Source: Escherichia phage BME3
Sequence record: PP239276.1
Length of the DNA stretch: 64,000 nt
Reading direction: 5' to 3' (one strand)
Positions 1 to 64,000 of this stretch are shown piece after piece (within the stretch, counting starts at the first letter, position 1; the number at the start of each line of letters is the position of its first letter). The notes beneath the pieces were generated by a model. The model was given only the letters and a program-made list of their open reading frames with translations, was not told the origin of the DNA and did no database searches. A program made the translations under genes and the position numbers.

Positions 1-55
1 AACGCGATTTTCAGCGCCCCCCGATTTCTGCCGACCGTCCCCCTCAAATATCAAT

Positions 56-84
56 GAGAATAATTATCATTTGCATTATCATTC
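56..84. repeat. Fur-box-like AT-rich repeat (gagaataattatcatttgcattatcattc)
   Basis: Matches hexamer-repeat pattern of Fur box GATAATGATAATCATTATC at about 14/19; one of several related copies. Confidence 0.4.
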
Positions 85-250
85 AATGACTTATAAGACT
101 TTTGATTATTTTCTGAGCGAAAAAGGTGCTACTCACAACAAAACAGATAAATTCTAAGTAAATCAATGACTTGGCAAGTCTAAACATCTATATACACCTT
201 GCCAAATGAAATGATCCTGCGTGAAATAGTGCTACCCGTGGAAGATAGCT

Positions 251-271
251 GATAATGATTATCATTTGCAT
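251..271. repeat. Fur-box-like repeat (gataatgattatcatttgcat)
   Basis: 16/19 identity to Fur box consensus by eye. Confidence 0.45.
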
Positions 272-660
272 ATTTTCTATACTATAAAACGCCCTAAAAA
301 TCAAGATAATTCTACTTTATTGCGCTTTTAAGAAAGTAGGCTCAACAAATAGGGAGATACATTGCAACAAATAGGGGTAATTTTATCCAACAAATAACAA
401 CAAATAGTAAGTTATATGGGGCAATAGTATGAAAAATCATCTATTCAGATATAAATAATTTTGCGCAATAGTAGTAATATTTTCTTGACAAGAAAGATTT
501 CTTTGTGTTCACATAGCGCCCCCTGGAAGGTGGCGCATTATGATCATCGGTGTCATTATTCACGATGTTTACTATTGCATAGCTCATTATTTAGCTTATA
601 TTATAGCCAATGTTCTAAACATTAGCTAATAATAACGCACCGCAACAATGTAAGGGAATA

Positions 661-793
661 CAATATACCATGTATATTGTTGCGCTTGCAATTGTTGCAA
701 GCTACATAAGCACAAATAATAACTATCGGTGATAGTTATTATGTGGGGTGTGTAGTTGCGTTATTATTAGCCGCCTATGTGTCCGGCATAGGC
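661..793. repeat. Cluster of four inverted repeats in non-coding DNA
   Basis: caatatacc-atg-tatattg (661-679), cttgcaa-ttg-ttgcaag (685-701), aataactatc-ggt-gatagttatt (718-740), gcctatg-tgtccgg-cataggc (773-793). Confidence 0.5.
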
Positions 794-1161
794 TGCTAAT
801 GATACGCTTGCGAATTATATTTCTTGTTATAGTTATTGTATGAAATGATTACTGTATGAAATTGTTATTTAGGTAATAAATAGTAAGGTAAAGATTAGAT
901 CATAAATAGATAGGATATTAATTATTTAGCAATGTTACTAACAATTTAATAGTTACTTTGTGCAACAATTCGATAGATTATAGTTATAGTTTTAAAGGTT
1001 AGATAGATTATAGTTAGCTTAGTAATGATTTACATTGATTATTGTTGTTTAATATAAGGTTATCAATGAGATAGTAACAGTAAGTTATAAATAAAGGTGA
1101 GATAATTAGTTTTAATTTAGTTAGATAACTTATTATTTTATAGATTAGATGGTCATAAGTT

Positions 1162-1236
1162 AAGAATGATTATCATTATTGCATTATGCAGTTTATTGCA
1201 TAAATAATCAGCTATAAATAAGAATGATTATCATTT
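1162..1236. repeat. Two Fur-box-like repeats (aagaatgattatcattattgcat; agaatgattatcattt)
   Basis: Copies at 1162-1184 and 1221-1236 share the GAATGATTATCATT core. Confidence 0.4.
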
Positions 1237-1440
1237 AAGAGGAAAGACAAGAAAAAGGCTGTTTTTGCCAGATAGTTGCATGAAGAAATTAAAAATAAGC
1301 GGTCTAAAACACGCTGTAAGCGCCTTATGATCTTCATGGTATGGTTGTTCATCTGCTCCTTGATTAGCTCGATACCGCGATCTATTCACTTTTTTCGGTG
1401 AACGTTTTTGATAGGTAAAAGCTATCATCTTTATTTAGGT

Positions 1441-1467
1441 AAAAAGAAAGGGCGCTTTGTGCGCCCT
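1441..1467 (-). terminator. Rho-independent terminator after early gene 1483..1866
   Basis: Hairpin agggcgc-tttgt-gcgccct; T-tract follows on minus strand. Confidence 0.5.
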
Positions 1468-1482
1468 GGTGTGAAATGTTAT

Positions 1483-1866
1483 TTACTGATAAGCTGGATC
1501 GTTTGTTATATCAATCCAATGAGTTAAATTAATTTTATTTTTTGCTTTCATTTTCTCGATCAAACGTTCGGCTAATGTTTCTGAACGAATATAAACATAG
1601 TCGCTAAAATCTTGCCCCGTTTCTTCGTCGATCATCTCGCGATATTCAATTTTCCCGATAAACGCATGATTCAGCGCATAAGTTTTACCCGTGTACCAGT
1701 TGTGCAAATGAATCTCACATTTATAATCATCGCTATAACCTTCGGTTGTTCTAACTTCAACCAAGTCGCCTTTGAACACGGATAAGCACCACATAGGATC
1801 ACGATCTACAGCGCCGTTAAAATCTTTACCGTTTACAGTAGCCGCCAGGTTGATGATATTGCTCAT
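1483..1866 (-). CDS. hypothetical early protein (127 aa)
   Basis: ORF track 1483..1941 trimmed to ATG at 1866 preceded by RBS acgagg and a sigma70-like promoter. Confidence 0.6.
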   Translation of the reverse strand: MSNIINLAATVNGKDFNGAVDRDPMWCLSVFKGDLVEVRTTEGYSDDYKCEIHLHNWYTGKTYALNHAFIGKIEYREMIDEETGQDFSDYVYIRSETLAERLIEKMKAKNKINLTHWIDITNDPAYQ

Positions 1867-1912
1867 GGTGATTCCTCGTTTACCGTTTAAAATGATTTGC
1901 CCTACGTGATAA

Positions 1913-1941
1913 ATAATAATGTAAGCGTGATCCGGTGTCAA
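1913..1941 (-). promoter_or_regulatory. sigma70-like early promoter (TTGACA-17-TATTAT)
   Basis: -35 at 1936-1941, -10 at 1913-1918 on minus strand. Confidence 0.5.
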
Positions 1942-2284
1942 TAGGCGAGATTGTAAAGATTTGATAGTTTATTCCTTTGATGTTTTGTTGTTTGATAGGT
2001 GGAAGCTATCAATATATAGCGGGATCTTCCGGTGATTATCTTCCCCTGTCCCCAAGTGCCGCCCGTTCCATAATAATAATCAAAAGCAGAATAAAAGGCA
2101 AGATAAAAAGCAAATTATTTCCTATGTGCTTTAAACGCTCTAAACAGCTTTATAACAGCTTTTTCATCCTGGTAAGGGGATTAATCATTACTACCTTGTT
2201 TAAACGGTTACAATCGGTTTTAGGCTGTTTTACGCCACCTTTACGCCTATTCTTTACGTGTTGTTTCCATCGTGAAAAAAGAAT

Positions 2285-2316
2285 ACAAAAAAGGGCGCTT
2301 AGTGCGCCCCTTTCTT
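2285..2316. terminator. bidirectional hairpin terminator gggcgc-ttagt-gcgccc
   Basis: A-tract upstream and T-tract downstream; lies just after stop of 2327..2716 (-). Confidence 0.5.
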
Positions 2317-2326
2317 TTACCGTGTA

Positions 2327-2716
2327 TTAATATTCGTTATAATACATCGCTAACTTTTCATCAAAAGCCGCTTGACGATCTGCATACTCCCAAAACATTT
2401 CCTGATCCTGCTGGTCATCTTCATCCATCATGTTAAACTGTGCCACTTCCTGGTAAGTGATCGCCATATTATAACGATAGGTGATCTCTTCTGCGATGTT
2501 TTCCGGTAAAGATGATTCTACACTGTCTAACAGCATATTTAACATCATTTCAGCCGCTTTTTCATCATTATCAAAGCAGTAAGCAGACCATGCCGCATGA
2601 TGTTTATTTTTCATCTTTGCAATCAAGCCATTGACTAAAAAAGGCGCTACGTTGTTAACGATACCCTGCAAGGATTGGAATTTTTCAACGTTAGAAACAG
2701 AAACCAGGTTGCGCAT
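2327..2716 (-). CDS. hypothetical acidic early protein (129 aa)
   Basis: ORF track 2327..2776 trimmed to ATG at 2716 (MRNLVSV) downstream of leader hairpin; C-terminus rich in D/E. Confidence 0.6.
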   Translation of the reverse strand: MRNLVSVSNVEKFQSLQGIVNNVAPFLVNGLIAKMKNKHHAAWSAYCFDNDEKAAEMMLNMLLDSVESSLPENIAEEITYRYNMAITYQEVAQFNMMDEDDQQDQEMFWEYADRQAAFDEKLAMYYNEY

Positions 2717-2739
2717 AGTATTTACCTTTTTGATTACCT

Positions 2740-2800
2740 GGCGGGAAACCATTTCCCGCCCTATGTGGTAAATCATACCATATTGGGGATCGGTGTCAAT
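2740..2800 (-). promoter_or_regulatory. early promoter plus leader hairpin module
   Basis: TTGACA (2795-2800), 17 nt spacer, TATGAT (2772-2777), box ttaccacatagg, perfect hairpin ggcgggaaaccatttcccgcc (2740-2760). Confidence 0.6.
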
Positions 2801-2805
2801 ACTTT

Positions 2806-3192
2806 TTATTCAATATAAATCAAATTATCTTCACCAATGTAAGCATGCACCGATGGCATTAATTTAGCTGCATTTGTTAGGCGGTTGGCGGTGTTAGTAG
2901 TGTATATTTCAGGGCGATCCCAAAAACCTATGCCGTGACCGTTACGGGTGAAATGTAAGTCATTCCCGATCTGGTTTGCTGTAGCGCCGTCGCTCATTGC
3001 CTCAGAGATAGCGGCAACATTGGCACTACAAAAGGCGGTCACATCGCTGGTAATACGTTTCAGGGCGCTAGAAGAAAAATCATAATCGTCTAGATTCTCA
3101 ATATATTCCCCATTGTGATCCGTCGCTGGTTCGGCAAAAATAAAGGCTTCTTTATAGCCGTTGATCATTTCGTTAATGATTTCAGTTTTCAT
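2806..3192 (-). CDS. hypothetical early protein (128 aa)
   Basis: ORF track; start overlaps stop of upstream gene (ATGA). Confidence 0.6.
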   Translation of the reverse strand: MKTEIINEMINGYKEAFIFAEPATDHNGEYIENLDDYDFSSSALKRITSDVTAFCSANVAAISEAMSDGATANQIGNDLHFTRNGHGIGFWDRPEIYTTNTANRLTNAAKLMPSVHAYIGEDNLIYIE

Positions 3193-3413
3193 GCTGTACG
3201 CTCGACAATAATAATGGTTTGCGGGATCTCGTTTTCTACTACTAACAAGGCTTTTTTCTGTGTGATAGATATTTTAACACGTTGTAAAGTAGCGGTGAAA
3301 TCTTTCATTTCGTCACGTGGTGTTTTAGTGCAATGCCAGATCTCAGGTTTACCTATTTGCAAGCCGCGTAAAAATTCTGTTTTACCTGTCTTATTCGTGA
3401 TCACTTGTTTCAC
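3189..3413 (-). CDS. hypothetical small early protein (GTG start; alternative GTG at 3404)
   Basis: ORF track; translationally coupled to 2806..3192. Confidence 0.45.
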   Translation of the reverse strand: MKQVITNKTGKTEFLRGLQIGKPEIWHCTKTPRDEMKDFTATLQRVKISITQKKALLVVENEIPQTIIIVERTA

Positions 3414-3414
3414 C

Positions 3415-3519
3415 TTAGCCGATACCGTGGGAAGATAGAATCATGTTAGCCATAGTTGCAATCACTCCAACCGATAACGCCAGGCCCACTATTGCAACCG
3501 TGAAAATTTTCTCTAACAT
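3415..3519 (-). CDS. 34-aa hydrophobic peptide MLEKIFTVAIVGLALSVGVIATMANMILSSHGIG
   Basis: Hand-translated; below the 60-aa ORF-track cutoff; sits behind its own promoter/leader module. Confidence 0.35.
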   Translation of the reverse strand: MLEKIFTVAIVGLALSVGVIATMANMILSSHGIG

Positions 3520-3537
3520 GATGCTACCCTCATTAGT

Positions 3538-3600
3538 GGGCGTTGCCTTATTGCCCCGCCCTATGTGATACATATTATCAGCTTATTAGCCGTTGTCAAT
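3538..3600 (-). promoter_or_regulatory. early promoter plus degenerate leader hairpin
   Basis: TTGACA (3595-3600), TAATAT -10, box gtatcacataggg, hairpin gggcg...cgccc. Confidence 0.5.
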
Positions 3601-3704
3601 CACTTTTTTAAACTTCTTTCAAAGAGAAGATCATCGATCTCAGAAACAATAAGCGTTATCAAAGGAATAATAACCGCCGCGCACATCATGGTAAGAATAA
3701 TCAT
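3600..3704 (-). CDS. 34-aa hydrophobic peptide MIILTMMCAAVIIPLITLIVSEIDDLLFERSLKK
   Basis: Hand-translated; single predicted TM helix; downstream of module 3724-3782. Confidence 0.35.
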   Translation of the reverse strand: MIILTMMCAAVIIPLITLIVSEIDDLLFERSLKK

Positions 3705-3723
3705 TTTAGTTCTCTCTATTCTG

Positions 3724-3782
3724 GCGGGAAACCATTTCCCGCCCTATGTGGTACACTTTACCAGATAACCGCATATTGTCAA
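3724..3782 (-). promoter_or_regulatory. early promoter plus leader hairpin module
   Basis: TTGACA (3777-3782), TAAAGT (3755-3760), box gtaccacataggg, hairpin ggcgggaaaccatttcccgcc (3724-3744). Confidence 0.6.
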
Positions 3783-3783
3783 A

Positions 3784-4053
3784 CTATTTTTTCAAGCTCG
3801 ACCAGTCAAAACACGGGGCGATCTCGTTAAAACTTGTACCCTGTAAAGCACATAATTTTTTAGCAATAGCCGCCGTAACCTGGCGTTGTACGCGCGGATC
3901 TGCTACTGATTGGAGAAAATAGGCGGTTTTATACGTGATCATGCTTTCGCCCGTTTCTTTGTTAATATGATGCACTATTTTAGCTTTATCATCTTTCACC
4001 AGGGTGTAACCGGATTCGATGGCCTTGATTGCAACGTCCAATGATATTTTCAT
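3784..4053 (-). CDS. hypothetical early protein (89 aa)
   Basis: ORF track; leader hairpin ggcgggg-n7-ccccgcc (4074-4094) and RBS aagagg upstream. Confidence 0.6.
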   Translation of the reverse strand: MKISLDVAIKAIESGYTLVKDDKAKIVHHINKETGESMITYKTAYFLQSVADPRVQRQVTAAIAKKLCALQGTSFNEIAPCFDWSSLKK

Positions 4054-4101
4054 GATTTACCTCTTTATTGACGGCGGGGAATACTCCCCCCGCCTTATTA
4101 A

Positions 4102-4272
4102 TTACTCTTCATCGTCGCCGTTATAGTATTCAATGCCGTTTTCATCGGTTACAGTAATGTTAACGCCACCGATAGCAACACGATCACGGGCAAACGTCAT
4201 GGCTTCATTTAAATCTTCAGACCAAAAAATATTGTGACCTTTGCGCGATACGTAAAACATAGTTGGGATCAT
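4102..4272 (-). CDS. hypothetical early protein (56 aa)
   Basis: ORF track 4102..4302 trimmed to ATG at 4272 (MIPTMFYV) after leader hairpin. Confidence 0.5.
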   Translation of the reverse strand: MIPTMFYVSRKGHNIFWSEDLNEAMTFARDRVAIGGVNITVTDENGIEYYNGDDEE

Positions 4273-4293
4273 GATTTGTTTCTCTTCTGTTAT

Positions 4294-4351
4294 GAGCGGC
4301 ACTATTGCCGCCCTATGTGATAAACTTTACTACGTTGTTTGCCTAGTGTCA
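4294..4351 (-). promoter_or_regulatory. early promoter plus leader hairpin module
   Basis: TTGACA (4346-4351), TAAAGT (4324-4329), box ttatcacataggg, hairpin gcggca-atag-tgccgc. Confidence 0.6.
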
Positions 4352-4353
4352 AA

Positions 4354-4638
4354 TTATTTTTTAATGTTTTGCCCTACAAAATTAATCACTTCCTTAAGCT
4401 GTTTCTCAGTCATGATCGTGCCTGGCAATTCTTCTTTGATTTCTTCCGGTAGATAGATATTACCGCGCCAGGTTAATAAACAACCGTTTTGATCTTCACA
4501 GATAGAATAAGAGAAGATCCACTCATTATCATTCTCAAGCTCCCAAAAGCACAAAAAATCTTCTTTCCCCAGGTTTTCAACGGATAAGCATAATCCGCGA
4601 CGTGCTGCATAGTTGGAAAGTGCTTTTGTGATCTTCAT
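4354..4638 (-). CDS. hypothetical early protein (94 aa)
   Basis: ORF track; ATG at 4638 follows leader hairpin and promoter. Confidence 0.6.
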   Translation of the reverse strand: MKITKALSNYAARRGLCLSVENLGKEDFLCFWELENDNEWIFSYSICEDQNGCLLTWRGNIYLPEEIKEELPGTIMTEKQLKEVINFVGQNIKK

Positions 4639-4657
4639 ATCTTATCTCTTCTGTTAA

Positions 4658-4720
4658 GGCGGGGAAACCATTTCCCCGCTCTATGAGATACAATATACTC
4701 CTTATCAGGTGTGCTGTCAA
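4658..4720 (-). promoter_or_regulatory. early promoter plus leader hairpin module
   Basis: TTGACA (4715-4720), 17 nt, TATATT (4692-4697), box gtatctcatagag, hairpin cggggaaaccatttccccg. Confidence 0.6.
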
Positions 4721-5044
4721 TCAATAATCTTCAATATTTTCTACATTGACAAAAGCATGTTTATTTTCTAAGTTTTCGCCGTACCATTGCCCCATGTTGA
4801 TTTCTGCGGTGCGTAACCAGGACATGCCGCGTTCTATCTTTTTGCTCGCAATGTCGATCCGGCTTTTGCATAGTGCTTTAGCTTGCAATGTAAAAACATT
4901 ATTGCCATGTAATGCTTCCAGGTCATCATGTGCAAGGCGATACTCTTTAAAGCCTGATTCTATCATTTCAATCGCATCAAGGAAACGAGCGCGATGATAG
5001 AAAAAATCAGAGTTATCCAAATAAACACCGATCACAGATTTCAT
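4721..5044 (-). CDS. hypothetical early protein (107 aa)
   Basis: ORF track 4721..5104 trimmed to ATG at 5044 (MKSVIG) with RBS aaaaggg. Confidence 0.55.
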   Translation of the reverse strand: MKSVIGVYLDNSDFFYHRARFLDAIEMIESGFKEYRLAHDDLEALHGNNVFTLQAKALCKSRIDIASKKIERGMSWLRTAEINMGQWYGENLENKHAFVNVENIEDY

Positions 5045-5144
5045 AATTTTACCCTTTTGTTTGCGGCCTTTGCCGTTTTCAAGATATAGTTTAAAGCATA
5101 ACAAAAAATTGTCAAGCCTTTAAAGCGTACAACTATAAAACCTA

Positions 5145-5264
5145 TTAAAACACAATGCATAACAACATGGTTATAGTAGCAATACAACATAAAGCCATGC
5201 TTGTTTTCCTTCCTTCCTCGTATGCTGGATTTATTACGCTATATTGTACGGGAATAATTTTCAT
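5145..5264 (-). CDS. possible 39-aa peptide
   Basis: Hand-translated ORF with RBS aagga; weak support. Confidence 0.25.
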   Translation of the reverse strand: MKIIPVQYSVINPAYEEGRKTSMALCCIATITMLLCIVF

Positions 5265-5273
5265 GCTGTTTCC

Positions 5274-5369
5274 TTAATGTCTTAAAACGTGGTTTACAAT
5301 AGAAACAAGTATACAGAAGAAAAAAGATCCTGACAATAAGATCCCGAAAAATAAATGTAAATAGGGCAT
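5274..5369 (-). CDS. 31-aa hydrophobic peptide MPYLHLFFGILLSGSFFFCILVSIVNHVLRH
   Basis: Strong RBS aaggag 7 nt upstream of ATG; hand-translated. Confidence 0.35.
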   Translation of the reverse strand: MPYLHLFFGILLSGSFFFCILVSIVNHVLRH

Positions 5370-5373
5370 GGTT

Positions 5374-5676
5374 TTACTCCTTAAAAAAATCATTGACAAT
5401 TAAACTGATAACGCCCAGCACCAGATCACCAGGTAGCGCCGCGCTTTCGTTGTTGCTTGTTTGCACTTCCTCACTAGTACCAGCATGATAGATCGCATGG
5501 TAAGCAATAGTATAATAACCTTTCGTTATTTCTTTAAGATTAATGATTAGCACGTTATTTGTTTCATCTTGAAACAATTTAGCGGTGATAGTATTGTTTT
5601 CTTTTACACTATCGACTTTTATTGATGGATCATTTACACCAGAAAAAAGAAAAAACGTTTTAGCTATGCCGTTCAT
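5374..5676 (-). CDS. hypothetical early protein (100 aa)
   Basis: ORF track; RBS aaaggaga; promoter upstream. Confidence 0.6.
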   Translation of the reverse strand: MNGIAKTFFLFSGVNDPSIKVDSVKENNTITAKLFQDETNNVLIINLKEITKGYYTIAYHAIYHAGTSEEVQTSNNESAALPGDLVLGVISLIVNDFFKE

Positions 5677-5688
5677 GTAGTTCTCCTT

Positions 5689-5717
5689 TGTTGTGTGTAT
5701 CTTATAACGTGCTTTCT
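5689..5717 (-). promoter_or_regulatory. sigma70-like early promoter (TTGACA-17-TAAGAT)
   Basis: -35 at 5712-5717, -10 at 5689-5694; no leader hairpin. Confidence 0.5.
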
Positions 5718-5723
5718 ATGTTG

Positions 5724-6125
5724 TCAATCTTTTATTTCGGTGCATTTTGCTAGGGTATACGTTGCAAGTGCTGCCACTAGTTTTTCATTGCTACGATCTG
5801 CGGCTGTACTGTGTACTTTTTGAATACTTTTTAACCACGGTGTAAAATTTTGAGTAGTCAGCACACTAGTAATAATTTCACATGGTACATCTTCATTTAA
5901 GCCATTAACAATAGATTTATCTATTTTTGCCGTTAGTTGTGTAACAGCACCATAAGCGATCATGTGTGAATCCTCCATGATTTCATCGGGGATCGCATTA
6001 TTAATAAGCATGACGTTTTCCATTGCATCAACGGCGCTTAATTCTGCTACTGTGGAGGATATCGCCGCGCTAGATGTTCCAACCATGCCAAAAGAGATTA
6101 AACCAGCGATCAATAATTTTTTCAT
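5724..6125 (-). CDS. secreted early protein (134 aa)
   Basis: ORF track trimmed to MKKLLIAGLISFGMVGTSSAA signal-peptide-like N-terminus. Confidence 0.6.
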   Translation of the reverse strand: MKKLLIAGLISFGMVGTSSAAISSTVAELSAVDAMENVMLINNAIPDEIMEDSHMIAYGAVTQLTAKIDKSIVNGLNEDVPCEIITSVLTTQNFTPWLKSIQKVHSTAADRSNEKLVAALATYTLAKCTEIKD

Positions 6126-6133
6126 TTCTTGCC

Positions 6134-6316
6134 TCATATATGTTTTATTGAGATTATATTGTCACTATATACAACGTTTTTCAACGTGTCAATAAAAATC
6201 TTATTGCCTTCAATCCCCAGGATCACGCCGCTAGTTATAAAGCCATATTGATCACGATATCGGGCGCATAACCTTTGCCCCTGGGCTAGTGCCTTGCTTA
6301 TTTCGTCTAATTTCAT
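6134..6316 (-). CDS. hypothetical small protein (60 aa)
   Basis: ORF track; RBS acaggag. Confidence 0.45.
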   Translation of the reverse strand: MKLDEISKALAQGQRLCARYRDQYGFITSGVILGIEGNKIFIDTLKNVVYSDNIISIKHI

Positions 6317-6406
6317 TTTTAAAGCTCCTGTAAAGCTGTCTAACGTGGTTTATAGGCTTATCCTGGCGTTACCATTGCCTATGGGTAACAAGCCTCTATA
6401 TAAGCT

Positions 6407-6433
6407 AAAAGGGCGCTTATTGCGCCCTTTTTT
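6407..6433. terminator. bidirectional hairpin terminator gggcgc-ttat-tgcgccc
   Basis: Flanked by A-tract and T-tract. Confidence 0.5.
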
Positions 6434-6434
6434 G

Positions 6435-6572
6435 TTATTCGTTCCAGTATCTTTTTGTGCTGCGATCTCTTTTTGTTTTGTTCCGCTTGTCGCCTTTTTT
6501 GGTGATCTCTTCGTTCCAATCTTTACGCGCTTTGTTGCGGTTGAATTTTTCGATCTGCTGTGATGCGTTCAT
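6435..6572 (-). CDS. possible 45-aa basic protein
   Basis: Hand-translated (MNASQQIEKFNRNKARKDW...); RBS agagga; ends at terminator. Confidence 0.35.
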   Translation of the reverse strand: MNASQQIEKFNRNKARKDWNEEITKKGDKRNKTKRDRSTKRYWNE

Positions 6573-6587
6573 GTTTCTTCCTCTTAA

Positions 6588-6947
6588 TTACGCCACGTTG
6601 TGCTGTTTTGCCAGGGTTACGATCATGCTTGCAATATATAACCAATAATTTTCCCGCTCACGGGTAACGGTTGTTTCTTTGCTTGTTTCTTTTATGTACT
6701 TCCATTCAATTAATAATTGATCGATCTCGTTATAATTAAAAGCTATATTTATTTCTGACGGTAAACCTTGTAACCAGCTTTTAACAGCTTGTACCATGTT
6801 GTTATTATAACGATCACGATTAGATTGATACCAGTATTCAGAATTAAAACGGCGCATCAGTTCGGTGATTTTTTCTTTTTCGGTTGTAGTACCATCAAAA
6901 GAAATAGCCGACAAAATGTAAGTTTTAATTGCTTTTGCTGATTTCAT
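6588..6947 (-). CDS. hypothetical early protein (119 aa)
   Basis: ORF track; preceded by module 6969-7026. Confidence 0.6.
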   Translation of the reverse strand: MKSAKAIKTYILSAISFDGTTTEKEKITELMRRFNSEYWYQSNRDRYNNNMVQAVKSWLQGLPSEINIAFNYNEIDQLLIEWKYIKETSKETTVTRERENYWLYIASMIVTLAKQHNVA

Positions 6948-6968
6948 AATCTTATCTCTTTATTGATG

Positions 6969-7026
6969 GCGGGAAACCATTTCCCGCCGTTGTTGTCACT
7001 TTACTTATAAATGATGCTACTGTCAA
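6969..7026 (-). promoter_or_regulatory. early promoter plus leader hairpin module
   Basis: TTGACA (7021-7026), 17 nt, TAAAGT (6998-7003), hairpin ggcgggaaaccatttcccgcc (6969-6989). Confidence 0.6.
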
Positions 7027-7033
7027 GCGAATA

Positions 7034-7204
7034 TTATTTATTTTTTAGCGTTAACGTTCCCAGCTTATCAGCGTGACGCAGACCAGGGAAGATCCATTTA
7101 CCTGATTCATCTTTTACCGGGGCTTTAAGCGTAGCGCCCAGGTTGGCGGCGTTAACTTTACGTGCAACGTTGCGAGCGGCTTCACGGGTAGCGAAAGTGA
7201 TCAT
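7034..7204 (-). CDS. possible 56-aa protein
   Basis: Hand-translated; leader hairpin ggcggtgg-n-ccaccgcc and TTGCAA-17-TAAACT promoter upstream. Confidence 0.4.
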   Translation of the reverse strand: MITFATREAARNVARKVNAANLGATLKAPVKDESGKWIFPGLRHADKLGTLTLKNK

Positions 7205-7295
7205 GATGTTTTCCTCTTCTCTTTGTTAGGCGGTGGGCTATTCCACCGCCTTGATGAATACAGTTTACTTTATTTTTGCAGTATTGCAAGCGGTT

Positions 7296-7511
7296 TTATG
7301 AAATAAATGTCAAAGTAAAATCATAATCTTTTGATAGTTTATATTGCACCTTGTTACCGTATATGTCACCTTTACGTAAAGATCCACGGATACCGATAAC
7401 ATCTTTCACATCTTTAAGATTTTTCACGCCTGTAATATCTTTATTAAAATATTCGTCATCTGAAAATAAAACTTGCTTTGCATTTTTTAACAAGGTGCGG
7501 ATATTAGCCAT
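7296..7511 (-). CDS. hypothetical early protein (71 aa)
   Basis: ORF track 7296..7559 trimmed to ATG at 7511 (MANIRTLL). Confidence 0.55.
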   Translation of the reverse strand: MANIRTLLKNAKQVLFSDDEYFNKDITGVKNLKDVKDVIGIRGSLRKGDIYGNKVQYKLSKDYDFTLTFIS

Positions 7512-7532
7512 GATGATTTCTCTTTTAGTTGT

Positions 7533-7590
7533 GAGCGGCACTATTGCCGCCCTATGCATTACATTTTACTGATTTTAGTTATCTTGTCAA
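7533..7590 (-). promoter_or_regulatory. early promoter plus leader hairpin module
   Basis: TTGACA (7585-7590); hairpin family gagcggcactattgccgccc (also at 4294 and 11175). Confidence 0.55.
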
Positions 7591-7598
7591 GATTATTT

Positions 7599-7826
7599 TT
7601 AGTTTAATCCATCCAGGCACAACAAGCGATCAACATTCAGATCGGTTAGGCTAATCGTTGGCACCTGGTAGGATTCGATGTACTCAACGCTCGACCATTG
7701 CCCAAAGTTAGCGACCGCCCAGCTATTCAAGGAGGAGTGAAGATCATCCCCTTTCTTCTCGGTGATAACTGCTACTACCTGGGAGATTCCAACCGTACCG
7801 GATACGCGAACAATAACGATAGCCAT
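7599..7826 (-). CDS. hypothetical early protein (75 aa)
   Basis: ORF track. Confidence 0.55.
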   Translation of the reverse strand: MAIVIVRVSGTVGISQVVAVITEKKGDDLHSSLNSWAVANFGQWSSVEYIESYQVPTISLTDLNVDRLLCLDGLN

Positions 7827-7848
7827 AATTATAACCTTTCTTTGATTT

Positions 7849-7908
7849 GGCGGGAAACCATTTCCCGCCTTATGTGATATATCTTACACTAATTTAAAAC
7901 GTTGTCAA
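7849..7908 (-). promoter_or_regulatory. early promoter plus leader hairpin module
   Basis: TTGACA (7903-7908), TAAGAT, box atatcacataagg, hairpin ggcgggaaaccatttcccgcc (7849-7869). Confidence 0.6.
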
Positions 7909-8003
7909 ATTATTTTCTATTTCTTCCGTAATAGCCCAATTTATGATCTAAGCTAAAACGTTTTGTGAGATAGGTCGAACGATGTTTCATTTTTATGTCT
8001 CCT

Positions 8004-8243
8004 TTACATTCCAACCATAGCGGCACGGATCGCGGTTTTACTGAACTTGAATCCGTCTGGCGTTTTATCTTGATCCATACTTTCAAGAAATAACATCATA
8101 TCCCGCGCTGCGTCATTTTTATTGGTGTTAGCTGCGATAAATTCACGCGCAAGATTATAAAAACCTTCATCGTTGTTGATCCAAAGGCTTACATTCCAAT
8201 GAGTTTTATTTTTGTGACCGTTGTACATTTTAGATTTAGCCAT
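8004..8243 (-). CDS. hypothetical early protein (79 aa)
   Basis: ORF track 8004..8300 trimmed to ATG at 8243 (MAKSKMY) after leader hairpin. Confidence 0.55.
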   Translation of the reverse strand: MAKSKMYNGHKNKTHWNVSLWINNDEGFYNLAREFIAANTNKNDAARDMMLFLESMDQDKTPDGFKFSKTAIRAAMVGM

Positions 8244-8264
8244 GATGTTAATCTCTTTTTCAGT

Positions 8265-8326
8265 GAGGCGGGAACTATTCCCGCTCTCGATGTAAACCAT
8301 TATATAGTAATAAAATACTTTGTCAA
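8265..8326 (-). promoter_or_regulatory. early promoter plus leader hairpin module
   Basis: TTGACA (8321-8326), 16 nt, TATAAT; hairpin gcgggaa-cta-ttcccgc. Confidence 0.6.
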
Positions 8327-8328
8327 TA

Positions 8329-8511
8329 TTATTTTTTGGAAAGTTTACGCATTAATTCTACGCTTTCTTGTGAACGTTTCGCTACCTGGCAAGCTGCATG
8401 GGTAGTGAACATTTTTGTATAGTCTGACGGTTTGCCACCGAACTTAGCGGCACGTTCACGGGCACTTGGAACTAATACTATTTCTTTCTTACAGATAGTG
8501 CATTTAGCCAT
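8329..8511 (-). CDS. hypothetical small protein (60 aa)
   Basis: ORF track. Confidence 0.5.
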   Translation of the reverse strand: MAKCTICKKEIVLVPSARERAAKFGGKPSDYTKMFTTHAACQVAKRSQESVELMRKLSKK

Positions 8512-8530
8512 TTTTATTTCTCTCTTTGTT

Positions 8531-8593
8531 AGGAGGGGAAACCGTTCCCCGTCCTGATGTGATACAGTTTACTCTTTTTATTCGTGCTGTCAA
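8531..8593 (-). promoter_or_regulatory. early promoter plus leader hairpin module
   Basis: TTGACA (8588-8593), TAAACT; hairpin ggggaaaccgttcccc. Confidence 0.55.
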
Positions 8594-8599
8594 TACTTT

Positions 8600-8965
8600 T
8601 TATAAATCTTTTTTACGTTTTACATCGCTTGCATGACTGTATACAGTGATCCCATTGTCACGGCAAAAACGGGAAAGATAAGCATAATTTGAAAACTCTT
8701 TACCTTCCAGGTTGATAACCTTGCTAAACTCTTCCAGGGCGACGGTATCAAAATGATCACCATAACCATATTGAAACGGAACGTTAACGACTTCAATCAG
8801 TTTACCGCCGATCTCAACGTCAACCATCAAAGAGAAATAAGTATTACCATAAGACTTTTGAAACCAGCGACGGGCGCTAATATGTACCGCTTCAATGCTG
8901 GATAGTTCAATTTTAGCAGTGTTAGCCAGGGTAGCATAAGCAGAAACATTGATATTTTTAGCCAT
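8600..8965 (-). CDS. hypothetical early protein (121 aa)
   Basis: ORF track. Confidence 0.6.
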   Translation of the reverse strand: MAKNINVSAYATLANTAKIELSSIEAVHISARRWFQKSYGNTYFSLMVDVEIGGKLIEVVNVPFQYGYGDHFDTVALEEFSKVINLEGKEFSNYAYLSRFCRDNGITVYSHASDVKRKKDL

Positions 8966-9012
8966 AGTCTTTAATCTCTTTTGATTAGTTAGGAGTATTC
9001 CCGATAAAAGTT

Positions 9013-9041
9013 ATTATGCTTGTACTATCGTTCGTTGTCAA
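9013..9041 (-). promoter_or_regulatory. sigma70-like early promoter (TTGACA-17-CATAAT)
   Basis: -35 at 9036-9041, -10 at 9013-9018. Confidence 0.45.
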
Positions 9042-9060
9042 TAGCACAAGACTAAAACTT

Positions 9061-9240
9061 TTAACGATAATCATCATATGCTTTATTGACCTGGCGAATA
9101 TAGCTTTCAAAAGCTAGATCAATAGATTTATATTCACGGATATAATCACCATAGGAAACCACATACATTTCTATAGCTTCCTCATATGCCAGGATGATAG
9201 AATCTAAACCTACGATCTCAGTCTTTGCAATAATAGCCAT
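9061..9240 (-). CDS. possible 59-aa protein
   Basis: Hand-translated (MAIIAKTEIVGLDSIILAYEE...); RBS aaggaa; TTGACA-16-TATAAT promoter at about 9268-9295. Confidence 0.4.
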   Translation of the reverse strand: MAIIAKTEIVGLDSIILAYEEAIEMYVVSYGDYIREYKSIDLAFESYIRQVNKAYDDYR

Positions 9241-9387
9241 GCTTTTATTCCTTAGTAATGTTTCAATCTATATAAGCATTATAGCTTACTGATTTCAGGT
9301 GTCAAGTGATTTTTTATTTCACTTTATGGGGGCGTTGCCCCGCTCTATGTGGTATATATTACGGGGCTTGTTTGCATATGTCAAGCC

Positions 9388-9942
9388 TTACACAATGCAA
9401 TTTTCATAATTTTCTAAGGCTTGTCTTTTTTCCTCTTCCGTTGGCATGTATGGCTGGATCTCTTCCTCTTCCAGGGTAGACATGATTTCTTCCTCTTCCT
9501 CCTGGTCGCCCTGGTCTTCCTCTTGCGCTATGGTAACAAGTTTATTGATCTTCTCCTGGGCTTTAATCAATTTTGCATCTAGCACCATTTTAGCGGTGTT
9601 GTATACCGTCCATGCCATGCGCTTTTCTTCGTATGCCTTATCTAGTGCGGCTAATTTAGCGGGATACTCTTCCAACACCTTAAAAGCCGGATCAATGCTG
9701 TATAAGGGATTATTTTTAGCGTCATCGCTTGGATCTGCGGCGCTTGCAATGTCAGCGTTACCATTCGCCAGCCATCCAGGGCGAACGGATCGTGTCCTGG
9801 TGTTGCCGTTGCTCTTTGCCGCTCGATTTCCTATCTGCTCCCCGCTATACCCTACCATGTGATCGATCATGTCATCTGGTATTATGCGCGGATCATTAGC
9901 ATCATGCTTTACCCAGGACTGGATCACATATTCACGCCCCAT
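9388..9942 (-). CDS. hypothetical early protein with poly-acidic C-terminal region (184 aa)
   Basis: ORF track; EEDQGDQEEEEEIMSTLEEEE stretch. Confidence 0.6.
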   Translation of the reverse strand: MGREYVIQSWVKHDANDPRIIPDDMIDHMVGYSGEQIGNRAAKSNGNTRTRSVRPGWLANGNADIASAADPSDDAKNNPLYSIDPAFKVLEEYPAKLAALDKAYEEKRMAWTVYNTAKMVLDAKLIKAQEKINKLVTIAQEEDQGDQEEEEEIMSTLEEEEIQPYMPTEEEKRQALENYENCIV

Positions 9943-9943
9943 G

Positions 9944-10204
9944 TTAGTTCGCCTCTTCTGTTAGTAGTTTACATACCTTAAACATGCTTGCCGCGTCTTT
10001 TGACGGTAGCCAGCCTATGCGATACACTCCAGGGCCTGGGTTAGTTATATCCGTTAATTGAGCGTTACGATGATTAAAGATAGTGTAACCGCCGCCAGCA
10101 CGGGGATAAACATTATCTTTAAACCTGATAGCGTATCTCGCCAGGTCGAACGTTGTAGCATGTTCAAAAGCGATCACATTATCAAAAACTTTTAGAAAAA
10201 ACAA
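9944..10204 (-). CDS. hypothetical early protein (86 aa, TTG start)
   Basis: ORF track; start codon reads TTG with strong RBS ggagga 5 nt upstream. Confidence 0.5.
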   Translation of the reverse strand: MFFLKVFDNVIAFEHATTFDLARYAIRFKDNVYPRAGGGYTIFNHRNAQLTDITNPGPGVYRIGWLPSKDAASMFKVCKLLTEEAN

Positions 10205-10221
10205 GATTATCCTCCCCAGCG

Positions 10222-10353
10222 TTTAAAGCCCGTTGCACGGTTGTTTTTTAGCTCTCGTTTTAGTCTCTTGCAACGGTTTACAAGTGCAAACCGTGCCGGA
10301 GTCGTAACAGTAGCGCCGTTTTTGGTATGAATACTCATTACATATTGTTTCAT
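10222..10353 (-). CDS. possible 43-aa basic Cys-rich peptide
   Basis: Hand-translated (MKQYVMSIHTKKRRYCYDSGTVCTCKPLQETKTRAKKQPCNGL); follows module 10372-10425. Confidence 0.3.
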
Positions 10354-10371
10354 AAAGTTTTATCCTATGTA

Positions 10372-10425
10372 AGCGGGAACTATTCCCGCTTTAAGATAGC
10401 TTATCAGGTTTTAGTGCAATGTCAA
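10372..10425 (-). promoter_or_regulatory. early promoter plus leader hairpin module
   Basis: TTGACA (10420-10425), 16 nt, TAAGCT; hairpin agcgggaa-ctat-tcccgct. Confidence 0.5.
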
Positions 10426-10431
10426 CCGTTT

Positions 10432-10794
10432 TTATTCGTAAATTTTACCGCTTTCTACCCATACCATAACACGGCGCATGTTATCCCATGCATCTTGTCG
10501 CAGATTTAAGGCATGCAATTCTTCCGTGGTGCTCATGCCTGGCACGGGCTTGCTATATGTTACAAAAAGATCGCCAGCATATTCATAAGCCAGAGTAAGA
10601 TCACATTGAATCATCTTTTTAATCATAGCATTAAGCATCATATTAGCGGCATGTTGATCACGTTTTAGCGGTAGCGTTGCGATCTGTGAGCGATAGCTTT
10701 CGATACGTGCATCCACTGCATCACGCGAAAGATTTTTCACGTCATCGCGGAAAGATACCAGGTTAAACATTATAGTATTGATTTGCTTGCTCAT
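10432..10794 (-). CDS. hypothetical early protein (120 aa)
   Basis: ORF track. Confidence 0.6.
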   Translation of the reverse strand: MSKQINTIMFNLVSFRDDVKNLSRDAVDARIESYRSQIATLPLKRDQHAANMMLNAMIKKMIQCDLTLAYEYAGDLFVTYSKPVPGMSTTEELHALNLRQDAWDNMRRVMVWVESGKIYE

Positions 10795-10817
10795 TGTGTT
10801 ACCCTTTCTTTGATTTG

Positions 10818-10876
10818 GCGGGAAACCATTTCCCGCCTTATGTGGTATATATTACTAAATTATTTTTCAGTGTCAA
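10818..10876 (-). promoter_or_regulatory. early promoter plus leader hairpin module
   Basis: TTGACA (10871-10876); box ataccacataagg; hairpin ggcgggaaaccatttcccgcc (10818-10838). Confidence 0.6.
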
Positions 10877-10879
10877 GTC

Positions 10880-11152
10880 TTAAAGCAAAAACGCTACATC
10901 TTTCGCTTTTAGTGTAGTGTCAATCATGTTCGGGCTTTTATAATCCACAAAGCGCGCGGTTTTTTCAATAGCGAAACCGAGATAATCTTGCTTATTGAAG
11001 TTACATTCTTTTTTAAATGTTTCCCGTGCCACTGTGATCGCTGCGTCCAGGGATAAACGCCCGTCAATGTTGATGTTAGCGAAAGATCCGCCACCGCGCA
11101 TAGGTTTACCAGTGATACCCATTACGATCATTGATGCGCTATATGATGCCAT
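10880..11152 (-). CDS. hypothetical early protein (90 aa)
   Basis: ORF track. Confidence 0.6.
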   Translation of the reverse strand: MASYSASMIVMGITGKPMRGGGSFANINIDGRLSLDAAITVARETFKKECNFNKQDYLGFAIEKTARFVDYKSPNMIDTTLKAKDVAFLL

Positions 11153-11174
11153 GATTATTTCTCTCTTCTGTTAT

Positions 11175-11236
11175 GAGCGGCACTATTGCCGCCCCTCGAC
11201 AAGATGAATACTACGCTACCAGGTGAGGAACGTCAA
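11175..11236 (-). promoter_or_regulatory. outermost early promoter plus leader hairpin
   Basis: TTGACG (11231-11236), 17 nt, TAGTAT (11208-11213), hairpin gagcggcactattgccgccc. Confidence 0.55.
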
Positions 11237-11271
11237 CCATTTTTTTAATCTTTTTTTCATTTCTTTTTTGC

Positions 11272-11300
11272 TTGCTATCTATAAAGGAAACGGCTATTAT
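11272..11300 (+). promoter_or_regulatory. divergent sigma70-like promoter (TTGCTA-17-TATTAT)
   Basis: -35 at 11272-11277, -10 at 11295-11300, upstream of ATG 11348. Confidence 0.45.
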
Positions 11301-11347
11301 CTTTCTACCGCGCCAACCAGGGCGCACATCAAAGAAAGGGCGATACC

Positions 11348-11614
11348 ATGACAAATACTCCTTTACATCTCATGCACTCATTGGGCTGGCAAGGCGGCAC
11401 GGTGCACCAGGTAGCAAGCGCAACGGGCTTAAAGGTTGAAACCGTTCTCAACCTGGGCGATCATAAAGTGGAAGAGATAGAACATTTTGATCCGTTCGCT
11501 GATGGTTATCTATGGGCTTGCAGTGGCGGTGGGGAAAGCAAGATCCCACCAGGGGCGCGGGGCGACATGTATTTTTGGTTAGGTGTCCTATCCTGGCAAG
11601 AAAACAAAAAATAA
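11348..11614 (+). CDS. hypothetical protein (88 aa)
   Basis: ORF track; RBS aaagaaaggg. Confidence 0.55.
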   Translation: MTNTPLHLMHSLGWQGGTVHQVASATGLKVETVLNLGDHKVEEIEHFDPFADGYLWACSGGGESKIPPGARGDMYFWLGVLSWQENKK

Positions 11615-11616
11615 TC

Positions 11617-11645
11617 TTGACAAGCCCAGGGATCGGGCTTATACT
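11617..11645 (+). promoter_or_regulatory. strong sigma70-like promoter (TTGACA-17-TATACT) with no obvious downstream ORF
   Basis: -35 at 11617-11622, -10 at 11640-11645; spacer contains hairpin agccc-n7-gggct. Confidence 0.45.
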
Positions 11646-11875
11646 GTTTTACATACAGAAGAGGAAGCGCCACCCCCACGGCGTAAAGGCGGGGCTAACA
11701 TACCAGGGGGCACTGGTTGGAAGGTTGATCGCCGGTAGCTCGTCTAAAATAAATTTGTAAAGAAATGTAAAGATAAAAATAATCGCTTGCTTTTGTTGTT
11801 GGTTATGCTATTCTTATTGTATGGCGAGGGGACACGGGAGCGCGAGACAAACACCACCCCTGCGCGTTATTCTCT

Positions 11876-11990
11876 AAATGAGAAAAATTCTCATTTGCTA
11901 ATGATTCTCATTCTCTTAGTGAGAATGATTATCACTTACATAATTAAATGATAATGATTCTCATTTACAAATGAGAATGATTATCATCCG
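11876..11990. repeat. Array of Fur-box-like palindromes
   Basis: aatgagaa/ttctcatt, tcattctc-ttagt-gagaatga, tctcattt-aca-aaatgaga; gagaatgattatca core recurs. Confidence 0.5.
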
Positions 11991-12010
11991 CACACCCATA
12001 AAAACACGAA

Positions 12011-12225
12011 ATTGAACTTTTCATTTTTGATTTTTCTACGGAAAAAGGCAAAAAAACTTTAAATAAACTGGGGAATTTTTTAAAAATTGAAGTTTTCATT
12101 TTCAAAATCTGGATAGAAATACATACAAAAACTTTAAATAATTTTGACCAAACTTGAACTTTTCATTTTCAAAATTTGTATCCAAAAATCTGTAAAAACT
12201 TTAAATAATTTTGTCCTTTTTATAA
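12011..12225. repeat. Three imperfect tandem repeats of about 68-75 bp
   Basis: Units start near 12011, 12086, 12153; each has ttgaacttttcattttcaaaat and aaaactttaaataa. Confidence 0.6.
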
Positions 12226-12427
12226 AAATGATTTTACTGTTCTGTTATAAATAGTAGTTAAGAGATAGTATGCCTTTTAAAAACCAGATATCATAATCCA
12301 ACAAACAAATTAAATAATTTATTAACAGAGTACAAAATAATATTTACTCTGAATATATTATTCAGAGGGTGAATTTCCGTACATGAAACCCACACCCCTT
12401 TTTATAAAAATAAAAATTTTCAAAATA

Positions 12428-12979
12428 TCAGGAAATATCAGATTGTGCTTTTAGATAAACAGCAAGGTCTGTATGCCATTTTCCTAAAAGATTTTGTCCT
12501 TTCCAACAGTCCTTATTTTCCACGTCACGATCCCACATCCCCATTTTGATACCATAAATAGAATCATAAGGGCTTGCCTCTACGAACTCCTTATCTGCGT
12601 AGGTTATAAGTTTATTTTTGAGATCTTCATTTTGTGTGTATTTAAGATACAAACCACGTTTGACAATCTTCTCCCGTAAAGAAGTCCAGGTATCTTCATC
12701 ATAATCTTTAACTAATCTGCCTAGTCGCTTATAATATGCTTGTTCTTTTTCTCCTGTATATCTTAGATCTCCGGTTAAAATAGAAGATGCAATACTGTAA
12801 TCATAAAACAAACATGCTTTTCTCCACATCATATATTGTTCCACACAAGTAAATTCAACAGAACTTGTAATAGAATTATTATACTTGGGTGCTAAAGGTT
12901 CAATAAAAGATGATAGATACCAGTTGCTAAATTCATCTTTTGCTGAAAAGAAGAACACATACTTATCAGTAATCCGCAT
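12428..12979 (-). CDS. NADAR-domain (YbiA-like) protein
   Basis: FFFSAKDEFSNWY, CVEQYMMWRKA and GMWD motifs fit NADAR pattern; TAA-ATG coupling to upstream gene. Confidence 0.6.
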   Translation of the reverse strand: MRITDKYVFFFSAKDEFSNWYLSSFIEPLAPKYNNSITSSVEFTCVEQYMMWRKACLFYDYSIASSILTGDLRYTGEKEQAYYKRLGRLVKDYDEDTWTSLREKIVKRGLYLKYTQNEDLKNKLITYADKEFVEASPYDSIYGIKMGMWDRDVENKDCWKGQNLLGKWHTDLAVYLKAQSDIS

Positions 12980-13969
12980 TTACATCTCCTTACTGTATAC
13001 TAATTTGCCACCATATTGTGTAATAATTTTTTGAAGATTTTCCAAATCAGAAACACTTACTGTTTCTGTATAACCGTCTTTCAACTCTCTTTCCGTTAAA
13101 ATACCAGTTTTTAATTTTTTCTTTATAGCTCTTTCAGCAGCCTTACATTGTTTTACTGTGCTAAAATCATATAAACAAATACGCTCCATAGGAAACATAT
13201 TACGGCTATTTTGAATTTTTAATCGTCTATCACTATCTTTAGCTATACCAAACTTAAGAGCAACTATAATATTATCATCCTTAACAATATTAATATATAA
13301 CTGCTGCTGACTATGACCAGCACACATAGGACAACCTCGACCGAGGCTTAATAAATTATGAGCACTCCCTATCTGCTCACCATGCACAAGACAAAGATAT
13401 TTAAACTTACCTATAGAAGAGGGTTTGGTAATCCAATCTACCCAGACATACCCTTTCCCTTCTACTTCCTTTTTTACCCTATAGGTGATCTGGTCTTCTG
13501 TATACCGATAGTTCCCACAACGACACGGAATATACCCTCGTTTAAGGTTATCTCCTTCAGAGTAAAATTTACCATCACAAACACCTGCTTGAACATATTC
13601 ATCATGAGAGCAAACAGGACATTCAACCATCCAGATAATATTCCTACATCCTTTACCCCGTGTTCCTGTGTTAGTGAAGATAGTGCCTTCCTTAAATTCC
13701 CCTGTAGAAAAGAAATCTGCAATATGTTGATCGTCGGACATTGTTTGTGACTTCCTTATATTCTTCCTCCTACATTGTGGACAACCGCTACCACATTTAA
13801 AACTGTTAATACTTGTAGTATCCCATTTATAACCACAATGGCACAACAAATCAAGTTTTGTGTGGACCCCTTTCCATTGTCCCGTCCATCCTAAGATTTG
13901 GATTTGCTTACTCTCTGCTATTGGTATACACTCTTCTTTATATTGTTCCCATGATTTTGGTGCTGCCAT
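12980..13969 (-). CDS. Zn-ribbon-rich protein, possible GIY-YIG-superfamily nuclease-like C-terminus
   Basis: CxxC pairs (GCPQC, CPVC, GCPMC); C-terminal LYINIV...FGIAKDSDRRLKI; RBS aagaggag; function low confidence. Confidence 0.55.
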   Translation of the reverse strand: MAAPKSWEQYKEECIPIAESKQIQILGWTGQWKGVHTKLDLLCHCGYKWDTTSINSFKCGSGCPQCRRKNIRKSQTMSDDQHIADFFSTGEFKEGTIFTNTGTRGKGCRNIIWMVECPVCSHDEYVQAGVCDGKFYSEGDNLKRGYIPCRCGNYRYTEDQITYRVKKEVEGKGYVWVDWITKPSSIGKFKYLCLVHGEQIGSAHNLLSLGRGCPMCAGHSQQQLYINIVKDDNIIVALKFGIAKDSDRRLKIQNSRNMFPMERICLYDFSTVKQCKAAERAIKKKLKTGILTERELKDGYTETVSVSDLENLQKIITQYGGKLVYSKEM

Positions 13970-14006
13970 CTACTACTCCTCTTATTAAATCTGGCATTAA
14001 TGCAAG

Positions 14007-14029
14007 AAAACCCGCCGAAGCGGGTTTTT
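14007..14029. terminator. bidirectional terminator aaaacccgc-cgaa-gcgggtttt
   Basis: Perfect GC stem flanked by A- and T-tracts; follows stop of 14044..15171 (-). Confidence 0.6.
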
Positions 14030-14043
14030 ATTTGCTGGCTTAC

Positions 14044-15171
14044 TTAAAACACACTTGCCAAAGTTGCACCATTGGTGATAGTTGGTTCCAGAACAATACG
14101 GAAAGAATCTTCTGGATCATCACTAAACACAACGATTTTACCGCCTGTGATAAGATCTGCTTTCATTTTTGTCGCATTCAATGGAATTCGAGCATCGCCT
14201 TCATCATCAAAAACCACGTAAGAGCTATTAGCAAGGGCTTCTTTAGAGTCTGCATCACTTGGAGATGACAAGTACACGTCTAGTGTGCACGAACCACCTA
14301 AAAAGATTGCAGGTGTAAAGTTATGCCAACTAGATACCCAGCTAACTTTCTGAAGTTTTCCATTAATAACAACGCTGCTGATATCCCATTTATTACCACC
14401 ACCTAAAGAAACGCCCATCATAGAGATGCATTCTTTAAAGGATAAATCAGGGTAGAAATTAAGTTCTTCTACTATACCTTGGATCACATCAAAGGACAAC
14501 TCTAAACTTACATCCCAAAGTCTTTGGAAATTATCAAAGTGTGCTTTGTTATCCAGGTTTTTATCTAAATAGTCAATCATAGTTTCTAGTGAGATTTTAT
14601 CATAATTAAAATTATAAAACACACGACTAGGACGATTTAAAAAGAATTCAGAGATAAAACCACTGTTTTTAGTCAGAATAAACAGTTTATTACCACTGCC
14701 AGTACCATCTAACAAAGTGAGAAGTGCTTCTTGATCTTGTTTCTTCTCATACACTTTATCAAACTCGTCAAAAATAATCACTGCTTTGTCGGTGATCTTG
14801 CTAATAAGTTCAATGAAATTAGCATCGCTGTAGGCTTGAGTAACCATAATAGTTGGAATACCTTCTTCTACAAGGTCACGACTAATGAGTTTGGCTAACA
14901 TAGTTTTACCACTGCCCTTAGTTCCTGTCAGGAGCAAACCTGTATTTTTACCTTGTGCACTCCGGCGATGGAATGTACGAATAACGTGATTTGCTCGTTT
15001 TTCTGTTTCACCATACAGAACATCCGGTACACCTGTTAGATTACCACGGCTTAAAAAATAATTGCCAAGGGGATCACGACTAACAGTATAGAATCCAGGT
15101 GGAAGATAGTTAGATTCCACGCCCATATCTTTATTTACACTTACAATATCACCATAAATCGTGTATTTCAT
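14044..15171 (-). CDS. classic-clade AAA ATPase (paralog A)
   Basis: Walker A GTKGSGKT, Walker B IIFDEFDK, LLTLLDG, sensor-1-like FILTKN. Confidence 0.7.
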   Translation of the reverse strand: MKYTIYGDIVSVNKDMGVESNYLPPGFYTVSRDPLGNYFLSRGNLTGVPDVLYGETEKRANHVIRTFHRRSAQGKNTGLLLTGTKGSGKTMLAKLISRDLVEEGIPTIMVTQAYSDANFIELISKITDKAVIIFDEFDKVYEKKQDQEALLTLLDGTGSGNKLFILTKNSGFISEFFLNRPSRVFYNFNYDKISLETMIDYLDKNLDNKAHFDNFQRLWDVSLELSFDVIQGIVEELNFYPDLSFKECISMMGVSLGGGNKWDISSVVINGKLQKVSWVSSWHNFTPAIFLGGSCTLDVYLSSPSDADSKEALANSSYVVFDDEGDARIPLNATKMKADLITGGKIVVFSDDPEDSFRIVLEPTITNGATLASVF

Positions 15172-15182
15172 TTTAACCCCTT

Positions 15183-15620
15183 TTATCTTTGTTGAGATGA
15201 ACGAATTAAATCAGCAGCAAATTCAATCAGATACACTTTTGGTGCAATAATAATTTTTAGCCAATCGAAATTCGAAAAGAAAATAATAAATCCTAAAAGG
15301 AAAAAGAAAGCAGAGACAACAAGACCAACAATAGGTAAAGCAGATACTCCACCATAGCGATCTCGTGACCACAGGCATTCTTTATCTTTAATTGCTTTTA
15401 TGAGGTTCCGCACAGCAATAAAAGCAATAAACATAAAGCAAATACCAAAAAATTGCCATAAACCTGCGGATACTGCTTTCCACATTAATAATTGATGGAT
15501 TACTTCTGGAATTTGTTGTTTTCCAAACTCTACAACATCACTCATTGTTTGAATAGTGACGTTAACCATGTTCAGAAGTACATCCGTTGCTTTATCTGCG
15601 ATTGCGTTTGTTTTACTCAT
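15183..15620 (-). CDS. membrane protein (145 aa)
   Basis: ORF track; hydrophobic helices (WQFFGICFMFIAFIAV, ALPIVGLVVSAFFFLLGFIIFF). Confidence 0.6.
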   Translation of the reverse strand: MSKTNAIADKATDVLLNMVNVTIQTMSDVVEFGKQQIPEVIHQLLMWKAVSAGLWQFFGICFMFIAFIAVRNLIKAIKDKECLWSRDRYGGVSALPIVGLVVSAFFFLLGFIIFFSNFDWLKIIIAPKVYLIEFAADLIRSSQQR

Positions 15621-15634
15621 TCTTTATTCCTCAC

Positions 15635-15808
15635 TTACCTTTTAAGGAAACCAATCATAATGAAGAACCACATCCATGCAGGAGAGATAATAAAGCCAAA
15701 GAAACCGCAAATAACCGCTTTCTTAATCTCTTCCAGACAACCCACCAGGAAAAGAACGAGTGAGACTACAATCCAGATAGCCATAAACACTGTAACAAAG
15801 AAACTCAT
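15635..15808 (-). CDS. possible 57-aa membrane peptide
   Basis: Hand-translated (MSFFVTVFMAIWIVVSLVLFLVGC...); RBS gggagaaagg. Confidence 0.35.
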   Translation of the reverse strand: MSFFVTVFMAIWIVVSLVLFLVGCLEEIKKAVICGFFGFIISPAWMWFFIMIGFLKR

Positions 15809-15828
15809 ACCTTTCTCCCATCTGTATT

Positions 15829-16080
15829 TTAAAATTCAATCACCACTTTATCGAGGTGCTCTGCTTCAACTTGATCTAATGTTAACACCTCAACTAAACC
15901 CTTGTCAATACCTAATTTAATAACATCAACATATTGTCCAAACAGATCCTGGATAGATATCTTGTGTTCGACAACAACCACCACTTCATTCCCTTTTGTG
16001 AATTCTCTCCATACACGTCCACATTTGAAAATAAAGTCTGCTTCGTCTTCTGTTATCATTTTAGGTTTGATACTTAACAT
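15829..16080 (-). CDS. hypothetical protein (83 aa)
   Basis: ORF track. Confidence 0.55.
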   Translation of the reverse strand: MLSIKPKMITEDEADFIFKCGRVWREFTKGNEVVVVVEHKISIQDLFGQYVDVIKLGIDKGLVEVLTLDQVEAEHLDKVVIEF

Positions 16081-16631
16081 TATAAAACTCCGTACTCCGG
16101 CTCAAAATCATATTTTTCACAAATCATGTCCCAGCGTTCGTTGCCGAAGCTGCGACCACAAATTGCATCGTAAGCATAATGCTCTGCTAACCATTTTACA
16201 ACAGTGTCTACATCATTATCAAGTGATAATCTGAATTCTTTGCCATAGCGCATACGAAGAACAAATTCATCCCCTTCTTCAAACAAGTGCATATGGCTTT
16301 TTGCATAAGAAGCCAGGTTGAAAAAAGATACCTCTTCCCAGCATTCTTTTTCCACTGCAATCCCGTGATCAACAACTAAAGCACCGATAACGCGATACAT
16401 AATAGGGCTAAACAGTGCGCTTGAGCTAGGCTGCTCTTCAACTATAGACCAACCTGTTCCCTGCCAAATTTCATTTTTGAACCATTGTTCCATGTTATTT
16501 CCTTTTTCGTCTACAAGGGATCGGTTACGCATTTCAAACCATTCCCCTTCGCAAAAGTATTTATGTTTAACACGTTTACCTTTTAACATTGCTTCTTTGG
16601 CTTCTACCCAAGTCAGATCGGTGTTTTGCAT
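16080..16631 (-). CDS. hypothetical protein (183 aa)
   Basis: ORF track 16080..16691 trimmed to ATG at 16631 (MQNTDLTWVEAKEAML) with RBS gaggag. Confidence 0.6.
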   Translation of the reverse strand: MQNTDLTWVEAKEAMLKGKRVKHKYFCEGEWFEMRNRSLVDEKGNNMEQWFKNEIWQGTGWSIVEEQPSSSALFSPIMYRVIGALVVDHGIAVEKECWEEVSFFNLASYAKSHMHLFEEGDEFVLRMRYGKEFRLSLDNDVDTVVKWLAEHYAYDAICGRSFGNERWDMICEKYDFEPEYGVL

Positions 16632-16663
16632 TCGTTTATCTCCTCTCATTTGTGTATGCATTA

Positions 16664-16691
16664 AGATTAGCACAATAAAACAGTATGTCAA
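16664..16691 (-). promoter_or_regulatory. sigma70-like promoter for minus block 16631..12428
   Basis: TTGACA (16686-16691), 16 nt, TAATCT (16664-16669). Confidence 0.45.
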
Positions 16692-16747
16692 TACTTGATC
16701 TGAAATTAGTTTCTGGTACTCTGTGTGTATCGTAACAAAAGAGGTAG

Positions 16748-17041
16748 ATGATGAACATTACTTTAGCAACTAAGAATATTTCTGAAACAATTAACGGTTT
16801 TGGTGTGATTGTAGCCTTGCACGGTAACAATGAGAAATGGTTGGCTTCTTTTGAAGAGGATCGGCAGCACAACATCATTTTAGACGCTCCTATAAAAGTT
16901 ATGCATATTGTTGGTGAAAGCAAAGTGCTCACTTCCTCCCGTTCAAGGGAACAAATTACAAATGAATTAGTAAAACTGCTTGACAATGTTCTTAACATGT
17001 TTGATGATGCTCCCACCAACACAAAACGTGTCTTAATGTGA
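16748..17041 (+). CDS. hypothetical protein (97 aa)
   Basis: ORF track; RBS aaagaggtag. Confidence 0.55.
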   Translation: MMNITLATKNISETINGFGVIVALHGNNEKWLASFEEDRQHNIILDAPIKVMHIVGESKVLTSSRSREQITNELVKLLDNVLNMFDDAPTNTKRVLM

Positions 17042-17053
17042 GAGGAGAACCAA

Positions 17054-17341
17054 ATGTATTATTCACAAGACGAAGTAGCAAACATTAAACTGGCAGTGGG
17101 CGATCTTATTGTGTCACCTAACTACTATTGGGATAACACAGATTTAGTTGAAGTAGTAACCTATGTTGGAGTTGAAGGTATTGTGCTCTACACACTAGGT
17201 GGAGGTGTTGTTGGGGAAATGGAACGTTATACGACAACGAAGAAACTGGTAAGCTCTTATCACATGTTTTTACACCAAGGTTCGGAAGAGTATACAGCTT
17301 TCTTGTTGAAATTAGATGCAGATCGGGAGAAGGCACGATGA
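17054..17341 (+). CDS. hypothetical protein (95 aa)
   Basis: ORF track. Confidence 0.55.
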   Translation: MYYSQDEVANIKLAVGDLIVSPNYYWDNTDLVEVVTYVGVEGIVLYTLGGGVVGEMERYTTTKKLVSSYHMFLHQGSEEYTAFLLKLDADREKAR

Positions 17342-17691
17342 AAATTGTACACGATGAAATTCAATTTGAAGAGAGTGATCTTCTTGATCTGGATGTGACA
17401 CTAAGTAAACTGATCTACAATGCACTTTCTGCGTATCGTGTAAAAGTGATAGCCACAAACAATGTTAAAATTCCTAGTGGGTTACTTCGTCGGATGTACC
17501 CACACGCTAAAGGTGATTATCTACCTTATATGGAAGAACGAGCAGCAGAACACTGGTTAGAAATTCTTGAAAAAATGGAGTCTTCTTTTAAGGACTCAAC
17601 TCCACCAGAAGAAGTTAATGAAAAACAGCGGCAAGATCGTTTAGAAGGTCGCATTTTGTTTGCTAAGTATTTTCATAACCTGTGGATGTAA
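17338..17691 (+). CDS. hypothetical protein (117 aa)
   Basis: ORF track; ATGA overlap with upstream gene. Confidence 0.55.
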   Translation: MKIVHDEIQFEESDLLDLDVTLSKLIYNALSAYRVKVIATNNVKIPSGLLRRMYPHAKGDYLPYMEERAAEHWLEILEKMESSFKDSTPPEEVNEKQRQDRLEGRILFAKYFHNLWM

Positions 17692-17703
17692 CAAGGAGTA
17701 AAG

Positions 17704-17859
17704 ATGGTTATCTACAAAAATAAGTTCACTGGCTGTCTGCGTAAATTTATTGACAAAAAAGGGTATGTTTCTGTTGACAATGGTGTTACGTGGGTGCAGA
17801 ATGGCACTTCAGAACAACTGGTCAAGGCTTTACCTTACTACGAGGAGTTTACAAAATGA
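17704..17859 (+). CDS. possible 51-aa protein
   Basis: Hand-translated; RBS caaggag; ATGA overlap with next gene. Confidence 0.35.
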   Translation: MVIYKNKFTGCLRKFIDKKGYVSVDNGVTWVQNGTSEQLVKALPYYEEFTK

Positions 17860-18056
17860 CAGAATGGGTAAAAGTAGAAGATCCATACGATATCCCACTA
17901 GGTGAGTATGTGGTGGTAATGGAAGATGGTGGAAAGGGGTATTGTGAAGTGCATAAAAGTATGTCTGGTAAGATTATTGTGGTGAACCATCATTTTCACT
18001 TTGATTACCCTCCTATTGTGGCATATATGCCTTTACCTAAATATGAAGGGGATTAA
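17856..18056 (+). CDS. hypothetical protein (66 aa)
   Basis: ORF track 17790..18056 trimmed to ATG at 17856 with RBS aggagtt. Confidence 0.5.
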   Translation: MTEWVKVEDPYDIPLGEYVVVMEDGGKGYCEVHKSMSGKIIVVNHHFHFDYPPIVAYMPLPKYEGD

Positions 18057-18203
18057 ATGTTATTCTTTAGACTTAATATTGCTTTCTGTTTGTTTGCAAA
18101 CATTGCATTCTGGGTATTAGGTAGTGTAAAATTAGGCTACTTCTTTACTGTACTGCAAGCTATTTGTTTAGCTGGTCAAATAATCACTAAGGGGCGAGTA
18201 TGA
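18057..18203 (+). CDS. possible 48-aa membrane peptide
   Basis: Hand-translated (MLFFRLNIAFCLFANIAFWVLGSV...); TAA-ATG and ATGA coupling to neighbours. Confidence 0.4.
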   Translation: MLFFRLNIAFCLFANIAFWVLGSVKLGYFFTVLQAICLAGQIITKGRV

Positions 18204-18628
18204 CACAACAAATCCAAGACAAATTTAATGAACTCTATCCAGCAAGCGAAAGCGGCACTCATAACGTGCGTAAATCGCTCTATAACGTCTTTAAAGCCGG
18301 ATGGGAGGCTTGCCTTCAGGCTCAAGAAGAACCAGCGTCAGGGACGCGTAACGGCTTTTATATCCCGATTGTTGAAAGTGAGGAAGGATGGGGTAGCAAA
18401 CATGATGGTTATATGGTAGGATTCACCATAGAAGATCTTGAAGAACGCCGTAAAGTCTTTGAGGCAGCTAATACAGAAAAGTATGGCTACTATTATGAAC
18501 GACCTGTTCGTTACATTCCTGTTGTGCTTAGTCCTAAAGCTGTTGAAACAATATCTGCAACAGAAAAAGAAAGGACTCGCCATTGTGTATGGTTTGATGA
18601 TATTGACGATTTTCGATTTGGAGAATAA
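18200..18628 (+). CDS. hypothetical protein (142 aa)
   Basis: ORF track. Confidence 0.6.
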   Translation: MTQQIQDKFNELYPASESGTHNVRKSLYNVFKAGWEACLQAQEEPASGTRNGFYIPIVESEEGWGSKHDGYMVGFTIEDLEERRKVFEAANTEKYGYYYERPVRYIPVVLSPKAVETISATEKERTRHCVWFDDIDDFRFGE

Positions 18629-18631
18629 TTT

Positions 18632-18904
18632 ATGAAAAATAAACACCCTTACTATAAACTATTGCATGTACTGCGCCGATTGCGCAATAAACAGATTGAA
18701 GATTTCCGTCACTTCAAACGTGATCGTGTGAATCGTAAGTGGATGGATCATCGTTTCTTCTCTTTAACTGTACGTAAGTTCCGTGAAGAGATTAAGAAGA
18801 CAGACCAGGTAATTGCAGGTGCTAAACGTGCAATCTCTATGTCAAAAATCACAGGTGTAAATCATATGTACGACTTCAAAACAGATTCTGTTGTACCTAT
18901 GTAA
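18632..18904 (+). CDS. hypothetical basic protein (90 aa)
   Basis: ORF track. Confidence 0.55.
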   Translation: MKNKHPYYKLLHVLRRLRNKQIEDFRHFKRDRVNRKWMDHRFFSLTVRKFREEIKKTDQVIAGAKRAISMSKITGVNHMYDFKTDSVVPM

Positions 18905-19068
18905 AAGTATTTTGTAAAGTTTTGTGGAGAGTATTGACTTTTTCAGAAAAACATGCTACCCTAAACCTGAAAGGTGACGAGCGAAGCGAGTTAGTATTCT
19001 CTATAGATATTGTTCCTGTCACTCATGGAGGGGCAGGAACAGAGTATATTACTGTATAGGAGAATACT

Positions 19069-19335
19069 ATGGATGTTACTACACTAAGGTTTATACTTCT
19101 CTTCTTACTTATAGTTATAGGATTAATTGTTATACCCTATCTATATGTCTACATGTTATCTCGTAAGTATGGTTATGATCGTATACCATTTTACTATTTA
19201 ATACCTGTCTTAGTTATCTATCTATTTCTCTTTTGTAGATATTGTCCTGAATTAGTTCCTGAACATTGGAAGTTAGAACCTGTTGAAGTTTACCATTGTG
19301 AATGGAAGACAGAATACAGATCTAACAGTAATTAG
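19069..19335 (+). CDS. membrane protein (88 aa)
   Basis: ORF track; TM-like LRFILLFLLIVIGLIVIPYLYVYML; RBS aggaga. Confidence 0.55.
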   Translation: MDVTTLRFILLFLLIVIGLIVIPYLYVYMLSRKYGYDRIPFYYLIPVLVIYLFLFCRYCPELVPEHWKLEPVEVYHCEWKTEYRSNSN

Positions 19336-19395
19336 TTATTGACTCTATCTACTAAATAATCTAGACTCTATGTAAAATTTACTAAGGAGACTACT

Positions 19396-19560
19396 ATGCA
19401 AAACATTTCTATCACTAAAACAAAAAGATCTGTACCTAAACTTACTCACTCTACATACCCTGTTATCATCCGTAAAGGAAAAGAATGGATTAAAGATGAT
19501 CATGGTGGTTATGTAGAAGTGTCAAAGCTGAAAGAAGCAGAAGTTAACTTTGTACGCTAA
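19396..19560 (+). CDS. possible 54-aa protein
   Basis: Hand-translated; RBS aggaga. Confidence 0.35.
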   Translation: MQNISITKTKRSVPKLTHSTYPVIIRKGKEWIKDDHGGYVEVSKLKEAEVNFVR

Positions 19561-19570
19561 GGAGTAGACT

Positions 19571-19864
19571 ATGACTGAAGAATTTAAGCAATGGTTTGAT
19601 AAAAACTTTCCACCACATATGTGGCCTAACGAAGAAGAACGTCAAGAAGTGATGATCTACACTTGGCTTGCCTGGCGGGATGGTATCCGTAGCAAAGAAG
19701 CCCAGGAAGAGGAACCTATTGCTTACATCTTTAAACATCCAGCAGGTAAGTTGTTTTGGGCTTTAACAGATGAAAGTAATAAAGATCATGATGATGTTAT
19801 TCCTGTATATACCAAGAACAATGTAAAGGATCAATCAGATGACAATGTACAGCATATGGGGTAG
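19571..19864 (+). CDS. hypothetical protein (97 aa)
   Basis: ORF track; RBS aaggag. Confidence 0.55.
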   Translation: MTEEFKQWFDKNFPPHMWPNEEERQEVMIYTWLAWRDGIRSKEAQEEEPIAYIFKHPAGKLFWALTDESNKDHDDVIPVYTKNNVKDQSDDNVQHMG

Positions 19865-20321
19865 AATGGGCGAAGACCATGATTACTATTGCTTGAAAAG
19901 TAATGTTGAACAGGCAGATGTTGATAAAATCATAAAGCACTACCTAAAAACGTGGCGTGAAGTGGAGTTTAGAGAGTTTGCTATCCTCCATAGTCAAGAA
20001 GGAGAAAAGGAGATAGACATGAGTACACTAACTAAAGCAGTACAAACGCATAAAGAATATGAGGAAGCAGTTAAAGATGAAGTAAACCCTACTTCACTGA
20101 CCTTCGAAAACCTTACCCCTTTGTTTTGGTCATATGATGGTAATGAAATTTTTACACATGATACACCAGAGGCTGTTAAAAATTGGGAAGGCTGTTGTAA
20201 TTCCTATGAGGTGTTATATGTCGTAGAAGAAGATGATACGTACATTATGTTCCGCATAGATAACGGTTGTGGTGATCAATGGGACATTGTTCTTTCTAAA
20301 CATTTGCAATTGGGTGGTTAA
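19839..20321 (+). CDS. hypothetical protein (start uncertain, 19839 or 19868)
   Basis: ORF track. Confidence 0.5.
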   Translation: MTMYSIWGRMGEDHDYYCLKSNVEQADVDKIIKHYLKTWREVEFREFAILHSQEGEKEIDMSTLTKAVQTHKEYEEAVKDEVNPTSLTFENLTPLFWSYDGNEIFTHDTPEAVKNWEGCCNSYEVLYVVEEDDTYIMFRIDNGCGDQWDIVLSKHLQLGG

Positions 20322-20322
20322 A

Positions 20323-20685
20323 ATGCTAAAGTACCTGATGATCACTTGGTTATGCTTACTTTCATTTGCGGGACATGCAACAGAGGGTTTTAAACTTGGT
20401 GCTGACGGTACTAAATTCTTTACATATTGGGGTGGGAAAGCCTTATACCAAGAAGAAAAGAATAGCATAGAGTGTACGGTTAGTAAGAAGATTAAATCAG
20501 TAGATCAATATGGGGATGCCTATACTGGTGTAGGTTTTAACTGTGGAAAAGATTTATTTCTATTTGTTAAGAAGTATTTAGATGTTAACCTTGTATTGCT
20601 TATTGTTGTAGATCCTGCTAAGTTTGAAGAGCGTAAAGCATATCGTGCAGATATGTTCTTAGAATATGATGATAAGGAGAAATAA
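20323..20685 (+). CDS. secreted protein (120 aa)
   Basis: ORF track 20269..20685 trimmed to ATG at 20323; signal-peptide-like MLKYLMITWLCLLSFAGHA. Confidence 0.55.
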   Translation: MLKYLMITWLCLLSFAGHATEGFKLGADGTKFFTYWGGKALYQEEKNSIECTVSKKIKSVDQYGDAYTGVGFNCGKDLFLFVKKYLDVNLVLLIVVDPAKFEERKAYRADMFLEYDDKEK

Positions 20686-21036
20686 ATGCTTGATGTAACT
20701 ATTAATGGTGTTAAATATATCCCTTATGTAGAGAAAAGCAATCCTGATGCCCTGGATGTTATGTTTGAGGATTCAGATCTTGGTACTGTCACTGTACGGG
20801 AATATTTCCGACAACTACTCTCTACGTTATGGAGAGAAGAAGAGTGTTTTAATGGTAAACGTCCATTTGGTAACTCATGCTGGCAATTTGATATGATCCG
20901 CGCCTTAATTGAGGCAGGGTATATTGAAGGTACAGTTGTGTACGATGAAGATGGATATCCAGAAGAAACTGACTACGACAGTAAAGAAGCTAATAAATTT
21001 ATACAAGGCTTGATCGCGCAGATGTGTTTGGGTTAA
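20686..21036 (+). CDS. hypothetical protein (116 aa)
   Basis: ORF track. Confidence 0.55.
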   Translation: MLDVTINGVKYIPYVEKSNPDALDVMFEDSDLGTVTVREYFRQLLSTLWREEECFNGKRPFGNSCWQFDMIRALIEAGYIEGTVVYDEDGYPEETDYDSKEANKFIQGLIAQMCLG

Positions 21037-21037
21037 T

Positions 21038-21424
21038 ATGAAAGTATTAAATTTTTACCACTTAGGTAAAGTAATACCTGAAGGTGCAGTGTACATTGGC
21101 AGAGCTATGCCTCATATGGGGTTAAAAGCCTCAAAGTTTGCAAATCCTTTTAAGTTAAAGGATGATGAACCACGAGGATCAACTATACAAAGATATAAAG
21201 AGTGGTTGTGGGAACAAATTCGTTGTGGTAAAATCACTCTTGAGGATTTGTTAGAATTGGAAGGGAAAGACTTAGTTTGCTTCTGCTCACCTCAACCTTG
21301 TCATGGTGATGTGTTGGTAGCAGCGGTTGCTTGGGCTAGAACAGAGTGGGATAAAAGGCATCCTACTTACACAGATGATTATTGGATTTGGGAGGATATT
21401 TATGAAGACTACACAAGAAATTAA
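21038..21424 (+). CDS. hypothetical protein (128 aa)
   Basis: ORF track. Confidence 0.55.
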   Translation: MKVLNFYHLGKVIPEGAVYIGRAMPHMGLKASKFANPFKLKDDEPRGSTIQRYKEWLWEQIRCGKITLEDLLELEGKDLVCFCSPQPCHGDVLVAAVAWARTEWDKRHPTYTDDYWIWEDIYEDYTRN

Positions 21425-21767
21425 CGTATTTGATCTGTCAGGTTTAGATATGGAAAAAGCAACCCTGTATCATCACGATAAAGATAACATTACGTACATC
21501 TACATCGGAGCAGATAAATATAACATTCCTGAAAACTCCCTAGCGGTAATGAAGGAAGGGGATATGCCTTTGCAAGAGAAGATGCTTGGTTTTTCCTTTC
21601 GTCAAGATGTTAAGATGGATGGTGTTATTGCTGTCTTCCAGGTGGACGAGTTTTATATGGTTACTTTTGTCACACCAAATTTCACCAATATCAATGGGGA
21701 AGAGGCAGCAAACGATGTTATTCTTCTAACGTTGGGTAATGCCTTAAAAGATTTAGAAAACGTTTAA
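21402..21767 (+). CDS. hypothetical protein (121 aa)
   Basis: ORF track 21327..21767 trimmed to ATG at 21402 with RBS ggagga. Confidence 0.5.
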   Translation: MKTTQEINVFDLSGLDMEKATLYHHDKDNITYIYIGADKYNIPENSLAVMKEGDMPLQEKMLGFSFRQDVKMDGVIAVFQVDEFYMVTFVTPNFTNINGEEAANDVILLTLGNALKDLENV

Positions 21768-21788
21768 TAAACCAATAAGGAAAATATA

Positions 21789-22304
21789 ATGTTTTTTGAT
21801 GCTCAATCTCCACTTGTTGACTCTGTAAGCAGAGCGGTAATATATCCAGACTTTGATGAAAGAGAAATATGGCTTAAGGAACACCATTATAATCCAGAAA
21901 ATGTCAACTGGTGCAATCTGGATGTTGGTAAGTATTCGCGAGATAAGGGCATCTTGAAATATTATGCTTGCTATACGGTGGATAACATCTATGAATACTA
22001 TGTGTTTCGTAGTTTGATTATCCATCTAAATAAATTGGGTGCTCTAACAGGGGATTCTCAATTCACTCTAGGCCACTATAAACCATTTAAGAAAGGTGGA
22101 GAGCACTTTCCAAGCAATTGGATTATACAAACATTAAAAGATAATTCTCGTGCTAGTGATGTTATCCCGGACAAAAAAGAAAAGTGGACATGGCATGAGC
22201 AAATGGAGTATATTATACAACATATGCCACAACGTGTATTGTATGAGGAAAAGTTGGTCAACCGTTGTGCCGAGTTAATACAAATTGTTAAGGGGTTTTA
22301 CTAG
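21789..22304 (+). CDS. hypothetical protein (171 aa)
   Basis: ORF track. Confidence 0.6.
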   Translation: MFFDAQSPLVDSVSRAVIYPDFDEREIWLKEHHYNPENVNWCNLDVGKYSRDKGILKYYACYTVDNIYEYYVFRSLIIHLNKLGALTGDSQFTLGHYKPFKKGGEHFPSNWIIQTLKDNSRASDVIPDKKEKWTWHEQMEYIIQHMPQRVLYEEKLVNRCAELIQIVKGFY

Positions 22305-22312
22305 GGGGAAAT

Positions 22313-22789
22313 ATGTCTAAACGTTTTGGTCGTAATCAAAAAAGAAAGTTAAATGCGCAACTAGCAGCTTTGCAAAAAGAGGTTAACACTTTACAAAAAA
22401 GTGTTTGTGAACTTAAGGAACAAAACCAACTTGAAAAAGAGTGTATTCAGCTTACACAGGAAGTTATTGGGGAGTATTTCCCTTCACTAATTCCTAAGAA
22501 GGTGGCTCTTAGGGAAAATCTACCTTTTACCTTATCCTTGATGCAAACAAGGGATAGATTCCAAACTGAAACTGATGATTTGATGTTTGCAATGCATCAA
22601 TTACGTGGTTTAGAATATACAGCACAAGTGGATAAACTTCGTAACATGCTATATGTGCGGGTAGAAACACCTAAAGGTGAGACAGTAGCGTTTAATTATA
22701 ATTTCCAACAGCTACCTGATCATATTATTGAACAAATTTTAAAACGAGATTTTGTTCCTATGCTTGTTAAACAAATTAAGAGAGGTTGA
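22313..22789 (+). CDS. hypothetical protein with coiled-coil N-terminus (158 aa)
   Basis: ORF track. Confidence 0.6.
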   Translation: MSKRFGRNQKRKLNAQLAALQKEVNTLQKSVCELKEQNQLEKECIQLTQEVIGEYFPSLIPKKVALRENLPFTLSLMQTRDRFQTETDDLMFAMHQLRGLEYTAQVDKLRNMLYVRVETPKGETVAFNYNFQQLPDHIIEQILKRDFVPMLVKQIKRG

Positions 22790-22790
22790 A

Positions 22791-24527
22791 ATGGCTAAGA
22801 AAGAGTTGAGTTTTACTCCAACAGAAGAGCAAACAGCTATTAAGGAGGCTTTTCCAGATCATCGGTTTTTAACTATCCAAGCTAAATCTGGATCAGGAAA
22901 AACGTCAACACTTTATTTGCTGGCTAACAGTACAGAAGATCGCATTCTTTACTTAGCTTTCAATAAAAGCATGGCAGAAGAAGCACGGCGTAAGATGCCA
23001 CCAAATGTAGAATGCCGTACATTGCATTCCATTTGCTATCAATTCCTGGATCATCGTTTACGTGCAAAACTGTCACGACCAGAAGGACAGTATGTTAACG
23101 TTGCAGGTACAGGTAGCGAGATAGCAAAGAAATTTAAGATTAATAATCTTATTGATAAACGAGGGAAAACACTGTTAACTCGTGCTATGATTGGTTTAAT
23201 GATCAAGCAAACCGTAGGTAAGTTTGAATTTTCGGATGATCCTTTTATCAGCCGTAAACATTTTCCTAGTGTACATCTTGCAGATATTAAAAGAAAAGGT
23301 ATTAACGAACACAAACTAATTACAGAAGTAGTTAAGTATGCAAAACAATTGTGGCGAGAGCGCATCGATCCTAATACAGATACTTTGATGACGCATGACA
23401 CCTATGTAAAATTGTTTGAATTGTCTGGTGCTGATCTTGGTTATGATATTATTTTTGGTGATGAATTCCAAGATGTTAACCCTGCATTCTTGTCTATTCT
23501 GCGAAATGCTAAATCTGCAAAACAAGTAGTAGTGGTGGGTGACGAATATCAGAGCATCTACCAGTTCCGTGGAAGCCAAAATATGATGAAGGAAACATCT
23601 ACATATGGGGCAGAGCTTCCATTAACTGCTTGCTTCCGTTTTGGCCCCAAAGTGGCAAACATTGCCAATATGATTTTAAGCGATAAAGAACCTTTGCGTC
23701 ACCCTTTGGTTGGTAAAGGCTTTGATACTGTAGTAGGTAGCTACAAATCAGATGTTGTAGACTATACAAAACCTTACACTATCATCTTTCGCAAGAATTT
23801 AACCTTGCTTATGGAGGCAATGGATCGTATTGCAGATGGGGAAGAAATTATTATTAACGTAGATACCAGGGATTTTATCTCTATGGTAGATAGTGTTAAT
23901 GCTCTTCGGAGAGGAGATATTGAGAAAGTAAAACATGAAACTGTATTACCTTACGCAGACTGGAATGAATTTGTTGAGTGTGCAGAGGCTGATCCAGATG
24001 CTAAACGCTTGTTAAACATCGTAGTTTCTGGTAAGGCAAACACTATAGCACATACACTTAGAACGCATAGAAATTCTCCTACAGCAAAAGTCACACTAAC
24101 TACAGCACATAAGTCTAAAGGTTTGGAGTGGGATCAGGTTATTGTTGCTAATGATTTTCCTTCCAACTATGATAAAAAGACTGGTGAATGGGTAGGACTG
24201 GAAGAGGCAGAGCGAAACCTGCTGTATGTAGCACATACCCGTTGTGTTAAATGCTTACAATGGAATACAACCGTACAGGAGATTATAGATATCAATCGTG
24301 TTGCAACAGAGAAAGTACCAACAAGCACCACTTTACCGATCAATGGTATTAAACTTGGTGTATTTGGCGCTGGCACATCTCGAAAAGCTGTAGAAAAATT
24401 TGTTGCAGATTCTTTTGATGGTAACTATAATCATGCACAAGCATATGAGAGTTGGCTAGAGGAAGGTGAAGGTGATTTTTTAGGTGAAATAAATCTTTTA
24501 CCAGATATAAATAAACTGGTAAACTAA
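22791..24527 (+). CDS. SF1 DNA helicase, UvrD/RecD-like
   Basis: Walker A AKSGSGKTST, motif II IIFGDEFQD, C-terminal TAHKSKGLEWD; start trimmed to ATG 22791. Confidence 0.75.
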   Translation: MAKKELSFTPTEEQTAIKEAFPDHRFLTIQAKSGSGKTSTLYLLANSTEDRILYLAFNKSMAEEARRKMPPNVECRTLHSICYQFLDHRLRAKLSRPEGQYVNVAGTGSEIAKKFKINNLIDKRGKTLLTRAMIGLMIKQTVGKFEFSDDPFISRKHFPSVHLADIKRKGINEHKLITEVVKYAKQLWRERIDPNTDTLMTHDTYVKLFELSGADLGYDIIFGDEFQDVNPAFLSILRNAKSAKQVVVVGDEYQSIYQFRGSQNMMKETSTYGAELPLTACFRFGPKVANIANMILSDKEPLRHPLVGKGFDTVVGSYKSDVVDYTKPYTIIFRKNLTLLMEAMDRIADGEEIIINVDTRDFISMVDSVNALRRGDIEKVKHETVLPYADWNEFVECAEADPDAKRLLNIVVSGKANTIAHTLRTHRNSPTAKVTLTTAHKSKGLEWDQVIVANDFPSNYDKKTGEWVGLEEAERNLLYVAHTRCVKCLQWNTTVQEIIDINRVATEKVPTSTTLPINGIKLGVFGAGTSRKAVEKFVADSFDGNYNHAQAYESWLEEGEGDFLGEINLLPDINKLVN

Positions 24528-24537
24528 GGGGGTTAAA

Positions 24538-24789
24538 GTGGCAGGGTATCATTTGAAGGAGATTAGCAAAGAGGACTATGGTTCTGTTGCTAAGATTCAA
24601 GAAGAGCTTTATGAACTTCAGGATGCTATTGATCAAGATTGCAAGCTGATGCAACTTATTGAGTTATCAGATATTGTAGGCGCTGTTGAAGGTGTTCTTG
24701 AACAGCATTTTCCTGATATGACGCTTCAAGATTTGATCACTATGTCAAACATTACTAAACGTGCATTCCGCAGCGGAGGTCGATCATGA
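24538..24789 (+). CDS. MazG-like NTP pyrophosphohydrolase (small all-alpha type)
   Basis: IQEELYELQDAI and downstream acidic motif resemble MazG EExxE/ExxD pattern. Confidence 0.4.
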   Translation: MAGYHLKEISKEDYGSVAKIQEELYELQDAIDQDCKLMQLIELSDIVGAVEGVLEQHFPDMTLQDLITMSNITKRAFRSGGRS

Positions 24790-25358
24790 ATGTTGCAGTA
24801 ATAGCTCAAGCTATTGATTACTATGGTCGGTTTGCACAAATGTTGGAAGTTCCATATCTCGTGGATGCTGATATACTGGCGTACACACTACCAGAAAATA
24901 AAGAGGATCGCCCATTAGGGCATCCTAACGGTAAATACTATGTAGCCAGTGCAGAACAATCTTTCCTGCAAATGGAGAAGGATGGTTTTGAATTTGCAGC
25001 AGGTAATCCGTATATGGCACTAACACCATGTTACCGTACAGAAGAAAATTTAGATGATACTCATTTTAATATTTTCTTGAAATTGGAGTTGATTGAGTTC
25101 TACCCTGATGCTACAATTGAAGAGTATGCTAACGCTATGCGCTGTTTCTTCTCTACTTATTATGGAGTTAAAACATATTTAGTACCCACTAATATTGGGG
25201 TTGACGTAGAGGATGAATATGGTTTAGAATTAGGTTCATTCGGTATGAGGGAGTCTCCAAAAGGTCATCCTTATATCTATGCAACAGGTATTGCAGAGCC
25301 TAGGGCTTCACTGGCAATAAACCGTGTTGTAAACAAGACTCAAAGCATTAGCAAATAA
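24786..25358 (+). CDS. hypothetical protein (190 aa)
   Basis: ORF track; no confident motif. Confidence 0.55.
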   Translation: MNVAVIAQAIDYYGRFAQMLEVPYLVDADILAYTLPENKEDRPLGHPNGKYYVASAEQSFLQMEKDGFEFAAGNPYMALTPCYRTEENLDDTHFNIFLKLELIEFYPDATIEEYANAMRCFFSTYYGVKTYLVPTNIGVDVEDEYGLELGSFGMRESPKGHPYIYATGIAEPRASLAINRVVNKTQSISK

Positions 25359-25370
25359 GAGGAGAATAGA

Positions 25371-25805
25371 ATGTCTATTGTGACACAAATGAAAGCAGAT
25401 CGTATCTTAGCACGTACAACCGATAAGGGTGCTTTTGCTTTGTTAACTAATATTATTGGTGAGTTTGACCTTGCTCGTACTCAAAAGGCAAATCTAAACA
25501 AATCAGAAGACGATATTATGATTAACATTGTTAAGATTGGTATTGCACACGCTAAAGAGGAACTAGACTCGCTTAAGAAAGTTAATGCCTCCATTAGCAA
25601 ATGTGAGCGAGCTATGCGTGATATCACCACTCTGGAAAAATATTTGCCAGAAATGCTATCTGAAGATGATCTTCGAGCTATTGCTGAAGAATTTGCCTTG
25701 ACAGGCAAGAAAATGCCAGATATGATGAAACACCTTAAAGCAGAGTATCCGAATCAATATGATGGAAAACTTGCTTCTACCATTGCAAAAGAAATTTTAA
25801 ACTAA
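25371..25805 (+). CDS. GatB/YqeY-domain protein
   Basis: KYLPEMLSEDDLRAIAEEF and C-terminal GKLASTIAKEIL fit YqeY family pattern. Confidence 0.55.
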   Translation: MSIVTQMKADRILARTTDKGAFALLTNIIGEFDLARTQKANLNKSEDDIMINIVKIGIAHAKEELDSLKKVNASISKCERAMRDITTLEKYLPEMLSEDDLRAIAEEFALTGKKMPDMMKHLKAEYPNQYDGKLASTIAKEILN

Positions 25806-25822
25806 TTTAGAAGGAGAACATA

Positions 25823-26773
25823 ATGATTGCATTTTACGCTAATAAACTGGAAGTTAAAAAAGCAGCAGAAGAGATGGGTATCCTGCATATTCTTAACGAA
25901 GCAATTCACAAGAGTTTTGGTTACACAACTGAAGCAGAAATCAATGATCTGATTCACAGTGTTAATGATTTGTTCTTCTACCCTAACTTCCTACAGCAAT
26001 TAGATGGTTGTGGATTTGAATATATGGAGCTTCATCCTGAATATAAATTTATGGAAGTAACACCTGAAGGTTTTCTGGAGATTATTCGTACTGAATATCT
26101 TGCTAAAGAGGATAAAGAAAAAGATATGGCTGAAAAAGTACAACTGACTGTGCATAATACGTGTTTCCTGGATACTGATGCCACGGAAGAAGATATTAGT
26201 TATCTGCTTTCCGTTTGTAATTCTCGTTGTCCACAACCACATTGGAAAAATGCAGATCATTATCTGATGTATTCAACTGAAGAAAACATTACTTTCTTCG
26301 ATGAAAACAGTGGTATTAATGGTGCACATAAGAATTCTCCATATAGGAAAGATCGGTTTGTAGTTGATGTAAAAACATTTACTAAACTGTTTGAGGAGTA
26401 TTATTCAAAAAATGAAAGTAAGACTGAATCTTCACCAAAACCACGTTTTCGCCGACCGCGTAAACCTGTGCCTACTCGTTCTGTAAGCTATGTTCGTATC
26501 ATTTACACTACGCAGCAGGTATATACTCTTAAGAACGTAAGTGCTCTTACTGTACAAGAAGATGCAATTAATATTGTGCGCAATAATGTTATTACAGAGG
26601 GTATTGAGGAAAAGATTATGTCTGTTATCGATCCTAAACTTGTTATGGCAATCATTATTAATGAACCAAAAGGTGTAACAACATTGTTCCGAAATATTCA
26701 TGGCACTTGGGAAACTCAAGTTGACGGTTTGACTTCTGACGGTTGTACACGTATTACCAAAAACCTTGACTAA
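25823..26773 (+). CDS. hypothetical protein (316 aa)
   Basis: ORF track. Confidence 0.6.
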   Translation: MIAFYANKLEVKKAAEEMGILHILNEAIHKSFGYTTEAEINDLIHSVNDLFFYPNFLQQLDGCGFEYMELHPEYKFMEVTPEGFLEIIRTEYLAKEDKEKDMAEKVQLTVHNTCFLDTDATEEDISYLLSVCNSRCPQPHWKNADHYLMYSTEENITFFDENSGINGAHKNSPYRKDRFVVDVKTFTKLFEEYYSKNESKTESSPKPRFRRPRKPVPTRSVSYVRIIYTTQQVYTLKNVSALTVQEDAINIVRNNVITEGIEEKIMSVIDPKLVMAIIINEPKGVTTLFRNIHGTWETQVDGLTSDGCTRITKNLD

Positions 26774-26820
26774 GATCAAGGACAATCTTACGAAAAAGAT
26801 TTAAAATAAAGATCCACCCT

Positions 26821-26848
26821 AAAGCCAGCTTAATGCTGGCTTTTATTT
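26821..26848 (+). terminator. hairpin terminator aaagccagc-ttaat-gctggcttt
   Basis: T-rich tail; between 25823..26773 and nrdD. Confidence 0.5.
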
Positions 26849-26862
26849 TCCACGGAGGATTA

Positions 26863-28662
26863 ATGACCCAAAAACTATATGAGGATGTAATCGGATTCCT
26901 CGAACAAACATCCGAAGAATTTACTCGTGAAAATGCAAACAAACCTGCAATGATTGTTAATACTCACCGAGATTTACTAGCAGGTATCCTAAGCAAGCAC
27001 ATGGCAATGACCCATATTTTACCTGAAGATTTAGCAGAATGGCATAAAAGTGGGTATGGTCACATCCACGATTTAGATTATTTACTCTCACCTTTAACTA
27101 ATTGTTGCCTGGTAAATTACCAAGATATGCTTGAGAATGGTTTCCGTATTGGTAATGCACATATTGAAAAACCAAAATCTATTGGCGTAGCAACTACTGT
27201 CCTAACTCAAATTATTCAAGCAGTAGCTTCTAGCCAATATGGTGGACAAACTTGTGCACATATTGATACTGGGCTTAGTCAATACGTTAAAGCAAGTTTT
27301 AATAAAATATATGCCGATGTTGGCGATTATGATATTGCTATGCGTATGGTAGATAAACAGGTTTACGATGCAATGCAAACTTTAATCTACCAGGTGAACA
27401 CCCTAATGAGTGTAAATGGTCAGTCACCTTTTATAACAATTAGTTTAGGTTTGGATACCTCTGCTTTTGGTAGAATGATCACTAAAAACTACCTAATGGT
27501 GCACAAACAAGGATTAGGAAAAGATAGGGTAACTCCTGTGTTTCCTAAAGTTATCTTCTTCTTAGAAGATGGTGTTAACATGAAAGCTGGCGATCCAAAC
27601 TATGATTTGAAGCAACTGGCAATGGAGTGTTGTGCTGAACGCATTTATCCTGATTTTATCTCTGTACCTTTAAACAAAGAAGTTACAGGATCTTCAGATG
27701 GTCGCGTCACAAGCATGGGTTGCCGTAGTTTCTTGTCATACTATGCAACAGAGCAAGGTGAAAAGTATGATGGTCGTTTCAACTTAGGTGTAGTTTCTTT
27801 AAACTTACCTATCATTGCAGCAGAGTCCCGTGAAAAAGGCATCTTATTTACTGAACTGTTGGAACAACATATGGAGATGGCGTATAAGGCACATATGCTA
27901 CGTGTTAACCGTATCAGACATACCAAAGCATCTCAAAACCCTACATTGTTTATGGAAGGGGCTTTAGCTCGACTAGAAGCTAATGAAGAGATTGGTAAAC
28001 TATTTGAAGGTGGTTATGCCTCTATTAGTATCGGTTATGTAGGTTTAGCAGAAGCTATGGAAATTTTATACCCAAATAACACCAATCCAAAAGCAATGGG
28101 TAAAAACATCCTTCAATATATGAAGGATATCTGTTGCACATTTAAAGAACGTTCTGGTTTAGCTTTTAGTTTGTATGGAACACCAGCAGAATCCTTGTGC
28201 TATAAATTTGCCAAAGCGTTAAATGATCGCTATCCTGGTTCTATTGATCGTGACTACTTGACAAACTCTTTCCATCAACCTGTATGGATGCACACTACCC
28301 CGTTCCAAAAATGGGATTATGAGGAAGGTTTTGCACAAATTAGTAATGGTGGGAACATAGGTTATGTAGAAACACCAAACCTTAAAAATAACTTGCAAGC
28401 ACTGGAAACTCTTGTAGATTATGCCTACAACAAAATTCCTTACTTTGGCGTGAACCAACCTGTAGATCAGTGTTTCAAATGTGGTTTTCATGGTGAATTT
28501 AAGGCAACAGCTAAAGGCTTCGAGTGTCCAAGTTGTGGTAATCATGAAGAAGAATCTATATCTGTGATCAGAAGAGTGTCAGGATACCTTTCTGCCCCTA
28601 ACTCTCGCCCTTATAATAAAGGTAAAATGCAAGAGGTACTAGAAAGGGAGAAACACTTTTGA
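26863..28662 (+). CDS. nrdD: anaerobic ribonucleoside-triphosphate reductase (class III)
   Basis: C-terminal Zn ribbon CFKCGF...CPSCGN and glycyl-radical motif RRVSGYL; start trimmed to ATG 26863 with RBS ggagga. Confidence 0.85.
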   Translation: MTQKLYEDVIGFLEQTSEEFTRENANKPAMIVNTHRDLLAGILSKHMAMTHILPEDLAEWHKSGYGHIHDLDYLLSPLTNCCLVNYQDMLENGFRIGNAHIEKPKSIGVATTVLTQIIQAVASSQYGGQTCAHIDTGLSQYVKASFNKIYADVGDYDIAMRMVDKQVYDAMQTLIYQVNTLMSVNGQSPFITISLGLDTSAFGRMITKNYLMVHKQGLGKDRVTPVFPKVIFFLEDGVNMKAGDPNYDLKQLAMECCAERIYPDFISVPLNKEVTGSSDGRVTSMGCRSFLSYYATEQGEKYDGRFNLGVVSLNLPIIAAESREKGILFTELLEQHMEMAYKAHMLRVNRIRHTKASQNPTLFMEGALARLEANEEIGKLFEGGYASISIGYVGLAEAMEILYPNNTNPKAMGKNILQYMKDICCTFKERSGLAFSLYGTPAESLCYKFAKALNDRYPGSIDRDYLTNSFHQPVWMHTTPFQKWDYEEGFAQISNGGNIGYVETPNLKNNLQALETLVDYAYNKIPYFGVNQPVDQCFKCGFHGEFKATAKGFECPSCGNHEEESISVIRRVSGYLSAPNSRPYNKGKMQEVLEREKHF

Positions 28663-29129
28663 ATTACGCCGGATATGAACCTGTTGACATGCTCAACGGT
28701 GACGGTGTAAGATGCTCTTTGTGGGTGAGCGGTTGTAGCCACGGTTGCCGTGGCTGCTTTAACCAGAAAGCCTGGTCGTATAACTACGGACAAGAGTTCA
28801 CTGCTGAAACATTAGATCTTATCTTGGAAGATTTATCTAGACCTTTCATTAAAGGATTAACAGTTTTAGGTGGTGAACCTCTTGACAAAGAGAACATTGA
28901 CACTGTAGAGTATGTTCTTGAGAAGGTAAGAGATTGTTTTGGAAACAAAAAAGATATTGTCTTATATACAGGATATCTTTTTGAGGAAATTCCAGAAAAA
29001 ATTAAAAAACTGGTTGACATAGTGATAGATGGTAAGTATGATATGAATCAACCAACAACGAAACGTTATAGAGGTTCAGATAATCAACGAATGTGGATTA
29101 AGAAAGACAACATTTGGGAATCTGACTAA
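28659..29129 (+). CDS. nrdG: anaerobic RNR activating protein (radical SAM)
   Basis: N-terminus MNYAGYEPVD..NGDGVRCSLWVSGCSHGCRGC closely mirrors E. coli NrdG; TTG start overlapping nrdD stop. Confidence 0.85.
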   Translation: MNYAGYEPVDMLNGDGVRCSLWVSGCSHGCRGCFNQKAWSYNYGQEFTAETLDLILEDLSRPFIKGLTVLGGEPLDKENIDTVEYVLEKVRDCFGNKKDIVLYTGYLFEEIPEKIKKLVDIVIDGKYDMNQPTTKRYRGSDNQRMWIKKDNIWESD

Positions 29130-29149
29130 ATTAAATAGAGGAGAAAACT

Positions 29150-30310
29150 ATGTTTACAGTATTCGGCAATCAAATCTTCCTGCGTCAGAAGTCTGGTACA
29201 GATATTGAAGAAATTCCAGCAGGAACTTTTGGTGTAGGTGTTACTCAAAGTGGTGAGTTCTTCCTATATCCTAAAAACGATATGGAAGTCCCTTCAGTAA
29301 CATACGGTGATACTGATGATAAATCAGAACGTATTATCAAGACGTTCCTTAGCCGCAAAGGTAAAAACACAGGTGTTCTCCTTGAGGGTACGAAAGGTAG
29401 CGGTAAAACTTTGCAAGCTAAAATGCTGTCTTCTGCTCTTCGTGAAATGGGTATTCCTACTATTTCTATCGGTAGTGCTTTTAATGGTGAAGGCTTTATC
29501 AATTTTATGTCTAAAATCACACAACCTGTGATGATTATGATCGATGAATTTGATAAACTGTATGCTGAAAAAGATGCACAAGATGGTTTGCTTACCCTGC
29601 TGGATGGTGTTGGTGGCTACGACAAGCTGTTTGTATTGACTAAAAATGATGGTTATGTATCAGAATTTTTGCGTAATCGTCCTAGCCGTATTTTCTACAG
29701 CTTTAGCTATAAGAAACTACCTAAAGCTACTATGGATGACTATCTGGCTAAAAATCTGGAGAACAAAGCCTTTTTACCAGATTTTGAAACGCTTTATAAT
29801 CTCTCCGTGGATTTGAACTTTGATATTGTTCAGTCATTAGTAGAAGAACTTAACCGTTACCCTAATGACAAATTCTCTGATGCACTTGCATTGATGGGTA
29901 TCAGTATTACTGAACACCGCTATGCTGCAAAAGAGGTTAAACTTCTGAAAGTTAACGGTGTAGATCGTACAGGAGATGTTTCGTCAGATACCGATATTGA
30001 CGGTATGACAGCACAAGGTTTGTTTAGCGGTAATCGTTATGTTGTAGCTGTAGACCATAAACTAGGTGAAGAGCATCTTCCTGAAATGGAAGGGATTGTT
30101 ACCGTAGAAGATAAAGATGAAGAAGGTGACTACTACTGGGGTGTAGACCGTATCTTGCTAACGTATGATGAAAAACACATTCGTACAATGGGTGGTGACG
30201 GCTATCACTTTATGTTCACCGATGATAAAGGTAACAACATTGAAGTTGTTATTAAAAACAAAGAACGTAAAAACTACACAGAGTATGTGTTTGGTGGTCG
30301 TTCTTACTAA
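29150..30310 (+). CDS. classic-clade AAA ATPase (paralog B)
   Basis: GTKGSGKT, MIDEFDK, LLTLLDG, FVLTKN; collinear with 14044..15171. Confidence 0.7.
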   Translation: MFTVFGNQIFLRQKSGTDIEEIPAGTFGVGVTQSGEFFLYPKNDMEVPSVTYGDTDDKSERIIKTFLSRKGKNTGVLLEGTKGSGKTLQAKMLSSALREMGIPTISIGSAFNGEGFINFMSKITQPVMIMIDEFDKLYAEKDAQDGLLTLLDGVGGYDKLFVLTKNDGYVSEFLRNRPSRIFYSFSYKKLPKATMDDYLAKNLENKAFLPDFETLYNLSVDLNFDIVQSLVEELNRYPNDKFSDALALMGISITEHRYAAKEVKLLKVNGVDRTGDVSSDTDIDGMTAQGLFSGNRYVVAVDHKLGEEHLPEMEGIVTVEDKDEEGDYYWGVDRILLTYDEKHIRTMGGDGYHFMFTDDKGNNIEVVIKNKERKNYTEYVFGGRSY

Positions 30311-30316
30311 GTGATA

Positions 30317-30345
30317 AAAGGAGGCGAAAGCCTCCTTTATTTATA
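30317..30345 (+). terminator. terminator aaaggaggc-gaaa-gcctccttt plus T-tract
   Basis: Follows stop of AAA paralog B. Confidence 0.6.
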
Positions 30346-30356
30346 TGGAGGGTATT

Positions 30357-30548
30357 ATGGATCATTATTTTGTTTTTAAAGATAAAGTTGATACCGCAGG
30401 TGGTCACGTTGCTAAAAATGATCGTGACATTAAAGAAGTATTAGGAGATCTGATTAACATTTTAGAACAAAAAGAGTTGCTTTTAGATAAGGATATTGCT
30501 AGACTTCTTGGTGTGGGGATAAGTGACATACAAAGATTACCATTCTAA
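30357..30548 (+). CDS. small putative HTH protein
   Basis: ORF track trimmed to MDHYFVF; C-terminal DKDIARLLGVGISDIQRL looks HTH-like. Confidence 0.4.
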   Translation: MDHYFVFKDKVDTAGGHVAKNDRDIKEVLGDLINILEQKELLLDKDIARLLGVGISDIQRLPF

Positions 30549-30559
30549 AGGGGAAGAAA

Positions 30560-30715
30560 ATGCTTACAGATGATGAATATAAAGCTATCCAAGAAAAACT
30601 AACGGAGCTTGAAATTCTTGCTGTCAATATTAAAGATCAATCACATGCTGGAAAGTTACTACATCAAGAGATCAATAAAATTAAGCAGATGATATTCTTT
30701 TGGACGGAGGATTAA
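30560..30715 (+). CDS. possible 51-aa protein
   Basis: Hand-translated; RBS aaagggg. Confidence 0.3.
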   Translation: MLTDDEYKAIQEKLTELEILAVNIKDQSHAGKLLHQEINKIKQMIFFWTED

Positions 30716-30717
30716 AA

Positions 30718-31374
30718 ATGACTGTTAAGCATATTTCTTTTGATGTATGGAATACTCTTATTACTGCTAATCCTTTGTATGCAGAAGAACGCAACAAGGT
30801 TATTGCCGAGTATGCCTCTTGTTCTGAGGTAGAAGCAGCTACCGTATATAAAGAGGTAAAAACTCTCCTGGATTTAAAAGCAGAAAAAGGCATTTGTGGA
30901 ACATCTAGAAATGCTTGGGAAACACTTTCTGCTCATTTGAACATTGATCTTGATAAGGTGGATGGGTTAAAAAGAGATTGTTTGGCAATGTTTATAAAAC
31001 ATCCTCCAACGTTGAATCCTGAACTTTGCAAGAAGTTGGAAGAGCTAAGTTCAACCTACTCTTTGAGTATTAAAAGCAATACCAATTTTGTACCTGGCAG
31101 TTTCTTAGCTGTATATTCTGGCTTGACAAAATTACCATTCGATTTTATGCATTTTTCTGATGAGTTTTGCTTGTGTAAACCAGATCCCAGGTTTTTTAAA
31201 CTCTCTTTTGATGAAATGGTAACGTTTGATCTCGCACCAGAGGAGATTTTACACGTTGGAGATAGTTTGATCTATGATGGAAAAGCTGTTGACATAGGGA
31301 TGAAGTTCTGTCATATTATTAATCCAGAAGACTTGTTGGCTAAACTTAAAAAAGAGGAACTTATTAATGCGTAA
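30718..31374 (+). CDS. HAD-superfamily phosphatase
   Basis: N-terminal ISFDVWNTLI matches HAD motif I (DxDxT-type); start trimmed to ATG 30718. Confidence 0.6.
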   Translation: MTVKHISFDVWNTLITANPLYAEERNKVIAEYASCSEVEAATVYKEVKTLLDLKAEKGICGTSRNAWETLSAHLNIDLDKVDGLKRDCLAMFIKHPPTLNPELCKKLEELSSTYSLSIKSNTNFVPGSFLAVYSGLTKLPFDFMHFSDEFCLCKPDPRFFKLSFDEMVTFDLAPEEILHVGDSLIYDGKAVDIGMKFCHIINPEDLLAKLKKEELINA

Positions 31375-32224
31375 TCAAATTCAACATTTTGCTAATACTT
31401 TTACTAACCTGAAGGAAGCAAAATTTAACATTGCAGATTATTCCAAACTGAAGTTTGGTAGTAACCAGGCAGCAAAAAGAATGGGGCGCATTTTGGCTGA
31501 AAGTTTCTTTTCCAAGTATGAAGAACGACTGGTAAATGAAAGTTTTGTTGTTATTCCATCTCCATATAACTATGTGAAAAATGCAGCTACAATGTTATCT
31601 GAACATTTTGCAGATCACCTCAACTACCTAATCTCTATCAAAGGAGGTAAAGCAGTGGAGTGGGATATCGTTCATCGTAAAGTGAGCTATATCAATGATT
31701 ATGGATTTCTTAGCAAAGAAGATCGTAAGGCTTTGATCGATGGTGACACTTTCTCTATCAACCGTGATTTCTGGAGTAATAAAACTCTGATTTTCATTGA
31801 TGATGTTAATATTACAGGAACGCACGAAGAAAAACTTATTGAAATTTTAGACAAAGAAGGTGTTGAAAACGATACGTTTTTCCTGTACTTTGCAAAGTAT
31901 GAAGGTACAGAAGCCAATACCGAAGCTGCACTTAACTTCAACTATATCAATAATCTGGCAGCTTTTATTAAAATGATTAAGCAAGAAACTGATGCTAAAT
32001 GTTTGGTTCGTCCTATTAAGTATCTAATGAGTCAAAGCGAAGTTGATTTTAAAATTGCACTTTCACAACTTCCTTTGTATTATGTAGAACAACTGTTCTT
32101 TGGTTGCCTTGCAGAAGGTTACAATAACATTGAAAAATACAAAGAGAACTTTGATTTCCTACGTCAATTTTTTGAAAGCAATATTATCGACAAATCTAAT
32201 GTTAAAGGGGATTATTATGTCTAA
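31367..32224 (+). CDS. type I phosphoribosyltransferase (PRTase)
   Basis: PRPP-binding motif TLIFIDDVNITGTHEE. Confidence 0.6.
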   Translation: MRNQIQHFANTFTNLKEAKFNIADYSKLKFGSNQAAKRMGRILAESFFSKYEERLVNESFVVIPSPYNYVKNAATMLSEHFADHLNYLISIKGGKAVEWDIVHRKVSYINDYGFLSKEDRKALIDGDTFSINRDFWSNKTLIFIDDVNITGTHEEKLIEILDKEGVENDTFFLYFAKYEGTEANTEAALNFNYINNLAAFIKMIKQETDAKCLVRPIKYLMSQSEVDFKIALSQLPLYYVEQLFFGCLAEGYNNIEKYKENFDFLRQFFESNIIDKSNVKGDYYV

Positions 32225-32933
32225 TAAAGTAATGACTTTCGGAGATCCTATTACCAATATTACAGAAAAAGATTTTGGGCGCGTAGCAACAGATAAAGAT
32301 GGTGTCTTAAGAATTCGTGTACAAGGCATTACAGCACAGGATGAATATGCTGTGTATGTTTCAGGTCTTAACTATATTGATGATCGCATTACACAAAACT
32401 TTGCACTGATCGGTGGTGTAGAGAAAATGTACTGGGAAGATGAAATTGTAACAAGTTATCCAGCAGGTATCATTGAGGTATACGGTGATCTTTTAGCAGC
32501 AGCCGAGAGAGGCGATATAGACGCTATAGCACACTGCTGTAACTGTTTTTGCACTATGGGTAGTGGTATTGCACCAAAAATTAAAAGCAAGTGGCCTGGT
32601 GCGTTTAAAGCAGATTGTGCCACTACACGTGGTGATTATAAAAAATTAGGTACGTTTACCAAATATACAGAAAACAATTTGACAATTTATAATTTATATG
32701 GACAATATGGTTATAGTCGTCGTGAGGAAGGTAAGCGTGACCTGAATTATGAAGCTATCTACAATGCGCTAGATAGTATGGGAGACGATGTTGTATCTTC
32801 AGGCGGTAAAATTGTAGGTTTACCAATGCTTGGTTGTGGTTTGGCTGGAGGTTCTTGGAATATTGTAAAACTTATGATCGAAGAAACTCTAGTAAACAAA
32901 GGTTTAAATGTAATTGTTTACAAACTGAAATAA
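32217..32933 (+). CDS. macro-domain protein (putative ADP-ribose binding/hydrolase)
   Basis: GDIDAIAHCCNCFCTMGSGIA and GLPMLGCGLAGGSW resemble the two macro-domain glycine-rich motifs; start trimmed to ATG 32217. Confidence 0.5.
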   Translation: MSNKVMTFGDPITNITEKDFGRVATDKDGVLRIRVQGITAQDEYAVYVSGLNYIDDRITQNFALIGGVEKMYWEDEIVTSYPAGIIEVYGDLLAAAERGDIDAIAHCCNCFCTMGSGIAPKIKSKWPGAFKADCATTRGDYKKLGTFTKYTENNLTIYNLYGQYGYSRREEGKRDLNYEAIYNALDSMGDDVVSSGGKIVGLPMLGCGLAGGSWNIVKLMIEETLVNKGLNVIVYKLK

Positions 32934-32942
32934 GGAGAAAGT

Positions 32943-33149
32943 ATGGCAGGTGTTTTAGCAGTATTAGGTTGTTTTATTGTTGTGTTCTTGATTGTGTTAA
33001 TCCCTAGTTGGCTACTGCTTTTAGCATACAACTATATGATTGACATTATCGGCTTAGACTGGCATCATGTTCCTGTAACGTTTTGGAGTGTAGTCTGTGT
33101 GACGTTCATTCTTGCGGTACTCCGTGGTATCTTTCAATCTAACAAATAA
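32943..33149 (+). CDS. small membrane protein (68 aa)
   Basis: ORF track; two hydrophobic helices. Confidence 0.5.
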   Translation: MAGVLAVLGCFIVVFLIVLIPSWLLLLAYNYMIDIIGLDWHHVPVTFWSVVCVTFILAVLRGIFQSNK

Positions 33150-33163
33150 GAGAGGATCTTTAT

Positions 33164-33412
33164 ATGCGTAAAGTAAATGTTGAAGTGCTTGAAAAATTTA
33201 TAAACACCCGTGATTGTACTATCGGCAAGGTTTACGAGGCTATTCTCATTGAAGATGGGGATGAAGTTCCTGCCCCGTATCATGCCTTTAACGGTCAGGT
33301 TAGCAAAGTGGAAGGTGGTCTTGCTATTTGCTTTATTGATGATGTAGGTGATGCTGTAGCTTTCCCTATCATTAACAAAGAAGATAAACTTAAAATTACA
33401 GAACTGAACTAG
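33164..33412 (+). CDS. hypothetical protein (82 aa)
   Basis: ORF track. Confidence 0.5.
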   Translation: MRKVNVEVLEKFINTRDCTIGKVYEAILIEDGDEVPAPYHAFNGQVSKVEGGLAICFIDDVGDAVAFPIINKEDKLKITELN

Positions 33413-33489
33413 TTGACTTTCTTTAAAAACAGTTTATAGTATAAGACATAGAGCGGAGGATTGTCCTCCGCATTAAAGAGGAGAAAAGA

Positions 33490-34467
33490 ATGCAACTGGG
33501 TTTCCCAATTATTGATGTGGTTGTTTTAGTGGGTATTTTAGTGTTGTCGATTTGTATTGATTTCTTTGGACACAGAGAAAACAAAGAAATTTCATTTAAA
33601 TCTGCAATTGGTTGGTCAATTTTCTGGATTGGGGTATCATTAGCCTACTATGGTTTTGTATACTTCCAACACGGTGCTGATTTTGCGAGCTTGTTTTTGA
33701 GTGGGTATGTGTTGGAGAAATCTCTTTCTGTAGATAACTTAGTAGTATTTGTGGCAGTATTCGCAAGTTTTGGTATTAAAAGCACACACTTGCAACACAA
33801 GATTCTACTTTGGGGTATTGCAGGTGCGATTGTCTTCCGAGGTGTGTTTGTAGCAGTAGGCACTTACTTGTTGAGTTTGGGCTGGTATGTTAATATCTTC
33901 TTCGGTGCGGTCATCCTTTTCTGTGCAGCTAAAATGGTATTCGCTGGAGATAATGACGCAGAAGTTGATTACTCTAAACACTGGGCTACTCGCATTGTTC
34001 GTAAACTGTTCCCTGTATCTGATCAGATGGATGGCGAGAAGTTCTTCACAATCAAAAATGGTGTTCGTGTAGCAACTCCGGCTCTGGTTTGTGTGTTTGT
34101 AATGGAAATGGTTGACGTAATCTTTGCAGTAGACTCTGTTCCAGCAGTAATTGCAGTGACACAAGAACCTCTGCTTGTATTTTCTTCAATGCTGTGTGCA
34201 ATTTTAGGTTTACGTGCTCTGTTCTTTGTCCTTAGTGTTGCACTGAAATATTTGGTTCATCTGGAGAAAGCAGTTATCGTAGTCCTGGTATTTGTGGGTG
34301 TAAAACTGATGTATCACCCGTTTGCAGAAACTCTGCACGCAAAAGTGAGTTTCCTGCCAGCACACATTGATCCGACGATCAGTATGTATATTGTGTTAGG
34401 TACTCTGGGGCTGGGTGTTATTGCAAGTTTAATCTTCCCTGAAAAAGAAGACCAAGCTGTTGCTTAA
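33490..34467 (+). CDS. terC: TerC-family integral membrane protein
   Basis: Signature EKSLSVDNLVVF and multiple TM helices. Confidence 0.8.
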   Translation: MQLGFPIIDVVVLVGILVLSICIDFFGHRENKEISFKSAIGWSIFWIGVSLAYYGFVYFQHGADFASLFLSGYVLEKSLSVDNLVVFVAVFASFGIKSTHLQHKILLWGIAGAIVFRGVFVAVGTYLLSLGWYVNIFFGAVILFCAAKMVFAGDNDAEVDYSKHWATRIVRKLFPVSDQMDGEKFFTIKNGVRVATPALVCVFVMEMVDVIFAVDSVPAVIAVTQEPLLVFSSMLCAILGLRALFFVLSVALKYLVHLEKAVIVVLVFVGVKLMYHPFAETLHAKVSFLPAHIDPTISMYIVLGTLGLGVIASLIFPEKEDQAVA

Positions 34468-34473
34468 TTCATT

Positions 34474-34495
34474 AAGCCCCTTCGGGGGCTTTGTT
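34474..34495 (+). terminator. hairpin aagcccc-ttcg-ggggctt after terC
   Basis: GC stem with tetraloop; weak T-tract. Confidence 0.45.
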
Positions 34496-34506
34496 GAGGT
34501 GATCTG

Positions 34507-34713
34507 ATGGTGGTTTTACGTGTTCTTTGGATTCTGTTTGAAAATATTTGTTTTGCTCTAGGGTTGTTTTGTTTGATTTTTATCTTGACAACATATATTG
34601 ATAACCATACAATTACTATCAACAGGAACGGAGAACAGATGTATTGTTTCTCTAGGGATTTTAAAAATTGTGTTGAGACTTTAAATGAGAGGGTTACAAA
34701 TGAAAAACATTAA
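34507..34713 (+). CDS. small membrane protein (68 aa)
   Basis: ORF track. Confidence 0.4.
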   Translation: MVVLRVLWILFENICFALGLFCLIFILTTYIDNHTITINRNGEQMYCFSRDFKNCVETLNERVTNEKH

Positions 34714-35290
34714 ATCTTTTATTGTTGCAGTTGTTTTAGGTAGTGCATTGTTGGTAGGTTGTGATGATTCTGAAAATGTACAAAACCAACGTTACCAACA
34801 AACACCAAATCAGATGGTAGATGAACAATATGTAAATCAACCTGCACCTCAAGTTGTTCAAGCAGCACCTGCACAACCTTCAACAGTTGTTGTGCAAGGA
34901 GGCGGTAGTGGTTCTTCTGGCGTAGGTGAGTTTGCTACAGGTATGCTTCTTGGTCATATGTTGAGTGGTAATAGTGGCGGTGGTGGTTATAGGGATGGTG
35001 GTAGCAGCACAACAATTATTAATAACAACGCTGCTCCTACAACTAACAATAAAGCATATACAACACAAAAGCATAGTTTTTATGATAAACAAGGAAATAC
35101 ATATACAACCACTAAACAAAACACAATTAAGCAGCAAAGTGTACAAACGTATTCACGCCCATCAACAACAAAAGTGAATAGTGATTACTCTGCTCGTAAG
35201 TCTTACTCAAGTCCTATTAGCTCTTATAGTAAGTCTTCGAAAAGTTATTCTTCGTCGAAACGTAGTTTTAGTAGCTCACGTCGTCGTTAA
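34700..35290 (+). CDS. lipoprotein with Ser/Tyr-rich C-terminal low-complexity tail
   Basis: MKNIKSFIVAVVLGSALLVGC lipobox; tail SYSSPISSYSKSSKSYSSSKRSFSSSRRR; start trimmed to 34700. Confidence 0.6.
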   Translation: MKNIKSFIVAVVLGSALLVGCDDSENVQNQRYQQTPNQMVDEQYVNQPAPQVVQAAPAQPSTVVVQGGGSGSSGVGEFATGMLLGHMLSGNSGGGGYRDGGSSTTIINNNAAPTTNNKAYTTQKHSFYDKQGNTYTTTKQNTIKQQSVQTYSRPSTTKVNSDYSARKSYSSPISSYSKSSKSYSSSKRSFSSSRRR

Positions 35291-35325
35291 TAATTTAATA
35301 CAGATTAAACAAGAAGGAGAAACAG

Positions 35326-36177
35326 ATGAAACTAGAAGTTGGTAAAGTGTATCGCCTGGAAGGTTGGATCTTTAATCAAGAAATTCTTGAGAAGAATAAA
35401 GATGGTTTTGAGTTTGTTGGTACTACCCAGGAAAGTATGCACGATGATGAATACTGTAAATTCGTTGGTAAAAATACAGGTCAAGAACAATTTTGCTTTA
35501 AGAGCGCAATCGGTGATTATGCTTCTGTAATGCCAACACCAGAAAAAACTCCGAAGCAATATACTGTCTTTGGTGTAAAACTTGAAGAACTTGTAGAACA
35601 CCCACGTTTTGAAGAGTTCAAGGTTGCTGCAATGTGCAAGCATTCTGAAATTAAAATACATAATTTGTTTGATTTAGAAGATCGGTTTGATATCTTTATG
35701 TATGATCGCAGGGAAAAGCATTTTGATGCAACGACTTCAAAATTTGCTGCAACAGAGGATATTAAAATTCTTGATGTTGATACCTTTCTTCAGAATGTAT
35801 CGTTTGTATTCATTCCTAAGTACAAAAAACGTAGTGATCATAAACGTGTGAAAGGAACTCCTCGTAAGAAACGTACTGTAAACAAAGCAACTTTGCACTT
35901 CACTTCTGGTGATAAGTATACTCTCAAAGGGTTTGAAAGTGTTTTGTATGATGCTGGAACGGGTAATATCAAGTTTATCATTAAGGCAACCTACAAAGGT
36001 ACGGTATTACACGAAGAGGCTGTTACACTACCTGTATTCGATATCTCTCGTGTTGAGGTACGGGGTGTTAAAGAGTCCTTCGATCTGGATTTCTTAACCA
36101 CTAATGCTACTGGTTATGTTAATCTGGAAGCAGATGGGGCGTTTATTACTACAAATTATTTAGATATGTTTGTTTAA
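35326..36177 (+). CDS. hypothetical protein (283 aa)
   Basis: ORF track. Confidence 0.6.
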   Translation: MKLEVGKVYRLEGWIFNQEILEKNKDGFEFVGTTQESMHDDEYCKFVGKNTGQEQFCFKSAIGDYASVMPTPEKTPKQYTVFGVKLEELVEHPRFEEFKVAAMCKHSEIKIHNLFDLEDRFDIFMYDRREKHFDATTSKFAATEDIKILDVDTFLQNVSFVFIPKYKKRSDHKRVKGTPRKKRTVNKATLHFTSGDKYTLKGFESVLYDAGTGNIKFIIKATYKGTVLHEEAVTLPVFDISRVEVRGVKESFDLDFLTTNATGYVNLEADGAFITTNYLDMFV

Positions 36178-36245
36178 TACTTAATTTGTGTTATGATGGT
36201 GGTACAGAGGTATCACCATCTACTAAAGAATATGGAGGAAATTGA

Positions 36246-37349
36246 ATGTCCAGTCCTTTTATCAGTGCCGTAAAAAGCAAACCGTCTGAAATGAGTGTAT
36301 TCACGGCAACAACAGAAAAAAGTAAGTCTTTGTTTGCTCCAAGTGCTATGGATGCAAGCCCTGTATATGCACCTGCTGTTGCACGACCTGTACAAATGCT
36401 GCCTCCAATGTCTCGTGAAGAGATTGAACAGGTTGGTGCTGATGCAGGACTTACTCTTCGTAACCTTAATGCTGAAGTGCTTAAACACCAGCGTTCATCT
36501 CAGGGAGATGAAATGAGTGAACGTTTAACTGCACTTATTAAGCAAGCAAAGCAACTTGATCCTAATTCTATTAAACAATCTAAAGGTTTAGGTAAGTTAG
36601 TTAAGAAAGTATTAGGTATGAAAGAAGATTTGTTTGGAGAATTTGACACCATCAATAATCGTATTGAAGGTTTGGTAAAGACACTCCAAACAGACTTGAA
36701 AAAAGAAGAAGATTCTTTACGATATCTGCAACGTTTAGAAGAGGCTATTGCAAAATATGCTCTTAGCTTAAACAGAGATATAGAGCTTCTAACAGCTACG
36801 TATGAAAAAGAAGAAGTTCGCCTTAATACACTACCTGAAAATGAAGTAGAAGAGCGTCAACGTACTCGTGATACTATGGATCTGCTTGAAATTCGTATTG
36901 CAGACCTGAAAGCATTACGTTTACTCTGTGTTCAGATGGGGCCACGTGTACAAAGTATGCAGAAAGTATCTGCAAGTTTGATGCGATCAGCACGTAACAT
37001 TGTGAATAATGTTATCCCTGCTTACTCTGCAAACTTTTCTATGTATATTGAAAGTCTACGCCAGAAGAAAGCAGCCGATACACAGAACAATGTACTGAAT
37101 GAATTTAATGCTGCTATTGCAATGGGTAGTGATCTGGCTGCACAAAACCAAATTGAAGCTACACAACTTGCTAATCGTCAAGTATTGGATATTGAAACAC
37201 TACGTCGCGATCAAGAAAACTTAGTTAAAATGTTGGAAGAAACTAACCGAATCAACACTGAAGCCCGTGCTGCTCGTATTGATTACATCCAAGAAGTGCA
37301 ATCTCTTGAAGATGGTATGATTCAAACTGTTAAACGTGGTCTACTTTAA
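36246..37349 (+). CDS. TelA-like toxic-anion-resistance family protein (tentative)
   Basis: 367 aa, long alpha-helical/coiled-coil; size and Ter context fit TelA/KlaB; motif support weak. Confidence 0.4.
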   Translation: MSSPFISAVKSKPSEMSVFTATTEKSKSLFAPSAMDASPVYAPAVARPVQMLPPMSREEIEQVGADAGLTLRNLNAEVLKHQRSSQGDEMSERLTALIKQAKQLDPNSIKQSKGLGKLVKKVLGMKEDLFGEFDTINNRIEGLVKTLQTDLKKEEDSLRYLQRLEEAIAKYALSLNRDIELLTATYEKEEVRLNTLPENEVEERQRTRDTMDLLEIRIADLKALRLLCVQMGPRVQSMQKVSASLMRSARNIVNNVIPAYSANFSMYIESLRQKKAADTQNNVLNEFNAAIAMGSDLAAQNQIEATQLANRQVLDIETLRRDQENLVKMLEETNRINTEARAARIDYIQEVQSLEDGMIQTVKRGLL

Positions 37350-37362
37350 GGAGAAATATATT

Positions 37363-37569
37363 ATGAATATTAAAATTTACAAACTGTCTGGTTCTATGAT
37401 TGCTGTCCAGTACGACAATGAAGATCGTTATGTTCTCCTCCAGGATGCTTGGTTAGATGATCCTAATGTATTCACTGTCCTGCGAGAACTACGTTCTGTC
37501 TATACCTATTCTTCTAAAGATGGTTTTGATAGTTCAACGATGGAATTGGTAAAAGAGGAGAATGTGTAA
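37363..37569 (+). CDS. hypothetical small protein
   Basis: ORF track trimmed to ATG 37363 with RBS aggaga. Confidence 0.5.
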   Translation: MNIKIYKLSGSMIAVQYDNEDRYVLLQDAWLDDPNVFTVLRELRSVYTYSSKDGFDSSTMELVKEENV

Positions 37570-37769
37570 TGAGTAAAGATATTCACTTAACTCGTGAAGA
37601 GTTACAAACCATTATGGAAGATGCTTTCATTGATGGTTGGAAACAAGGTCAAGAGTCAGATTGGTATGATGCCGAAGATTTTTTGTATTATCATATGACT
37701 GCACCTGTAGACGAGCAAACACACTCTGAAACAACTTTGGCTTTAATTGATCTTAAGGCTGGTGTATAA
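37569..37769 (+). CDS. hypothetical small acidic protein
   Basis: ORF track; ATGA coupling. Confidence 0.5.
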   Translation: MSKDIHLTREELQTIMEDAFIDGWKQGQESDWYDAEDFLYYHMTAPVDEQTHSETTLALIDLKAGV

Positions 37770-38332
37770 TGGGGTGTTTTAGTTTCTTGTGCAAAGAGTC
37801 TGGTAATGCTGCTCTTTCTACCTCTTTCGATGGCTCTCCTTGCTACCTATTTCTTTTGAAAGGTGGTAAAGTTGTTGAAGAGATGTATGGCAATTATGAT
37901 AGCTATGGTAGTGTTTTCTCTAACGAAGAAGATAAACATGGCAATCGTAAAAGATTCAAGTGGTCTATGCCTTGGGAAGAAGTTTGTAATTTGATGTTCT
38001 CTTCCGATCCTGGGGATGGTATCGCTATGATATTAGAAGAGCACTTTACAGGTGAGATCCCAACAGAAAGATCTGAAGAAGACCCTAACCAGGGCTGGGG
38101 TGATGGAGAAGAAGATCCAGATTGCTTCTTCAGTATTGAAAATAATAAATTTAAACGTGTTGACAATCCTTACCACAAAGTGCATAATACTTGCATTGAG
38201 ACAGAAGAAGACTCAAAGCTAGAAATTGAAGATGATTTAGTTGTAACTATCTCTTTAAACGAGTTACAAAAGATCACCAGAGAGGCTTTCTACTTAGGCT
38301 TGAGAGCAGGTAAAGGAGAAGACAGTGCTTAA
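37769..38332 (+). CDS. hypothetical acidic protein (187 aa)
   Basis: ORF track. Confidence 0.55.
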   Translation: MGCFSFLCKESGNAALSTSFDGSPCYLFLLKGGKVVEEMYGNYDSYGSVFSNEEDKHGNRKRFKWSMPWEEVCNLMFSSDPGDGIAMILEEHFTGEIPTERSEEDPNQGWGDGEEDPDCFFSIENNKFKRVDNPYHKVHNTCIETEEDSKLEIEDDLVVTISLNELQKITREAFYLGLRAGKGEDSA

Positions 38333-38594
38333 ATTTAATATCAAAGACGACAAATCAGATGAACCTAAATGTTTTGGAGAACTTGACGCAGGTGATACAT
38401 TCGTATATTATGTTGCCTATCAAGATGCTGGTTTAGATACGTTCAGAAACTTAGTGTTTATTAAGATTAATACAAACCAAGCAATGTGTCTGAACGGTTC
38501 ACAAAGAGGTCAACTTAACTGTATCTTATATGATACAGAAGTGGTAGAAGTGGATTTAGAAGTTACTAACATTACAGTCAGAAAGGAGAAATAA
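38325..38594 (+). CDS. hypothetical protein (GTG start)
   Basis: ORF track; RBS aggaga 5 nt upstream of GTG. Confidence 0.45.
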   Translation: MLKFNIKDDKSDEPKCFGELDAGDTFVYYVAYQDAGLDTFRNLVFIKINTNQAMCLNGSQRGQLNCILYDTEVVEVDLEVTNITVRKEK

Positions 38595-38595
38595 T

Positions 38596-39390
38596 ATGTC
38601 CAATAAAATCAGTCTTAAAAAACGTCAAGAAACTCTTACTGTATCTCTGCGTAAGAAAAAGATTAACGATGTTGTTCTTCGTGTCGGTAGCGCCTTAGAT
38701 ATTTCGGGCAGTATGTGTGAACTGTATCGTGATGGCACTGTTAGTGATTTTGTAGGTAAACTGCTGCCGTTTGGTATGAAGTTTGATGATAATGCACAGA
38801 TTGACATGTGGGCTTTCAATAGTTCTTCTTTTGAACTGCCTCCTGCAACGGCTGATGTGTATGATGATTATGTCGGCTCTTGCATGTCTAATGTTTGCAT
38901 CAACGGTGGTACAGCCTATGCTCCAGTAATGCAAGAGATCTATGATACATACTTCGGTAGTGTACCTATGAAAAATATTACACGCGAAGTCGTTGAGTAT
39001 GAAGAAGTTCCGGCTAAAGGTTTCCTTGCTAAACTAACTGGTAAAAAAGAACTTGTAGAAGTAACACGTACTATTGTAGAACAGGTTGTAGATACTGATG
39101 CACAAGTTGATCGTACTCCTGCAATGATTTTCTTCCAAACTGATGGGGAGAACATGGATACTTCAGCAGTACGTAGCTTACTGAACAAACACCGCAACAC
39201 GCCTGTTTACTGGTTTATGGTCGGTGTAGGTAATGCAAACTTTAAATTCCTGAAAGACTTGGCAAAAGAATACGATAATGTTGATTTTATCGGTATTGCA
39301 GATTTGTCCTTGTCTGATGAAGAACTTTACGATAAACTGTTATCCGAAGAGTTTGGTGAGTGGGTTAAAAAATTCGGAGCAAAAGCGTAA
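38596..39390 (+). CDS. von Willebrand factor A (vWA) protein, TerY-like
   Basis: MIDAS residues DISGSM ... TAY ... QTDGEN; N-terminus ISLKK resembles TerD N-terminus. Confidence 0.7.
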   Translation: MSNKISLKKRQETLTVSLRKKKINDVVLRVGSALDISGSMCELYRDGTVSDFVGKLLPFGMKFDDNAQIDMWAFNSSSFELPPATADVYDDYVGSCMSNVCINGGTAYAPVMQEIYDTYFGSVPMKNITREVVEYEEVPAKGFLAKLTGKKELVEVTRTIVEQVVDTDAQVDRTPAMIFFQTDGENMDTSAVRSLLNKHRNTPVYWFMVGVGNANFKFLKDLAKEYDNVDFIGIADLSLSDEELYDKLLSEEFGEWVKKFGAKA

Positions 39391-39462
39391 AAAACGCTTG
39401 ACTTTGTAGAAAAGATTAGTAAAATAGACAACGTAAATTAACAACAAAGGAGATAATAAATT

Positions 39463-40059
39463 ATGACTCAGAAAATTTCCCTGAAAAAAGGTTCTAGCGA
39501 AAAAATTTCTCTGAAAAAGATCGCACCAGCACTGAAACGCATTCGCCTGGAATTCTCTTGGAAATCTAACGAAAAACTGGATCTGGATGTTAGTGCTCTG
39601 ATTTGCCGACACAATGCATCTGGTCTGCCGGAACTGTTGTCTCCTCGTCACCTGGTGTGCTACGCGCAGAAATTTGATCCTGAACGTTCTACTTTTGCAG
39701 GTGAAGATGTTCGTGATGGTGTAGGGCAGATGGAACAGATTGATGTTACACTGGATAATATCTCTGCTGAAGCACAGGAAATTGCATTCGTAATTACTAT
39801 TGATGATGAAACGGGTAAGAAACGCCTTGGTCACGCTACCGAAGGTTTCCTTAAAATCTTCGATGATGAACGTAATGTTGAACTGCTGGACTTTGACTTC
39901 TTGGCCCCAGAACTTGCAGGTAACACCATTTGCCACGTTGCCTCCCTGGTGCGGGAAGATAGCGAATGGAAACTGAAAGCATATGGTGTAGGTAAAGCTG
40001 GGCTTGACATTTACGATGTAGTTAAAGCGTTTGGCGCTGGCGACGATTGGTTCGAGTAA
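39463..40059 (+). CDS. terD: TerD-domain protein
   Basis: Matches E. coli TerD across length: ISLKK, DLDVSALIC, AGEDVRDG, IAFVITIDD, SEWKLKAYGVG. Confidence 0.85.
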   Translation: MTQKISLKKGSSEKISLKKIAPALKRIRLEFSWKSNEKLDLDVSALICRHNASGLPELLSPRHLVCYAQKFDPERSTFAGEDVRDGVGQMEQIDVTLDNISAEAQEIAFVITIDDETGKKRLGHATEGFLKIFDDERNVELLDFDFLAPELAGNTICHVASLVREDSEWKLKAYGVGKAGLDIYDVVKAFGAGDDWFE

Positions 40060-40079
40060 TAAGTCAAGTAATAAATCAT

Positions 40080-40100
40080 AGCGCCCTTCGGGGCGCATAT
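40080..40100 (+). terminator. hairpin agcgccc-ttcg-gggcgc after terD
   Basis: GC stem; A/T-rich tail. Confidence 0.45.
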
Positions 40101-40123
40101 TTAAAATAAAAGAGGAGAAAACA

Positions 40124-40726
40124 ATGAGTATTACTTTAGAAGGTCAAAAACTTATTCGCAGCGGCAATTTTCTTGTAGATATTGACAACAATGAAGATTA
40201 TGCTTTAGAAGTTAGTGATGTGCTGTTTGATGCTTTGCAGTCTGGTTTCAATTTTGAAGTTTATGAAGTAATCCGTGGAACTAAACTCAGAGAAACCCTT
40301 GGATCATCTAGTGATGTTTATTCGGCAATCTGGCAATATTTCGGGTTAATGGATGGTAAGACATATCTTACTGATAGTTATTCTGAAGATGTTGTTTATC
40401 TTGATATGGAAGAGTTTCGTCGTCTGTTCAAAAGTGAAGAAAATGAAGAAGAGGGTGAACTTTTTGAAGGAATTACTCTCGAAGGTAATGTTGAAATTGT
40501 GTATAAAGCAGGAAAAACATTCCACTTACGTGAAAACGGTAAAGCAAAAGTTGATTTTGTAAACAAGACAGTGACAACTGAACATAATTATCTTAAAGAT
40601 GGTCAACCAGCTTTTGAACGTGTAAAAATTAAATTTAAAGTGTTATCTGCACTAGTCACGGATCAAGAACGTATTGATTTTGTAGAAGATGGTGTAGTAA
40701 CTCATACAAAGGTTTACAATATCTAA
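40124..40726 (+). CDS. hypothetical protein (200 aa)
   Basis: ORF track; RBS agaggag. Confidence 0.6.
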   Translation: MSITLEGQKLIRSGNFLVDIDNNEDYALEVSDVLFDALQSGFNFEVYEVIRGTKLRETLGSSSDVYSAIWQYFGLMDGKTYLTDSYSEDVVYLDMEEFRRLFKSEENEEEGELFEGITLEGNVEIVYKAGKTFHLRENGKAKVDFVNKTVTTEHNYLKDGQPAFERVKIKFKVLSALVTDQERIDFVEDGVVTHTKVYNI

Positions 40727-40818
40727 CAGAGTGTAAGAGGGGGATAGTCCCCCTCCACTTGCAAAATAGCCTCTTCTGTGTTACAATAAAAGTTCGTTTA
40801 ACAAAATAGGAGGCAAGT

Positions 40819-41328
40819 TTGTCAATAAAAACCTTTGTCGCAATTGCGTTACTATCCTTAACTGCTTTTACATTTACACCTGTTGTGGCGCAAGCCGAAG
40901 CTGCAAACGTAAAAACTGCTAAAGTAGTTCACAAGTGTACAAAGCGTGATAGTAAAGAAAATCTATTAGCTTGTGCAATCTATGCAGAAAGTCGTAATCA
41001 AGGAAAGCGCGGTATGTCTGCTGTTGGTAATGTAGTATTGAACAGGGCAAGAGATTCATATTTCCCTGATACTATAAAAGAAGTTTTGTTTCAAAAAGGA
41101 CAATTCTCTTACACGAAGACATTCAACGTTATGGAACACGATAAGTGGAAGGAAGCTAAGGCTATAGCAGAACGTCTACTTTATCTCGAAAACCATTTTC
41201 CAGAATTACGAATTGCATTAGATATTACAAAAGGAGCATTATACTTTAAAAAATCTACAATAAAAGCACACTGGGAAAAAGATATGGTTCTAGTGTACCG
41301 CTACAAAGAACATCAATTCTATCGCTAA
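40819..41328 (+). CDS. SleB/CwlJ-like cell-wall hydrolase with signal peptide
   Basis: AIYAESRNQG...VVLNRARDSYFPDTIKEVLFQKGQFS matches Hydrolase_2 pattern; TTG start after RBS aggagg. Confidence 0.7.
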   Translation: MSIKTFVAIALLSLTAFTFTPVVAQAEAANVKTAKVVHKCTKRDSKENLLACAIYAESRNQGKRGMSAVGNVVLNRARDSYFPDTIKEVLFQKGQFSYTKTFNVMEHDKWKEAKAIAERLLYLENHFPELRIALDITKGALYFKKSTIKAHWEKDMVLVYRYKEHQFYR

Positions 41329-41338
41329 GGAGATATAG

Positions 41339-41617
41339 ATGAAAGATGGCGTTATCGTTGCAAGTTATCTTGTTATTGGTCTTACAGAAGAGGATGTACA
41401 TTACATTAGGAAACATTTAGAACAGTTTGCAATGATGTTCATCGAAGACGAAGACAATGTGGATGTTTATTCAATTGAAATGATCAATGATAACGTCTAT
41501 CCTTGTATAGCTTTACGAGTCGATGAAGATGTTTGGGAACGTTTTTCACGTAGTCACGATAATGTTGAATGTTCTATGGTTATGTCACAAAACAACATAC
41601 TGGGAGTGTTACACTGA
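41339..41617 (+). CDS. hypothetical protein (92 aa)
   Basis: ORF track. Confidence 0.5.
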   Translation: MKDGVIVASYLVIGLTEEDVHYIRKHLEQFAMMFIEDEDNVDVYSIEMINDNVYPCIALRVDEDVWERFSRSHDNVECSMVMSQNNILGVLH

Positions 41618-41847
41618 TGGCTGATGTTATTGAAGTTAACTTTAAAACAAAAAAGAAAGTTGATAAGTATACAATCTTAAAAAATATTTGCGTTGTGTGC
41701 TTTAATTCTGTAATATATGACTCACGTAAGGGCGAAAATGAAAATGAACCTTACATCCAGATTTCTAAAGGTAAAGGGCAGTGTATCTGCAAAAACTGTG
41801 CTGTAGCAATTAAGGAGGTTGTAGATGAAAACCATTGGGATCAATGA
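41617..41847 (+). CDS. small CxxC zinc-ribbon-like protein
   Basis: ORF track 41569..41847 trimmed to ATG 41617 (TGATG overlap); CVVCF and CICKNC. Confidence 0.45.
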   Translation: MADVIEVNFKTKKKVDKYTILKNICVVCFNSVIYDSRKGENENEPYIQISKGKGQCICKNCAVAIKEVVDENHWDQ

Positions 41848-42019
41848 TACTGGTGAAGTTGTAAAATCTTGGGATGATCTTAGTGGTATCCCTACAGATA
41901 AACTGATTAAACTGCGTGATGTTTGTCGTGATCATCTTAATGAAACATATAAAGAGTATATGGAAGCACGAGATCACAGTTTAGCTATCCAAATGGAACT
42001 CGCAAAACGTAATCAATAG
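41825..42019 (+). CDS. hypothetical protein (64 aa)
   Basis: ORF track; RBS ggagg. Confidence 0.45.
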   Translation: MKTIGINDTGEVVKSWDDLSGIPTDKLIKLRDVCRDHLNETYKEYMEARDHSLAIQMELAKRNQ

Positions 42020-42076
42020 GTAAAACCATTTGGACTTTTTAGTCTAAAAATGCTAAAGTAATAATACGGAGGGAGT

Positions 42077-42640
42077 ATGATATTTCACATAACTCCCTAT
42101 CTTTCTGGAGATATTGGAAAAGGTATCAATGACACAATAAGTGTCTTACCAGAAGATAGTTGGATTTGCCTAAGAGACATTGATACAATGTTTCTTCTTC
42201 CAGAACAACCTGCTTGGTTGGAATCAATAGTCCGTTCAAATCCTGATTTTGATGTTCTTGGTGCATCTTGTAATAGGTTGGGATCAACATATCAATTATT
42301 TAATAATGAAAGAAGTGAAGATCCAAATATATTACACCACATTGAGATTGCAAAAAGAGCACATCTAGAATGGGGGAACTCAATAGAGGAAGTACCTACA
42401 GATGCTATCTTAGCAGGATTCTTTCTTCTCTTTCGTAAGAGTCTGTGGAATGAAATCCCTTTTGAGGAAAGATCAATACAGTTTGATATAATTTTCTCTA
42501 AAGCATTACACGCTAACAATAAAAGGCTAGGTTTACTACGTGGGTTATATTTATTTCACACATACCGTTTAGGTAATGATGATCCTAGAAAAGCTGTTTC
42601 ACACCTTTTACATTGTCAAGACATGAATAAAATTATTTAA
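42077..42640 (+). CDS. putative GT-A-fold glycosyltransferase-like protein
   Basis: RDID (DxD-like) near N-terminus; weak. Confidence 0.35.
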   Translation: MIFHITPYLSGDIGKGINDTISVLPEDSWICLRDIDTMFLLPEQPAWLESIVRSNPDFDVLGASCNRLGSTYQLFNNERSEDPNILHHIEIAKRAHLEWGNSIEEVPTDAILAGFFLLFRKSLWNEIPFEERSIQFDIIFSKALHANNKRLGLLRGLYLFHTYRLGNDDPRKAVSHLLHCQDMNKII

Positions 42641-42649
42641 GGAGTTATT

Positions 42650-43336
42650 TTGGAAAATACAAAAATTGGTGTTGGTGTTATTACTGTAGGTAAGCGTCCT
42701 CTTAAAGATTATCTTGTGACTGATCCTAATGCTACTTTTGTTGTACAGTATGATCGGGAACGAAAAGGTGTTGCATATGCCCGTAATGAACTGATGAAAA
42801 AGTTTTATGATGAAGGGTATGATTACTGGTTTATCTTTGATGATGATTGCTATCCGGTTGTGCCAGGTTGGGAAACATATTTTGTAAAACAGGCTAAGGA
42901 AAATGGCTGGGATTTCTTTGGTATGCCTGAATACTTTAAAGATAAAGTAAAAGGTATTGAAGGTGAAGTGGTTATTTGGGAACTAGGCATGTGCCAGTTT
43001 GGTATGTATTCCCGTGCAGTTATTGAGAAAGCTGGCTATTTCCGTTCATACACCCACGGTTACGGATATGAAGATGCAGAGTGGATTCAGCGTGTTCCAC
43101 TGGCAGGTTTGAACCGAGGTATTCACGGCGTACCATGTCCTATTCGAATTATGGCGTTTATCCATCCTGACGATGTGTTTGGAGATAATCCTTTACCTTT
43201 TGCGAATCTGTCAAAAGAAGAGAAAGAACAGGGGATTGGTGTAAACTGGGAACAATATAAACAATCACTGGAGGATCTTCGCAATGGTAAAACTTTTATC
43301 TCTTATGAGGAGGCTCAAAAATATGGTAAATCCTAA
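42650..43336 (+). CDS. putative GT-A-fold glycosyltransferase
   Basis: WFIFDDDCYP DxD motif after a predicted Rossmann-like N-terminus. Confidence 0.5.
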   Translation: MENTKIGVGVITVGKRPLKDYLVTDPNATFVVQYDRERKGVAYARNELMKKFYDEGYDYWFIFDDDCYPVVPGWETYFVKQAKENGWDFFGMPEYFKDKVKGIEGEVVIWELGMCQFGMYSRAVIEKAGYFRSYTHGYGYEDAEWIQRVPLAGLNRGIHGVPCPIRIMAFIHPDDVFGDNPLPFANLSKEEKEQGIGVNWEQYKQSLEDLRNGKTFISYEEAQKYGKS

Positions 43337-44297
43337 TACTCCTGTACTTAAGTGTGATAATAAGTTAGGCAGTGGTTGTGATTACCATCGTATTGTAATG
43401 CCATTTGCGGGAAATACGTTTAAGCCTAAGAAAGACGTTTTAGTTTTTAATAGAGTGTATTCTCGTGGATCAGACGAAGTTAAACGCCTGAAGGCACAAG
43501 GTGTTAAGATTATTGTAGACTTAGATGATTTTTATTCACTTAACCCTGAACATTATATGGCTGGCGTATTTAGTAATCACTCAAAGACTATTGTAGAGAT
43601 GATTAAGTTAGCAGATGTTGTTACTGTGACAACAGAATACCTAGCTTACAAAATTCGTCATTTAAACCGTAATGTTGTCGTTATTAGAAACGCACTGCCT
43701 TACGACGAAGGTCAATTTACTTTGACAAAAGACCGTTATTCTGACACGCCTATTATTTGGGCTGGAGGGGCGAGCCATGAGCCTGACTTATCTCTTGTGG
43801 CTAATACATTTGATGATACACTATTGACAATTGCAGGGTATGAAGTGTATCCTTCTGCACCTGTTGGAAATAATAGTCAGTATCTAACTACTGCGGAGTG
43901 GGTTAAAGTCAAACGTAAAATTCCAAATGCACAGTATAAACCAGCTATTAAAAATTTAGGTGAGTATATGTCTGTGTATGACGGTCACAGTATTGCAATT
44001 GCTCCTCTGGTAGATAACGACTTCAACAACTGTAAAAGTAATTTGAAGATTTTGGAAGCAGGTGCAAAGGGTCTTCCTATTATCTGTTCTCCTGTGCTGC
44101 CGTACTTCAATCCGGTAGATGCAAAGGCTGTTATCTATGCAGATTCTAAAGCATCTTGGCATTATGAAGTTGTCAAGCTAATGAGGAACCCTAGATACAC
44201 AGAAGATCGTGGTATGATGCTTGCAGAACACGTTCGTCTTAATTATAATCTTGCAGATGCCAATGAACTGCGTCGTCAAGTTATTGAAAGTCTTTAA
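43323..44297 (+). CDS. putative GT-B-fold glycosyltransferase (paralog 1)
   Basis: C-terminal KSNLKILEAGAKGLPIICSP sugar-nucleotide-binding-like motif; collinear with 44309..45253. Confidence 0.45.
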   Translation: MVNPNTPVLKCDNKLGSGCDYHRIVMPFAGNTFKPKKDVLVFNRVYSRGSDEVKRLKAQGVKIIVDLDDFYSLNPEHYMAGVFSNHSKTIVEMIKLADVVTVTTEYLAYKIRHLNRNVVVIRNALPYDEGQFTLTKDRYSDTPIIWAGGASHEPDLSLVANTFDDTLLTIAGYEVYPSAPVGNNSQYLTTAEWVKVKRKIPNAQYKPAIKNLGEYMSVYDGHSIAIAPLVDNDFNNCKSNLKILEAGAKGLPIICSPVLPYFNPVDAKAVIYADSKASWHYEVVKLMRNPRYTEDRGMMLAEHVRLNYNLADANELRRQVIESL

Positions 44298-44308
44298 TAA
44301 GGAGCGAT

Positions 44309-45253
44309 ATGCCTAATATTATTCTTGACACACGCGGAAATGAAAAGTATAGTGTATGTGATTTTCATAGAATCATTTTGCCATATAAACGCAAGCTGAC
44401 CATTAATCCTAAGCATAATATTTTTGTGTTCAATGGAGTACCAACACGTGGGAAGCCAGGTTTCCTGGCTCTTAAACAACTTGGGTTTAAATTGGTAATG
44501 GATCTGGATGATTCTTTAATTATTCCTGAAGGGCATATGCTTGAAGGATTATTTGAAAATCAAATCCGAGATGACCTAAAATGGTTCCTTGAAAGAAGCG
44601 ATCTTGTAACTACAACAACTCCAGCATTAAAGGTTGAATTAAGCCAATACAATGATAATGTACATATTGTGCCTAACGGACTACCTTTTGATGAAGGACA
44701 GTTTGTTCTTACGAAAGATCGTTATTCTAAAAGTCCACTGGTTTGGGCGGGAAGTGAAACACATAAACATGATTTAGCTATTCTTCCTAGTTTTGGTAAA
44801 GATTTAACTTTATGTGGATTTCGTAGAGATCACGAAGAGTTAAGTAGTGCTCAATGGTTGCAAATTAAAGAAGATATTCAACCAGATTGTGTTTATGAAG
44901 GTATTCGTCCTTATGAGTGTTATATGGAAGCATACGATGGTCATCAAATCTCTATAGCTCCATTAGTAAATAATCATTTTAATAATGCCAAAAGTAATTT
45001 AAAAATTCTTGAAGCTGGTGCTAAAGGTTTGCCACTCGTTTGTTCACCACGAGAGAACTACTATACTGAAGAATTTAAAGATCTAATCTTCTTTGCTGAT
45101 TCAGTTAAAGAGTGGAAAGATATTGTAGAATACTTAATCGAATCTCCTGATGTTTGTATTGAGAAAGGATTGGCTCTTGCTAAGTATGTAAGAGATAACT
45201 ACAATATTGATGATTTAAATGAAACCCGCAGACTGCTTATCGAGGATTTATAA
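44309..45253 (+). CDS. putative GT-B-fold glycosyltransferase (paralog 2)
   Basis: KSNLKILEAGAKGLPLVCSP; shared CDxHRI(V/I) N-terminus with paralog 1. Confidence 0.45.
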   Translation: MPNIILDTRGNEKYSVCDFHRIILPYKRKLTINPKHNIFVFNGVPTRGKPGFLALKQLGFKLVMDLDDSLIIPEGHMLEGLFENQIRDDLKWFLERSDLVTTTTPALKVELSQYNDNVHIVPNGLPFDEGQFVLTKDRYSKSPLVWAGSETHKHDLAILPSFGKDLTLCGFRRDHEELSSAQWLQIKEDIQPDCVYEGIRPYECYMEAYDGHQISIAPLVNNHFNNAKSNLKILEAGAKGLPLVCSPRENYYTEEFKDLIFFADSVKEWKDIVEYLIESPDVCIEKGLALAKYVRDNYNIDDLNETRRLLIEDL

Positions 45254-45522
45254 TGAACACTTTTGATTTTGAGTATAAACAAGATAATAAAGAACCTATT
45301 ATTGTTGAAGTAGATTACTATTATGAAGAACCTAATCCTTTCTCACGAGAAAGTGATTGGGATTATTATGGTGGTCTTATTGTTGATGGTATTAGATTTT
45401 ATTCTGGTACAAAAGAACTTTTTGATATAGATATTTCCCCATCGGAAATTGTTTACCAATTTAAGAAACATATGGAAGATTTGGAAATGCAATATATTAT
45501 GGAGACAAACGAATCATTTTAG
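45253..45522 (+). CDS. hypothetical protein (89 aa)
   Basis: ORF track. Confidence 0.5.
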   Translation: MNTFDFEYKQDNKEPIIVEVDYYYEEPNPFSRESDWDYYGGLIVDGIRFYSGTKELFDIDISPSEIVYQFKKHMEDLEMQYIMETNESF

Positions 45523-45534
45523 TAGGAGAATCAT

Positions 45535-47307
45535 GTGTCTTATGTTGTAAATAAATATGGGTATAACATTGATCTAAGTCAAGAAGGACATACTGGGTGT
45601 CCTCGTTGTATGAAAGGAGGGCGTGATCGATCACAAAACAATTTGATGGTATATGGCTTAGATGCCGATGAAGACCATCGAGGCGCACATTGTTTTTCTT
45701 GTGGCTTTACTATCCCTGATCAAAAATGGTTAAATGCACACGGCGAAGAAATTGAAGAGGAGGATATCTTGGGTAGTGAGTTTAATCCAGAAGTACATGA
45801 TAAACTAAAAGCCAGCACTGGGACTAATCCAAAAGGTTATCGCGGTATTCGTGAAGATATCTCTAAGCCTTTCGGTGTACGCTATATGTACGATGAAGCT
45901 ACTGGCGAAGTAATTTCAACACTATACCCTACAACTAAAGATTACAATATTGCTGGGTATAAACAACGTATCGATCCAAAAGATTTTTCGCATCCTATCG
46001 GTGAAACAGGAAAGGATTGTGATCTTTTTGGGGAGTTTAAATATCGTAACCACAGCGGTACTATTCTAATCGTTGGTGGTGAACACGATATGCTGGCTGC
46101 AACACAGATGCTAAAAGATTATAACAAGGGTGGTAAATATCCTGTTCCTGCTGTAGTATCTGGTACTTGTGGCGAAACATCTCTGCATAAGCAGCTTCAA
46201 CATCGTTATAAATTCTTAGATCAATTTAAAAAGATTGTTCTGTGTATGGATAATGATGAAGCTGGACGTGCAGCAGTTGAGAAATGTGTTAAAATCTTAC
46301 CACGTAATAAAGTTTACGTGATGGAACTAACGGATGTTAAAGATCCTAACCAGGCACTAGTAGAAGGAAAAATTGATCACTTTCTTGATCGCTTTTTCAA
46401 AGCTAAACTGTACACACCTGCTGGTGTTTATGCTTCTAACGTACTGTATGAAGCAGCCTTGGAATGTCTGGAAGCTAAAATGATTACTCTTCCTCCATTC
46501 ATGCGTGTTGCTTCTAATATGTTAGGTGGAGGCTTGGTAGAAGAAGAAATTACTGTTATACTTGCAAAAACAAGTATTGGTAAGACACTGTTGGTTAACG
46601 AGATTACGAAACACATTATTCTTGCACACCCAGAACATACTCTTGGTATTTTATCTTTGGAGGCAACGTATAAGAAGTATTCTCGTAACTTACTGTCTTC
46701 ATTCTTGCACATCCCTCTTCACCGTAAAACAAAAGAAGAGAAGGAAAAGATTTTAAAAGATAATGAAGAAAAGATTCGTGATTTTTACGAACGGGAAGAT
46801 GGAACACCACGTTTCTATGTTTGTGATGATCGTGGAGCTAACGTAGATGTGATTAAAGAGAAGGTTCTGGAAATGATTATTTATTTCGGAGTAACCATTC
46901 TTGTTATCGACCCTTATTCTGACTTGCTTTCTGGTATGGACGTGTCACAACAAGAGGAACTTGCGACGTGGCTCAAACGCATTATGAAAGAGTACGCAAT
47001 CACCATTGTTGTAATTTCACACGTTAAAAAGTCTTCTAACAATAGTAATGAACATATTGTAGAAGATGATGCAATGGGTAGTAGCTTCCTTGCTAAAGGT
47101 GCTGGTATCACAATTGCGCTGGAGCGTGATAAACAAGCTGAAGATCCTATGGAACGTAACCGCACATATTGCTACATCCTAAAGAACCGTGAGTTCTCAG
47201 AGACTGGTGCAGCAGGTAGTTTCTTCTATGAGATTAAAACAGCGACACTTCACGATTACGATCAATACACAAGTAACCCAGAGAATATTCCTGATGGTTC
47301 TTATTAA
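45535..47307 (+). CDS. bifunctional DNA primase-helicase (T7 gp4-like)
   Basis: Zn-binding CPRC/CFSCG, TOPRIM (EHD, DNDEAG), DnaB-like Walker A KTSIGKT; GTG start with RBS aggaga. Confidence 0.8.
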   Translation: MSYVVNKYGYNIDLSQEGHTGCPRCMKGGRDRSQNNLMVYGLDADEDHRGAHCFSCGFTIPDQKWLNAHGEEIEEEDILGSEFNPEVHDKLKASTGTNPKGYRGIREDISKPFGVRYMYDEATGEVISTLYPTTKDYNIAGYKQRIDPKDFSHPIGETGKDCDLFGEFKYRNHSGTILIVGGEHDMLAATQMLKDYNKGGKYPVPAVVSGTCGETSLHKQLQHRYKFLDQFKKIVLCMDNDEAGRAAVEKCVKILPRNKVYVMELTDVKDPNQALVEGKIDHFLDRFFKAKLYTPAGVYASNVLYEAALECLEAKMITLPPFMRVASNMLGGGLVEEEITVILAKTSIGKTLLVNEITKHIILAHPEHTLGILSLEATYKKYSRNLLSSFLHIPLHRKTKEEKEKILKDNEEKIRDFYEREDGTPRFYVCDDRGANVDVIKEKVLEMIIYFGVTILVIDPYSDLLSGMDVSQQEELATWLKRIMKEYAITIVVISHVKKSSNNSNEHIVEDDAMGSSFLAKGAGITIALERDKQAEDPMERNRTYCYILKNREFSETGAAGSFFYEIKTATLHDYDQYTSNPENIPDGSY

Positions 47308-47317
47308 GGAGAGAAAT

Positions 47318-47713
47318 ATGAAAGACAACGAAAATATCCTCTATGGTGTAGCCCCTTCTGCGTTAGGGTATGATTATACAAAAACTGTTGCTAAGTTTAA
47401 ATTTCAAGATGGATCGGAGTTAGAACCATACGGTTATGCTTATGGTGAACATTTGTGGTTTGAGGATGGTTGTCTATACCTTCTCATTCAAACTACCAGT
47501 GGTTTTGTGGGAGAGCTTGTAGATCGTATGCTGAAAAATGTTAGTGATAAAGTTGTTCTTGATATCGCTAGTAAGGATGAAAACATTAATAACATTGTTT
47601 CCACTTTTAGTGGCTTAACAGGGACAGTTAAAATTGACCGTGTAGGCTTGAGAAATACCAATGGTGTCCCTAATTGCCTTATTAAAGTACAATTAAGTGC
47701 TGACAATAAATAA
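47318..47713 (+). CDS. hypothetical protein (131 aa)
   Basis: ORF track 47189..47713 trimmed to ATG 47318 with RBS aaggagag. Confidence 0.5.
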   Translation: MKDNENILYGVAPSALGYDYTKTVAKFKFQDGSELEPYGYAYGEHLWFEDGCLYLLIQTTSGFVGELVDRMLKNVSDKVVLDIASKDENINNIVSTFSGLTGTVKIDRVGLRNTNGVPNCLIKVQLSADNK

Positions 47714-47717
47714 CAAG

Positions 47718-47740
47718 AAGGGGCGAAAGCCCCTTTACAA
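47718..47740 (+). terminator. hairpin aaggggc-gaaa-gcccctt
   Basis: GC stem with GAAA loop; weak T tail. Confidence 0.4.
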
Positions 47741-47803
47741 AACAATTAATTTATGGTACAGTATTAACAAATTAAGACTTTAGAAATATTTTAAGGAGGG
47801 AGA

Positions 47804-50383
47804 ATGGGAGCTTTTACTTTCGACATTGAAAGTAACAACTTGCTTAATGACGAAAGTGTAGATTACTTGGCAAGTCCATATCGTTTAAAAGATAGTTTTG
47901 CAATGCACTGTATTGTGTGCGAAAGTCATGATACTGGAGAGATTATTGCTTTCCATGATGGTGATAAATATCTTTTCGATGGTCGTCCGTATGTTGAGAC
48001 TGACGGAAAGTATGAATACCGACTGGAGGAATATGAGCATTTAGAATATACCCATTTCCCTCTTAAAGATTTTCCTGATTTTGTAAATGGAACAGGTAAA
48101 TTTAAAGGTAATTCAAACTATAAAATTACCAAAGTAGTTGGACACAACATCATTAACTTCGACTTACTGGCAATTAAATTATTTTTTAAACTCAACTACA
48201 GTATTAAGTACAATACTTGGGGTAATAGTAACATTGAAATTTGTGATACTATGATCTTAAGTAAGACACTAAACCCTGATCGCTTCGGTGGTCATAGTCT
48301 GGCAGAGTTATCTAAGAAAGCTGGAGGGGATGTTAAAATTGATTTCAGAAAAAACATTCCTGAAACTGAAAGATTTAGAACATTTGCAGCAGATATGCTG
48401 TATTACTGTATTTACGATAACAAAGCTAACACCGCAGTGTTCCGTTATCTGATGGAAGAATGGGGTGATTATAGTAAGTGGTCTGAACCATTTAACTTAG
48501 AACAACGTGTAGCTGATATTATTACACGTCAAGAGCACCGTGGCTTTGCTTTCAATATGAAACAAGCAGAAGATAATATTCGTGATCTGGATGCTCGAAT
48601 GGAAGCATGTCGTTTAGAGGCAGAACCTGTACTACCTCCTAAACCTGCTACTAAAGGTTATTTGAAATCATTCATTCCACCTAAACTACAGTTTAAAAAG
48701 AATGGTGAACCTTCAAGTAACATGATAAAGTTTGCAGAGAAACATTCTGGTGAACTTGTACAAAAAGAAGATGGTTGGTGGTTATTTGCTTTAGGTAAAG
48801 AATTCAAACTCCCTATTCCAGCAGAAGAACCTATTTGTGATCCTACAGTACCTGCTACTTTAGACGACACTACACATATTAAAAACTGGTTAGTTGGTTT
48901 AGGTTGGAGTCCATCTGAATATAAAGATAAAGATATCACTCTTAAATCTGGCACTAAGATTAAGAAAGATGAAGCACAAATGGAGAAAGCTATTCGTGAC
49001 TATGTTGATCAAACATTAGCATCTAACTTCTGCCAGGATAGATGTGATCATCTGGAGTGCACACCAGAAACTTTGGAATGGAAACTAAGAGATCGTATTG
49101 CTAAAGCTAAAGGTCGTGGTGTTAAAGTGCTTACTAACCCTTCCTTTACAAAAGGGCAAGAGAAAGATATTTGTCCTAACTTGGAAGCACTAGGTGAAAA
49201 GTTTCCTTATGCTACGCAGATTGTGCAATATCTTACGTATAAACATCGTAGAAACTCTATTCTAGGTGGTGGTGCTGATTGGGAAGAAGATGAAGAGGAT
49301 TACGATAAAGGTTATCTGGCGGCAGTAAGGGCTGATGGTCGTATACCAACTCCTGCTGCAACGTGTGATGCAGCTACGTCTCGTATGAAACATAGGTTAG
49401 TAGCAAATATCCCACGTGTAACATCTCTGTACGGATATGAAATGCGTAACTTATTTGGTGTAGAAGTTCCAAAATACTTCCAGATTGGTTATGACTTCGA
49501 TTCTCTTGAAGCAAAAATAGAATCACACTACTGTTGGCGGTACGAGCAGGAGCCACACGAATATTGTAATGCTCTATTGTTGGAAAAACCTAATGATGTT
49601 CATACAATGATGGCTCGACGTATTTCTGACACTATTGGTCGTAAGTTTGAACGAAGCCCTGCTAAATCTGTTAAGTATGGTATTACCTATGGTGCTCAAG
49701 CTGCAAAAGTAGCAAAAACTATTGGTAGTGATATGTATACAGGACAGCTTGTATACGATGCTTTCTGGGAAGCTGCAAAACCTCTTGCGCTTCTTAAAGA
49801 ACGTCTGCATGATTTTTGGGTTAAAACAGGTAAGAAATACATTCTTGGTATTGATGGTAGAAAAGTACCTACACGATCTGCACACGCAATACTTAACTCT
49901 CTGTTCCAGAGTGGTGGTGTTATTTGTGCAAAAAGAGCAATGGTTATCTACGACGATCTTATCGAAGAAGAAGGATTAGCTGTTGACTTTTTTGTTGATG
50001 ACTGGAAAAATAAGTCATTCGTTCAACAAATGATTGCATATCACGATGAAGCACAGCTTGAAGTAACTCGTGATCTGGTGCATTTTAAATGGTTCTCTAA
50101 AGAATCTTTAGGTTGGACTCAAGTTGATGATCCAGAAGAACAAAAGAAAATTGATAAAGAATGTTTGGATAAAGTTAACGCCTGGAAAGAAGAGGAAGAG
50201 AAACGTACTGGCAAGATTTGGGCTAACGTACATGAATCTCCTAAAGGTGGTTGGTTTACAGCCTACAGTCGTGCTGGAGAATTAGCATCTATTGCTGTTA
50301 ATAAAGCTGGTGAGTATTACAATCTTAATGTACCTCTCACTGCTGGTTACGATGTTGGTAACTCATGGGCTAGTTGTCACTGA
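47804..50383 (+). CDS. family A DNA polymerase with 3'-5' exonuclease domain
   Basis: Exo I FTFDIESNNL, motif B KSVKYGITYGAQ, motif C IAYHDEAQLEV; RBS aaggaggg. Confidence 0.9.
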   Translation: MGAFTFDIESNNLLNDESVDYLASPYRLKDSFAMHCIVCESHDTGEIIAFHDGDKYLFDGRPYVETDGKYEYRLEEYEHLEYTHFPLKDFPDFVNGTGKFKGNSNYKITKVVGHNIINFDLLAIKLFFKLNYSIKYNTWGNSNIEICDTMILSKTLNPDRFGGHSLAELSKKAGGDVKIDFRKNIPETERFRTFAADMLYYCIYDNKANTAVFRYLMEEWGDYSKWSEPFNLEQRVADIITRQEHRGFAFNMKQAEDNIRDLDARMEACRLEAEPVLPPKPATKGYLKSFIPPKLQFKKNGEPSSNMIKFAEKHSGELVQKEDGWWLFALGKEFKLPIPAEEPICDPTVPATLDDTTHIKNWLVGLGWSPSEYKDKDITLKSGTKIKKDEAQMEKAIRDYVDQTLASNFCQDRCDHLECTPETLEWKLRDRIAKAKGRGVKVLTNPSFTKGQEKDICPNLEALGEKFPYATQIVQYLTYKHRRNSILGGGADWEEDEEDYDKGYLAAVRADGRIPTPAATCDAATSRMKHRLVANIPRVTSLYGYEMRNLFGVEVPKYFQIGYDFDSLEAKIESHYCWRYEQEPHEYCNALLLEKPNDVHTMMARRISDTIGRKFERSPAKSVKYGITYGAQAAKVAKTIGSDMYTGQLVYDAFWEAAKPLALLKERLHDFWVKTGKKYILGIDGRKVPTRSAHAILNSLFQSGGVICAKRAMVIYDDLIEEEGLAVDFFVDDWKNKSFVQQMIAYHDEAQLEVTRDLVHFKWFSKESLGWTQVDDPEEQKKIDKECLDKVNAWKEEEEKRTGKIWANVHESPKGGWFTAYSRAGELASIAVNKAGEYYNLNVPLTAGYDVGNSWASCH

Positions 50384-50520
50384 CATCTCTTTGATTTTAA
50401 AGGAGTTTTTATGTGGGACAATCTGTTATTGCCAAGGTTGTTCCACACTTTTAAACCATTTCATAATTAGATGTTTGAACATCTAGAATAACGCAAAGAC
50501 CATAAGAGATAGGAGAAAAT

Positions 50521-51114
50521 ATGAATATTGAAGATCAAAAAGTACGAGCTTTAGAAGTATTACGTATGTGCCAACTGGTAGATCCGTTTGCAATTGTAGC
50601 TGGCGGCGCTGTACGTGACTGGCGATTAGAGAAACCTGCGCAAGATATTGATATTTACTTGCGTATGCCTAACCACAATACACTCGTACTAGTAGAGAAA
50701 TTTTTGATGTTGGGTGTTGGTGCACGTAATGTTAAACAACTTACTAAGCAAACAGAACACACTTATGCCGAACTACCACATTTGAAATGGGTATTTGAAG
50801 CATACTATAAAGACCTTAAATTTAATTTTATGATCATGGAAGAGGGTGTACGCAGTGAAATCGTATGGAACTTTGACGTAGCTATTTGCCTGTGTTACTG
50901 GGATGGTCAAAATTATGTATATCATCCAGATTTTGAATTTGCACTGAAAACTAATATTTGTACTATTAATCACCGATACACAGGTAAAGAAGCACACGTC
51001 CGTAAAATGGCAGAACGTTTCCCTATGTTCCGCTTTGTAAAAGACGTTTTCATTCCCAAAGAACCCGAAGTACGTACACTGGATTCATTTAACAACGAAG
51101 AATTTAAGATTTAA
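50521..51114 (+). CDS. minimal nucleotidyltransferase of CCA-adding/poly(A) polymerase head-domain type
   Basis: VAGGAVRD followed by DIDIY, as in class II CCA-adding enzymes; only about 197 aa. Confidence 0.55.
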   Translation: MNIEDQKVRALEVLRMCQLVDPFAIVAGGAVRDWRLEKPAQDIDIYLRMPNHNTLVLVEKFLMLGVGARNVKQLTKQTEHTYAELPHLKWVFEAYYKDLKFNFMIMEEGVRSEIVWNFDVAICLCYWDGQNYVYHPDFEFALKTNICTINHRYTGKEAHVRKMAERFPMFRFVKDVFIPKEPEVRTLDSFNNEEFKI

Positions 51115-51157
51115 GTGTTGACAAACATTATAATTATGTGTTATTATGAGGACTTGA

Positions 51158-51556
51158 ATGACAGATAATCGTTCTAAAATCTTAGTCGAGACGTTCTATA
51201 GTAGAGAAACTAATCGTCTTGAGTTAACTAAAAAAGATGTTGAACCTCAAGATAATACCTTTTTTATTCAAATACTATGTCTCTTTGGTGGATACAACCG
51301 TTTAACAGTGAGAGTAGAAGACAAAGAGATATCTGAAACCACTATCACAAAACGTGAACTAATGCTATTACAGGACACAATACGAGATGTTTTGGATAAT
51401 CCTGGAAAAGCAAAAGTAATTAACCTTGGTGGAGAAAAGATACAAATTCTCCATTTTGAAAGTGGTGAAATAGGATTTGGTATTGGTCTTGGTAAATACC
51501 TGTTGGAAGAAACTGACGCTACTCTTTTACGAGAGTTTTGTGTTAAAGTAATGTAA
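51158..51556 (+). CDS. hypothetical protein (132 aa)
   Basis: ORF track. Confidence 0.55.
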   Translation: MTDNRSKILVETFYSRETNRLELTKKDVEPQDNTFFIQILCLFGGYNRLTVRVEDKEISETTITKRELMLLQDTIRDVLDNPGKAKVINLGGEKIQILHFESGEIGFGIGLGKYLLEETDATLLREFCVKVM

Positions 51557-51572
51557 TTATAGAGGAGAATTT

Positions 51573-52520
51573 ATGCCAGTAATTAATTCTGAAATCGACC
51601 GCCGTACTAAAAAAGAAGCATTCTGGGCTGAAGGTATTGTCGAATATGTCAAACTAGATAAGTTTGATGAAATGAAAGTCTCTTATATTAAGGTTGCAGG
51701 TCAACCAGATAAGAAAATTGAATCAACTCACAAAGCATCTCTGCTTATTAAAGAGAAAGGTGCTAGTGCTGATGATAAAGGTGTTTGGGTTAGCCTAGGT
51801 GAAGTTAAACTGCATCCAGAACATGAAAACCTGCAAGTTAAAGATGGTGACAAGTGGGTTACTATCGAAAAAGGTGTAGAACTAACTATGGATGTTAAAC
51901 CTTCTGAATGGAATGGCAAAACATACTACAATTCCTCTAAAGGTAAAATCACTATTCTTTCAACAGAAGGTGTTCAGCAAGCACAATCTTCTTCAAAAGG
52001 TGGAAATAAGCCATCTAATAACGAAGGTAGCAAGCCTAACTACAAAAAACGTGATACCGTAGGGATTGAAACAGGACACGCTGTAAATGGCGCTCTGGAG
52101 CTTCTACGTGCTGGTGTGAAAGGTGATGCTTTCGACTTGGCTGGTGTGGTACAATCTGCAACTGTTACTCTGAAAGCAGAAATTGCTAAAGATCGTGGTG
52201 TTGATGTGACTGATTATGATCTTGGTGCTTCAGTTGGACACGCAATTCTTAACGCTTGTCGTGATCATACAGGTAAGACTGTAACTGCAGAAGAGATTAT
52301 TGAAGCTGCTCGTGAAGTTCTTGCTTTGTCTGATAAAGTAGCTGCTGCTATCCGTGGAATGTCTACCCCAGTACAAGAAGTTAAGAAAGAAACTAAAAAA
52401 GTAGAGAAGAAAGAGCCAGCACCGAAAGAACCAGAACCTGTTGTTCAAGATTTCGATGATGATATCCCATTTGCTCCTATTGGTTTGCAGTATGGTCGAA
52501 ACTTCCTGCACTGTTTCTAA
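51573..52520 (+). CDS. single-stranded DNA-binding protein (putative)
   Basis: C-terminal tail DFDDDIPF mirrors bacterial SSB interaction tip; flexible G/S/K-rich linker; RBS agaggag. Confidence 0.55.
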   Translation: MPVINSEIDRRTKKEAFWAEGIVEYVKLDKFDEMKVSYIKVAGQPDKKIESTHKASLLIKEKGASADDKGVWVSLGEVKLHPEHENLQVKDGDKWVTIEKGVELTMDVKPSEWNGKTYYNSSKGKITILSTEGVQQAQSSSKGGNKPSNNEGSKPNYKKRDTVGIETGHAVNGALELLRAGVKGDAFDLAGVVQSATVTLKAEIAKDRGVDVTDYDLGASVGHAILNACRDHTGKTVTAEEIIEAAREVLALSDKVAAAIRGMSTPVQEVKKETKKVEKKEPAPKEPEPVVQDFDDDIPFAPIGLQYGRNFLHCF

Positions 52521-52542
52521 TAGTTAAATATTGTGTGAATAT

Positions 52543-52569
52543 AAGGAGCCTAACGGCTCCTTTTCTTTG
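52543..52569 (+). terminator. terminator aaggagcc-taac-ggctcctt plus T-tract
   Basis: Follows SSB stop. Confidence 0.55.
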
Positions 52570-52580
52570 AAGGAGATATA

Positions 52581-53312
52581 ATGAGCGAATTTGTAAACAA
52601 CACCGCATTAAACTACCTGCAAACCCTCGAAAGCAATAGTGTAGATTTGATTCTTACTGACCCACCATATGCTATTTCTCGTGACACAAATTTTCAGTCT
52701 GGAGAGCCTACTGGAAAAGATACGGATAGATTCCGTGTATCTTACAACTTTGGTGATTGGGATGTTGTAGATATTCCTTACTTTAAAGAAGTATTCAAAG
52801 AAGCCTACAGGGTGCTTAGAAAAGGTGGTACTTGCATAGTTTGGTATGATATCTGGAAGATCCAGGAGCTACGTGAAATCCTTGAACCGCTTGGTTTTCG
52901 TATGTTCCGTACTATTGAATGGATTAAAACAAACCCTGTACCCATCAACAGTGGTGTTAACTACCTTAGTAACGCTAAAGAAATGGCTATTGTTTGTGTT
53001 AAAGGTTCTAAGCCAACCTTCAATGCTTCCTACCATAAGGGTGTGTTTGAGTATCCTATCTATCAAGGAGCAGATCGTTTTCATCCAACACAAAAACACT
53101 TGACTTTGTTTTGTGACCTTATTAATATACACACCAACGAAGGAGATGTAGTCTTAGACTTCTTCTCTGGAAGTGCAACAACACAAGTTGCGGCACTTTT
53201 AACAGGTAGAGAATACTTAGGCTGCGAAGCCGATGTAAATATTTTTAAGCAAGCGGAGGAACGACTAAATGAGTACACTGAACAGCAAAATCACCCTGAA
53301 AGCACTGATTAA
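52581..53312 (+). CDS. beta-class DNA methyltransferase (N6-adenine or N4-cytosine), orphan
   Basis: Motif IV DPPY near N-terminus, motif I FFSGSATT near C-terminus; no adjacent restriction enzyme. Confidence 0.8.
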   Translation: MSEFVNNTALNYLQTLESNSVDLILTDPPYAISRDTNFQSGEPTGKDTDRFRVSYNFGDWDVVDIPYFKEVFKEAYRVLRKGGTCIVWYDIWKIQELREILEPLGFRMFRTIEWIKTNPVPINSGVNYLSNAKEMAIVCVKGSKPTFNASYHKGVFEYPIYQGADRFHPTQKHLTLFCDLINIHTNEGDVVLDFFSGSATTQVAALLTGREYLGCEADVNIFKQAEERLNEYTEQQNHPESTD

Positions 53313-53700
53313 CAATGGTATGAACCTGGACTCTGGTCTGTCTCCAAAGATTTCTATGGCACGACTGGAACAAGTTACTGGTCTTCGTCAAGTAAGTAAT
53401 GGCGGGAAGATTATTCGTGATGACGCTGTACCTTTTAATAAATTTCAGATTGAACGTCATTACGATCCTGTAACTGCAAGTCTCACTGGTGTAACTTTCT
53501 CAGGTTATCGTACTGCTGGATACCAACGTAAGGTTGTAGCTGAACGTATTAAGAGTCGCAAACAGAAAATTGCAACATTGAAGAAACTGGTAGAGAAAGA
53601 TGTTTCAGAACTTCTTAACCTGTATGAAACTCTTGAAACAAAAGGTGAAGATCATAAACTCTTTTCTAAAGAAGATGTAAGCGTAATTTTCACTGATTAA
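53269..53700 (+). CDS. hypothetical protein (143 aa)
   Basis: ORF track; RBS ggagga; overlaps MTase 3' end. Confidence 0.5.
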   Translation: MSTLNSKITLKALINNGMNLDSGLSPKISMARLEQVTGLRQVSNGGKIIRDDAVPFNKFQIERHYDPVTASLTGVTFSGYRTAGYQRKVVAERIKSRKQKIATLKKLVEKDVSELLNLYETLETKGEDHKLFSKEDVSVIFTD

Positions 53701-53708
53701 GATAAAAG

Positions 53709-53734
53709 AAAAGGAGCCTAATGGCTCCTTTTTT
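53709..53734. terminator. bidirectional terminator aaaaggagcc-taat-ggctcctttttt
   Basis: Sits between convergent genes 53269..53700 (+) and 53736..56555 (-). Confidence 0.65.
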
Positions 53735-53735
53735 A

Positions 53736-56555
53736 TTAGTCGTAATATTTCAAACCTGTAATAAAGACTGATCCCCAATCGTACAAGCTGGAGTAGTTTA
53801 TTGTCCAAGTAGATGCCGTACCAGAGAATACGTCACGAACAACGTCGCCGTTGGAATAGTAAACATCCACACCAGTATGTCCGTTCCTTGGTATAGTGAA
53901 GGATACTCCTCCTAAATTTCCAGGATATGTGCAGACATAAGGCGATCCAGCTTTTGATGTTTCTCCTGTAGAAGCACCTTCAAGCTGTGGCAACCAAACT
54001 GCAAGGTTACTAGTACCATCTCCAGCGAAAATCTCCGCACCAGTTGCATCCAAGGCAATTATTTCAAAACTTATGGAGGACTGTTTGGCTATCCCTGTTT
54101 TATGCAGAATAGCACGATACCAACCGTTGCCCATAGATATAATATTAGCTTCACTTCCTGTGAATGTACCTGCTGCTAAATCAAAAGTACCCTCATTAAC
54201 TTCAGTTCCTGCTTTTAATCTTAGTTTGGCCTTAGTAATCCCGTTCGCTTTCAAGAAAACAGAGGCAGACCAGTTACGTCCGGCAGATATGTTGTACGCG
54301 TTAGTATATGTCGCAGTTAAGATATGACTACCAGAGGTTGTAGTCGGAGTTAATTTGAATACATTAGCAGTGGTTCCAGCCGGAGAGTTATCAGATGAAG
54401 CTGCAACAGTTAAGTTGGTCTTTACCCACGGGCTTGCGCTTGTTAAGGCGTTGTTGACAAAAATTTGTGTAGCTGTGTTAGCTGTTACACGTCTACCTAC
54501 AGGGGTAGTGCCAACATACTCCAACGGAGCAACCAAGGTGTTAGTGGCTACAAGTGTATCTCCAGAAGCACGAGCAAAAGAGTTCCCACCATTAACCTTA
54601 ACATCTGATGGAAGAGTTTCTTGTGTCAAATCATAGTCCATCACGACAGGTTTATCTTCTACTTTTCCTGCTGTAACGCTAACATTAAAACGTACTAAAG
54701 GAGATAACACATCATTTGCTTCGTCATAATATGCAACATCAAATATCGTAGTACCTGCTGCAAAACCATATTGTTCTACTTGATCTGCATAGGTAAACGT
54801 ATAACTGTTCGTATTAAGCGTTTGTTCAGTTAATACAGATGCTGTTAAGACGTTAATATTACGGAAGTAGTGTTTACTATAACCTTGAGCATCCCATGCT
54901 AAAATTGTATCTTGATTAGACTGGGAAGTAGCTGTTGCTCCAGTTGGAACAGCCATATCAACCCAAACAGGTGATGTTGATGTTAAGTCTGTACCGTCTG
55001 CTGCTGATTTAGCAAGTTTTGTAGCTGCTGTTTGGTATACAGAAGAAATATAATGGATACGACCATCAATACCTTCTTCATAAACATAACCACTGTAGCG
55101 TTCAGCACCATCCACCCAAGAACCAATGATAACATCATCACGTGCCGTAGAGATGGCTCTTTGTACATTTCTGTATTTCTGCCAATCCACACCATTAACT
55201 TCTACACCATATAGATAAGAACGTCCTAGGATCTGCCAAACAATTTTTGCTTGAGAAGCAGGAACTATTGTACGCATCTTATCAAAGATAGCTATCGTAG
55301 CATCATGGTAACGTGTAGTGTTACTGTATCTACCTGCAACAGTCGAAGATGCTGATACAGCATCATTTTCACCTTGTCCCCAAATAATCGCTTTAACCTT
55401 ACTTGCATAAGGTGTGACTTTAGTGATAAAGTTAGTTAAGCATGGCCCATCTGCTGTATTATCCAGATCATACCAGTAGTTGTCTGGTGTACCTGTTCCA
55501 GCTTTATCATCTGCATATTTATCTGCTGCTGATGATCCAGAAGCTGTATTTAACGGGAGAACTTCAGCATTTGCTAAACCACGTTGCGTAGCATATGCAT
55601 TACGGGCTGTTGTGCTACTCATTGCTGCTTTATTTGCACCAGATAGTTCTGTAAAGTGTGCATTTACGTTATCTTGTCCAGCAAAGACAATAACTTCTTT
55701 AATGAATGAATCATCTGTAGCTATTGAGTTATTAAAGATAACGGGTGCTGCTTTGGTGCTCTTAACGCTAATTTTAAGGTATGTTGGAGCAAACCCATAA
55801 AGAGGAATAGAGTCAGAGATATCAAAGTAAGCGTAAGTATTCGTGGTTGTTGTAGTCCACTGGACACTGTTATTACTTAAATCTAATACTTCTACAGTAT
55901 AAGTATCACCATCTAGCGGATCAGCTACATCCCAAGCAACACGAATGTCTCCATAGCTGTTTGCCACGGCTGTTACATTAGAAATAACAGGAATAGCATT
56001 AACACCTAAATAAGAACTATCAGAGGCCACCACTGTTCCTTGATAAGTTGCAGTACAACCTATACGGCAACTGCCATCTTTAAGAGCAGTTATTAATCCT
56101 GTAGGGCTTACAGTAGCTACTTCTGGATCTGTTGTGGTGTACGTAATTACCATGTCTGGAAGGTCTTTAGCACCTTCTGGACTGATTGTAGCAACCAATT
56201 GTTGAGTAGTTCCTGCATCCATAGCAGACAGACTTTCAGTGTACACACTTAATTCTGAAGCATAGCCACCAGATTGATCAGTTAAGACAGCACCTAAATT
56301 ATTTTTAGCTGTCATTATTGCATCAAAACCGCCTTCAGCAACAAACTCCATCATACCATTATTATCTATAACCATTTTGGTATTATCTGAAGATGAAAAA
56401 GCTATATCAAATAACGCACCATCTTCTGGTGAAACTGTGTATGTCAGTTGCTTTTTACTACCAACTATTGCAATACCAATAGAGGAAGTGGTTATAGATG
56501 TAGCTGTTACTACTGAAGCTGATGTTGTTGACATAAATAAAGGAATAGGATACAT
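53736..56555 (-). CDS. tail fibre/spike with Ig-like domains and putative SGNH/esterase-like domain
   Basis: 939 aa; Big_2-like segments (DPEVATVSPTGLITALKDGSCRI); VIVFAGQDNVNAHF recalls GQSN esterase motif; RBS aaggag. Confidence 0.65.
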   Translation of the reverse strand: MYPIPLFMSTTSASVVTATSITTSSIGIAIVGSKKQLTYTVSPEDGALFDIAFSSSDNTKMVIDNNGMMEFVAEGGFDAIMTAKNNLGAVLTDQSGGYASELSVYTESLSAMDAGTTQQLVATISPEGAKDLPDMVITYTTTDPEVATVSPTGLITALKDGSCRIGCTATYQGTVVASDSSYLGVNAIPVISNVTAVANSYGDIRVAWDVADPLDGDTYTVEVLDLSNNSVQWTTTTTNTYAYFDISDSIPLYGFAPTYLKISVKSTKAAPVIFNNSIATDDSFIKEVIVFAGQDNVNAHFTELSGANKAAMSSTTARNAYATQRGLANAEVLPLNTASGSSAADKYADDKAGTGTPDNYWYDLDNTADGPCLTNFITKVTPYASKVKAIIWGQGENDAVSASSTVAGRYSNTTRYHDATIAIFDKMRTIVPASQAKIVWQILGRSYLYGVEVNGVDWQKYRNVQRAISTARDDVIIGSWVDGAERYSGYVYEEGIDGRIHYISSVYQTAATKLAKSAADGTDLTSTSPVWVDMAVPTGATATSQSNQDTILAWDAQGYSKHYFRNINVLTASVLTEQTLNTNSYTFTYADQVEQYGFAAGTTIFDVAYYDEANDVLSPLVRFNVSVTAGKVEDKPVVMDYDLTQETLPSDVKVNGGNSFARASGDTLVATNTLVAPLEYVGTTPVGRRVTANTATQIFVNNALTSASPWVKTNLTVAASSDNSPAGTTANVFKLTPTTTSGSHILTATYTNAYNISAGRNWSASVFLKANGITKAKLRLKAGTEVNEGTFDLAAGTFTGSEANIISMGNGWYRAILHKTGIAKQSSISFEIIALDATGAEIFAGDGTSNLAVWLPQLEGASTGETSKAGSPYVCTYPGNLGGVSFTIPRNGHTGVDVYYSNGDVVRDVFSGTASTWTINYSSLYDWGSVFITGLKYYD

Positions 56556-56573
56556 TTAATCTCCTTAAATAAT

Positions 56574-56591
56574 AAGCCCCCGAAGGGGCTT
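56574..56591 (-). terminator. hairpin aagcccc-cgaa-ggggctt between tail-fibre genes
   Basis: T-rich tail on minus strand. Confidence 0.45.
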
Positions 56592-56594
56592 TGA

Positions 56595-58556
56595 TTATGT
56601 GCGTTTAGCAACAATAGCATCCACGTAATCGCCAACACCACAATATGTTAGTTGTAGTATTGTTACTCCGTTAGGATCTGTATTAATATCACTAGAACCA
56701 ATTACTTTGTAAGATGGATCTAAAGTAACAGTACGACCTCCAGTGGCATCTTGGATAAGATAAACTATTGCAGAGAATGGTTTAGGTTTTGTACTATCTT
56801 CGACACCAGGCCATGCTTTTATAGTAGCGTTACCAGTAAGATTCAACACATTCATGTTATGTGTTCCTGGAGGTGTCCAGTCTCCTGTAACAGAATTGTT
56901 GGTATATGCTGTAACCTCTATAAAATTAGTTGTTACTTTTGTTGGAACTATATCTTGACCATCTACAGAACTAGTGAGTTCTTCCCATGCTCCATCTTTA
57001 CGAGCATAAGTCTTACCATCACTAGGTGCATCTGTGATACTAGGTAGTGTACCTTGAGAAGTCCAGACAGTTGCAGATGTTTTTAAGAACACCTCGCCCG
57101 TGGAGATATTAAAGGCATAATCACCTTGTTTACCATCACTAGAGATTGGATCTGTTGTTTTAACAATCCAAGTTGCACCGTCTGTACCGTTAGTACCAGC
57201 GTCACCTTTTTCACCCTTATCACCTTTCAAACTACCCATATCTACATATTCAGCAGTTTGAGTTTGTTCATCATAGGTGTAAATGTAAAGATGACCTGTA
57301 TCTTCCGTCAGATAAGCATCACCGTAATTAGCTGTAGGGGGAAGTGCACTTGCAGACGCAACGTGTCCTTTTGCAGTGATTGGAGTACCAGCTAAACGAC
57401 CAACATTTGTCCACTCTGTGGCTCCTTGCAACCAGACCCAAAGTTCATTATTGATCAGATAACCATCACCCTCTTCTCCAGTTTGTGGTAGTTCAGAAGT
57501 GCTAGTCAGAATGTCAATAATGGTCAACCCTGCACCAGTTGGCCCCGTCAAGCCTTGTATACCCTGTTCACCTTGATCACCCTTGTCTCCCTTATCACCT
57601 TTTTCTCCTTTCAGAGAGGCAATATATTCGTCAATAGTACCAACGTTACCAGCATTTAACCAGACTTGATAAGCTGAATCACCAGTGTTACCCTTATCTC
57701 CTTTGTCGCCTTTATCTCCTTTTGGCCCCACTATAGCGCCCATATTGATCCATTCTACACCGTTTGACACGTATAGATATGTACCAATACTCCATGCTTG
57801 AGATGTGTTTCCATGAGATGCAGAAGGAAGATCTGAAACGGAATTAGCTGCGCCTTGGTAATCAAAACCATTAGCATTGTTACCTGGCACACCTTGTGGC
57901 CCCTCTGGGCCAGGCTCCCCTTTATCACCTTTAATTGAGGCAAGATAATCTAGTTCTGTACCTTGGTTTCCTGCTGCAAGCCATACTTCATAAGCAGATT
58001 TACCTTCTGGCCCCTGTGAGTTTACTTTTCTCCAAGCAGTACCATCCCAAGCATACATATTCTCGCCTACAATCCATGCATCTCCTGCATTGTTTCCAGT
58101 TGTAGGTAATTGGTTGGTATTAGATAGCGTCCCTAGTAGCTTTAATGGAGCACCTGGATCACCTTTTAAAGAAGCCAACCACTGTGTCTCAGTGCCTTGG
58201 AAACCATTGTCTACGGCAATCTGGTAAGCTGATTTACCAGCTTCTGGGATGGATTCTCTAAGATCTTCAATTTCAGCTTCAATAGCATCTAATTCTGATT
58301 CTATTTGAGCAATGTCATCTGCATTACCCACATTTTTCCAAGCTGTATCTGAAATCCCTCCAGTAGATGTAGGAGTAGAGTTAGCAGGTACAACTTTAGG
58401 TAGAGAACCTTTCCACTGATAGTAGTTACCGTCAGCTTCAAAGAGCAATGCTTCACGAGCATCTCTTAAGGTAAAACCACTTGCAAAACTTCTACGCTTT
58501 CTATAGCGAGACTCTACCATGTCTGCAATGGCACTATTTGGACGTGTTAAAATCAC
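56595..58556 (-). CDS. tail fibre protein with collagen-like Gly-X-Y repeats
   Basis: GPKGDKGDKGDKGNTGD, KGEKGDKGDKGDQGEQGIQG; threefold repeat SAYQ(V/I)...G(F/N)xGTE...(L/I)ASLKG. Confidence 0.75.
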   Translation of the reverse strand: MILTRPNSAIADMVESRYRKRRSFASGFTLRDAREALLFEADGNYYQWKGSLPKVVPANSTPTSTGGISDTAWKNVGNADDIAQIESELDAIEAEIEDLRESIPEAGKSAYQIAVDNGFQGTETQWLASLKGDPGAPLKLLGTLSNTNQLPTTGNNAGDAWIVGENMYAWDGTAWRKVNSQGPEGKSAYEVWLAAGNQGTELDYLASIKGDKGEPGPEGPQGVPGNNANGFDYQGAANSVSDLPSASHGNTSQAWSIGTYLYVSNGVEWINMGAIVGPKGDKGDKGDKGNTGDSAYQVWLNAGNVGTIDEYIASLKGEKGDKGDKGDQGEQGIQGLTGPTGAGLTIIDILTSTSELPQTGEEGDGYLINNELWVWLQGATEWTNVGRLAGTPITAKGHVASASALPPTANYGDAYLTEDTGHLYIYTYDEQTQTAEYVDMGSLKGDKGEKGDAGTNGTDGATWIVKTTDPISSDGKQGDYAFNISTGEVFLKTSATVWTSQGTLPSITDAPSDGKTYARKDGAWEELTSSVDGQDIVPTKVTTNFIEVTAYTNNSVTGDWTPPGTHNMNVLNLTGNATIKAWPGVEDSTKPKPFSAIVYLIQDATGGRTVTLDPSYKVIGSSDINTDPNGVTILQLTYCGVGDYVDAIVAKRT

Positions 58557-58574
58557 TTTACTACTCCTTTTATA

Positions 58575-58593
58575 AAGGGGCTTTCGCCCCTTT
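58575..58593. terminator. hairpin aaggggc-tttc-gcccctt
   Basis: Between 58597..61011 and 56595..58556. Confidence 0.4.
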
Positions 58594-58596
58594 TAA

Positions 58597-61011
58597 TTAA
58601 GCATTATTGACAGTAACAAAAGTAACAGGGTTCAGAGCTTTAATTTTTGTATTCTCTGCTGTAGGTGTTACAATTGGATCTGCAATATCTATTGTGTACA
58701 AACTATTTGTCACATATGTAGCACGTGCTATAGTTGTCACAAGATCGCCGCCATTTGCACCTGCACCTGGAATAACAATCTTAGTACCTGCTGCTTTAGC
58801 GTAGCCATTACTAGCCCAGTTTAAAGCATTAGACTGTAGATAGGTTTGACCTGTAACAGTTGCTTTTATTTTCTCATTATCACTAAAGAAAGCACCACCT
58901 GCTGTAACAACGTGTTTTTTACCGCTTGCACAATGAATAACTGTTCCAGTAGGGAAGTCACGCCCACCTGGGAATTCATCATAATCTGTAAAATATTGTT
59001 CAGAAATAGTGGTTAAGACTGGCCCACGATGACCTGTACCATCAACAGCAGTTGGAACACCAAAGTTATTTCCAACCTGATCGCAACGATCCGTGTAGAT
59101 TTTAGCAAAAGAAACTGTTGTTTTATCTCCGCTAAGTGCTGTACATCCTACCCACTTCATATAAGTGAATTGGCTGCGAGTATAGAAACCGCCACCACTT
59201 CCTTCTCCGCTTCCGTGTTGACCAATAAAGTCAATACTACGGCAACGAATATTATTAAAAGTAGAGCTAGATGGTAGCCCACGCCATTTAAAATCATTAC
59301 AATTGATGTTACTAACAATTGTAGAGTTTTCCCAGGCGTCTGATCCAGCCGTTGCAATCTCAATCGAAGATTCTGGAATATCCAAATTCTTAATTGTAAA
59401 GTTAATTGGTGGCCCCGCATATCTTCCACCGTTAACACCCCAGTCAATAAAGACCATGCGTGTTGAAACAGACGGATCATTAAGCAGATAACCAGTTAAA
59501 CCATCAACTTCAAAGTCTTGGCATCCGTATAATGCAACACCACAAGTAGTTAAACCTGTACCTGTTGAAACTGCTGTGTTAGGATAAACTTCGTTATCAC
59601 GTATTGTGAAGTTTTTACCCATTTCAACGTGTAGACATTGACGGCAATTGTAAACTCTATTTCCAACGATACTGAAGTTACGTACATATTGTGAATCAGG
59701 AGCATCAACACCATATGGGCCACTACCTGCTACACCAATACCAATACCCCAGTTTGCACCTTGTCCAGAAGCATCTACGTTAGCAATGTGGTTATTCTCG
59801 ATGATCAAACCTTCAGTGTAGTGTCTTTGAACTACGTTAAGTTCAATAGCATCACCTTTGATATCGTGAATGTAGTTGTTAGAGTAACGCCCATAGGTCA
59901 TTACTTCTCCAGTACCTTGTTGCAGGATCGCATATTTACAACCATACATCTCGTTGTAACTGAAGTCCAACGTACCTTCACTTGTCATTGCTTGCATTAA
60001 GAATGCTGCTGTAGATGTTGCGTTGGAGAAGATATTACGATAGAATCGGCAATCACCACCTAACATCTTAACATAACATTTTTCAAAGCGAACGTTTTCA
60101 ATCCAACAGGACACAGTAGAAATCATTGTTCCACCGTTACCAGTGAATGTACCACCATACCAACGAATACCAGACATAGCAATTGAGCTTGTGAATCTAT
60201 AATTCTTATCTGCACGTACTTGAATGTTATTCGTGTTAGCGAAAGTAATGGTTTTTAGAATTGCTTGAGTATCATCGGTAACTCCATCACCAATTGCACC
60301 AAACTGCTCAGGCGTTACAAAGTATTGAGCTTGTAACAGGTTGCCTCCAGATGGAAGACCAACCATTGCTGCACCAGTAGTAGATGACAAAAGGTTTTTC
60401 TCTACGTAAGAAGTAGAGGCTGTTGTTTTACCAATAAAAGCAAACAATTTGTTAGGTAGACCAGTAGACGGATCTAAACCTAATGGTTCTGCCAGAATAA
60501 TTTTACTATCTTTAATAGTAAATGCTTCACCCTGAATCTGAATTACACCGTTAATGGTGACAATAGCATTATCAAAGATATAAGGAGGACTGATTTCTGT
60601 TTCATATCCTGTAGCACCTTTAAAATACCAAGGATACACATCTGAAGCTAACTGTTCAGTTTTAAGAGCGTACAGAGTCCAGTTACTGTCTCCTACAGGT
60701 GTACCCTGCATAGGTACAGGGTTCGCAGTAGTGGCAGATGGGGCATAGTAGTACCCACTCAAGATACCGTTTTCAAAATAACGTAACTGGTTAAATACAG
60801 TTTCAGTTGATCCTGCTGACCAAGCAACAGGACTCTTAAAGAAGAAGTTATCAACAAGTGCTTTACGCAGTGTAGGTATTAAACCTGTTTCGGTTTCTAC
60901 AGTTGCTGTAGCATCCCCGTTAATAACATCATGCATCTGGTTAGACGAGAATATAACCAGATCAACACCTTGTTCTAGTGTCGTAGCAGGATATGTTGGA
61001 AAATTCGCCAT
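58597..61011 (-). CDS. tailspike with pectate-lyase-like beta-helix (putative polysaccharide depolymerase)
   Basis: FGAIGDGVTDDTQAI motif typical of Pectate_lyase_3 tailspikes; 804 aa. Confidence 0.8.
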   Translation of the reverse strand: MANFPTYPATTLEQGVDLVIFSSNQMHDVINGDATATVETETGLIPTLRKALVDNFFFKSPVAWSAGSTETVFNQLRYFENGILSGYYYAPSATTANPVPMQGTPVGDSNWTLYALKTEQLASDVYPWYFKGATGYETEISPPYIFDNAIVTINGVIQIQGEAFTIKDSKIILAEPLGLDPSTGLPNKLFAFIGKTTASTSYVEKNLLSSTTGAAMVGLPSGGNLLQAQYFVTPEQFGAIGDGVTDDTQAILKTITFANTNNIQVRADKNYRFTSSIAMSGIRWYGGTFTGNGGTMISTVSCWIENVRFEKCYVKMLGGDCRFYRNIFSNATSTAAFLMQAMTSEGTLDFSYNEMYGCKYAILQQGTGEVMTYGRYSNNYIHDIKGDAIELNVVQRHYTEGLIIENNHIANVDASGQGANWGIGIGVAGSGPYGVDAPDSQYVRNFSIVGNRVYNCRQCLHVEMGKNFTIRDNEVYPNTAVSTGTGLTTCGVALYGCQDFEVDGLTGYLLNDPSVSTRMVFIDWGVNGGRYAGPPINFTIKNLDIPESSIEIATAGSDAWENSTIVSNINCNDFKWRGLPSSSTFNNIRCRSIDFIGQHGSGEGSGGGFYTRSQFTYMKWVGCTALSGDKTTVSFAKIYTDRCDQVGNNFGVPTAVDGTGHRGPVLTTISEQYFTDYDEFPGGRDFPTGTVIHCASGKKHVVTAGGAFFSDNEKIKATVTGQTYLQSNALNWASNGYAKAAGTKIVIPGAGANGGDLVTTIARATYVTNSLYTIDIADPIVTPTAENTKIKALNPVTFVTVNNA

Positions 61012-61352
61012 TAATTTTTGTCCTTACTTTGTGTGCGCTTCGTAATCTCCTCTAGCATTAATTGAACAGGAGCATTTTTTAAATCCATTATTTTTTCAAT
61101 CTTCTGTTCTAAGGCAGTATTATTTGCCATTAATGTAGAGTTGATCTGGTTAAGCATTTGCGCAAGTTCTGCTTTGGTAGCATAAGTGGATTCAACAAAC
61201 ACCAACTTCTTTTCTAGTTCGCGGTATTTGTCTTCCATTTTATCCAAATCACTTGCTATATCATCTATCTTCTGTTTGAAGACCACCCAGATTACGCCAA
61301 TAAGAGGGATAATCGCCTCTTTAGCGATATCCCATACTTCTGTTAGCTCCAT
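61011..61352 (-). CDS. small membrane/coiled-coil protein
   Basis: ORF track; TM-like IIPLIGVIWVVF then coiled coil. Confidence 0.5.
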   Translation of the reverse strand: MELTEVWDIAKEAIIPLIGVIWVVFKQKIDDIASDLDKMEDKYRELEKKLVFVESTYATKAELAQMLNQINSTLMANNTALEQKIEKIMDLKNAPVQLMLEEITKRTQSKDKN

Positions 61353-61361
61353 ACATTACCT

Positions 61362-61913
61362 CTATTTCTTAGGTCTTGTAGGCCAAGTTATATTAGGTGC
61401 ATCTTCAACGTTAATTTGAATTAATGTTGCACGATAGAGTTTAACTTTTCCTAACCAATCTTTTTGTTCTTCAGATAAACCTTGTAATTCCTCTAAATCT
61501 TGAATCGCAGACACTTGATTCGTAGCCCAAGTTAACTCCTTTTCTAACTTAAGAGTAGCATCTTCAATAGCAAGATTATTGTGAGGAACAAATTTACCTT
61601 CAACATATTGCCAAGAGCCAATATTACTTTCATCTTCTATTTTATCTGGTACATTATATGTAACTAAAATAGATTGTCCGGCAGGGAAATAGGTAGTAAC
61701 ATCTTTAGTAGCACCACGTACAATATTATTATCATCTAAGGTAATAAAATAAGCGTCGGGATATTCAGCCATCAAGGTTTTTTGAAGTTGATACCAATCA
61801 TTACCATCCTTGTCTTGCAAAAAACCACCGCCAACAGAAAGATAAAGAATGTTTTCCTCTGTTAATTCCGGTTCGTACAATTCAAAACCTGTAAAAATAA
61901 CATCTTTTTTCAT
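61362..61913 (-). CDS. tail fibre assembly chaperone (Tfa-like)
   Basis: C-terminal WLGKVKLYRATLIQINVEDAPNITWPTRP resembles Caudo_TAP signature. Confidence 0.55.
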   Translation of the reverse strand: MKKDVIFTGFELYEPELTEENILYLSVGGGFLQDKDGNDWYQLQKTLMAEYPDAYFITLDDNNIVRGATKDVTTYFPAGQSILVTYNVPDKIEDESNIGSWQYVEGKFVPHNNLAIEDATLKLEKELTWATNQVSAIQDLEELQGLSEEQKDWLGKVKLYRATLIQINVEDAPNITWPTRPKK

Positions 61914-61922
61914 AGACTCTCC

Positions 61923-62906
61923 TTATGAAACGTTGGTTACTGTTATCCAGCTACCATTAATATAATATTGTAGCGGGGCTGACCAATACCAAGCACCACG
62001 AAGTTCTTTCTTATCACCAAAGCCCCAACCTGTGATCACGTGACCAGCATAGAAACGAGACTCAGACACACCAGCTTGGATACGTGCTCCTAGACGGATA
62101 GCAGACACAACAGAAGAAACTCTATTGTTAATGTTATTAATTTGGCCTTGCAAGTTGCTATTAACGTTGTTAATATTATTTTGCAGTGTGCTTTGCAATG
62201 AGTTTAGTCTTGAGTTAAGATAATCTAATCTTACAAGAGCATTACCATTACCAGTATCTTGACCAGAATTAGAACGAGGGTTGTCTATTAAAACATAACC
62301 TGCATCATACAAACGGACTCCACAAGATGTTCCTCCAGTAGATGGATTTATTCTATAAATATAGAGTTGACCACCTGCACCTGGTTCAGAAGACATATTG
62401 CCTACTGTTTGTCCGTTATAGTTTCTAAAAAATAATGTTGCAGGATCTGTAGCACCTGTACCACAAGTGTAAATATCACCTGCATAGATAGCACCACCAT
62501 TATCACGCTTAACAAGGACATTTCCTACAACTTGGTTTGATGTTGCGTCTGTAATGTTAGCTGATAAGTGATTATGACTATTATCTACGACTTGAATAGA
62601 TAATGTTACAGCAGCATTACCATTCCATGTAACTTCACCTGTAGCATCACCTGCCATTGTAATTTTAGTACCGACTATAGGAAGATATGTAGTAGGCAAT
62701 GTTGGGAAGAATTCATCTTGCATATAGCGAATCCAAGACCCAATATTGTTTAAGATCCAGTTCATTTCTTCACAAGTCATAATCTGACCAAAATCCATAC
62801 CAACATTACGGATGGTTTCTTTTGGTCTAATCTTGTTTGTGTTTCCCGTTCCTGGGAGGGTTACTGTTTGTGTCGCCCAGTCAGGGTAGTATTGTGGCTT
62901 TGCCAT
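61923..62906 (-). CDS. tail fibre-like protein (third fibre/short fibre)
   Basis: Asn-rich coiled repeat NNINNVNSNLQGQINNINNRV; sits directly upstream of Tfa-like gene. Confidence 0.55.
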   Translation of the reverse strand: MAKPQYYPDWATQTVTLPGTGNTNKIRPKETIRNVGMDFGQIMTCEEMNWILNNIGSWIRYMQDEFFPTLPTTYLPIVGTKITMAGDATGEVTWNGNAAVTLSIQVVDNSHNHLSANITDATSNQVVGNVLVKRDNGGAIYAGDIYTCGTGATDPATLFFRNYNGQTVGNMSSEPGAGGQLYIYRINPSTGGTSCGVRLYDAGYVLIDNPRSNSGQDTGNGNALVRLDYLNSRLNSLQSTLQNNINNVNSNLQGQINNINNRVSSVVSAIRLGARIQAGVSESRFYAGHVITGWGFGDKKELRGAWYWSAPLQYYINGSWITVTNVS

Positions 62907-62919
62907 TAAGGGTAACTCC

Positions 62920-63549
62920 TTATTCTATTTGAGCTATCAGCATAGTCATTCGCCCTGTATCATCTCCTTCAGCCTCTGTGTAAAGAGAACCTAAACCACC
63001 TATACCATGAGGTGGCTTTGTGGCATAATAGGAAGTGAAACCAAAGGCTGCACCCGCTTTCGCACCTAAGCGATAACTGCTTAGGATCGGGAAAACGTTA
63101 AGTAACTGTGCTACTGCCTGATCGGATTGTAGACACAAATTATAAAAGAATACGTCGAATGTTTTATTTAATCCAACGTATGTATTGATCGTTTCTTTTT
63201 CTGTTCCTGTAAAACGAGCGAACATATCAATGATATCATCTCGCGTACCAGAAGACGCAACACGATAAGCCCTGATTTTTAATATTGTACGATACTCTTC
63301 ATCCGTAGCACCATTTCTCTCCATCCCCATCTCTTCACCAATAAGATCTAAATACTTACCAGTTGCAGTAGAGATTAAGCGGTGTTTGGCAAGATAGATC
63401 ATTGCCTGATCTATCTTTTGTTTTTCGCTAGAAATGATATAGAGTAGTTTGACAATGTTCGGAGAAGATTTAAAATCTTCAATCAGTAGGTCTTTAACAT
63501 CTTCATTGATACTATCCCACGTTGTCACATGGTCAACACTCACTGCCAT
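62920..63549 (-). CDS. putative tail/baseplate protein
   Basis: ORF track; position in structural module. Confidence 0.5.
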   Translation of the reverse strand: MAVSVDHVTTWDSINEDVKDLLIEDFKSSPNIVKLLYIISSEKQKIDQAMIYLAKHRLISTATGKYLDLIGEEMGMERNGATDEEYRTILKIRAYRVASSGTRDDIIDMFARFTGTEKETINTYVGLNKTFDVFFYNLCLQSDQAVAQLLNVFPILSSYRLGAKAGAAFGFTSYYATKPPHGIGGLGSLYTEAEGDDTGRMTMLIAQIE

Positions 63550-63551
63550 TT

Positions 63552-64000
63552 TTAGACTCCGTACTCGTAGGAAATATTATCAAGGTCAAAGGATGGTACA
63601 ACATTGTACGCTGGAGTGATATCTCCCTCATTATATTTACTGTCATCCTCAGTATTAAGTTTAACATAAACACGGAGAGAAGTCAAGCGTCCGAATGCAA
63701 GTGCAGAATAAATTACACCTTTTATCTGGTCGTTAGTTACTGTTGACCCTAATTCAAAATAAGCCTGTAAGTTTGCAAGAGCAGAAACAATATTTTCCCT
63801 TTCTGTTGTACTTAACACACTACCATTACCAGTTTGATATACCAGTTTAAGTGAGTATTCCGCATTATCACCAGGAGAAAAACGAATTACTTCTTGACCA
63901 CCATCTTCTGTTATGATAGTAATTGCTGTCGTACCATAAGTTAAGGTGTTAATAGGCTTAGTATTATAAATAACCTGTGCAACTTCTTCTGCTGTACCAC
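63552..64000 (-). CDS. structural protein, partial (5' end beyond window)
   Basis: Frame of ORF 63552..63818 stays open to position 64000; listed M is an internal GTG. Confidence 0.5.
   Translation of the reverse strand, partial: GTAEEVAQVIYNTKPINTLTYGTTAITIITEDGGQEVIRFSPGDNAEYSLKLVYQTGNGSVLSTTERENIVSALANLQAYFELGSTVTNDQIKGVIYSALAFGRLTSLRVYVKLNTEDDSKYNEGDITPAYNVVPSFDLDNISYEYGV

Follow-up and report, generated by a model that had tools for sequence, protein, structure and literature searches.

Why does a phage carry two related AAA ATPases on opposite strands of its genome, and do the two proteins serve separate purposes? The question is raised by a pair of genes in the window, by which we mean the whole 64,000-nucleotide stretch of Escherichia phage BME3 (PP239276.1) that was analyzed, from a phi92-like coliphage of Justusliebigvirus. 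Copy 1 (14044..15171, minus strand) encodes 375 amino acids and is the ortholog of phi92 gp221 and BASEL bas60_0109; copy 2 (29150..30310, plus strand) encodes 386 amino acids and is the ortholog of phi92 gp190 and bas60_0075. Both fall into PHROG 2376, and both open reading frames were confirmed at these coordinates and on these strands. A preliminary description had called the two proteins collinear paralogs on the strength of shared motifs, and the alignment bears this out. GTKGSGKT, DEFDK, LLTLLDG, and LF(I/V)LTKN are found in both copies at matching positions, as is NRPSR, and the homology runs far past the Walker motifs. BLASTP aligned the proteins collinearly from residue 2-3 to ~255, with 119/254 identities (47%), 70% positives, and 2 gaps (E = 2e-81). 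The last ~120 residues gave no pairwise alignment and are 15% identical; when profiles of the two clades were compared (hhalign), this C-terminal region was collinear over 100 columns (probability, 73%; E = 3e-5). No third copy is present in the whole 64-kb window, where the sole tblastn match of each protein was the other copy. Copies 1 and 2 are true paralogs that diverged anciently. They would have arisen through an old duplication or the acquisition of a xenolog, predating the split between Justusliebigvirus and the Klebsiella-phage lineage; since the monophyly of the two clades has a neighbor-joining bootstrap of just 54%, duplication and horizontal acquisition are not separable.

The same description had placed both proteins in the classic clade of AAA ATPases, which is the best-supported class. 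PF00004 was matched with 38.9 bits by copy 1 and 29.4 bits by copy 2 (Pfam gathering cut-off, 21.2), and the best 60 PDB profile matches are all classic-clade proteins, including Cdc48/p97, NSF, Rix7, and Msp1. The best fold matches were Bcs1, Trip13, NSF-D2, YjoB, FtsH, and Rpt, in whole-protein searches in which the AAA module dominates the matches. In copy 1, the alpha/beta subdomain (residues 56 to 190; 14602..15006, minus strand) was delimited by motifs, invariant columns, and alignment to the RPGR of p97 D2. It contains Walker A (14902..14925), the Walker B motif DEFDK (14755..14769), the sensor-1 motif LTKN (14665..14676), and the NRPSR of the second region of homology (14623..14637), all on the minus strand. 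A helical lid subdomain (residues 195 to 252; 14416..14589, minus strand) was assigned from AF2 secondary structure and invariant residues. The AAA module of copy 2 (29315..29893, plus strand), delimited from the AF2 model and motifs, consists of an alpha/beta part (residues 56 to 187) and a lid (residues 192 to 248), with Walker A at 29387..29410, Walker B at 29543..29557, sensor-1 at 29636..29647, and the second region of homology at 29675..29689 (all plus strand).

Conservation within these motifs is strict. Walker A reads GTKGSGKT in both copies, the Walker B context is IIFDEFD in copy 1 and IMIDEFD in copy 2, and the Walker G, K, D, and E residues are invariant among 77 to 79 homologs. 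Across 77 sequences, G83, G86, G88, K89, D135, E136, N169, R180, P181, and R183 of copy 1 do not vary, and the lid residues F227, D228, E235, E236, and N238 are likewise invariant. The sensor-1 Asn and the RPxR arginines of the second region of homology are thus fixed in copy 1 (N169, R180, P181, and R183) and equally in copy 2 (N166, R177, P178, and R180), and the NRPSR of both copies aligns with the LRPGR of p97 D2. The pore-loop position is Y or F in 74/77 sequences (Y114 in copy 1). The beta2-alpha2 pore loop 1 comprises only ~6 residues, TQAYSD in copy 1 and GSAFNG in copy 2, whereas pore loop 1 of FtsH or p97 is ~12 residues long. Because the regions of both pore loops, 1 and 2, are clearly shorter than in FtsH/p97, canonical threading is not assured.

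The pair could instead be DNA-associated AAA+ proteins of phage replication, that is, clamp-loader, Hda/DnaC, or Orc/Cdc6-like loaders or switches. We consider this unlikely, given that the 60 best PDB profiles are classic-clade throughout, that the arginines form an RPxR motif like that of p97/FtsH, and that the SRC motif is absent. The scores of alternative families lie far below their curated cut-offs, generic AAA+ matches are weak, and the modeled C-terminal domain is beta-rich, being neither a helical collar nor a winged helix (AF2).

Both AF2 models (pLDDT 83-84) show three parts: a small beta domain at the N terminus, the AAA module in the middle, and a C-terminal domain rich in beta structure; Pfam gave no match outside the AAA region in either copy. 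In copy 1, the N-terminal domain spans residues 1 to 45 in five strands (15037..15171, minus strand; pLDDT 77-91). Nearly all of the best 150 family representatives cover this domain, the profile start lying at 1-22 in all of them and at 1-2 in most. The C-terminal domain of copy 1 (residues 262 to 365), together with a low-confidence tail ending in ATLASVF, occupies 14047..14388 (minus strand; AF2). Its divergent, likewise beta-rich counterpart in copy 2 (residues 261 to 370; AF2 and hhalign), with a tail ending in NYTEYVFGGRSY, occupies 29930..30307 (plus strand). The C-terminal tail motif is conserved family-wide. BFVD models from phages of Erwinia, Salmonella, Proteus, Agrobacterium, and Lactobacillus show this architecture over their full length (TM-score 0.6-0.8). 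phmmer also matched residues 201-291 with the effector domain of influenza NS1 (E ~1e-3); these matches were treated as spurious and are missing from the best 60 profile matches. Core and C-terminal identities to the Klebsiella phage are 81 and 58% for copy 1 and 90 and 48% for copy 2. Judged by these values, evolution is much faster in the C-terminal domain than in the motor, which could mean relaxed constraint instead of target specificity.

The pair is already known, being annotated in many public phi92-like genomes, and the two-gene arrangement is kept in at least 53 public genomes. The copy 1 protein is 100% identical to its counterparts in several public Justusliebigvirus genomes, and copy 2 has 98.5-99.2% nucleotide identity to public genomes. 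Relative to PaulScherrer, copy 1 has 13 synonymous and 0 nonsynonymous changes and copy 2 has 10 and 0, counts that indicate purifying selection on both. For the window itself this matters little; the genes are conserved and already deposited. The counts do bear on the notion that the copies are redundant duplicates that merely raise dosage, or that one of them is decaying. The motor motifs and overall architecture are alike in both copies, as redundancy would predict, but the divergence is old (47% identity in the core, 15% in the C-terminal region), the changes in each copy among close relatives are synonymous only, and each copy is retained in Justusliebigvirus, in the Klebsiella-phage lineage, and in contigs from metagenomes. 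Redundancy or decay is therefore distinctly unlikely.

The two copies are, in our view, probably both catalytically competent and ring-forming classic-clade AAA remodelers in which a variable C-terminal domain selects the target. The motor in both has Walker A and B intact, along with the sensor-1 Asn, a pair of arginines predicted to act in trans, and a pore loop 1 that is short and keeps an aromatic residue. The invariant arginine fingers point to assembly into a ring with ATP hydrolysis in trans. Most likely, this ATP-driven motor would remodel or unfold a protein target, and the target or partner would be chosen by the variable C-terminal domain, which in each protein is predicted to end in a tail that is flexible and hydrophobic or aromatic. 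Because the motor is kept while the C-terminal domain has diverged, each copy probably has its own target or partner. Two specialized remodeling activities, as first proposed for this locus, are plausible for proteins that are both under purifying selection and whose differences lie mainly in the fast-evolving C-terminal domain.

The surroundings of the two genes are as previously described. Copy 1 adjoins a predicted membrane protein of 145 amino acids with two transmembrane segments (15183..15620, minus strand; hydropathy), immediately upstream; a CapR/T5orf172 endonuclease-like gene and then a YbiA/NADAR gene also belong to this neighborhood. Klebsiella phage phi1_175008 has a homolog of the membrane protein upstream of its copy 1, and none lies upstream in phAPEC8, CBB, Bcp1, or LAh_6. 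Copy 2 lies directly 3' of nrdD-nrdG, with HAD, ComF-like PRTase, and macrodomain genes downstream. Right after copy 2, a consensus scan alone placed a terminator-like hairpin (30317..30338, plus strand; 9-bp stem with 5 GC pairs, T-rich tail), a type of site that is no more frequent in this region than expected from shuffling. It is followed by a 67-amino-acid open reading frame (30345..30548, plus strand), which has a homolog behind copy 2 in the Klebsiella phage. A divergent strand-switch intergenic region, evident from the layout of the reading frames (16692..16747, no strand assigned), separates the minus-strand arm with copy 1 from the plus-strand arm with copy 2, and this two-arm layout is also annotated in PaulScherrer, phAPEC8, and Klebsiella phi1_175008. 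The siting of the genes among small uncharacterized genes in two divergent arms suggests early or middle expression. No neighboring genes were shared beyond close relatives in the comparison with phAPEC8, Klebsiella phi1_175008, CBB, Bcp1, LAh_6, and a 154-kb metagenomic contig.

The position of copy 2 invites the idea that it serves the adjacent anaerobic ribonucleotide reductase NrdD/NrdG as a dedicated accessory, activase, or maintenance factor. Its start 20 nt past nrdG and the hairpin behind it suggest an nrdD-nrdG-ATPase transcription unit, but the association does not hold across relatives. Copy 2 of the Klebsiella relative follows another gene, without nrdDG in between, and the nrdD-nrdG pair of Phapecoctavirus has no ATPase behind it; these phages lack copy 2 and have a 63-amino-acid open reading frame at the equivalent place, directly after nrdG. 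With unrelated neighbors around the family members of other phages as well, a dedicated role in ribonucleotide reduction is very improbable.

The inverted orientation was earlier thought to provide homology that could drive genome rearrangement, a suggestion that did not survive comparison at the nucleotide level or among relatives. Homologous genes inverted relative to each other and 14 kb apart might in principle act mainly as an inverted repeat promoting inversion of the ~14-kb segment between them. However, DNA identity between the two genes is 56.5% in aligned codons, no identical run exceeds 16 nt, and the best-matching local stretch reaches 69% over 241 nt; a repeat finder returned no inverted repeat linking them. 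At least 53 relatives carry the whole 17.5-kb segment collinearly, in one place and on one strand, with no inversion seen among them, and both copies are laid out alike in the Klebsiella relative. The copies are too diverged at the DNA level for recombination with each other to be plausible, so that a role as an inverted repeat is hardly credible, and no effect of the inverted orientation on recombination is demonstrable.

The idea that the pair are FtsH-like ATP-dependent zinc metalloproteases, which draws on public annotations ("FtsH-like protease," "putative ATPase or Zn metalloprotease") and on the FtsH AAA domain among the fold matches, deserves next to no credence and is refuted at the sequence level, since matches to Peptidase_M41 or any other protease and the HEXXH motif are absent, no membrane or signal-peptide family was found (Pfam and PHROGs), the AF2 N terminus is a soluble small beta domain, and the likeness to FtsH is confined to the AAA module. 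The pair is publicly labeled "ATPase," "ATPase or Zn metalloprotease," or "FtsH-like protease"; the protease labels are wrong because there is no protease domain.

The remodelers proposed here belong to a very large, phage-borne family. Copy 1 matches PHROG 2376 over residues 1-367 of 375 (E = 7e-108) and copy 2 over residues 1-376 of 386 (E = 6e-104), both covering profile positions 1-359 of 363. Members of this "ATPase" family include phi92 gp190 and gp221, phAPEC8 gp014, CBB gp602, GAP32_367, Bcp1_221, and LAh_6 gp128. At E ≤ 1e-30, the family comprises 3,220 clusters at 50% identity; most matches span the N domain and AAA module, and C-terminal coverage varies. In long family members, the AAA domain alone was found, with no informative domain fusion. 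PADLOC gave no significant defense-system match (best, mad8; E = 8.5e-4, 16.9 bits, P-loop only), NCBIfam gave no meaningful family match, and literature searches covering phi92/Justusliebigvirus ATPases, phage AAA+ anti-defense proteins, and Herelleviridae AAA proteins turned up nothing on PHROG 2376. The family is thus large (~3,200 such clusters), widespread in large virulent phages, and functionally uncharacterized. The combination of a conserved motor with a rapidly changing C-terminal domain and a tail that is itself conserved offers concrete handles for a target search; should the target prove to be a host defense or takeover factor, the family would merit study. One may speculate, with considerable doubt, that PHROG 2376 is a very large class of "programmable" unfoldases, in which a conserved N domain and motor, a hypervariable C-terminal recognition domain, and a conserved docking tail serve to dismantle host proteins, for example defense or takeover targets, two copies being present because there are two targets.

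Compared with known systems, the copies do not differ from PHROG 2376, of which both are members and which has no assigned function. The bacterial Trip13/Pch2 of CBASS (6p8v) has different flanking domains; neither a HORMA partner nearby nor a sequence-level Trip13/Pch2 match (PADLOC, Pfam) was found. Identity to Bcs1/YjoB is 15-19%, and the alignment is confined to the AAA module (~250 columns in the Bcs1 structural match); neither a BCS1_N domain (Pfam, E ≤ 1) nor a transmembrane anchor was detected in the copies. Unlike the classic-clade proteins Cdc48/p97 D2, NSF, Rix7/NVL, Msp1, FtsH, and Rpt, the phage copies have a single ~200-amino-acid AAA module with markedly short pore loop 1 and 2 regions, and neither their N-terminal nor their C-terminal domain is related to the classic-clade N domains, protease domain, or OB rings. 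What they have in common with these proteins is the motor itself: Walker A and B, the sensor-1 Asn, RPxR, the lack of a sensor-2 Arg, and an LLTxLDG helix that matches the classic-clade "LLtemDG" stretch.

The two ATPases of the window, a 375-aa protein encoded at 14044..15171 on the minus strand (copy 1) and a 386-aa protein encoded at 29150..30310 on the plus strand (copy 2), are present as first described, and the observation of the pair is real. No third copy was found in the window. BLASTP aligned the two proteins over 254 residues with 47% identity, 70% positives, and 2 gaps (E 2e-81), and all motifs quoted in the preliminary description, as well as NRPSR, occur in both at equivalent positions. 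Identity falls from 47% in the core (the N-terminal part plus the AAA module) to 15% in the last ∼120 residues, the C-terminal part, where pairwise alignment fails; the corresponding values relative to Klebsiella-phage orthologs are 81% and 58% for copy 1 and 90% and 48% for copy 2. When the copy 1 clade and the copy 2 clade are each represented by a profile, the C-terminal parts do align collinearly across 100 columns (hhalign probability 73%, E 3e-5), and both proteins match the phage family PHROG 2376 ("ATPase") end to end. The BLASTP, motif, clade-profile, and PHROG 2376 results therefore extend the homology well past the Walker motifs, and the proposed paralogy is upheld by the pairwise alignment, which did not confine the similarity to those motifs.

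Using either gene or the whole 17.5-kb segment as the megablast query, ∼55 genomes of Justusliebigvirus (phi92-like myoviruses, subfamily Stephanstirmvirinae) were matched at 95 to 99.6% identity. The phi92 counterparts of copies 1 and 2 are gp221 and gp190, both labeled "ATPase" in RefSeq; labels in other records include "putative ATPase or Zn metalloprotease," "FtsH-like protease," and "hypothetical protein," and some deposited proteins are 100% identical to copy 1. The pair is not new: public genomes already carry it, with annotations. Four records named "Campylobacter phage" with C. jejuni as the host (MG065639, MG065645, MG065656, and MG065689) are 97.5% identical to window positions 13500..31000 over 89% of the segment; these records probably carry the wrong host or are contaminated.

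It had also been proposed that inverted homology between the copies could drive genome rearrangement. Nucleotide identity is 56.5% over the 256 homologous codons (codon-aligned), the best local stretch is 241 nt at 69% (blastn), no run of identity exceeds 16 nt, and no inverted repeat linking the copies was detected by a repeat finder. Homologous recombination requires longer identical tracts than these. Furthermore, the 13500-31000 segment occupies one collinear place, on a single strand, in at least 53 relatives. Because the identical tracts are too short and the segment is collinear in relatives, a role in rearrangement is not supported.

Both copies are under purifying selection: relative to phage PaulScherrer, all 13 codon changes in copy 1 and all 10 in copy 2 are synonymous, with 0 nonsynonymous changes in either. 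The two-copy state occurs in Justusliebigvirus and in Klebsiella phage phi1_175008, the latter with the same divergent layout, and apparently also in metagenomic contigs of ∼150 kb, where copy-1-type and copy-2-type proteins share longest-contig sizes twice (151,530 and 154,881 bp). Phapecoctavirus carries only a copy 1 ortholog (64.5% identity). When 28659..30548 of the window was compared with 12030..12705 of Phapecoctavirus nieznany, the latter had a 63-aa ORF immediately after nrdG and lacked an ATPase where copy 2 would lie; the two sister genera thus differ cleanly in whether copy 2 is present. The nrdD gene of P. nieznany is split into two coding sequences by an inserted gene. A neighbor-joining tree of the core placed the copy 1 clade (including phAPEC8) and the copy 2 clade (including an intermediate 368-aa group) as sisters with only 54% support, the jumbo-phage (GAP32/CBB) clade falling outside them. 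The divergence between the two copies equals that separating either one from the jumbo-phage proteins (47 to 48% identity), which, with the distribution and the tree, argues that the event forming the pair is old. Two candidate origins, duplication with a later loss in Phapecoctavirus or horizontal acquisition, are not separable. A 368-aa intermediate ATPase, with 53 to 56% core identity to each copy, is encoded at 10001..11107 of a 154-kb Logan contig (SRR10882646), on the helicase arm and 2.2 kb from the strand switch. No second copy was found in the 21 kb of that contig that was read, and it may represent a single-copy arrangement.

No neighboring genes conserved across distant phages were found. 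Only the Klebsiella relative shares the protein with two transmembrane segments encoded upstream of copy 1 and the 67-aa ORF that lies downstream of copy 2, and in the relatives compared copy 2 does not consistently lie next to nrdDG. Two strong terminator-like hairpins (9-bp stems, 5 GC pairs) at 26821..26843 (+) and 30317..30338 (+) bracket the nrdD-nrdG-ATPase block and therefore suggest a discrete transcription unit; both come from a consensus scan in which the number of sites did not exceed the shuffled expectation. Directly downstream of copy 1, 12980..13969 (−) encodes a 329-aa protein with a CapR-homology domain (two stretches matched) and a T5orf172 endonuclease-like domain. Since the gene at the equivalent position differs in PaulScherrer (467 aa) and phAPEC8 ("endonuclease"), the slot between copy 1 and the YbiA/NADAR gene looks like a variable site for a probably mobile endonuclease. 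After copy 2, positions 30700..32224 (+) encode a HAD-family hydrolase and a ComF-like PRTase (PF15610, E 4e-41); together with macrodomain and TerC-like genes further downstream in relatives, these are consistent with the "Ter-like" nucleoside-metabolite module of the preliminary description. Between the copies, a UvrD/Rep-type helicase ORF of at most 591 aa (22752..24527, +) lacks the intein of its PaulScherrer ortholog (a 2,775-nt coding sequence with an annotated 1,041-nt intein), and intein presence is variable among close relatives.

The AF2 models of both proteins (pLDDT 83.4 and 84.2) comprise a five-stranded N-terminal beta domain (∼aa 1 to 45), AAA alpha/beta and lid subdomains, a beta-rich C-terminal domain (∼aa 262 to 365), and a low-confidence tail. 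Predicted structures from phages of Erwinia, Salmonella, Proteus, Agrobacterium, and Lactobacillus show this architecture over their full length. This phage AAA family is very large: an exhaustive HMM search recovered 3,220 clusters at 50% identity (E ≤ 1e-30); most matches listed were 350 to 440 aa, usually covering the N domain and AAA module, with variable C-terminal coverage. The tail is conserved although the C-terminal domain is variable: among 141 PHROG 2376 representatives, the final residue is hydrophobic in 77% (35% of controls), and an Ar-[DN]-Ar motif falls among the last 12 residues in 30% (2% of controls), mostly 6 to 7 residues from the C terminus (e.g., FDYSRLF and FNWANAF). 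Copy 1 ends in ...ATLASVF (14047..14076, −) and copy 2 in ...NYTEYVFGGRSY (30260..30307, +). The tail may be a docking peptide for a partner.

No informative domain fusions in the family, defense-system matches, or literature on PHROG 2376-type ATPases were found. Judged from motif integrity and architecture, the best-supported reading is that both proteins would be oligomeric, ATP-driven protein remodelers in which the variable C-terminal domain confers target or partner specificity, the two copies acting on separate targets. Functional specialization, as initially suggested, is plausible.

Sequence and model comparisons support the initial assignment of both copies to the classic clade of AAA proteins. 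In Pfam, only PF00004 exceeded its gathering score of 21.2, with 38.9 bits for copy 1 and 29.4 for copy 2, and the best 60 PDB sequences matched by a profile of 77 homologs were all classic-clade AAA proteins (best E 6e-12), among them Cdc48/p97, VAT, NSF, NVL/Rix7, Afg2, Pex1, and Msp1. The top Foldseek matches of the copy 2 model were Bcs1, Rpt, YjoB, FtsH, NSF, and Mpa. Pfam and motif scans found no M41 protease domain, HEXXH, BCS1_N domain, or SRC motif in either copy, and the public labels "FtsH-like protease" and "Zn metalloprotease" are not supported. The family shows no variation at the glycines and lysine of Walker A, the D-E of Walker B, the sensor-1 Asn, or R-P-x-R; the last lines up with the RPGR arginine fingers in p97 D2. 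The beta2-alpha2 loop is short (∼6 residues), with an aromatic residue (Y114/F111) kept in 74/77 sequences, and the pore loop 2 region of p97 is ∼12 residues longer than that of the phage ATPases.

What the first reader, a model, noticed from the sequence alone, without database searches (positions are those of the whole stretch)
30357..40726. Phage-borne Ter-like module: HAD, PRTase and macro domain linked to TerC, TelA-like, vWA and TerD
A contiguous plus-strand run encodes a HAD phosphatase (ISFDVWNTLI), a type I PRTase (LIFIDDVNITGTHEE), a macro-domain protein, TerC (EKSLSVDNLVVF), a lipoprotein, a TelA-like coiled-coil protein, a vWA protein (DISGSM MIDAS) and a TerD protein that aligns with E. 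coli TerD along its length. Ter clusters are known as bacterial stress/tellurite-resistance and phage-inhibition loci, and comparative genomics has linked them to a PRTase/HAD module predicted to make a nucleoside-like metabolite. Seeing this whole combination inside a virulent-phage replication region is unexpected and suggests the phage deploys a Ter-type membrane/metabolite system, perhaps for superinfection exclusion, abortive-infection evasion or nucleotide hypermodification. The intervening unknown genes (35326..36177, 37363..38594, 40124..40726) may be uncharacterised components.
Basis: partly seen in the sequence, partly recalled or inferred. Interest (0 to 1): 0.8.

Follow-up and report, generated by a model that had tools for sequence, protein, structure and literature searches.

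The report
Ter stress-gene block in coliphage
A lytic E. coli phage of the phi92 group carries a cut-down copy of the bacterial Ter membrane-stress system plus a two-enzyme pair predicted to make a nucleoside-like metabolite; the gene calls are right, but this block is already sequenced, annotated and discussed in the literature, and its function is still untested.

Summary
**Observation:** confirmed. Pfam recovers every call: HAD, PRTase_3, Macro, TerC, TelA, vWA-TerF-like and TerD.

**Source:** the window is a Justusliebigvirus (phi92-like, Stephanstirmvirinae). It is about 98% identical to more than 50 deposited genomes, many already annotated with these names.

**Prior work:** Iyer et al. 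2021 described phage-borne Ter systems with PRTase and HAD, and proposed superinfection exclusion. The "unexpected" framing is therefore overstated.

**What belongs to the module**
- Core Ter set: TerC, TelA, vWA and TerD. It recurs in other phage lineages, in different gene orders.
- HAD–PRTase_3 pair: HAD lies directly upstream of PRTase_3 in all 43 loci examined. The pair travels with Ter genes in phages and in two Bacteroidetes MAGs, but stands alone in rhizobia.

**What does not belong**
- The macro domain is a widespread phage gene (2,905 records, including T4 Tk.4).
- The unknown ORFs are lineage-restricted.

**Mechanism:**
- Most likely an early-expressed, inner-membrane Ter module for superinfection exclusion or envelope protection. 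This is inferred, not shown.
- DNA hypermodification is unlikely, because phi92-like phages are exceptionally sensitive to restriction.

**Verdict:** already known; modest interest.

The parts
30357..30548 (+). small ORF (63 aa from the ATG at 30357), unknown function
   Evidence: Conserved in Justusliebigvirus and Phapecoctavirus relatives only. No Pfam match above threshold.
30560..30715 (+). small ORF (51 aa), unknown function
   Evidence: Found only in the closest relatives.
30718..31374 (+). HAD-superfamily hydrolase with motif I D-x-W-x-T; obligate partner of PRTase_3
   Evidence: Pfam PF00702, 5e-6. Weak NCBIfam matches to subfamily IA. Motifs I-IV are conserved, with Trp at Asp+2 in all 18 lineage representatives. 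It lies directly upstream of PRTase_3 in 43/43 loci and overlaps the PRTase start by 8 nt.
31367..32224 (+). type I phosphoribosyltransferase, PRTase_3 (ComF-like) family
   Evidence: Pfam PF15610, 3.7e-41. The PRPP loop DDVxITGTHE is invariant. AF2 model pLDDT 92.1. The nearest solved folds are HGXPRT, ComF, PyrR and UPRT at TM 0.3-0.5.
32217..32933 (+). macrodomain protein (SCO6735/BT1257/TARG1 clade) with an N-terminal extension of about 85 aa; adjacent to the Ter module but not part of it (start may be 32199)
   Evidence: Pfam Macro, 2.3e-7. Best PDB matches are 5e3b, 2fg1 and TARG1. DarG profile scores 50 bits, far below its cut-off. Homologues occur in 2,905 phage records.
32943..33149 (+). 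small membrane protein with two hydrophobic segments
   Evidence: Restricted to the subfamily. PHROG of unknown function.
33164..33412 (+). small ORF (82 aa), unknown function
33413..33440 (+). sigma-70-like promoter (TTGACT-16-TATAGT) in the gap before terC, followed by a hairpin at 33453-33471
   Evidence: phAPEC8 annotates a host-dependent promoter at the equivalent site. This is a consensus match only.
33490..34467 (+). TerC/Alx-family polytopic inner-membrane protein
   Evidence: Pfam TerC, 1.2e-38. TIGR03718, 322.8 bits against a cut-off of 246.4. 46-47% identical to plasmid terC. Both acidic motifs are conserved. No riboswitch upstream.
34507..34713 (+). small single-pass membrane ORF (68 aa)
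34700..35290 (+). predicted inner-membrane lipoprotein, low-complexity, lineage-restricted
   Evidence: Lipobox LLVG-C with Asp at +2, read from the sequence. No Pfam match. PHROG of unknown function. Found only in related phages.
35326..36177 (+). unknown 283-aa protein, lineage-restricted
   Evidence: No Pfam match. phrog_27504, unknown function. Only the C-terminal part is shared with Phapecoctavirus. No hhalign relation to Ter families.
36246..37349 (+). TelA (toxic anion resistance) family protein, soluble and all-helical
   Evidence: Pfam PF05816, 5.1e-34. No hydrophobic segment. The AF2 model shows long helical hairpins but with low confidence, pLDDT 55.
37336..38594 (+). four small or unknown ORFs (37336..37569, 37569..37769, 37769..38332, 38325..38594)
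   Evidence: No Pfam match. PHROGs of unknown function. The 187-aa ORF is 75% conserved in phAPEC8 but deleted in locus L010.
38596..39390 (+). vWA-TerF-like protein with an intact MIDAS
   Evidence: Pfam PF10138, 1.5e-38. DxSGS, GGT and TDG are conserved across 11 phage lineages.
39398..39425 (+). sigma-70-like promoter (TTGACT-16-TAAAAT) before terD
   Evidence: This is a consensus match only.
39463..40059 (+). TerD-domain protein; the second Ca2+-binding motif is degenerate in this lineage
   Evidence: Pfam PF02342, 4.8e-28. Aligns to 2KXT and 3IBZ over residues 5-180. DLDVS is kept, but GDNxTGxGxGDDE is replaced by AGEDVRDGVGQMEQ.
40081..40096 (.). G+C-rich palindromic hairpin (GCGCCCTTCGGGGCGC) after terD
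40124..40726 (+). unknown 200-aa protein, lineage-restricted
   Evidence: No Pfam match. phrog_22473, unknown function. Absent from phAPEC8. Not related to TerD by hhalign.
40819..41328 (+). neighbouring exported SleB-like cell-wall hydrolase, kept near the Ter genes across the subfamily
   Evidence: Pfam Hydrolase_2, 2.9e-20. N-terminal hydrophobic signal-like segment. Lies near the Ter genes in phAPEC8, KP13-16 and L017.

Best explanation
The region is a phage-adapted, abbreviated Ter system. It belongs to the core genome of phi92-like (Justusliebigvirus) and phAPEC8-like phages.

**Two conserved units**
1. A membrane-proximal set: polytopic TerC, and soluble TelA, a vWA protein with an intact MIDAS, and one TerD.
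2. A translationally coupled HAD-PRTase_3 pair. The PRTase is predicted to join a base-like nucleophile to PRPP, and the HAD to process the product into a nucleoside-like metabolite.

**Likely function**
The genes sit behind host-type promoters, so they are probably made early. The most likely role is to alter the state of the inner membrane and envelope of the infected cell. This would block later-arriving phages (and pore-forming toxins) and keep the envelope intact until lysis. That is the function Iyer et al. proposed for phage Ter systems.

**What is not part of it**
The macrodomain gene and the interspersed unknown ORFs are neighbours, not Ter components.

**Shown:** gene identities, conservation and co-occurrence.
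**Inferred:** expression timing, the metabolite, and the exclusion or protection phenotype.
For: **Identities:**

**Core status in the genus:** the Ter block matches 121 records with 53 full-length, against 121 with 54 for the flanking replication block.

**Recurrence:** the same families recur in different orders.
- KP13-16.
- Metagenomic phage contigs L008, L014, L017, L019, L021 and L025.
- Every reference phage lineage with PRTase_3 also has TerD somewhere in its genome.

**HAD-PRTase pair:** HAD lies directly upstream of PRTase_3 in 43/43 loci. The two genes overlap by 8 nt.

**Expression:** sigma-70-like promoters sit in the gaps before terC and terD. phAPEC8 annotates a host-dependent promoter before terC.

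**Envelope bias of the neighbourhood:** 2-TM and 1-TM small proteins, an inner-membrane-type lipoprotein, and an exported SleB-like hydrolase.

**Published model:** PMC7824862 describes Ter components and superinfection exclusion. As cited in PMC9796965 and PMC8386662, bacterial ter loci give phage inhibition and colicin resistance.
Against: - No experiment on any phage Ter gene was found in the searched literature.
- The set lacks TerB and the multiple TerD paralogues of the classical terZABCDEF operon.
- The TerD of this lineage has lost several acidic residues of the Ca2+-binding motif.
- The HAD lacks the Asp+2 general acid of HAD phosphatases, so the step "phosphatase makes a nucleoside" is uncertain.
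- The HAD-PRTase pair occurs without Ter genes in rhizobia, and more than 10 kb from them in several phages. It may therefore act independently.
- Promoter matches are no more frequent than in shuffled sequence: 51 found against 43.9 ± 7 expected.
Confidence: 0.5

Rival explanations
1. Ion and envelope homeostasis for the phage's own benefit, not exclusion. TerC/Alx would export Mn2+ or another cation to the periplasm. TerD, vWA and TelA would buffer divalent cations or membrane stress. This would keep the infected cell energised, or supply metal to exported phage enzymes such as the neighbouring SleB-like hydrolase.
For: - The TerC protein passes the TerC/Alx 'metal homeostasis membrane protein' model.
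- Both acidic transport motifs are conserved.
- The vWA MIDAS metal site is intact.
- An exported hydrolase stays near the Ter genes across the subfamily.
- A Klebsiella study links terC to zinc resistance (PMC12054061, title).
- From my own knowledge, not checked here: Bacillus TerC proteins are reported to metalate exoenzymes, and E. coli Alx to export Mn2+.
Against: - No Mn2+ riboswitch lies upstream.
- It does not explain the HAD-PRTase pair.
- The TerD Ca2+ motif is degraded in this lineage.
- No direct data exist.
Confidence: 0.22
2. The HAD-PRTase_3 pair is an independent counter-defence or metabolic cassette. It could salvage or rebuild nucleotides, or destroy or mimic a nucleotide-type immune signal. 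On this view it sits beside Ter genes only because accessory genes cluster together. The macrodomain would act separately, against ADP-ribose-based immunity.
For: - The pair is self-contained: it stands alone in 12 rhizobial loci and in several phages with no Ter gene within 10 kb.
- In KP13-16 it is separated from the Ter genes by other genes.
- The macrodomain belongs to a family spread over 2,905 phage genomes.
- Iyer et al. treat phage Macro domains as degraders of ADP-ribose signals.
- PRTase-type enzymes figure in defence systems, for example ShosT and the Retron-Eco11 effector (titles and abstracts).
Against: - Every reference phage lineage with the pair also encodes TerD.
- In six independent phage lineages and two Bacteroidetes MAGs the pair lies within a few kb of TerD, TerC or DUF475. 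That is more than loose clustering would give.
- No PADLOC match.
Confidence: 0.18
3. The module makes a modified nucleotide for hypermodification of phage DNA.
For: It includes a PRTase and a HAD hydrolase, and it lies in the replication and nucleotide-metabolism block.
Against: - phi92-like phages and their relatives are 'exceptionally susceptible' to RM systems (PMC8594841).
- The block contains no DNA-modifying transferase.
- The pair also sits on rhizobial plasmids.
Confidence: 0.03
4. The genes are an auxiliary tellurite or xenobiotic resistance trait given to the host, or a fortuitous run of unrelated genes.
For: Relatives annotate the genes as tellurite resistance. Iyer et al. mention possible xenobiotic resistance.
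Against: - The phage is lytic. The set lacks TerB and the multiple TerD paralogues of the classical ter operon; the phiPsa374 authors make the same incompleteness argument for their phage.
- Chance is excluded by conservation across lineages.
Confidence: 0.04

Closest known systems
Phage-borne Ter systems described by Iyer, Anantharaman, Krishnan, Burroughs and Aravind 2021 (jumbo phages; Acinetobacter phage vB_AbaM_ME3, Caulobacter jumbo phages)
   Same: The families are the same: TerC, TerD, TelA, TerF-type vWA, and PRTase plus HAD. They are carried by lytic tailed phages. The functional hypothesis is the same, superinfection exclusion. ME3 and the Caulobacter phages appear in my own searches.
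   Different: This host is a 145-150 kb non-jumbo myovirus of E. coli, which that paper does not name. The paper describes the Caulobacter operons as lacking the biosynthetic genes, whereas I find the HAD-PRTase_3 pair elsewhere in those genomes.
Ter gene sets noted in phage genome papers: phiPsa374 (terC, terD, terF, telA) and Klebsiella phiKp34
   Same: Both have the subset TerC + TerD + vWA (TerF C-terminus) + TelA in virulent phages. phiKp34 (FBKp34) TerC is 69% identical to the window's.
   Different: phiPsa374-like phages have no PRTase_3 hit. Those papers leave the function open.
Bacterial terZABCDEF operon of IncHI2 plasmids, E. coli O157 and Klebsiella
   Same: TerC is 46-47% identical over its full length. 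TerD has the same fold family. The vWA is of the TerF type.
   Different: - The window has one TerD instead of several paralogues (TerZ, A, D, E, F).
- It has no TerB.
- The PRTase_3 subfamily does not hit ter plasmids at E < 1e-3.
- The TerD Ca2+ motif is degenerate.
Bacillus subtilis yceCDEFGH envelope-stress operon (TerD paralogues, TerC-family YceF, TelA-family YceH); comparison from my own knowledge
   Same: Both combine TerD, TerC and TelA. Several phage annotations call the TerD gene yceD or 'general stress protein 16U'.
   Different: The yce operon has no vWA and no HAD-PRTase, and it is chromosomal and stress-regulated. The window's TerC matches the YkoY-type model (the nearest TerC-family model in NCBIfam) only weakly (72 bits against a cut-off of 138.5).
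SCO6735 / BT1257 / TARG1 (OARD1) macrodomains and phage T4 Tk.4
   Same: These are the best sequence matches of the window's macrodomain.
   Different: An N-terminal extension of about 85 aa is found only in Justusliebigvirus. The TARG1 residues K84 and D125 (numbering from memory) align to Q and A, as in SCO6735 and BT1257. The protein lacks the DarT-binding domain of DarG.

Membership tests
Ter system (sensu Anantharaman/Iyer/Aravind) | TerD-domain protein | tested here: met
   PF02342, 4.8e-28. Aligns end to end with the solved TerD structures 2KXT and 3IBZ.
Ter system (sensu Anantharaman/Iyer/Aravind) | TerC membrane protein | tested here: met
   PF03741, 1.2e-38. TIGR03718 above its cut-off. 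46-47% identical to plasmid terC.
Ter system (sensu Anantharaman/Iyer/Aravind) | TelA and a TerF-type vWA protein | tested here: met
   PF05816, 5.1e-34, and PF10138, 1.5e-38. MIDAS is conserved.
Ter system (sensu Anantharaman/Iyer/Aravind) | Linked PRTase + HAD biosynthetic genes | tested here: met
   PF15610 and PF00702. The two genes are adjacent in 43/43 loci and repeatedly lie next to TerD, TerC or DUF475.
Ter system (sensu Anantharaman/Iyer/Aravind) | TerB domain protein (frequent but not universal component) | tested here: not met
   No TerB match for any of the 20 ORFs scanned against Pfam.
Ter system (sensu Anantharaman/Iyer/Aravind) | Phenotypes: tellurite resistance, phage inhibition, colicin resistance | not testable with these tools
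   Needs wet-lab assays. No report for phage copies was found.
Classical terZABCDEF operon | Several TerD paralogues plus TerB and TerC in one operon | tested here: not met
   The window has a single TerD and no TerB. The ORF after terD is not TerD-like by hhalign.
TerY-P anti-phage defence system (vWA + PP2C phosphatase + Ser/Thr kinase) | Match to PADLOC models; kinase and phosphatase partners | tested here: not met
   The vWA protein and its neighbours have no PADLOC match. No kinase or PP2C domain was found.
Type I phosphoribosyltransferase | PRPP-binding loop and PRT fold | tested here: met
   DDVxITGTHE is invariant in 54 sequences. AF2 model pLDDT 92.1. Foldseek matches to HGXPRT, ComF, PyrR and UPRT at E down to 4e-7.
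Type I phosphoribosyltransferase | Known acceptor substrate | tested here: inconclusive
   Fold matches are only at fold level (TM 0.3-0.5). An extra C-terminal helical domain is present. No sequence relative has a solved structure.
HAD phosphatase | Motif I DxDxT (nucleophile Asp and Asp+2 general acid) | tested here: not met
   The nucleophile Asp is present, but Asp+2 is Trp in all 18 lineages.
HAD phosphatase | Motifs II (S/T), III (K) and IV (GDxxxD) | tested here: met
   SN(T/S)NF, KP and H(V/I)GDxxxxD are conserved.
DarG / TARG1-type ADP-ribosyl hydrolase | Macro fold of this clade | tested here: met
   Best profile matches are DarG (50 bits) and the PDB entries SCO6735, BT1257 and TARG1.
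DarG / TARG1-type ADP-ribosyl hydrolase | Catalytic Lys (and Asp) of TARG1/DarG; DarT-binding C-terminal domain | tested here: not met
   The aligned positions are Q and A (residue numbers from memory). DarG equivalog score is 50 against a cut-off of 250, and only the macro part matches.
Alx/TerC genes under the yybP-ykoY Mn2+ riboswitch | Riboswitch in the 5' leader | tested here: not met
   No Rfam family reaches its gathering score anywhere in the window.

The most novel reading that the evidence does not exclude
The HAD-PRTase_3 pair is a self-contained, mainly phage-borne two-enzyme cassette. Its HAD partner has Trp in place of the general-acid Asp in every lineage. The cassette would make a so-far unidentified ribosylated small molecule. 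In phages this molecule would be the ligand or trigger that switches the TerD/TerC/TelA/vWA membrane module. In rhizobial replicons the same cassette would serve another purpose. Identifying the product would give the first chemical handle on the long-unexplained Ter system.
Probability: 0.2. Interest if true: 0.65.

Novelty: already known. Interest (0 to 1): 0.3.

Why it matters
Ter loci are widespread in bacteria, plasmids and phages. They have been linked for decades to tellurite resistance, phage inhibition and colicin resistance, without a mechanism.

A compact, core-genome version in easily handled E. coli phages (phi92, and BASEL Bas60-62) is a convenient experimental entry point. It has one TerD, one TerC, TelA, a vWA protein and a strictly paired HAD-PRTase.

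The finding itself adds nothing new in kind. These genes are already annotated in dozens of near-identical genomes, and the idea of phage Ter systems for superinfection exclusion is published.

Tried and rejected
- **Unknown ORFs as hidden Ter components.** Tested 35326..36177, 37336..38594, 40124..40726 and the lipoprotein. They have no Pfam match and only small PHROGs of unknown function. hhalign gives no relation to the TerD, TelA, vWA or HAD profiles, all probabilities below 5%. They are absent from KP13-16, L008 and other lineages. One marginal hit of the 200-aa ORF in L017 (8.7e-5 in a tiny database) was judged insufficient.
- **Macro as part of the module.** Rejected.
- **Mn2+ riboswitch before terC.** None found.
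- **TelA structure.** The AF2 model was too poor (pLDDT 55), so no fold search was run on it. No solved relative exists by sequence.
- **Substrate of PRTase_3 from structure.** Only fold-level matches. No solved sequence relative.
- **Anantharaman et al. 2012 (PMC4104200).** Could not be read because it is not held. Its content is cited only through Iyer et al. 2021.
- **PADLOC.** Only the macrodomain matches, to DarG.
- **Technical note.** Early Python calls wrongly suggested that loci were missing. The files hold several records each.

Full report
**1. What the window is.**
- The 10.4-kb region matches 121 phage records by megablast. Of these, 53 cover it end to end at 97.6-98.1% identity. 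Examples are vB_EcoM_AMO3598, ECGD1, muut, phi92 relatives, and BASEL phage JohannJBalmer (Bas62).
- The Bas62 record places the window in Stephanstirmvirinae, genus Justusliebigvirus. The block lies between the anaerobic ribonucleotide reductase genes (NrdD/NrdG) and a set of glycosyltransferases followed by the primase/helicase.
- The window is therefore a known lytic E. coli myovirus of about 146 kb.

**2.
- Pfam recovers every assignment above its gathering score:

| Protein | Pfam family | E-value |
|---|---|---|
| HAD | PF00702 | 5e-6 |
| PRTase_3 (ComF-like) | PF15610 | 3.7e-41 |
| Macro | PF01661 | 2.3e-7 |
| TerC | PF03741 | 1.2e-38 |
| TelA | PF05816 | 5.1e-34 |
| vWA-TerF-like | PF10138 | 1.5e-38 |
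| TerD | PF02342 | 4.8e-28 |

- TerD aligns with the solved Klebsiella TerD over residues 5-180.
- TerC passes NCBIfam's TerC/Alx model. It is 46-47% identical to plasmid terC of classical ter operons. Both acidic motifs are conserved in phage homologues.
- The vWA MIDAS (DxSGS, GGT, TDG) is intact in 11 phage lineages.
- The PRPP loop DDVxITGTHE is invariant in 54 homologues.
- An AlphaFold model of the PRTase is confident (pLDDT 92.1). It matches type I PRTases (HGXPRT, ComF, PyrR, UPRT), but only at fold level, and it has an extra C-terminal helical domain.
- TelA, vWA and TerD have no hydrophobic segments. TerC is polytopic. The neighbourhood also encodes a 2-TM and a 1-TM small protein, a lipoprotein with Asp at +2, and an exported SleB-like hydrolase.

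**3. What belongs together.**
- I compared the window with four annotated phage loci, one metagenomic contig, 18 IMG/VR loci and 15 genome loci that encode a PRTase_3 relative. Profiles were built iteratively from the window's proteins.
- **The HAD-PRTase pair is invariant.** The HAD gene lies directly upstream of PRTase_3 in 43 of 43 loci. In the window the two genes overlap by 8 nt. This is an obligate two-gene unit.
- **Ter genes recur near the pair.**
  - TerC (or the related DUF475), TerD, vWA and TelA lie within 10 kb of the pair in all Stephanstirmvirinae.
  - They also do so in six other phage lineages (L008, L014, L017, L019, L021, L025) and in two Bacteroidetes MAG contigs. Gene orders differ.
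- **Genome-level link in other phages.** In Caulobacter, Brevundimonas and Rhizobium phages the pair is more than 10 kb from Ter genes, but those genomes do carry TerD elsewhere.
- **The reverse link does not hold.**
  - phiPsa374-like, Proteus, Cronobacter, Vibrio and Bacillus phages have TerD or TerC without PRTase_3.
  - In rhizobia the pair stands alone: 12 loci, including plasmid pRL10.
- **The PRTase_3 subfamily is rare in bacteria.** In 100,044 species genomes, the two diagnostic peptide patterns found it in only 15 loci. It is mostly a phage family.
- **The block is core in this genus.** It is as conserved as the flanking replication genes.

**4. What does not belong.**
- **The macrodomain.**
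  - Its family occurs in 2,905 phage records, including T4-like Tk.4, Felix O1-like and Pakpunavirus phages that lack Ter.
  - It is absent next to the pair in KP13-16, L008 and most other lineages.
  - It is closest to SCO6735, BT1257 and TARG1. The DarG profile matches only the macro part, at 50 bits against a cut-off of 250.
  - The two TARG1 catalytic positions align to Q and A.
  - Only Justusliebigvirus has the N-terminal extension of about 85 aa.
- **The unknown ORFs.**
  - They are lineage-restricted PHROGs of unknown function.
  - They have no profile relation to Ter families.
  - They vary between genera. One is deleted in a 99%-identical genome.

**5. Prior knowledge.**
- Deposited relatives already carry names such as "tellurite resistance protein", "membrane bound tellurium resistance protein", "phosphoribosyltransferase", "HAD", "vWA domain protein" and "putative macrodomain protein".
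- Iyer et al. 2021 describe Ter systems in phages, including PRTase and HAD enzymes. They extend the point to "certain other related smaller tailed phages" and propose superinfection exclusion.
- phiPsa374 and phiKp34 papers report terC/terD/terF/telA sets in virulent phages.
- I found no experimental test of any phage Ter gene.

**6. Mechanism.**
- **Best-supported reading:** an early-expressed, abbreviated Ter module acting at the inner membrane, with a coupled HAD-PRTase pair that makes a small ribosylated molecule. Its purpose would be exclusion of rival phages or toxins, or protection of the envelope.
- **Support is indirect:**
  - the conserved co-occurrence;
  - host-type promoter matches in the gaps before terC and terD, with an annotated counterpart in phAPEC8;
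  - the envelope bias of the neighbourhood;
  - the phenotypes cited for bacterial ter loci.
- **Weak points:**
  - there is no TerB;
  - there is only one TerD, whose second Ca2+ motif is degenerate in this lineage but canonical in other phage TerDs;
  - the HAD has Trp at the Asp+2 general-acid position in all 18 lineages, so it may not be an ordinary phosphatase;
  - the TelA model was too poor to interpret.
- **Rivals:**
  - metal or envelope homeostasis through TerC/Alx;
  - an independent counter-defence or metabolic role for the pair;
  - DNA hypermodification, which is unlikely because phi92-like phages are exceptionally restriction-sensitive;
  - a host resistance trait, or chance.

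**7. Verdict.**
- The feature is real and conserved but already known in kind and in this very phage group. Interest is modest.
- The only mildly new points are:
  - the strict HAD-PRTase_3 pairing;
  - the D-x-W-x-T HAD;
  - the phage-centred distribution of the pair, with Ter-less rhizobial copies;
  - the exclusion of the macrodomain and the ORFans from the module.

Noticed in passing
window 1900-11250, minus strand: There is a dense series of about 25 strong sigma-70-like promoters (TTGACA, 16-17 nt, TAnnnT). Many are preceded by an A-rich stretch such as AAAAAATAAT. They sit in a block of small minus-strand ORFs and look like the host-polymerase early region of the phage.
   Followed up: no
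window 30718-31374; loci L002-L042: The HAD partner of PRTase_3 has motif I D-x-W-x-T in all 18 lineage representatives. Trp replaces the Asp+2 general acid of HAD phosphatases, while motifs II-IV are kept. The chemistry of this enzyme may differ from a plain phosphatase.
   Followed up: partly
window 39463-40059: The TerD of Justusliebigvirus, Phapecoctavirus and close relatives (e.g. L013) has lost several acidic residues of the Ca2+-binding motif: AGEDVRDGVGQMEQ in place of GDNxTGxGxGDDE. TerDs of most other phage lineages keep the canonical motif.
   Followed up: partly
L014:8192-9190, L019:7749-8771, L025:8272-9297: In three phage lineages a DUF475 protein lies directly upstream of the HAD-PRTase pair, apparently taking TerC's place. 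DUF475 is a TerC-related membrane family.
   Followed up: partly
L004:2801-4051, L019:686-1834, L025:1645-2868: An RNA ligase (PHA02142 OB-fold plus RNA_ligase domain) lies near the Ter genes in three separate phage lineages. This may be coincidence or a real link.
   Followed up: no
window 33490-34467 versus phage records: TerC is 94-95% identical to the window in some Phapecoctavirus genomes (Mt1B1_P17, tuntematon, vB_EcoM_REC) but only about 71% identical in others (phAPEC8, ESCO5). The PRTase of the first group is about 65% identical. This suggests gene exchange between the two genera within the block.
   Followed up: no
records MG065639, MG065645, MG065656, MG065689, MG065650: Records labelled 'Campylobacter phage' with host C. 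jejuni are about 97.6% identical to these E. coli phages. The host label looks doubtful.
   Followed up: no
L009 / L037 (Rhizobium johnstonii 3841 plasmid pRL10) and 11 other rhizobial loci: The HAD-PRTase_3 pair occurs on rhizobial plasmids and contigs at about 40% identity, with no Ter gene within 10 kb.
   Followed up: partly
L010:16406-16490: A 99%-identical IMG/VR genome lacks the 187-aa ORF that lies between TelA and vWA in the window (37769..38332).
   Followed up: no
window 42077-45253: Directly downstream lie four genes annotated in Bas62 as glycosyltransferases and disaccharide synthases. The BASEL paper mentions a putative dTDP glycosylation machinery in phi92-like phages; whether that refers to these genes was not checked. 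Together with the SleB-like hydrolase, they make this stretch look envelope-directed.
   Followed up: no
window 22752-24527: The UvrD-type helicase ORF here is 591 aa. The Bas62 homologue is annotated as an intein-containing precursor of 2,775 nt. The window's phage may lack that intein.
   Followed up: no
window 39340-40098, minus strand: A 252-aa ORF runs antisense across the whole of terD. It is most likely a shadow ORF, and it is not annotated in relatives.
   Followed up: no

Follow-up and report, generated by a model that had tools for sequence, protein, structure and literature searches.

Four clustered glycosyltransferase genes of Escherichia phage BME3 and a possible rhamnose-containing glycan on a phage protein

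The chlorovirus PBCV-1 encodes its own rhamnose synthesis, and its protein A064R carries two rhamnosyltransferase domains and a methyltransferase; the capsid is glycosylated, as it is in giant viruses. T-even phages glucosylate their DNA through a dCMP hydroxymethylase and alpha- and beta-glucosyltransferases. Mycobacteriophage glycosyltransferases (GTs) modify structural proteins of the phages themselves, in the capsid and in the tail tube (Freeman 2023, relayed in PMC12363180 and PMC11256854). The "dTDP glycosylation machinery" of phi92-like and phAPEC8-like coliphages is an oddity in the literature: rhamnosylation of hydroxymethylated nucleotides was proposed first (Olsen et al. 2020, PMC7552041), and the phages were later found not to be protected against restriction. 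Here we analyze a cluster of four genes (A to D) in the phi92-like Escherichia phage BME3, using a 64,000-nucleotide stretch of its genome (PP239276.1), referred to as the window.

Organization and conservation of the cluster

The first-pass annotation had described four consecutive putative GT genes at 42077-45253, and on recheck both the coordinates and the reading frames proved exact. The genes and the open reading frame that follows them are listed below.

42077..42640, + strand: gene A, 187 aa, predicted soluble GT2-like (GT-A) glycosyltransferase
42650..43336, + strand: gene B, 228 aa, TTG start, soluble GT-A glycosyltransferase
43284..44297, + strand: gene C, 337 aa as the longest ORF, GT-B (GT4-like) glycosyltransferase, paralog of D
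44309..45253, + strand: gene D, 314 aa, soluble GT-B (GT4-like) glycosyltransferase
45253..45522, + strand: acidic 89-aa ORF (PHROG 4240) between D and the primase-helicase gene

The spacing is operon-like, with 9 nt between A and B, an overlap of B and C, 11 nt between C and D, and an ATGA overlap of D with the 89-aa ORF that is typical of translational coupling. A Shine-Dalgarno sequence, GGAGGGAG, precedes ORF A. Scans for regulatory sites were uninformative: the + strand of the cluster has no terminator-like site, and promoter-like sites are not in excess (37 compared with 28.6 ± 5.6 expected). The C protein probably starts at ATG 43323 rather than at ATG 43284, because GAGGAGG lies 9 nt upstream of the former and the ortholog in phage ukendt has 315 aa, although both candidate starts are preceded by a Shine-Dalgarno sequence. 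Read from ATG 43323, C would be 324 aa long and would share 14 nt with the 3' end of B. The match of the C ORF to PHROG 7162 (E 3.6e-149) begins at residue 20.

The cluster does lie upstream of the primase-helicase and DNA polymerase genes, as had been noted, but not immediately so, given that the 89-aa ORF intervenes and the primase-helicase comes next. This ORF is probably a member of the replication module and outside the GT cassette. A homolog following a GT-B gene was found in a related myovirus lineage only (26% identity, E 5e-6), with none in that position in unrelated phages, and we therefore rejected the idea that the ORF is part of a GT cassette conserved as a unit, in which it might have been the acceptor.

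Comparison with the Phapecoctavirus orthologs yielded pS values of 0.69-0.84, at which synonymous sites are saturated, and pN values of only 0.15-0.25. The resulting dN/dS of ~0.09 for the cluster genes (~0.095 for C) is similar to that of the primase-helicase. On these substitution patterns, the four genes are real and strongly conserved, and across 55 isolates the cluster is conserved at 98-100%. None of the four proteins has a transmembrane segment (maximum 19-residue Kyte-Doolittle score ≤1.21), and none matched NCBIfam. Several database matches are labeled "Campylobacter phage", but these records are essentially Justusliebigvirus/Phapecoctavirus genomes, and they are no evidence that the cluster has spread to Campylobacter phages. 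The phi92-like and phAPEC8-like phages have host ranges among the broadest known for coliphages and are present in therapeutic cocktails and biocontrol collections.

Two GT-A and two GT-B proteins

Profile, fold and motif searches supported the proposed identity of A to D as GTs and their division into two GT-A and two GT-B proteins, the fold of A being a prediction from its sequence family. Protein A is covered over 100% of its length by PHROG 14179 (E 5.5e-113). An RDID motif reported for A is present as LRDIDT and supplies a DxD motif (D34-I-D36), whose two aspartates do not vary across 31 homologs; further conserved residues are NR (66-67), H88, E131, D137 and HxYR (161-164). The family has 1,203 representatives, with frequent fusions to TOD1/MUCI70, GT2 and Methyltransf_24 domains. 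A itself has no match in Pfam, but in two relatives (P0136 and P0122) the A-domain passes the Pfam thresholds of PF13641 and PF00535. A GT-A fold for A is thus well supported by sequence comparison. Sequence searches of PDB chains with A, B, D and the A-family profile gave nothing usable.

Protein B has a Rossmann-like alpha/beta/alpha GT-A fold, and the WFIFDDDCYP motif noted previously is found in it. The three aspartates of its DXD motif (D64-D65-D66 in FIFDDDCYP) are invariant in 15 homologs, as is YGxED, which in B is YGYED at 138-142. Any relationship between A and B is undetectable, the alignment of their families by hhalign being not significant. The best viral fold matches of B include giant-virus GTs, and by sequence its homologs include actinophage GTs of the Pacc40 gp98/Ariel gp14 type, with which it has F(I/L)FDDDCYP in common.

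C and D are paralogs, as had been suggested, with 41% identity (E 4e-83) and the shared motifs KSNLKILEAGAKGLP and CD(Y/F)HRI. D has the two-Rossmann-domain GT-B fold, and C is assigned to the same class as its paralog. The PF13524 score of D (26.8 bits) is over the cut-off of 25, whereas the group-1 glycosyltransferase Pfam scores of C are below threshold (14.7-17.6 bits). Conserved residues in D are H20-R21, D65-x-D67-D68, H152, K228-S229 and E235. E235 (in KILEAGAKG) is invariant and is presumably the second Glu of the GT4 EX7E motif; eight positions earlier, where D has Ala, there is no conservation, and K228 and S229 are invariant instead.

Donor sugars and candidate acceptors

The reading we prefer, held at somewhat less than even confidence, is that the four soluble enzymes act as a line to assemble a glycan with rhamnose in it on one of the phage's proteins, probably a virion protein. 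Slightly more tentative still is its extension to the Stephanstirmvirinae (phi92-like and phAPEC8-like phages) as a group, in which at least one virion protein may bear a self-made rhamnose-containing oligosaccharide. A to D would form a cytoplasmic glycan-assembly line, with A and B as metal-dependent GT-A enzymes and C and D as GT4-like GT-B enzymes. The cluster would be co-transcribed with the replication genes, so that the enzymes would accumulate before the late proteins. Their donors may be dTDP-L-rhamnose, made by phage RmlABCD, and host nucleotide sugars, with which they would start and then lengthen a short oligosaccharide on an acceptor encoded by the phage. If the virion glycosylation of mycobacteriophages is a guide, the likeliest acceptors would be capsid, decoration, tail or fibre subunits. 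We infer the donor sugars, the sequential action and the protein nature of the acceptor from the evidence that follows.

Phage EmilieFrey, which is 98% identical, has RmlA, RmlB, RmlC and RmlD proteins that all exceed the NCBIfam equivalog cut-offs, and the genus thus carries the full RmlABCD set. The rml genes of the relatives lie ~70 kb away from the cluster, which would place them outside the 64-kb window, and their presence in BME3 is expected from these relatives. Records of RmlC number 54 at ≥95% identity and 77 at 60-80%, mirroring those of the cluster (53-55 and 71-77, respectively), and the rml genes and the cluster thus co-occur. In a related lineage, homologs of A, B and the GT-B proteins flank an NDP-glucose 4,6-dehydratase-like gene. 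Possession of a donor pathway would fit a host-independent, self-directed target in phages of very broad host range.

Comparative genomics favors virion-protein glycosylation. Distant homologs of A, B or D adjoin terminase, portal or capsid genes in 6 of the 8 unrelated phage loci examined, a rough binomial probability of ~0.03 if a 35% chance of adjacency is assumed for this small sample with no formal control. They are often accompanied by sugar methyltransferase and 4,6-dehydratase-like genes. In Mycobacterium phage Ariel, the B-like gp14 gene comes right after that for the major head protein, together with two more GT genes and a methyltransferase gene, and in Cellulophaga phage phi18:2 the interval from the portal to the capsid gene contains a Methyltransf_24 gene and the gene for gp39, an A-domain fusion. 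At one locus (L014) a B-like and a D-like gene form a pair that immediately precedes the terminase, portal and capsid genes, and an A-like gene sits in a glycan island in the terminase to portal interval at another (L018). The D-like gp5 gene of Streptomyces phage Zuko is upstream of terminase with a dehydratase-like gene, and a further D-like gene (L021) is ~4 kb upstream of a small-terminase gene, abutting genes for a hexapeptide-repeat protein and a GT2 protein. In BME3 itself, the cluster is in the replication module and not in a head module. No glycosylated protein of phi92-like phages is reported in the literature examined. Comparison with the validated Che8 gp108-110 gave BLASTP E values of at least 0.39 and, for the A and B families, hhalign probabilities of <1%; as neither sequence nor profile comparison was significant, we do not claim membership of those families.

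Expression of the cluster, which gene order suggests would run alongside that of early or middle genes, is also compatible with a non-structural target for host takeover or counter-defense. Such a target might be a small molecule, an RNA (a tRNA, for instance) or a host protein, the last modified as in EarP-type rhamnosylation or in glucosylation by toxins. Directly upstream of the cluster is a Ter-like, PRTase, HAD and macrodomain module of a kind that Anantharaman et al. in 2012 reportedly predicted to yield a nucleoside-like metabolite, and the genus is rich in tRNA and NAD-salvage genes. A chromosomal Burkholderia homolog of D adjoins a gene for an invasin-like adhesin, hinting at protein substrates; among the neighbors at the Burkholderia dolosa locus, Pfam gave nothing beyond this invasin-like protein. 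Against such a target, A to D found no match in the PADLOC defense library, and EarP, NleB/SseK, the large clostridial toxins and tRNA glycosyltransferases were not specifically similar among the top fold matches. Four GTs with a dedicated deoxysugar pathway would also suggest stoichiometric glycan building rather than catalytic inactivation of one target, and the head-module contexts of the homologs also speak against this account. We consider this explanation unlikely.

Remodeling of the host envelope would have the GTs act at the inner membrane face on undecaprenyl-linked intermediates of LPS, O-antigen, ECA or NGR, blocking superinfection or keeping progeny from being trapped on debris. 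Rhamnose is common in O-antigen, and several surface glycans are recognized by these phages. The best fold matches of D include PglA, WlaC, PimA, WaaG and WbnH, which use lipid-linked or membrane acceptors, and B resembles the polysaccharide and teichoic-acid enzymes GlfT2, TarP, RmlT and K4CP. The cluster, however, comes without a flippase, a polymerase, a Gtr-type membrane component or a transmembrane segment, and in unrelated phages the homologs sit with head and packaging genes, not with genes for lysis or lysogenic conversion. These phages are strictly lytic and have a very broad host range with strain-variable host glycans, and yet the cluster hardly varies among the 55 isolates, which makes this account rather improbable. 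We give an equally low standing to some other phage-encoded target or a further function, for which there is room in that the acceptor cannot be read from a GT-A or GT4 fold.

DNA hypermodification, in which A to D would glycosylate hydroxylated phage bases to evade restriction in the manner of T-even phages or TET-associated GTs (TAGT), was the leading function suggested by the first-pass annotation, which named virion proteins and host surface polysaccharide as alternatives. It has been put forward in print as rhamnosylation of hydroxymethylated nucleotides (PMC7552041), and the primase-helicase and DNA polymerase genes are nearby. B matches TAGT PF20691 weakly and below threshold (23.3 bits compared with a cut-off of 27.5, over residues 16-75 only), and likewise PHROG 842, the T-even beta-glucosyl-HMC alpha-glucosyltransferase, and a Dcm-like C5-methyltransferase of the genus could in principle seed a route from methylcytosine through hydroxymethylcytosine to a glycosylated base. 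In fold searches, however, TAGT comes no higher than rank 45 in the viral matches of B, and ordinary GT4 enzymes are closer to D than is T4 AGT (rank 17). Three of the four GT proteins are acidic, which also speaks against action on DNA, and we know of no DNA glycosylation system that uses as many as four GTs. The earlier observation that the window holds no hydroxymethylase was upheld, and none was found among the larger unknown ORFs of EmilieFrey either; the sole thymidylate synthase homolog annotated in that phage is of the ThyX type (PF02511, 36.9 bits; TIGR02170, 35.5 bits) and not of the ThyA family. A TET/JBP domain was absent from ~30 larger ORFs scanned in the window and EmilieFrey.

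Published phenotypes contradict this function, all being those of phages that carry the cluster at ~98% identity rather than of BME3. Their putative dTDP glycosylation machinery notwithstanding, phages Bas60-62 were described as "exceptionally susceptible" to restriction-modification (RM) systems (PMC8594841). BREX costs phiPau (Paula) and phiPATM seven orders of magnitude, and both belong to the class spared by the modification-dependent nuclease BrxU (PMC8565348). ARMADA II restricts Bas61 and Bas62 by 10^2-10^5-fold, whereas hypermodified Straboviridae escape (PMC13463889). Together with the sequence evidence above, these phenotypes make DNA hypermodification the least probable of the explanations and very unlikely.

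Glycosylation of a virion protein, if true, would to our knowledge be without precedent among phages with Gram-negative hosts and would make phage glycan islands a widespread, cross-phylum feature. Sugars on the virion could alter its stability, how antibodies recognize it or how it interacts with mucus. In phage therapy they would matter for pharmacokinetics and immune recognition, as they have been shown to do in mycobacteriophages. Were the virion proteins to carry no glycan, the cluster would be a candidate for a new host-takeover or counter-defense activity.

Comparison with known systems

Bacterial GT4 and GT2 polysaccharide enzymes (PglA, PimA, WaaG and BshA; GlfT2, TarP and RmlT) have 10-16% sequence identity to the cluster proteins, which differ from them in the lack of conservation at the presumed first EX7E Glu and in being encoded by a phage without lipid-carrier machinery. 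The T-even phages, like BME3, are lytic myoviruses with GT genes near those of DNA metabolism, and T4 AGT and BGT have the GT-B fold in common with C and D, as TAGT has the GT-A fold in common with B. Unlike those systems, BME3 has four GTs and an expected deoxysugar pathway, no hydroxymethylase or TET/JBP was found, the Pfam TAGT score is sub-threshold, and the DNA of near-identical phages behaves as unmodified towards RM, BREX, BrxU and ARMADA II.

PBCV-1 and the giant viruses resemble the cluster in combining a virus-encoded rhamnose pathway with several cytoplasmic GTs, and relatives of the A family include GT-GT-methyltransferase fusions. BME3 differs in being a bacteriophage, in the predicted use of dTDP- rather than UDP-rhamnose, and in a cluster without a methyltransferase. 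From the virion-glycosylation type of the mycobacteriophages, BME3 differs by its Gram-negative host, by the position of its cluster in the replication module, and by a complete dTDP-rhamnose pathway expected elsewhere in the genome from its relatives. B is homologous to other actinophage GTs only (Pacc40 gp98 and Ariel gp14), not to the experimentally validated ones. As in Che8 (gp108-110), Corndog (gp38) and Myrna (Freeman 2023, relayed in PMC12363180 and PMC11256854), several soluble phage GTs are clustered in BME3; head-morphogenesis modules, often with O-methyltransferase-like genes, house distant homologs of A, B and D rather than the BME3 cluster itself.

Gene order, coding status and enzyme class

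ORF calling places four consecutive genes (A to D) at exactly the coordinates of the first-pass annotation, 42077-45253, with the replication genes it had described as neighbors downstream.

42077-42640 (+), gene A, 187-aa ORF
42650-43336 (+), gene B, 228-aa ORF
43284-44297 (+), gene C, longest form of the ORF
44309-45253 (+), gene D, 314-aa ORF
45535-47307, primase-helicase, after the cluster
47804-50383, DNA polymerase, after the primase-helicase

Genes A and B are 9 nt apart, B and C overlap, C and D are 11 nt apart, and D meets an 89-aa ORF in an ATGA overlap. Given this tight packing, the lack of any terminator-like site on the plus strand inside the cluster in a terminator scan and a promoter scan showing no enrichment of promoter-like matches (37 observed versus 28.6 ± 5.6), co-transcription with the replication genes is plausible. 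Gene C has two in-frame ATGs (43284 and 43323), each with a good Shine-Dalgarno sequence in front of it, and most public records use the longer form. Because GAGGAGG lies 9 nt upstream of the second, the PHROG match runs from residue 20 and the Phapecoctavirus ortholog has 315 aa, the true start is probably ATG 43323. Compared with Phapecoctavirus ukendt, the glycosyltransferase (GT) genes have pN of 0.15-0.25, saturated pS of 0.69-0.84 and the same dN/dS (~0.09) as the primase-helicase; judged from these rates, all four are real and under selection.

The predicted folds, GT-A-like for A and B and GT-B (GT4-like) for C and D, were borne out by motif, paralogy, profile and fusion evidence. C and D are paralogs (41% identity, E 4e-83) whose pairwise alignment displays motifs common to both. 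Protein A has no Pfam match; its putative GT-A fold is assigned from a DxD motif that is invariant in the homolog alignment, from relatives whose A-domain scores above threshold on GT2 Pfam models, and from its frequent occurrence as the C-terminal domain in fusions with TOD1/MUCI70-like GT, GT2 and Methyltransf_24 domains. With 1,203 cluster representatives, the family of A is a large one among phage GTs, still uncurated and recurrent in glycan islands beside head genes. Membrane segments are absent from all four proteins, three of which are acidic.

Across the 30 listed of the 55 records in the 95-99% band, identity to the 3.2-kb segment is 97.9-98.5%; these are Justusliebigvirus (phi92-like, Stephanstirmvirinae) E. 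coli myophages. Among them are phi92 and Bas60-62 of the BASEL collection, and Paula and PATM, the Durham phages, most likely belong here too; Phapecoctavirus orthologs share 66-76% protein identity. In GenBank the genes already carry the labels "glycosyltransferase" or "putative disaccharide synthase", the literature has commented on the cluster, and its enzymes come from known superfamilies. Two records labeled as Campylobacter phages also carry the four proteins, A145 (MG065645) at ~99%, like Justusliebigvirus genomes and with an identical RmlC, and B15 (MG065650) at ~76%, like Phapecoctavirus genomes; the Campylobacter host is probably a labeling error or the result of contamination.

Directly upstream, on the same strand, lies a Ter-like module (30700-40059, +), most of whose genes are hypothetical in the annotation of EmilieFrey, a 98%-identical phage genome.

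30700-31374 (+), HAD hydrolase
31367-32224 (+), ComF-like PRTase_3
32100-32933 (+), macrodomain protein
33490-34467 (+), TerC
36246-37349 (+), TelA
38596-39390 (+), vWA-TerF-like protein
39463-40059 (+), TerD

The window also encodes a 169-aa SleB-like cell-wall hydrolase (40819-41328, +; PF07486, E 2.9e-20), whose N-terminus is hydrophobic and which is situated in the early/middle region apart from the relatives' annotated endolysin. At 12980-13969 (-) and 14044-15171 (-) a CapR-homology/T5orf172 protein stands beside an AAA/STAND-like ATPase ("FtsH-like" in EmilieFrey), and a second AAA ATPase is found at 29150-30310 (+).

Sugar donor and neighborhoods of distant homologs

Phi92-like and phAPEC8-like phages carry a complete dTDP-rhamnose pathway (Olsen et al. 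2020, PMC7552041). RmlA, B, C and D of EmilieFrey each score above the NCBIfam equivalog cut-off; in relatives the rml genes lie ~70 kb from the cluster, outside the window. The distribution of RmlC (54 phage records at at least 95% identity, 77 at 60-80%) matches that of the GT cluster. In L009, a more distant relative, homologs of A (47% identity), B (47%) and one GT-B protein (39%) lie on either side of an NDP-glucose 4,6-dehydratase-like gene, and the primase-helicase follows directly, so the link between GTs and 6-deoxysugar synthesis is physical in that lineage.

Relatives of all three GT families occur in unrelated phages, mostly within head and packaging modules or next to them.

Ariel gp14 (Mycobacterium phage), B-like (E 4e-12), directly after the major head protein gene; two further GTs and a methyltransferase precede the head-tail connector
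phi18:2 gp39 (Cellulophaga phage), TOD1-like domain plus A-domain, with a Methyltransf_24 protein, between portal/minor capsid and protease/major capsid genes
Locus L014, B-like gene (E 8e-12) paired with a D-like one (E 7.6e-39); the genes for small and large terminase, portal, protease and capsid follow immediately
Zuko gp5 (Streptomyces phage), D-like, with a dehydratase-like gene, upstream of terminase
Contig L018, A-like, in a glycan island (GT2, deacetylase, two Methyltransf_24 genes) between terminase and portal
Locus L021, D-like, with abutting hexapeptide-repeat protein and GT2 genes; small terminase encoded ~4 kb downstream
Contigs L016 and L019, large sugar-biosynthesis islands adjoining replication genes

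A head or packaging context in 6 of 8 unrelated loci (binomial probability roughly 0.03 at a chance expectation of 35%, in a small, uncontrolled sample) is suggestive. The Pacc40 gp98-type GT, sharing the motif F(L/I)FDDDCYP, appears in >340 mycobacteriophage records.

The islands of three unrelated metagenomic phage contigs (L018 9001-13823, L019 9001-16718, L016 10001-17873), each with homologs of A or D, contain several GTs, Methyltransf_24, polysaccharide deacetylase, DegT aminotransferase, a radical SAM/SPASM enzyme, NDP-sugar dehydratases and UDP-galactopyranose mutase; elaborate phage-encoded glycans appear widespread. Burkholderia dolosa conserves a GT-B homolog of D on its chromosome (P0062, 35% identity; L007 3025-8440, JAIMDN010000082.1). 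Two genes upstream of it an inverse-autotransporter invasin/intimin-like protein is encoded, and this is possibly an adhesin-glycosylation locus.

Candidate acceptors

Comparative genomics points to a protein, in particular virion, glycan. A, B, C and D would act together as a cytoplasmic assembly line that draws on dTDP-L-rhamnose made by the phage and on nucleotide sugars of the host. Its product would be a short oligosaccharide attached to a protein that the phage encodes, probably one of the virion. Possession of a donor pathway would fit a self-directed target in phages whose hosts have very different sugar metabolism. We advance this reading tentatively, as a substantial possibility that falls short of an even chance, because the accessible literature records no glycosylated protein of a phi92-like phage, no relation of the cluster proteins to the validated Che8 enzymes was detectable, the cluster of BME3 sits in the replication module, and a fold does not reveal its acceptor.

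The Ter-like, PRTase, HAD and macrodomain genes directly upstream would suit a non-structural protein, RNA or small molecule as the target, which we consider unlikely. Ter-like sets of such composition are predicted to make a nucleoside-like metabolite. Remodeling of the host envelope glycan, one of the options named at first pass, seems a little less likely again, and the residual alternatives together merit the same low weight.

The first-pass proposal of DNA base modification against restriction fared worst, and the cluster is probably not a DNA-modification system. Neither the larger ORFs of the window, as had been stated, nor those of the near-identical EmilieFrey genome include a recognizable ThyA-family hydroxymethylase, and a search of both sets for a TET/JBP oxygenase also came up empty. 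The "thymidylate synthase" annotated in the genus is ThyX-type.

L003 8840-9811 (-), equal to EmilieFrey 124839-125810 and outside the window, divergent ThyX-type "thymidylate synthase", 323 aa (PF02511 36.9 bits; TIGR02170 35.5 bits, far under the cut-off of 87.9)

Beside it lie a weak, sub-threshold NT5C-like nucleotidase match and a thymidine kinase gene. The similarity of B to TAGT is sub-threshold and confined to the generic N-terminal GT-A core, and a TAGT protein ranks 45th among its viral fold matches. Three independent published phenotypes of cluster-bearing phages also argue against DNA modification. Bas60-62 are "exceptionally susceptible" to restriction-modification "despite ... 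a putative dTDP glycosylation machinery" (Maffei et al. 2021, PMC8594841). BREX reduces phiPau and phiPATM by seven orders of magnitude, and both belong to the class that BrxU leaves alone; BrxU is of the GmrSD type and cleaves DNA containing 5mC, 5hmC or glucosyl-5hmC (Picton et al. 2021, PMC8565348; Paula is tied to that study by PMC12210895). ARMADA II restricts Bas61 and Bas62 10^2-10^5-fold, whereas hypermodified Straboviridae escape (PMC13463889). Since these phenotypes are indirect and compatible with a rare, site-specific modification, we retain this explanation as an improbable one.

Glycosylation of a virion protein, if shown, would concern therapeutically used coliphages. Glycosylation of the chlorovirus capsid is a parallel to the proposed mechanism. 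Another, as far as the citing articles describe it, is the glycosylation of mycobacteriophage virions (Freeman 2023, via PMC12363180 and PMC11256854).
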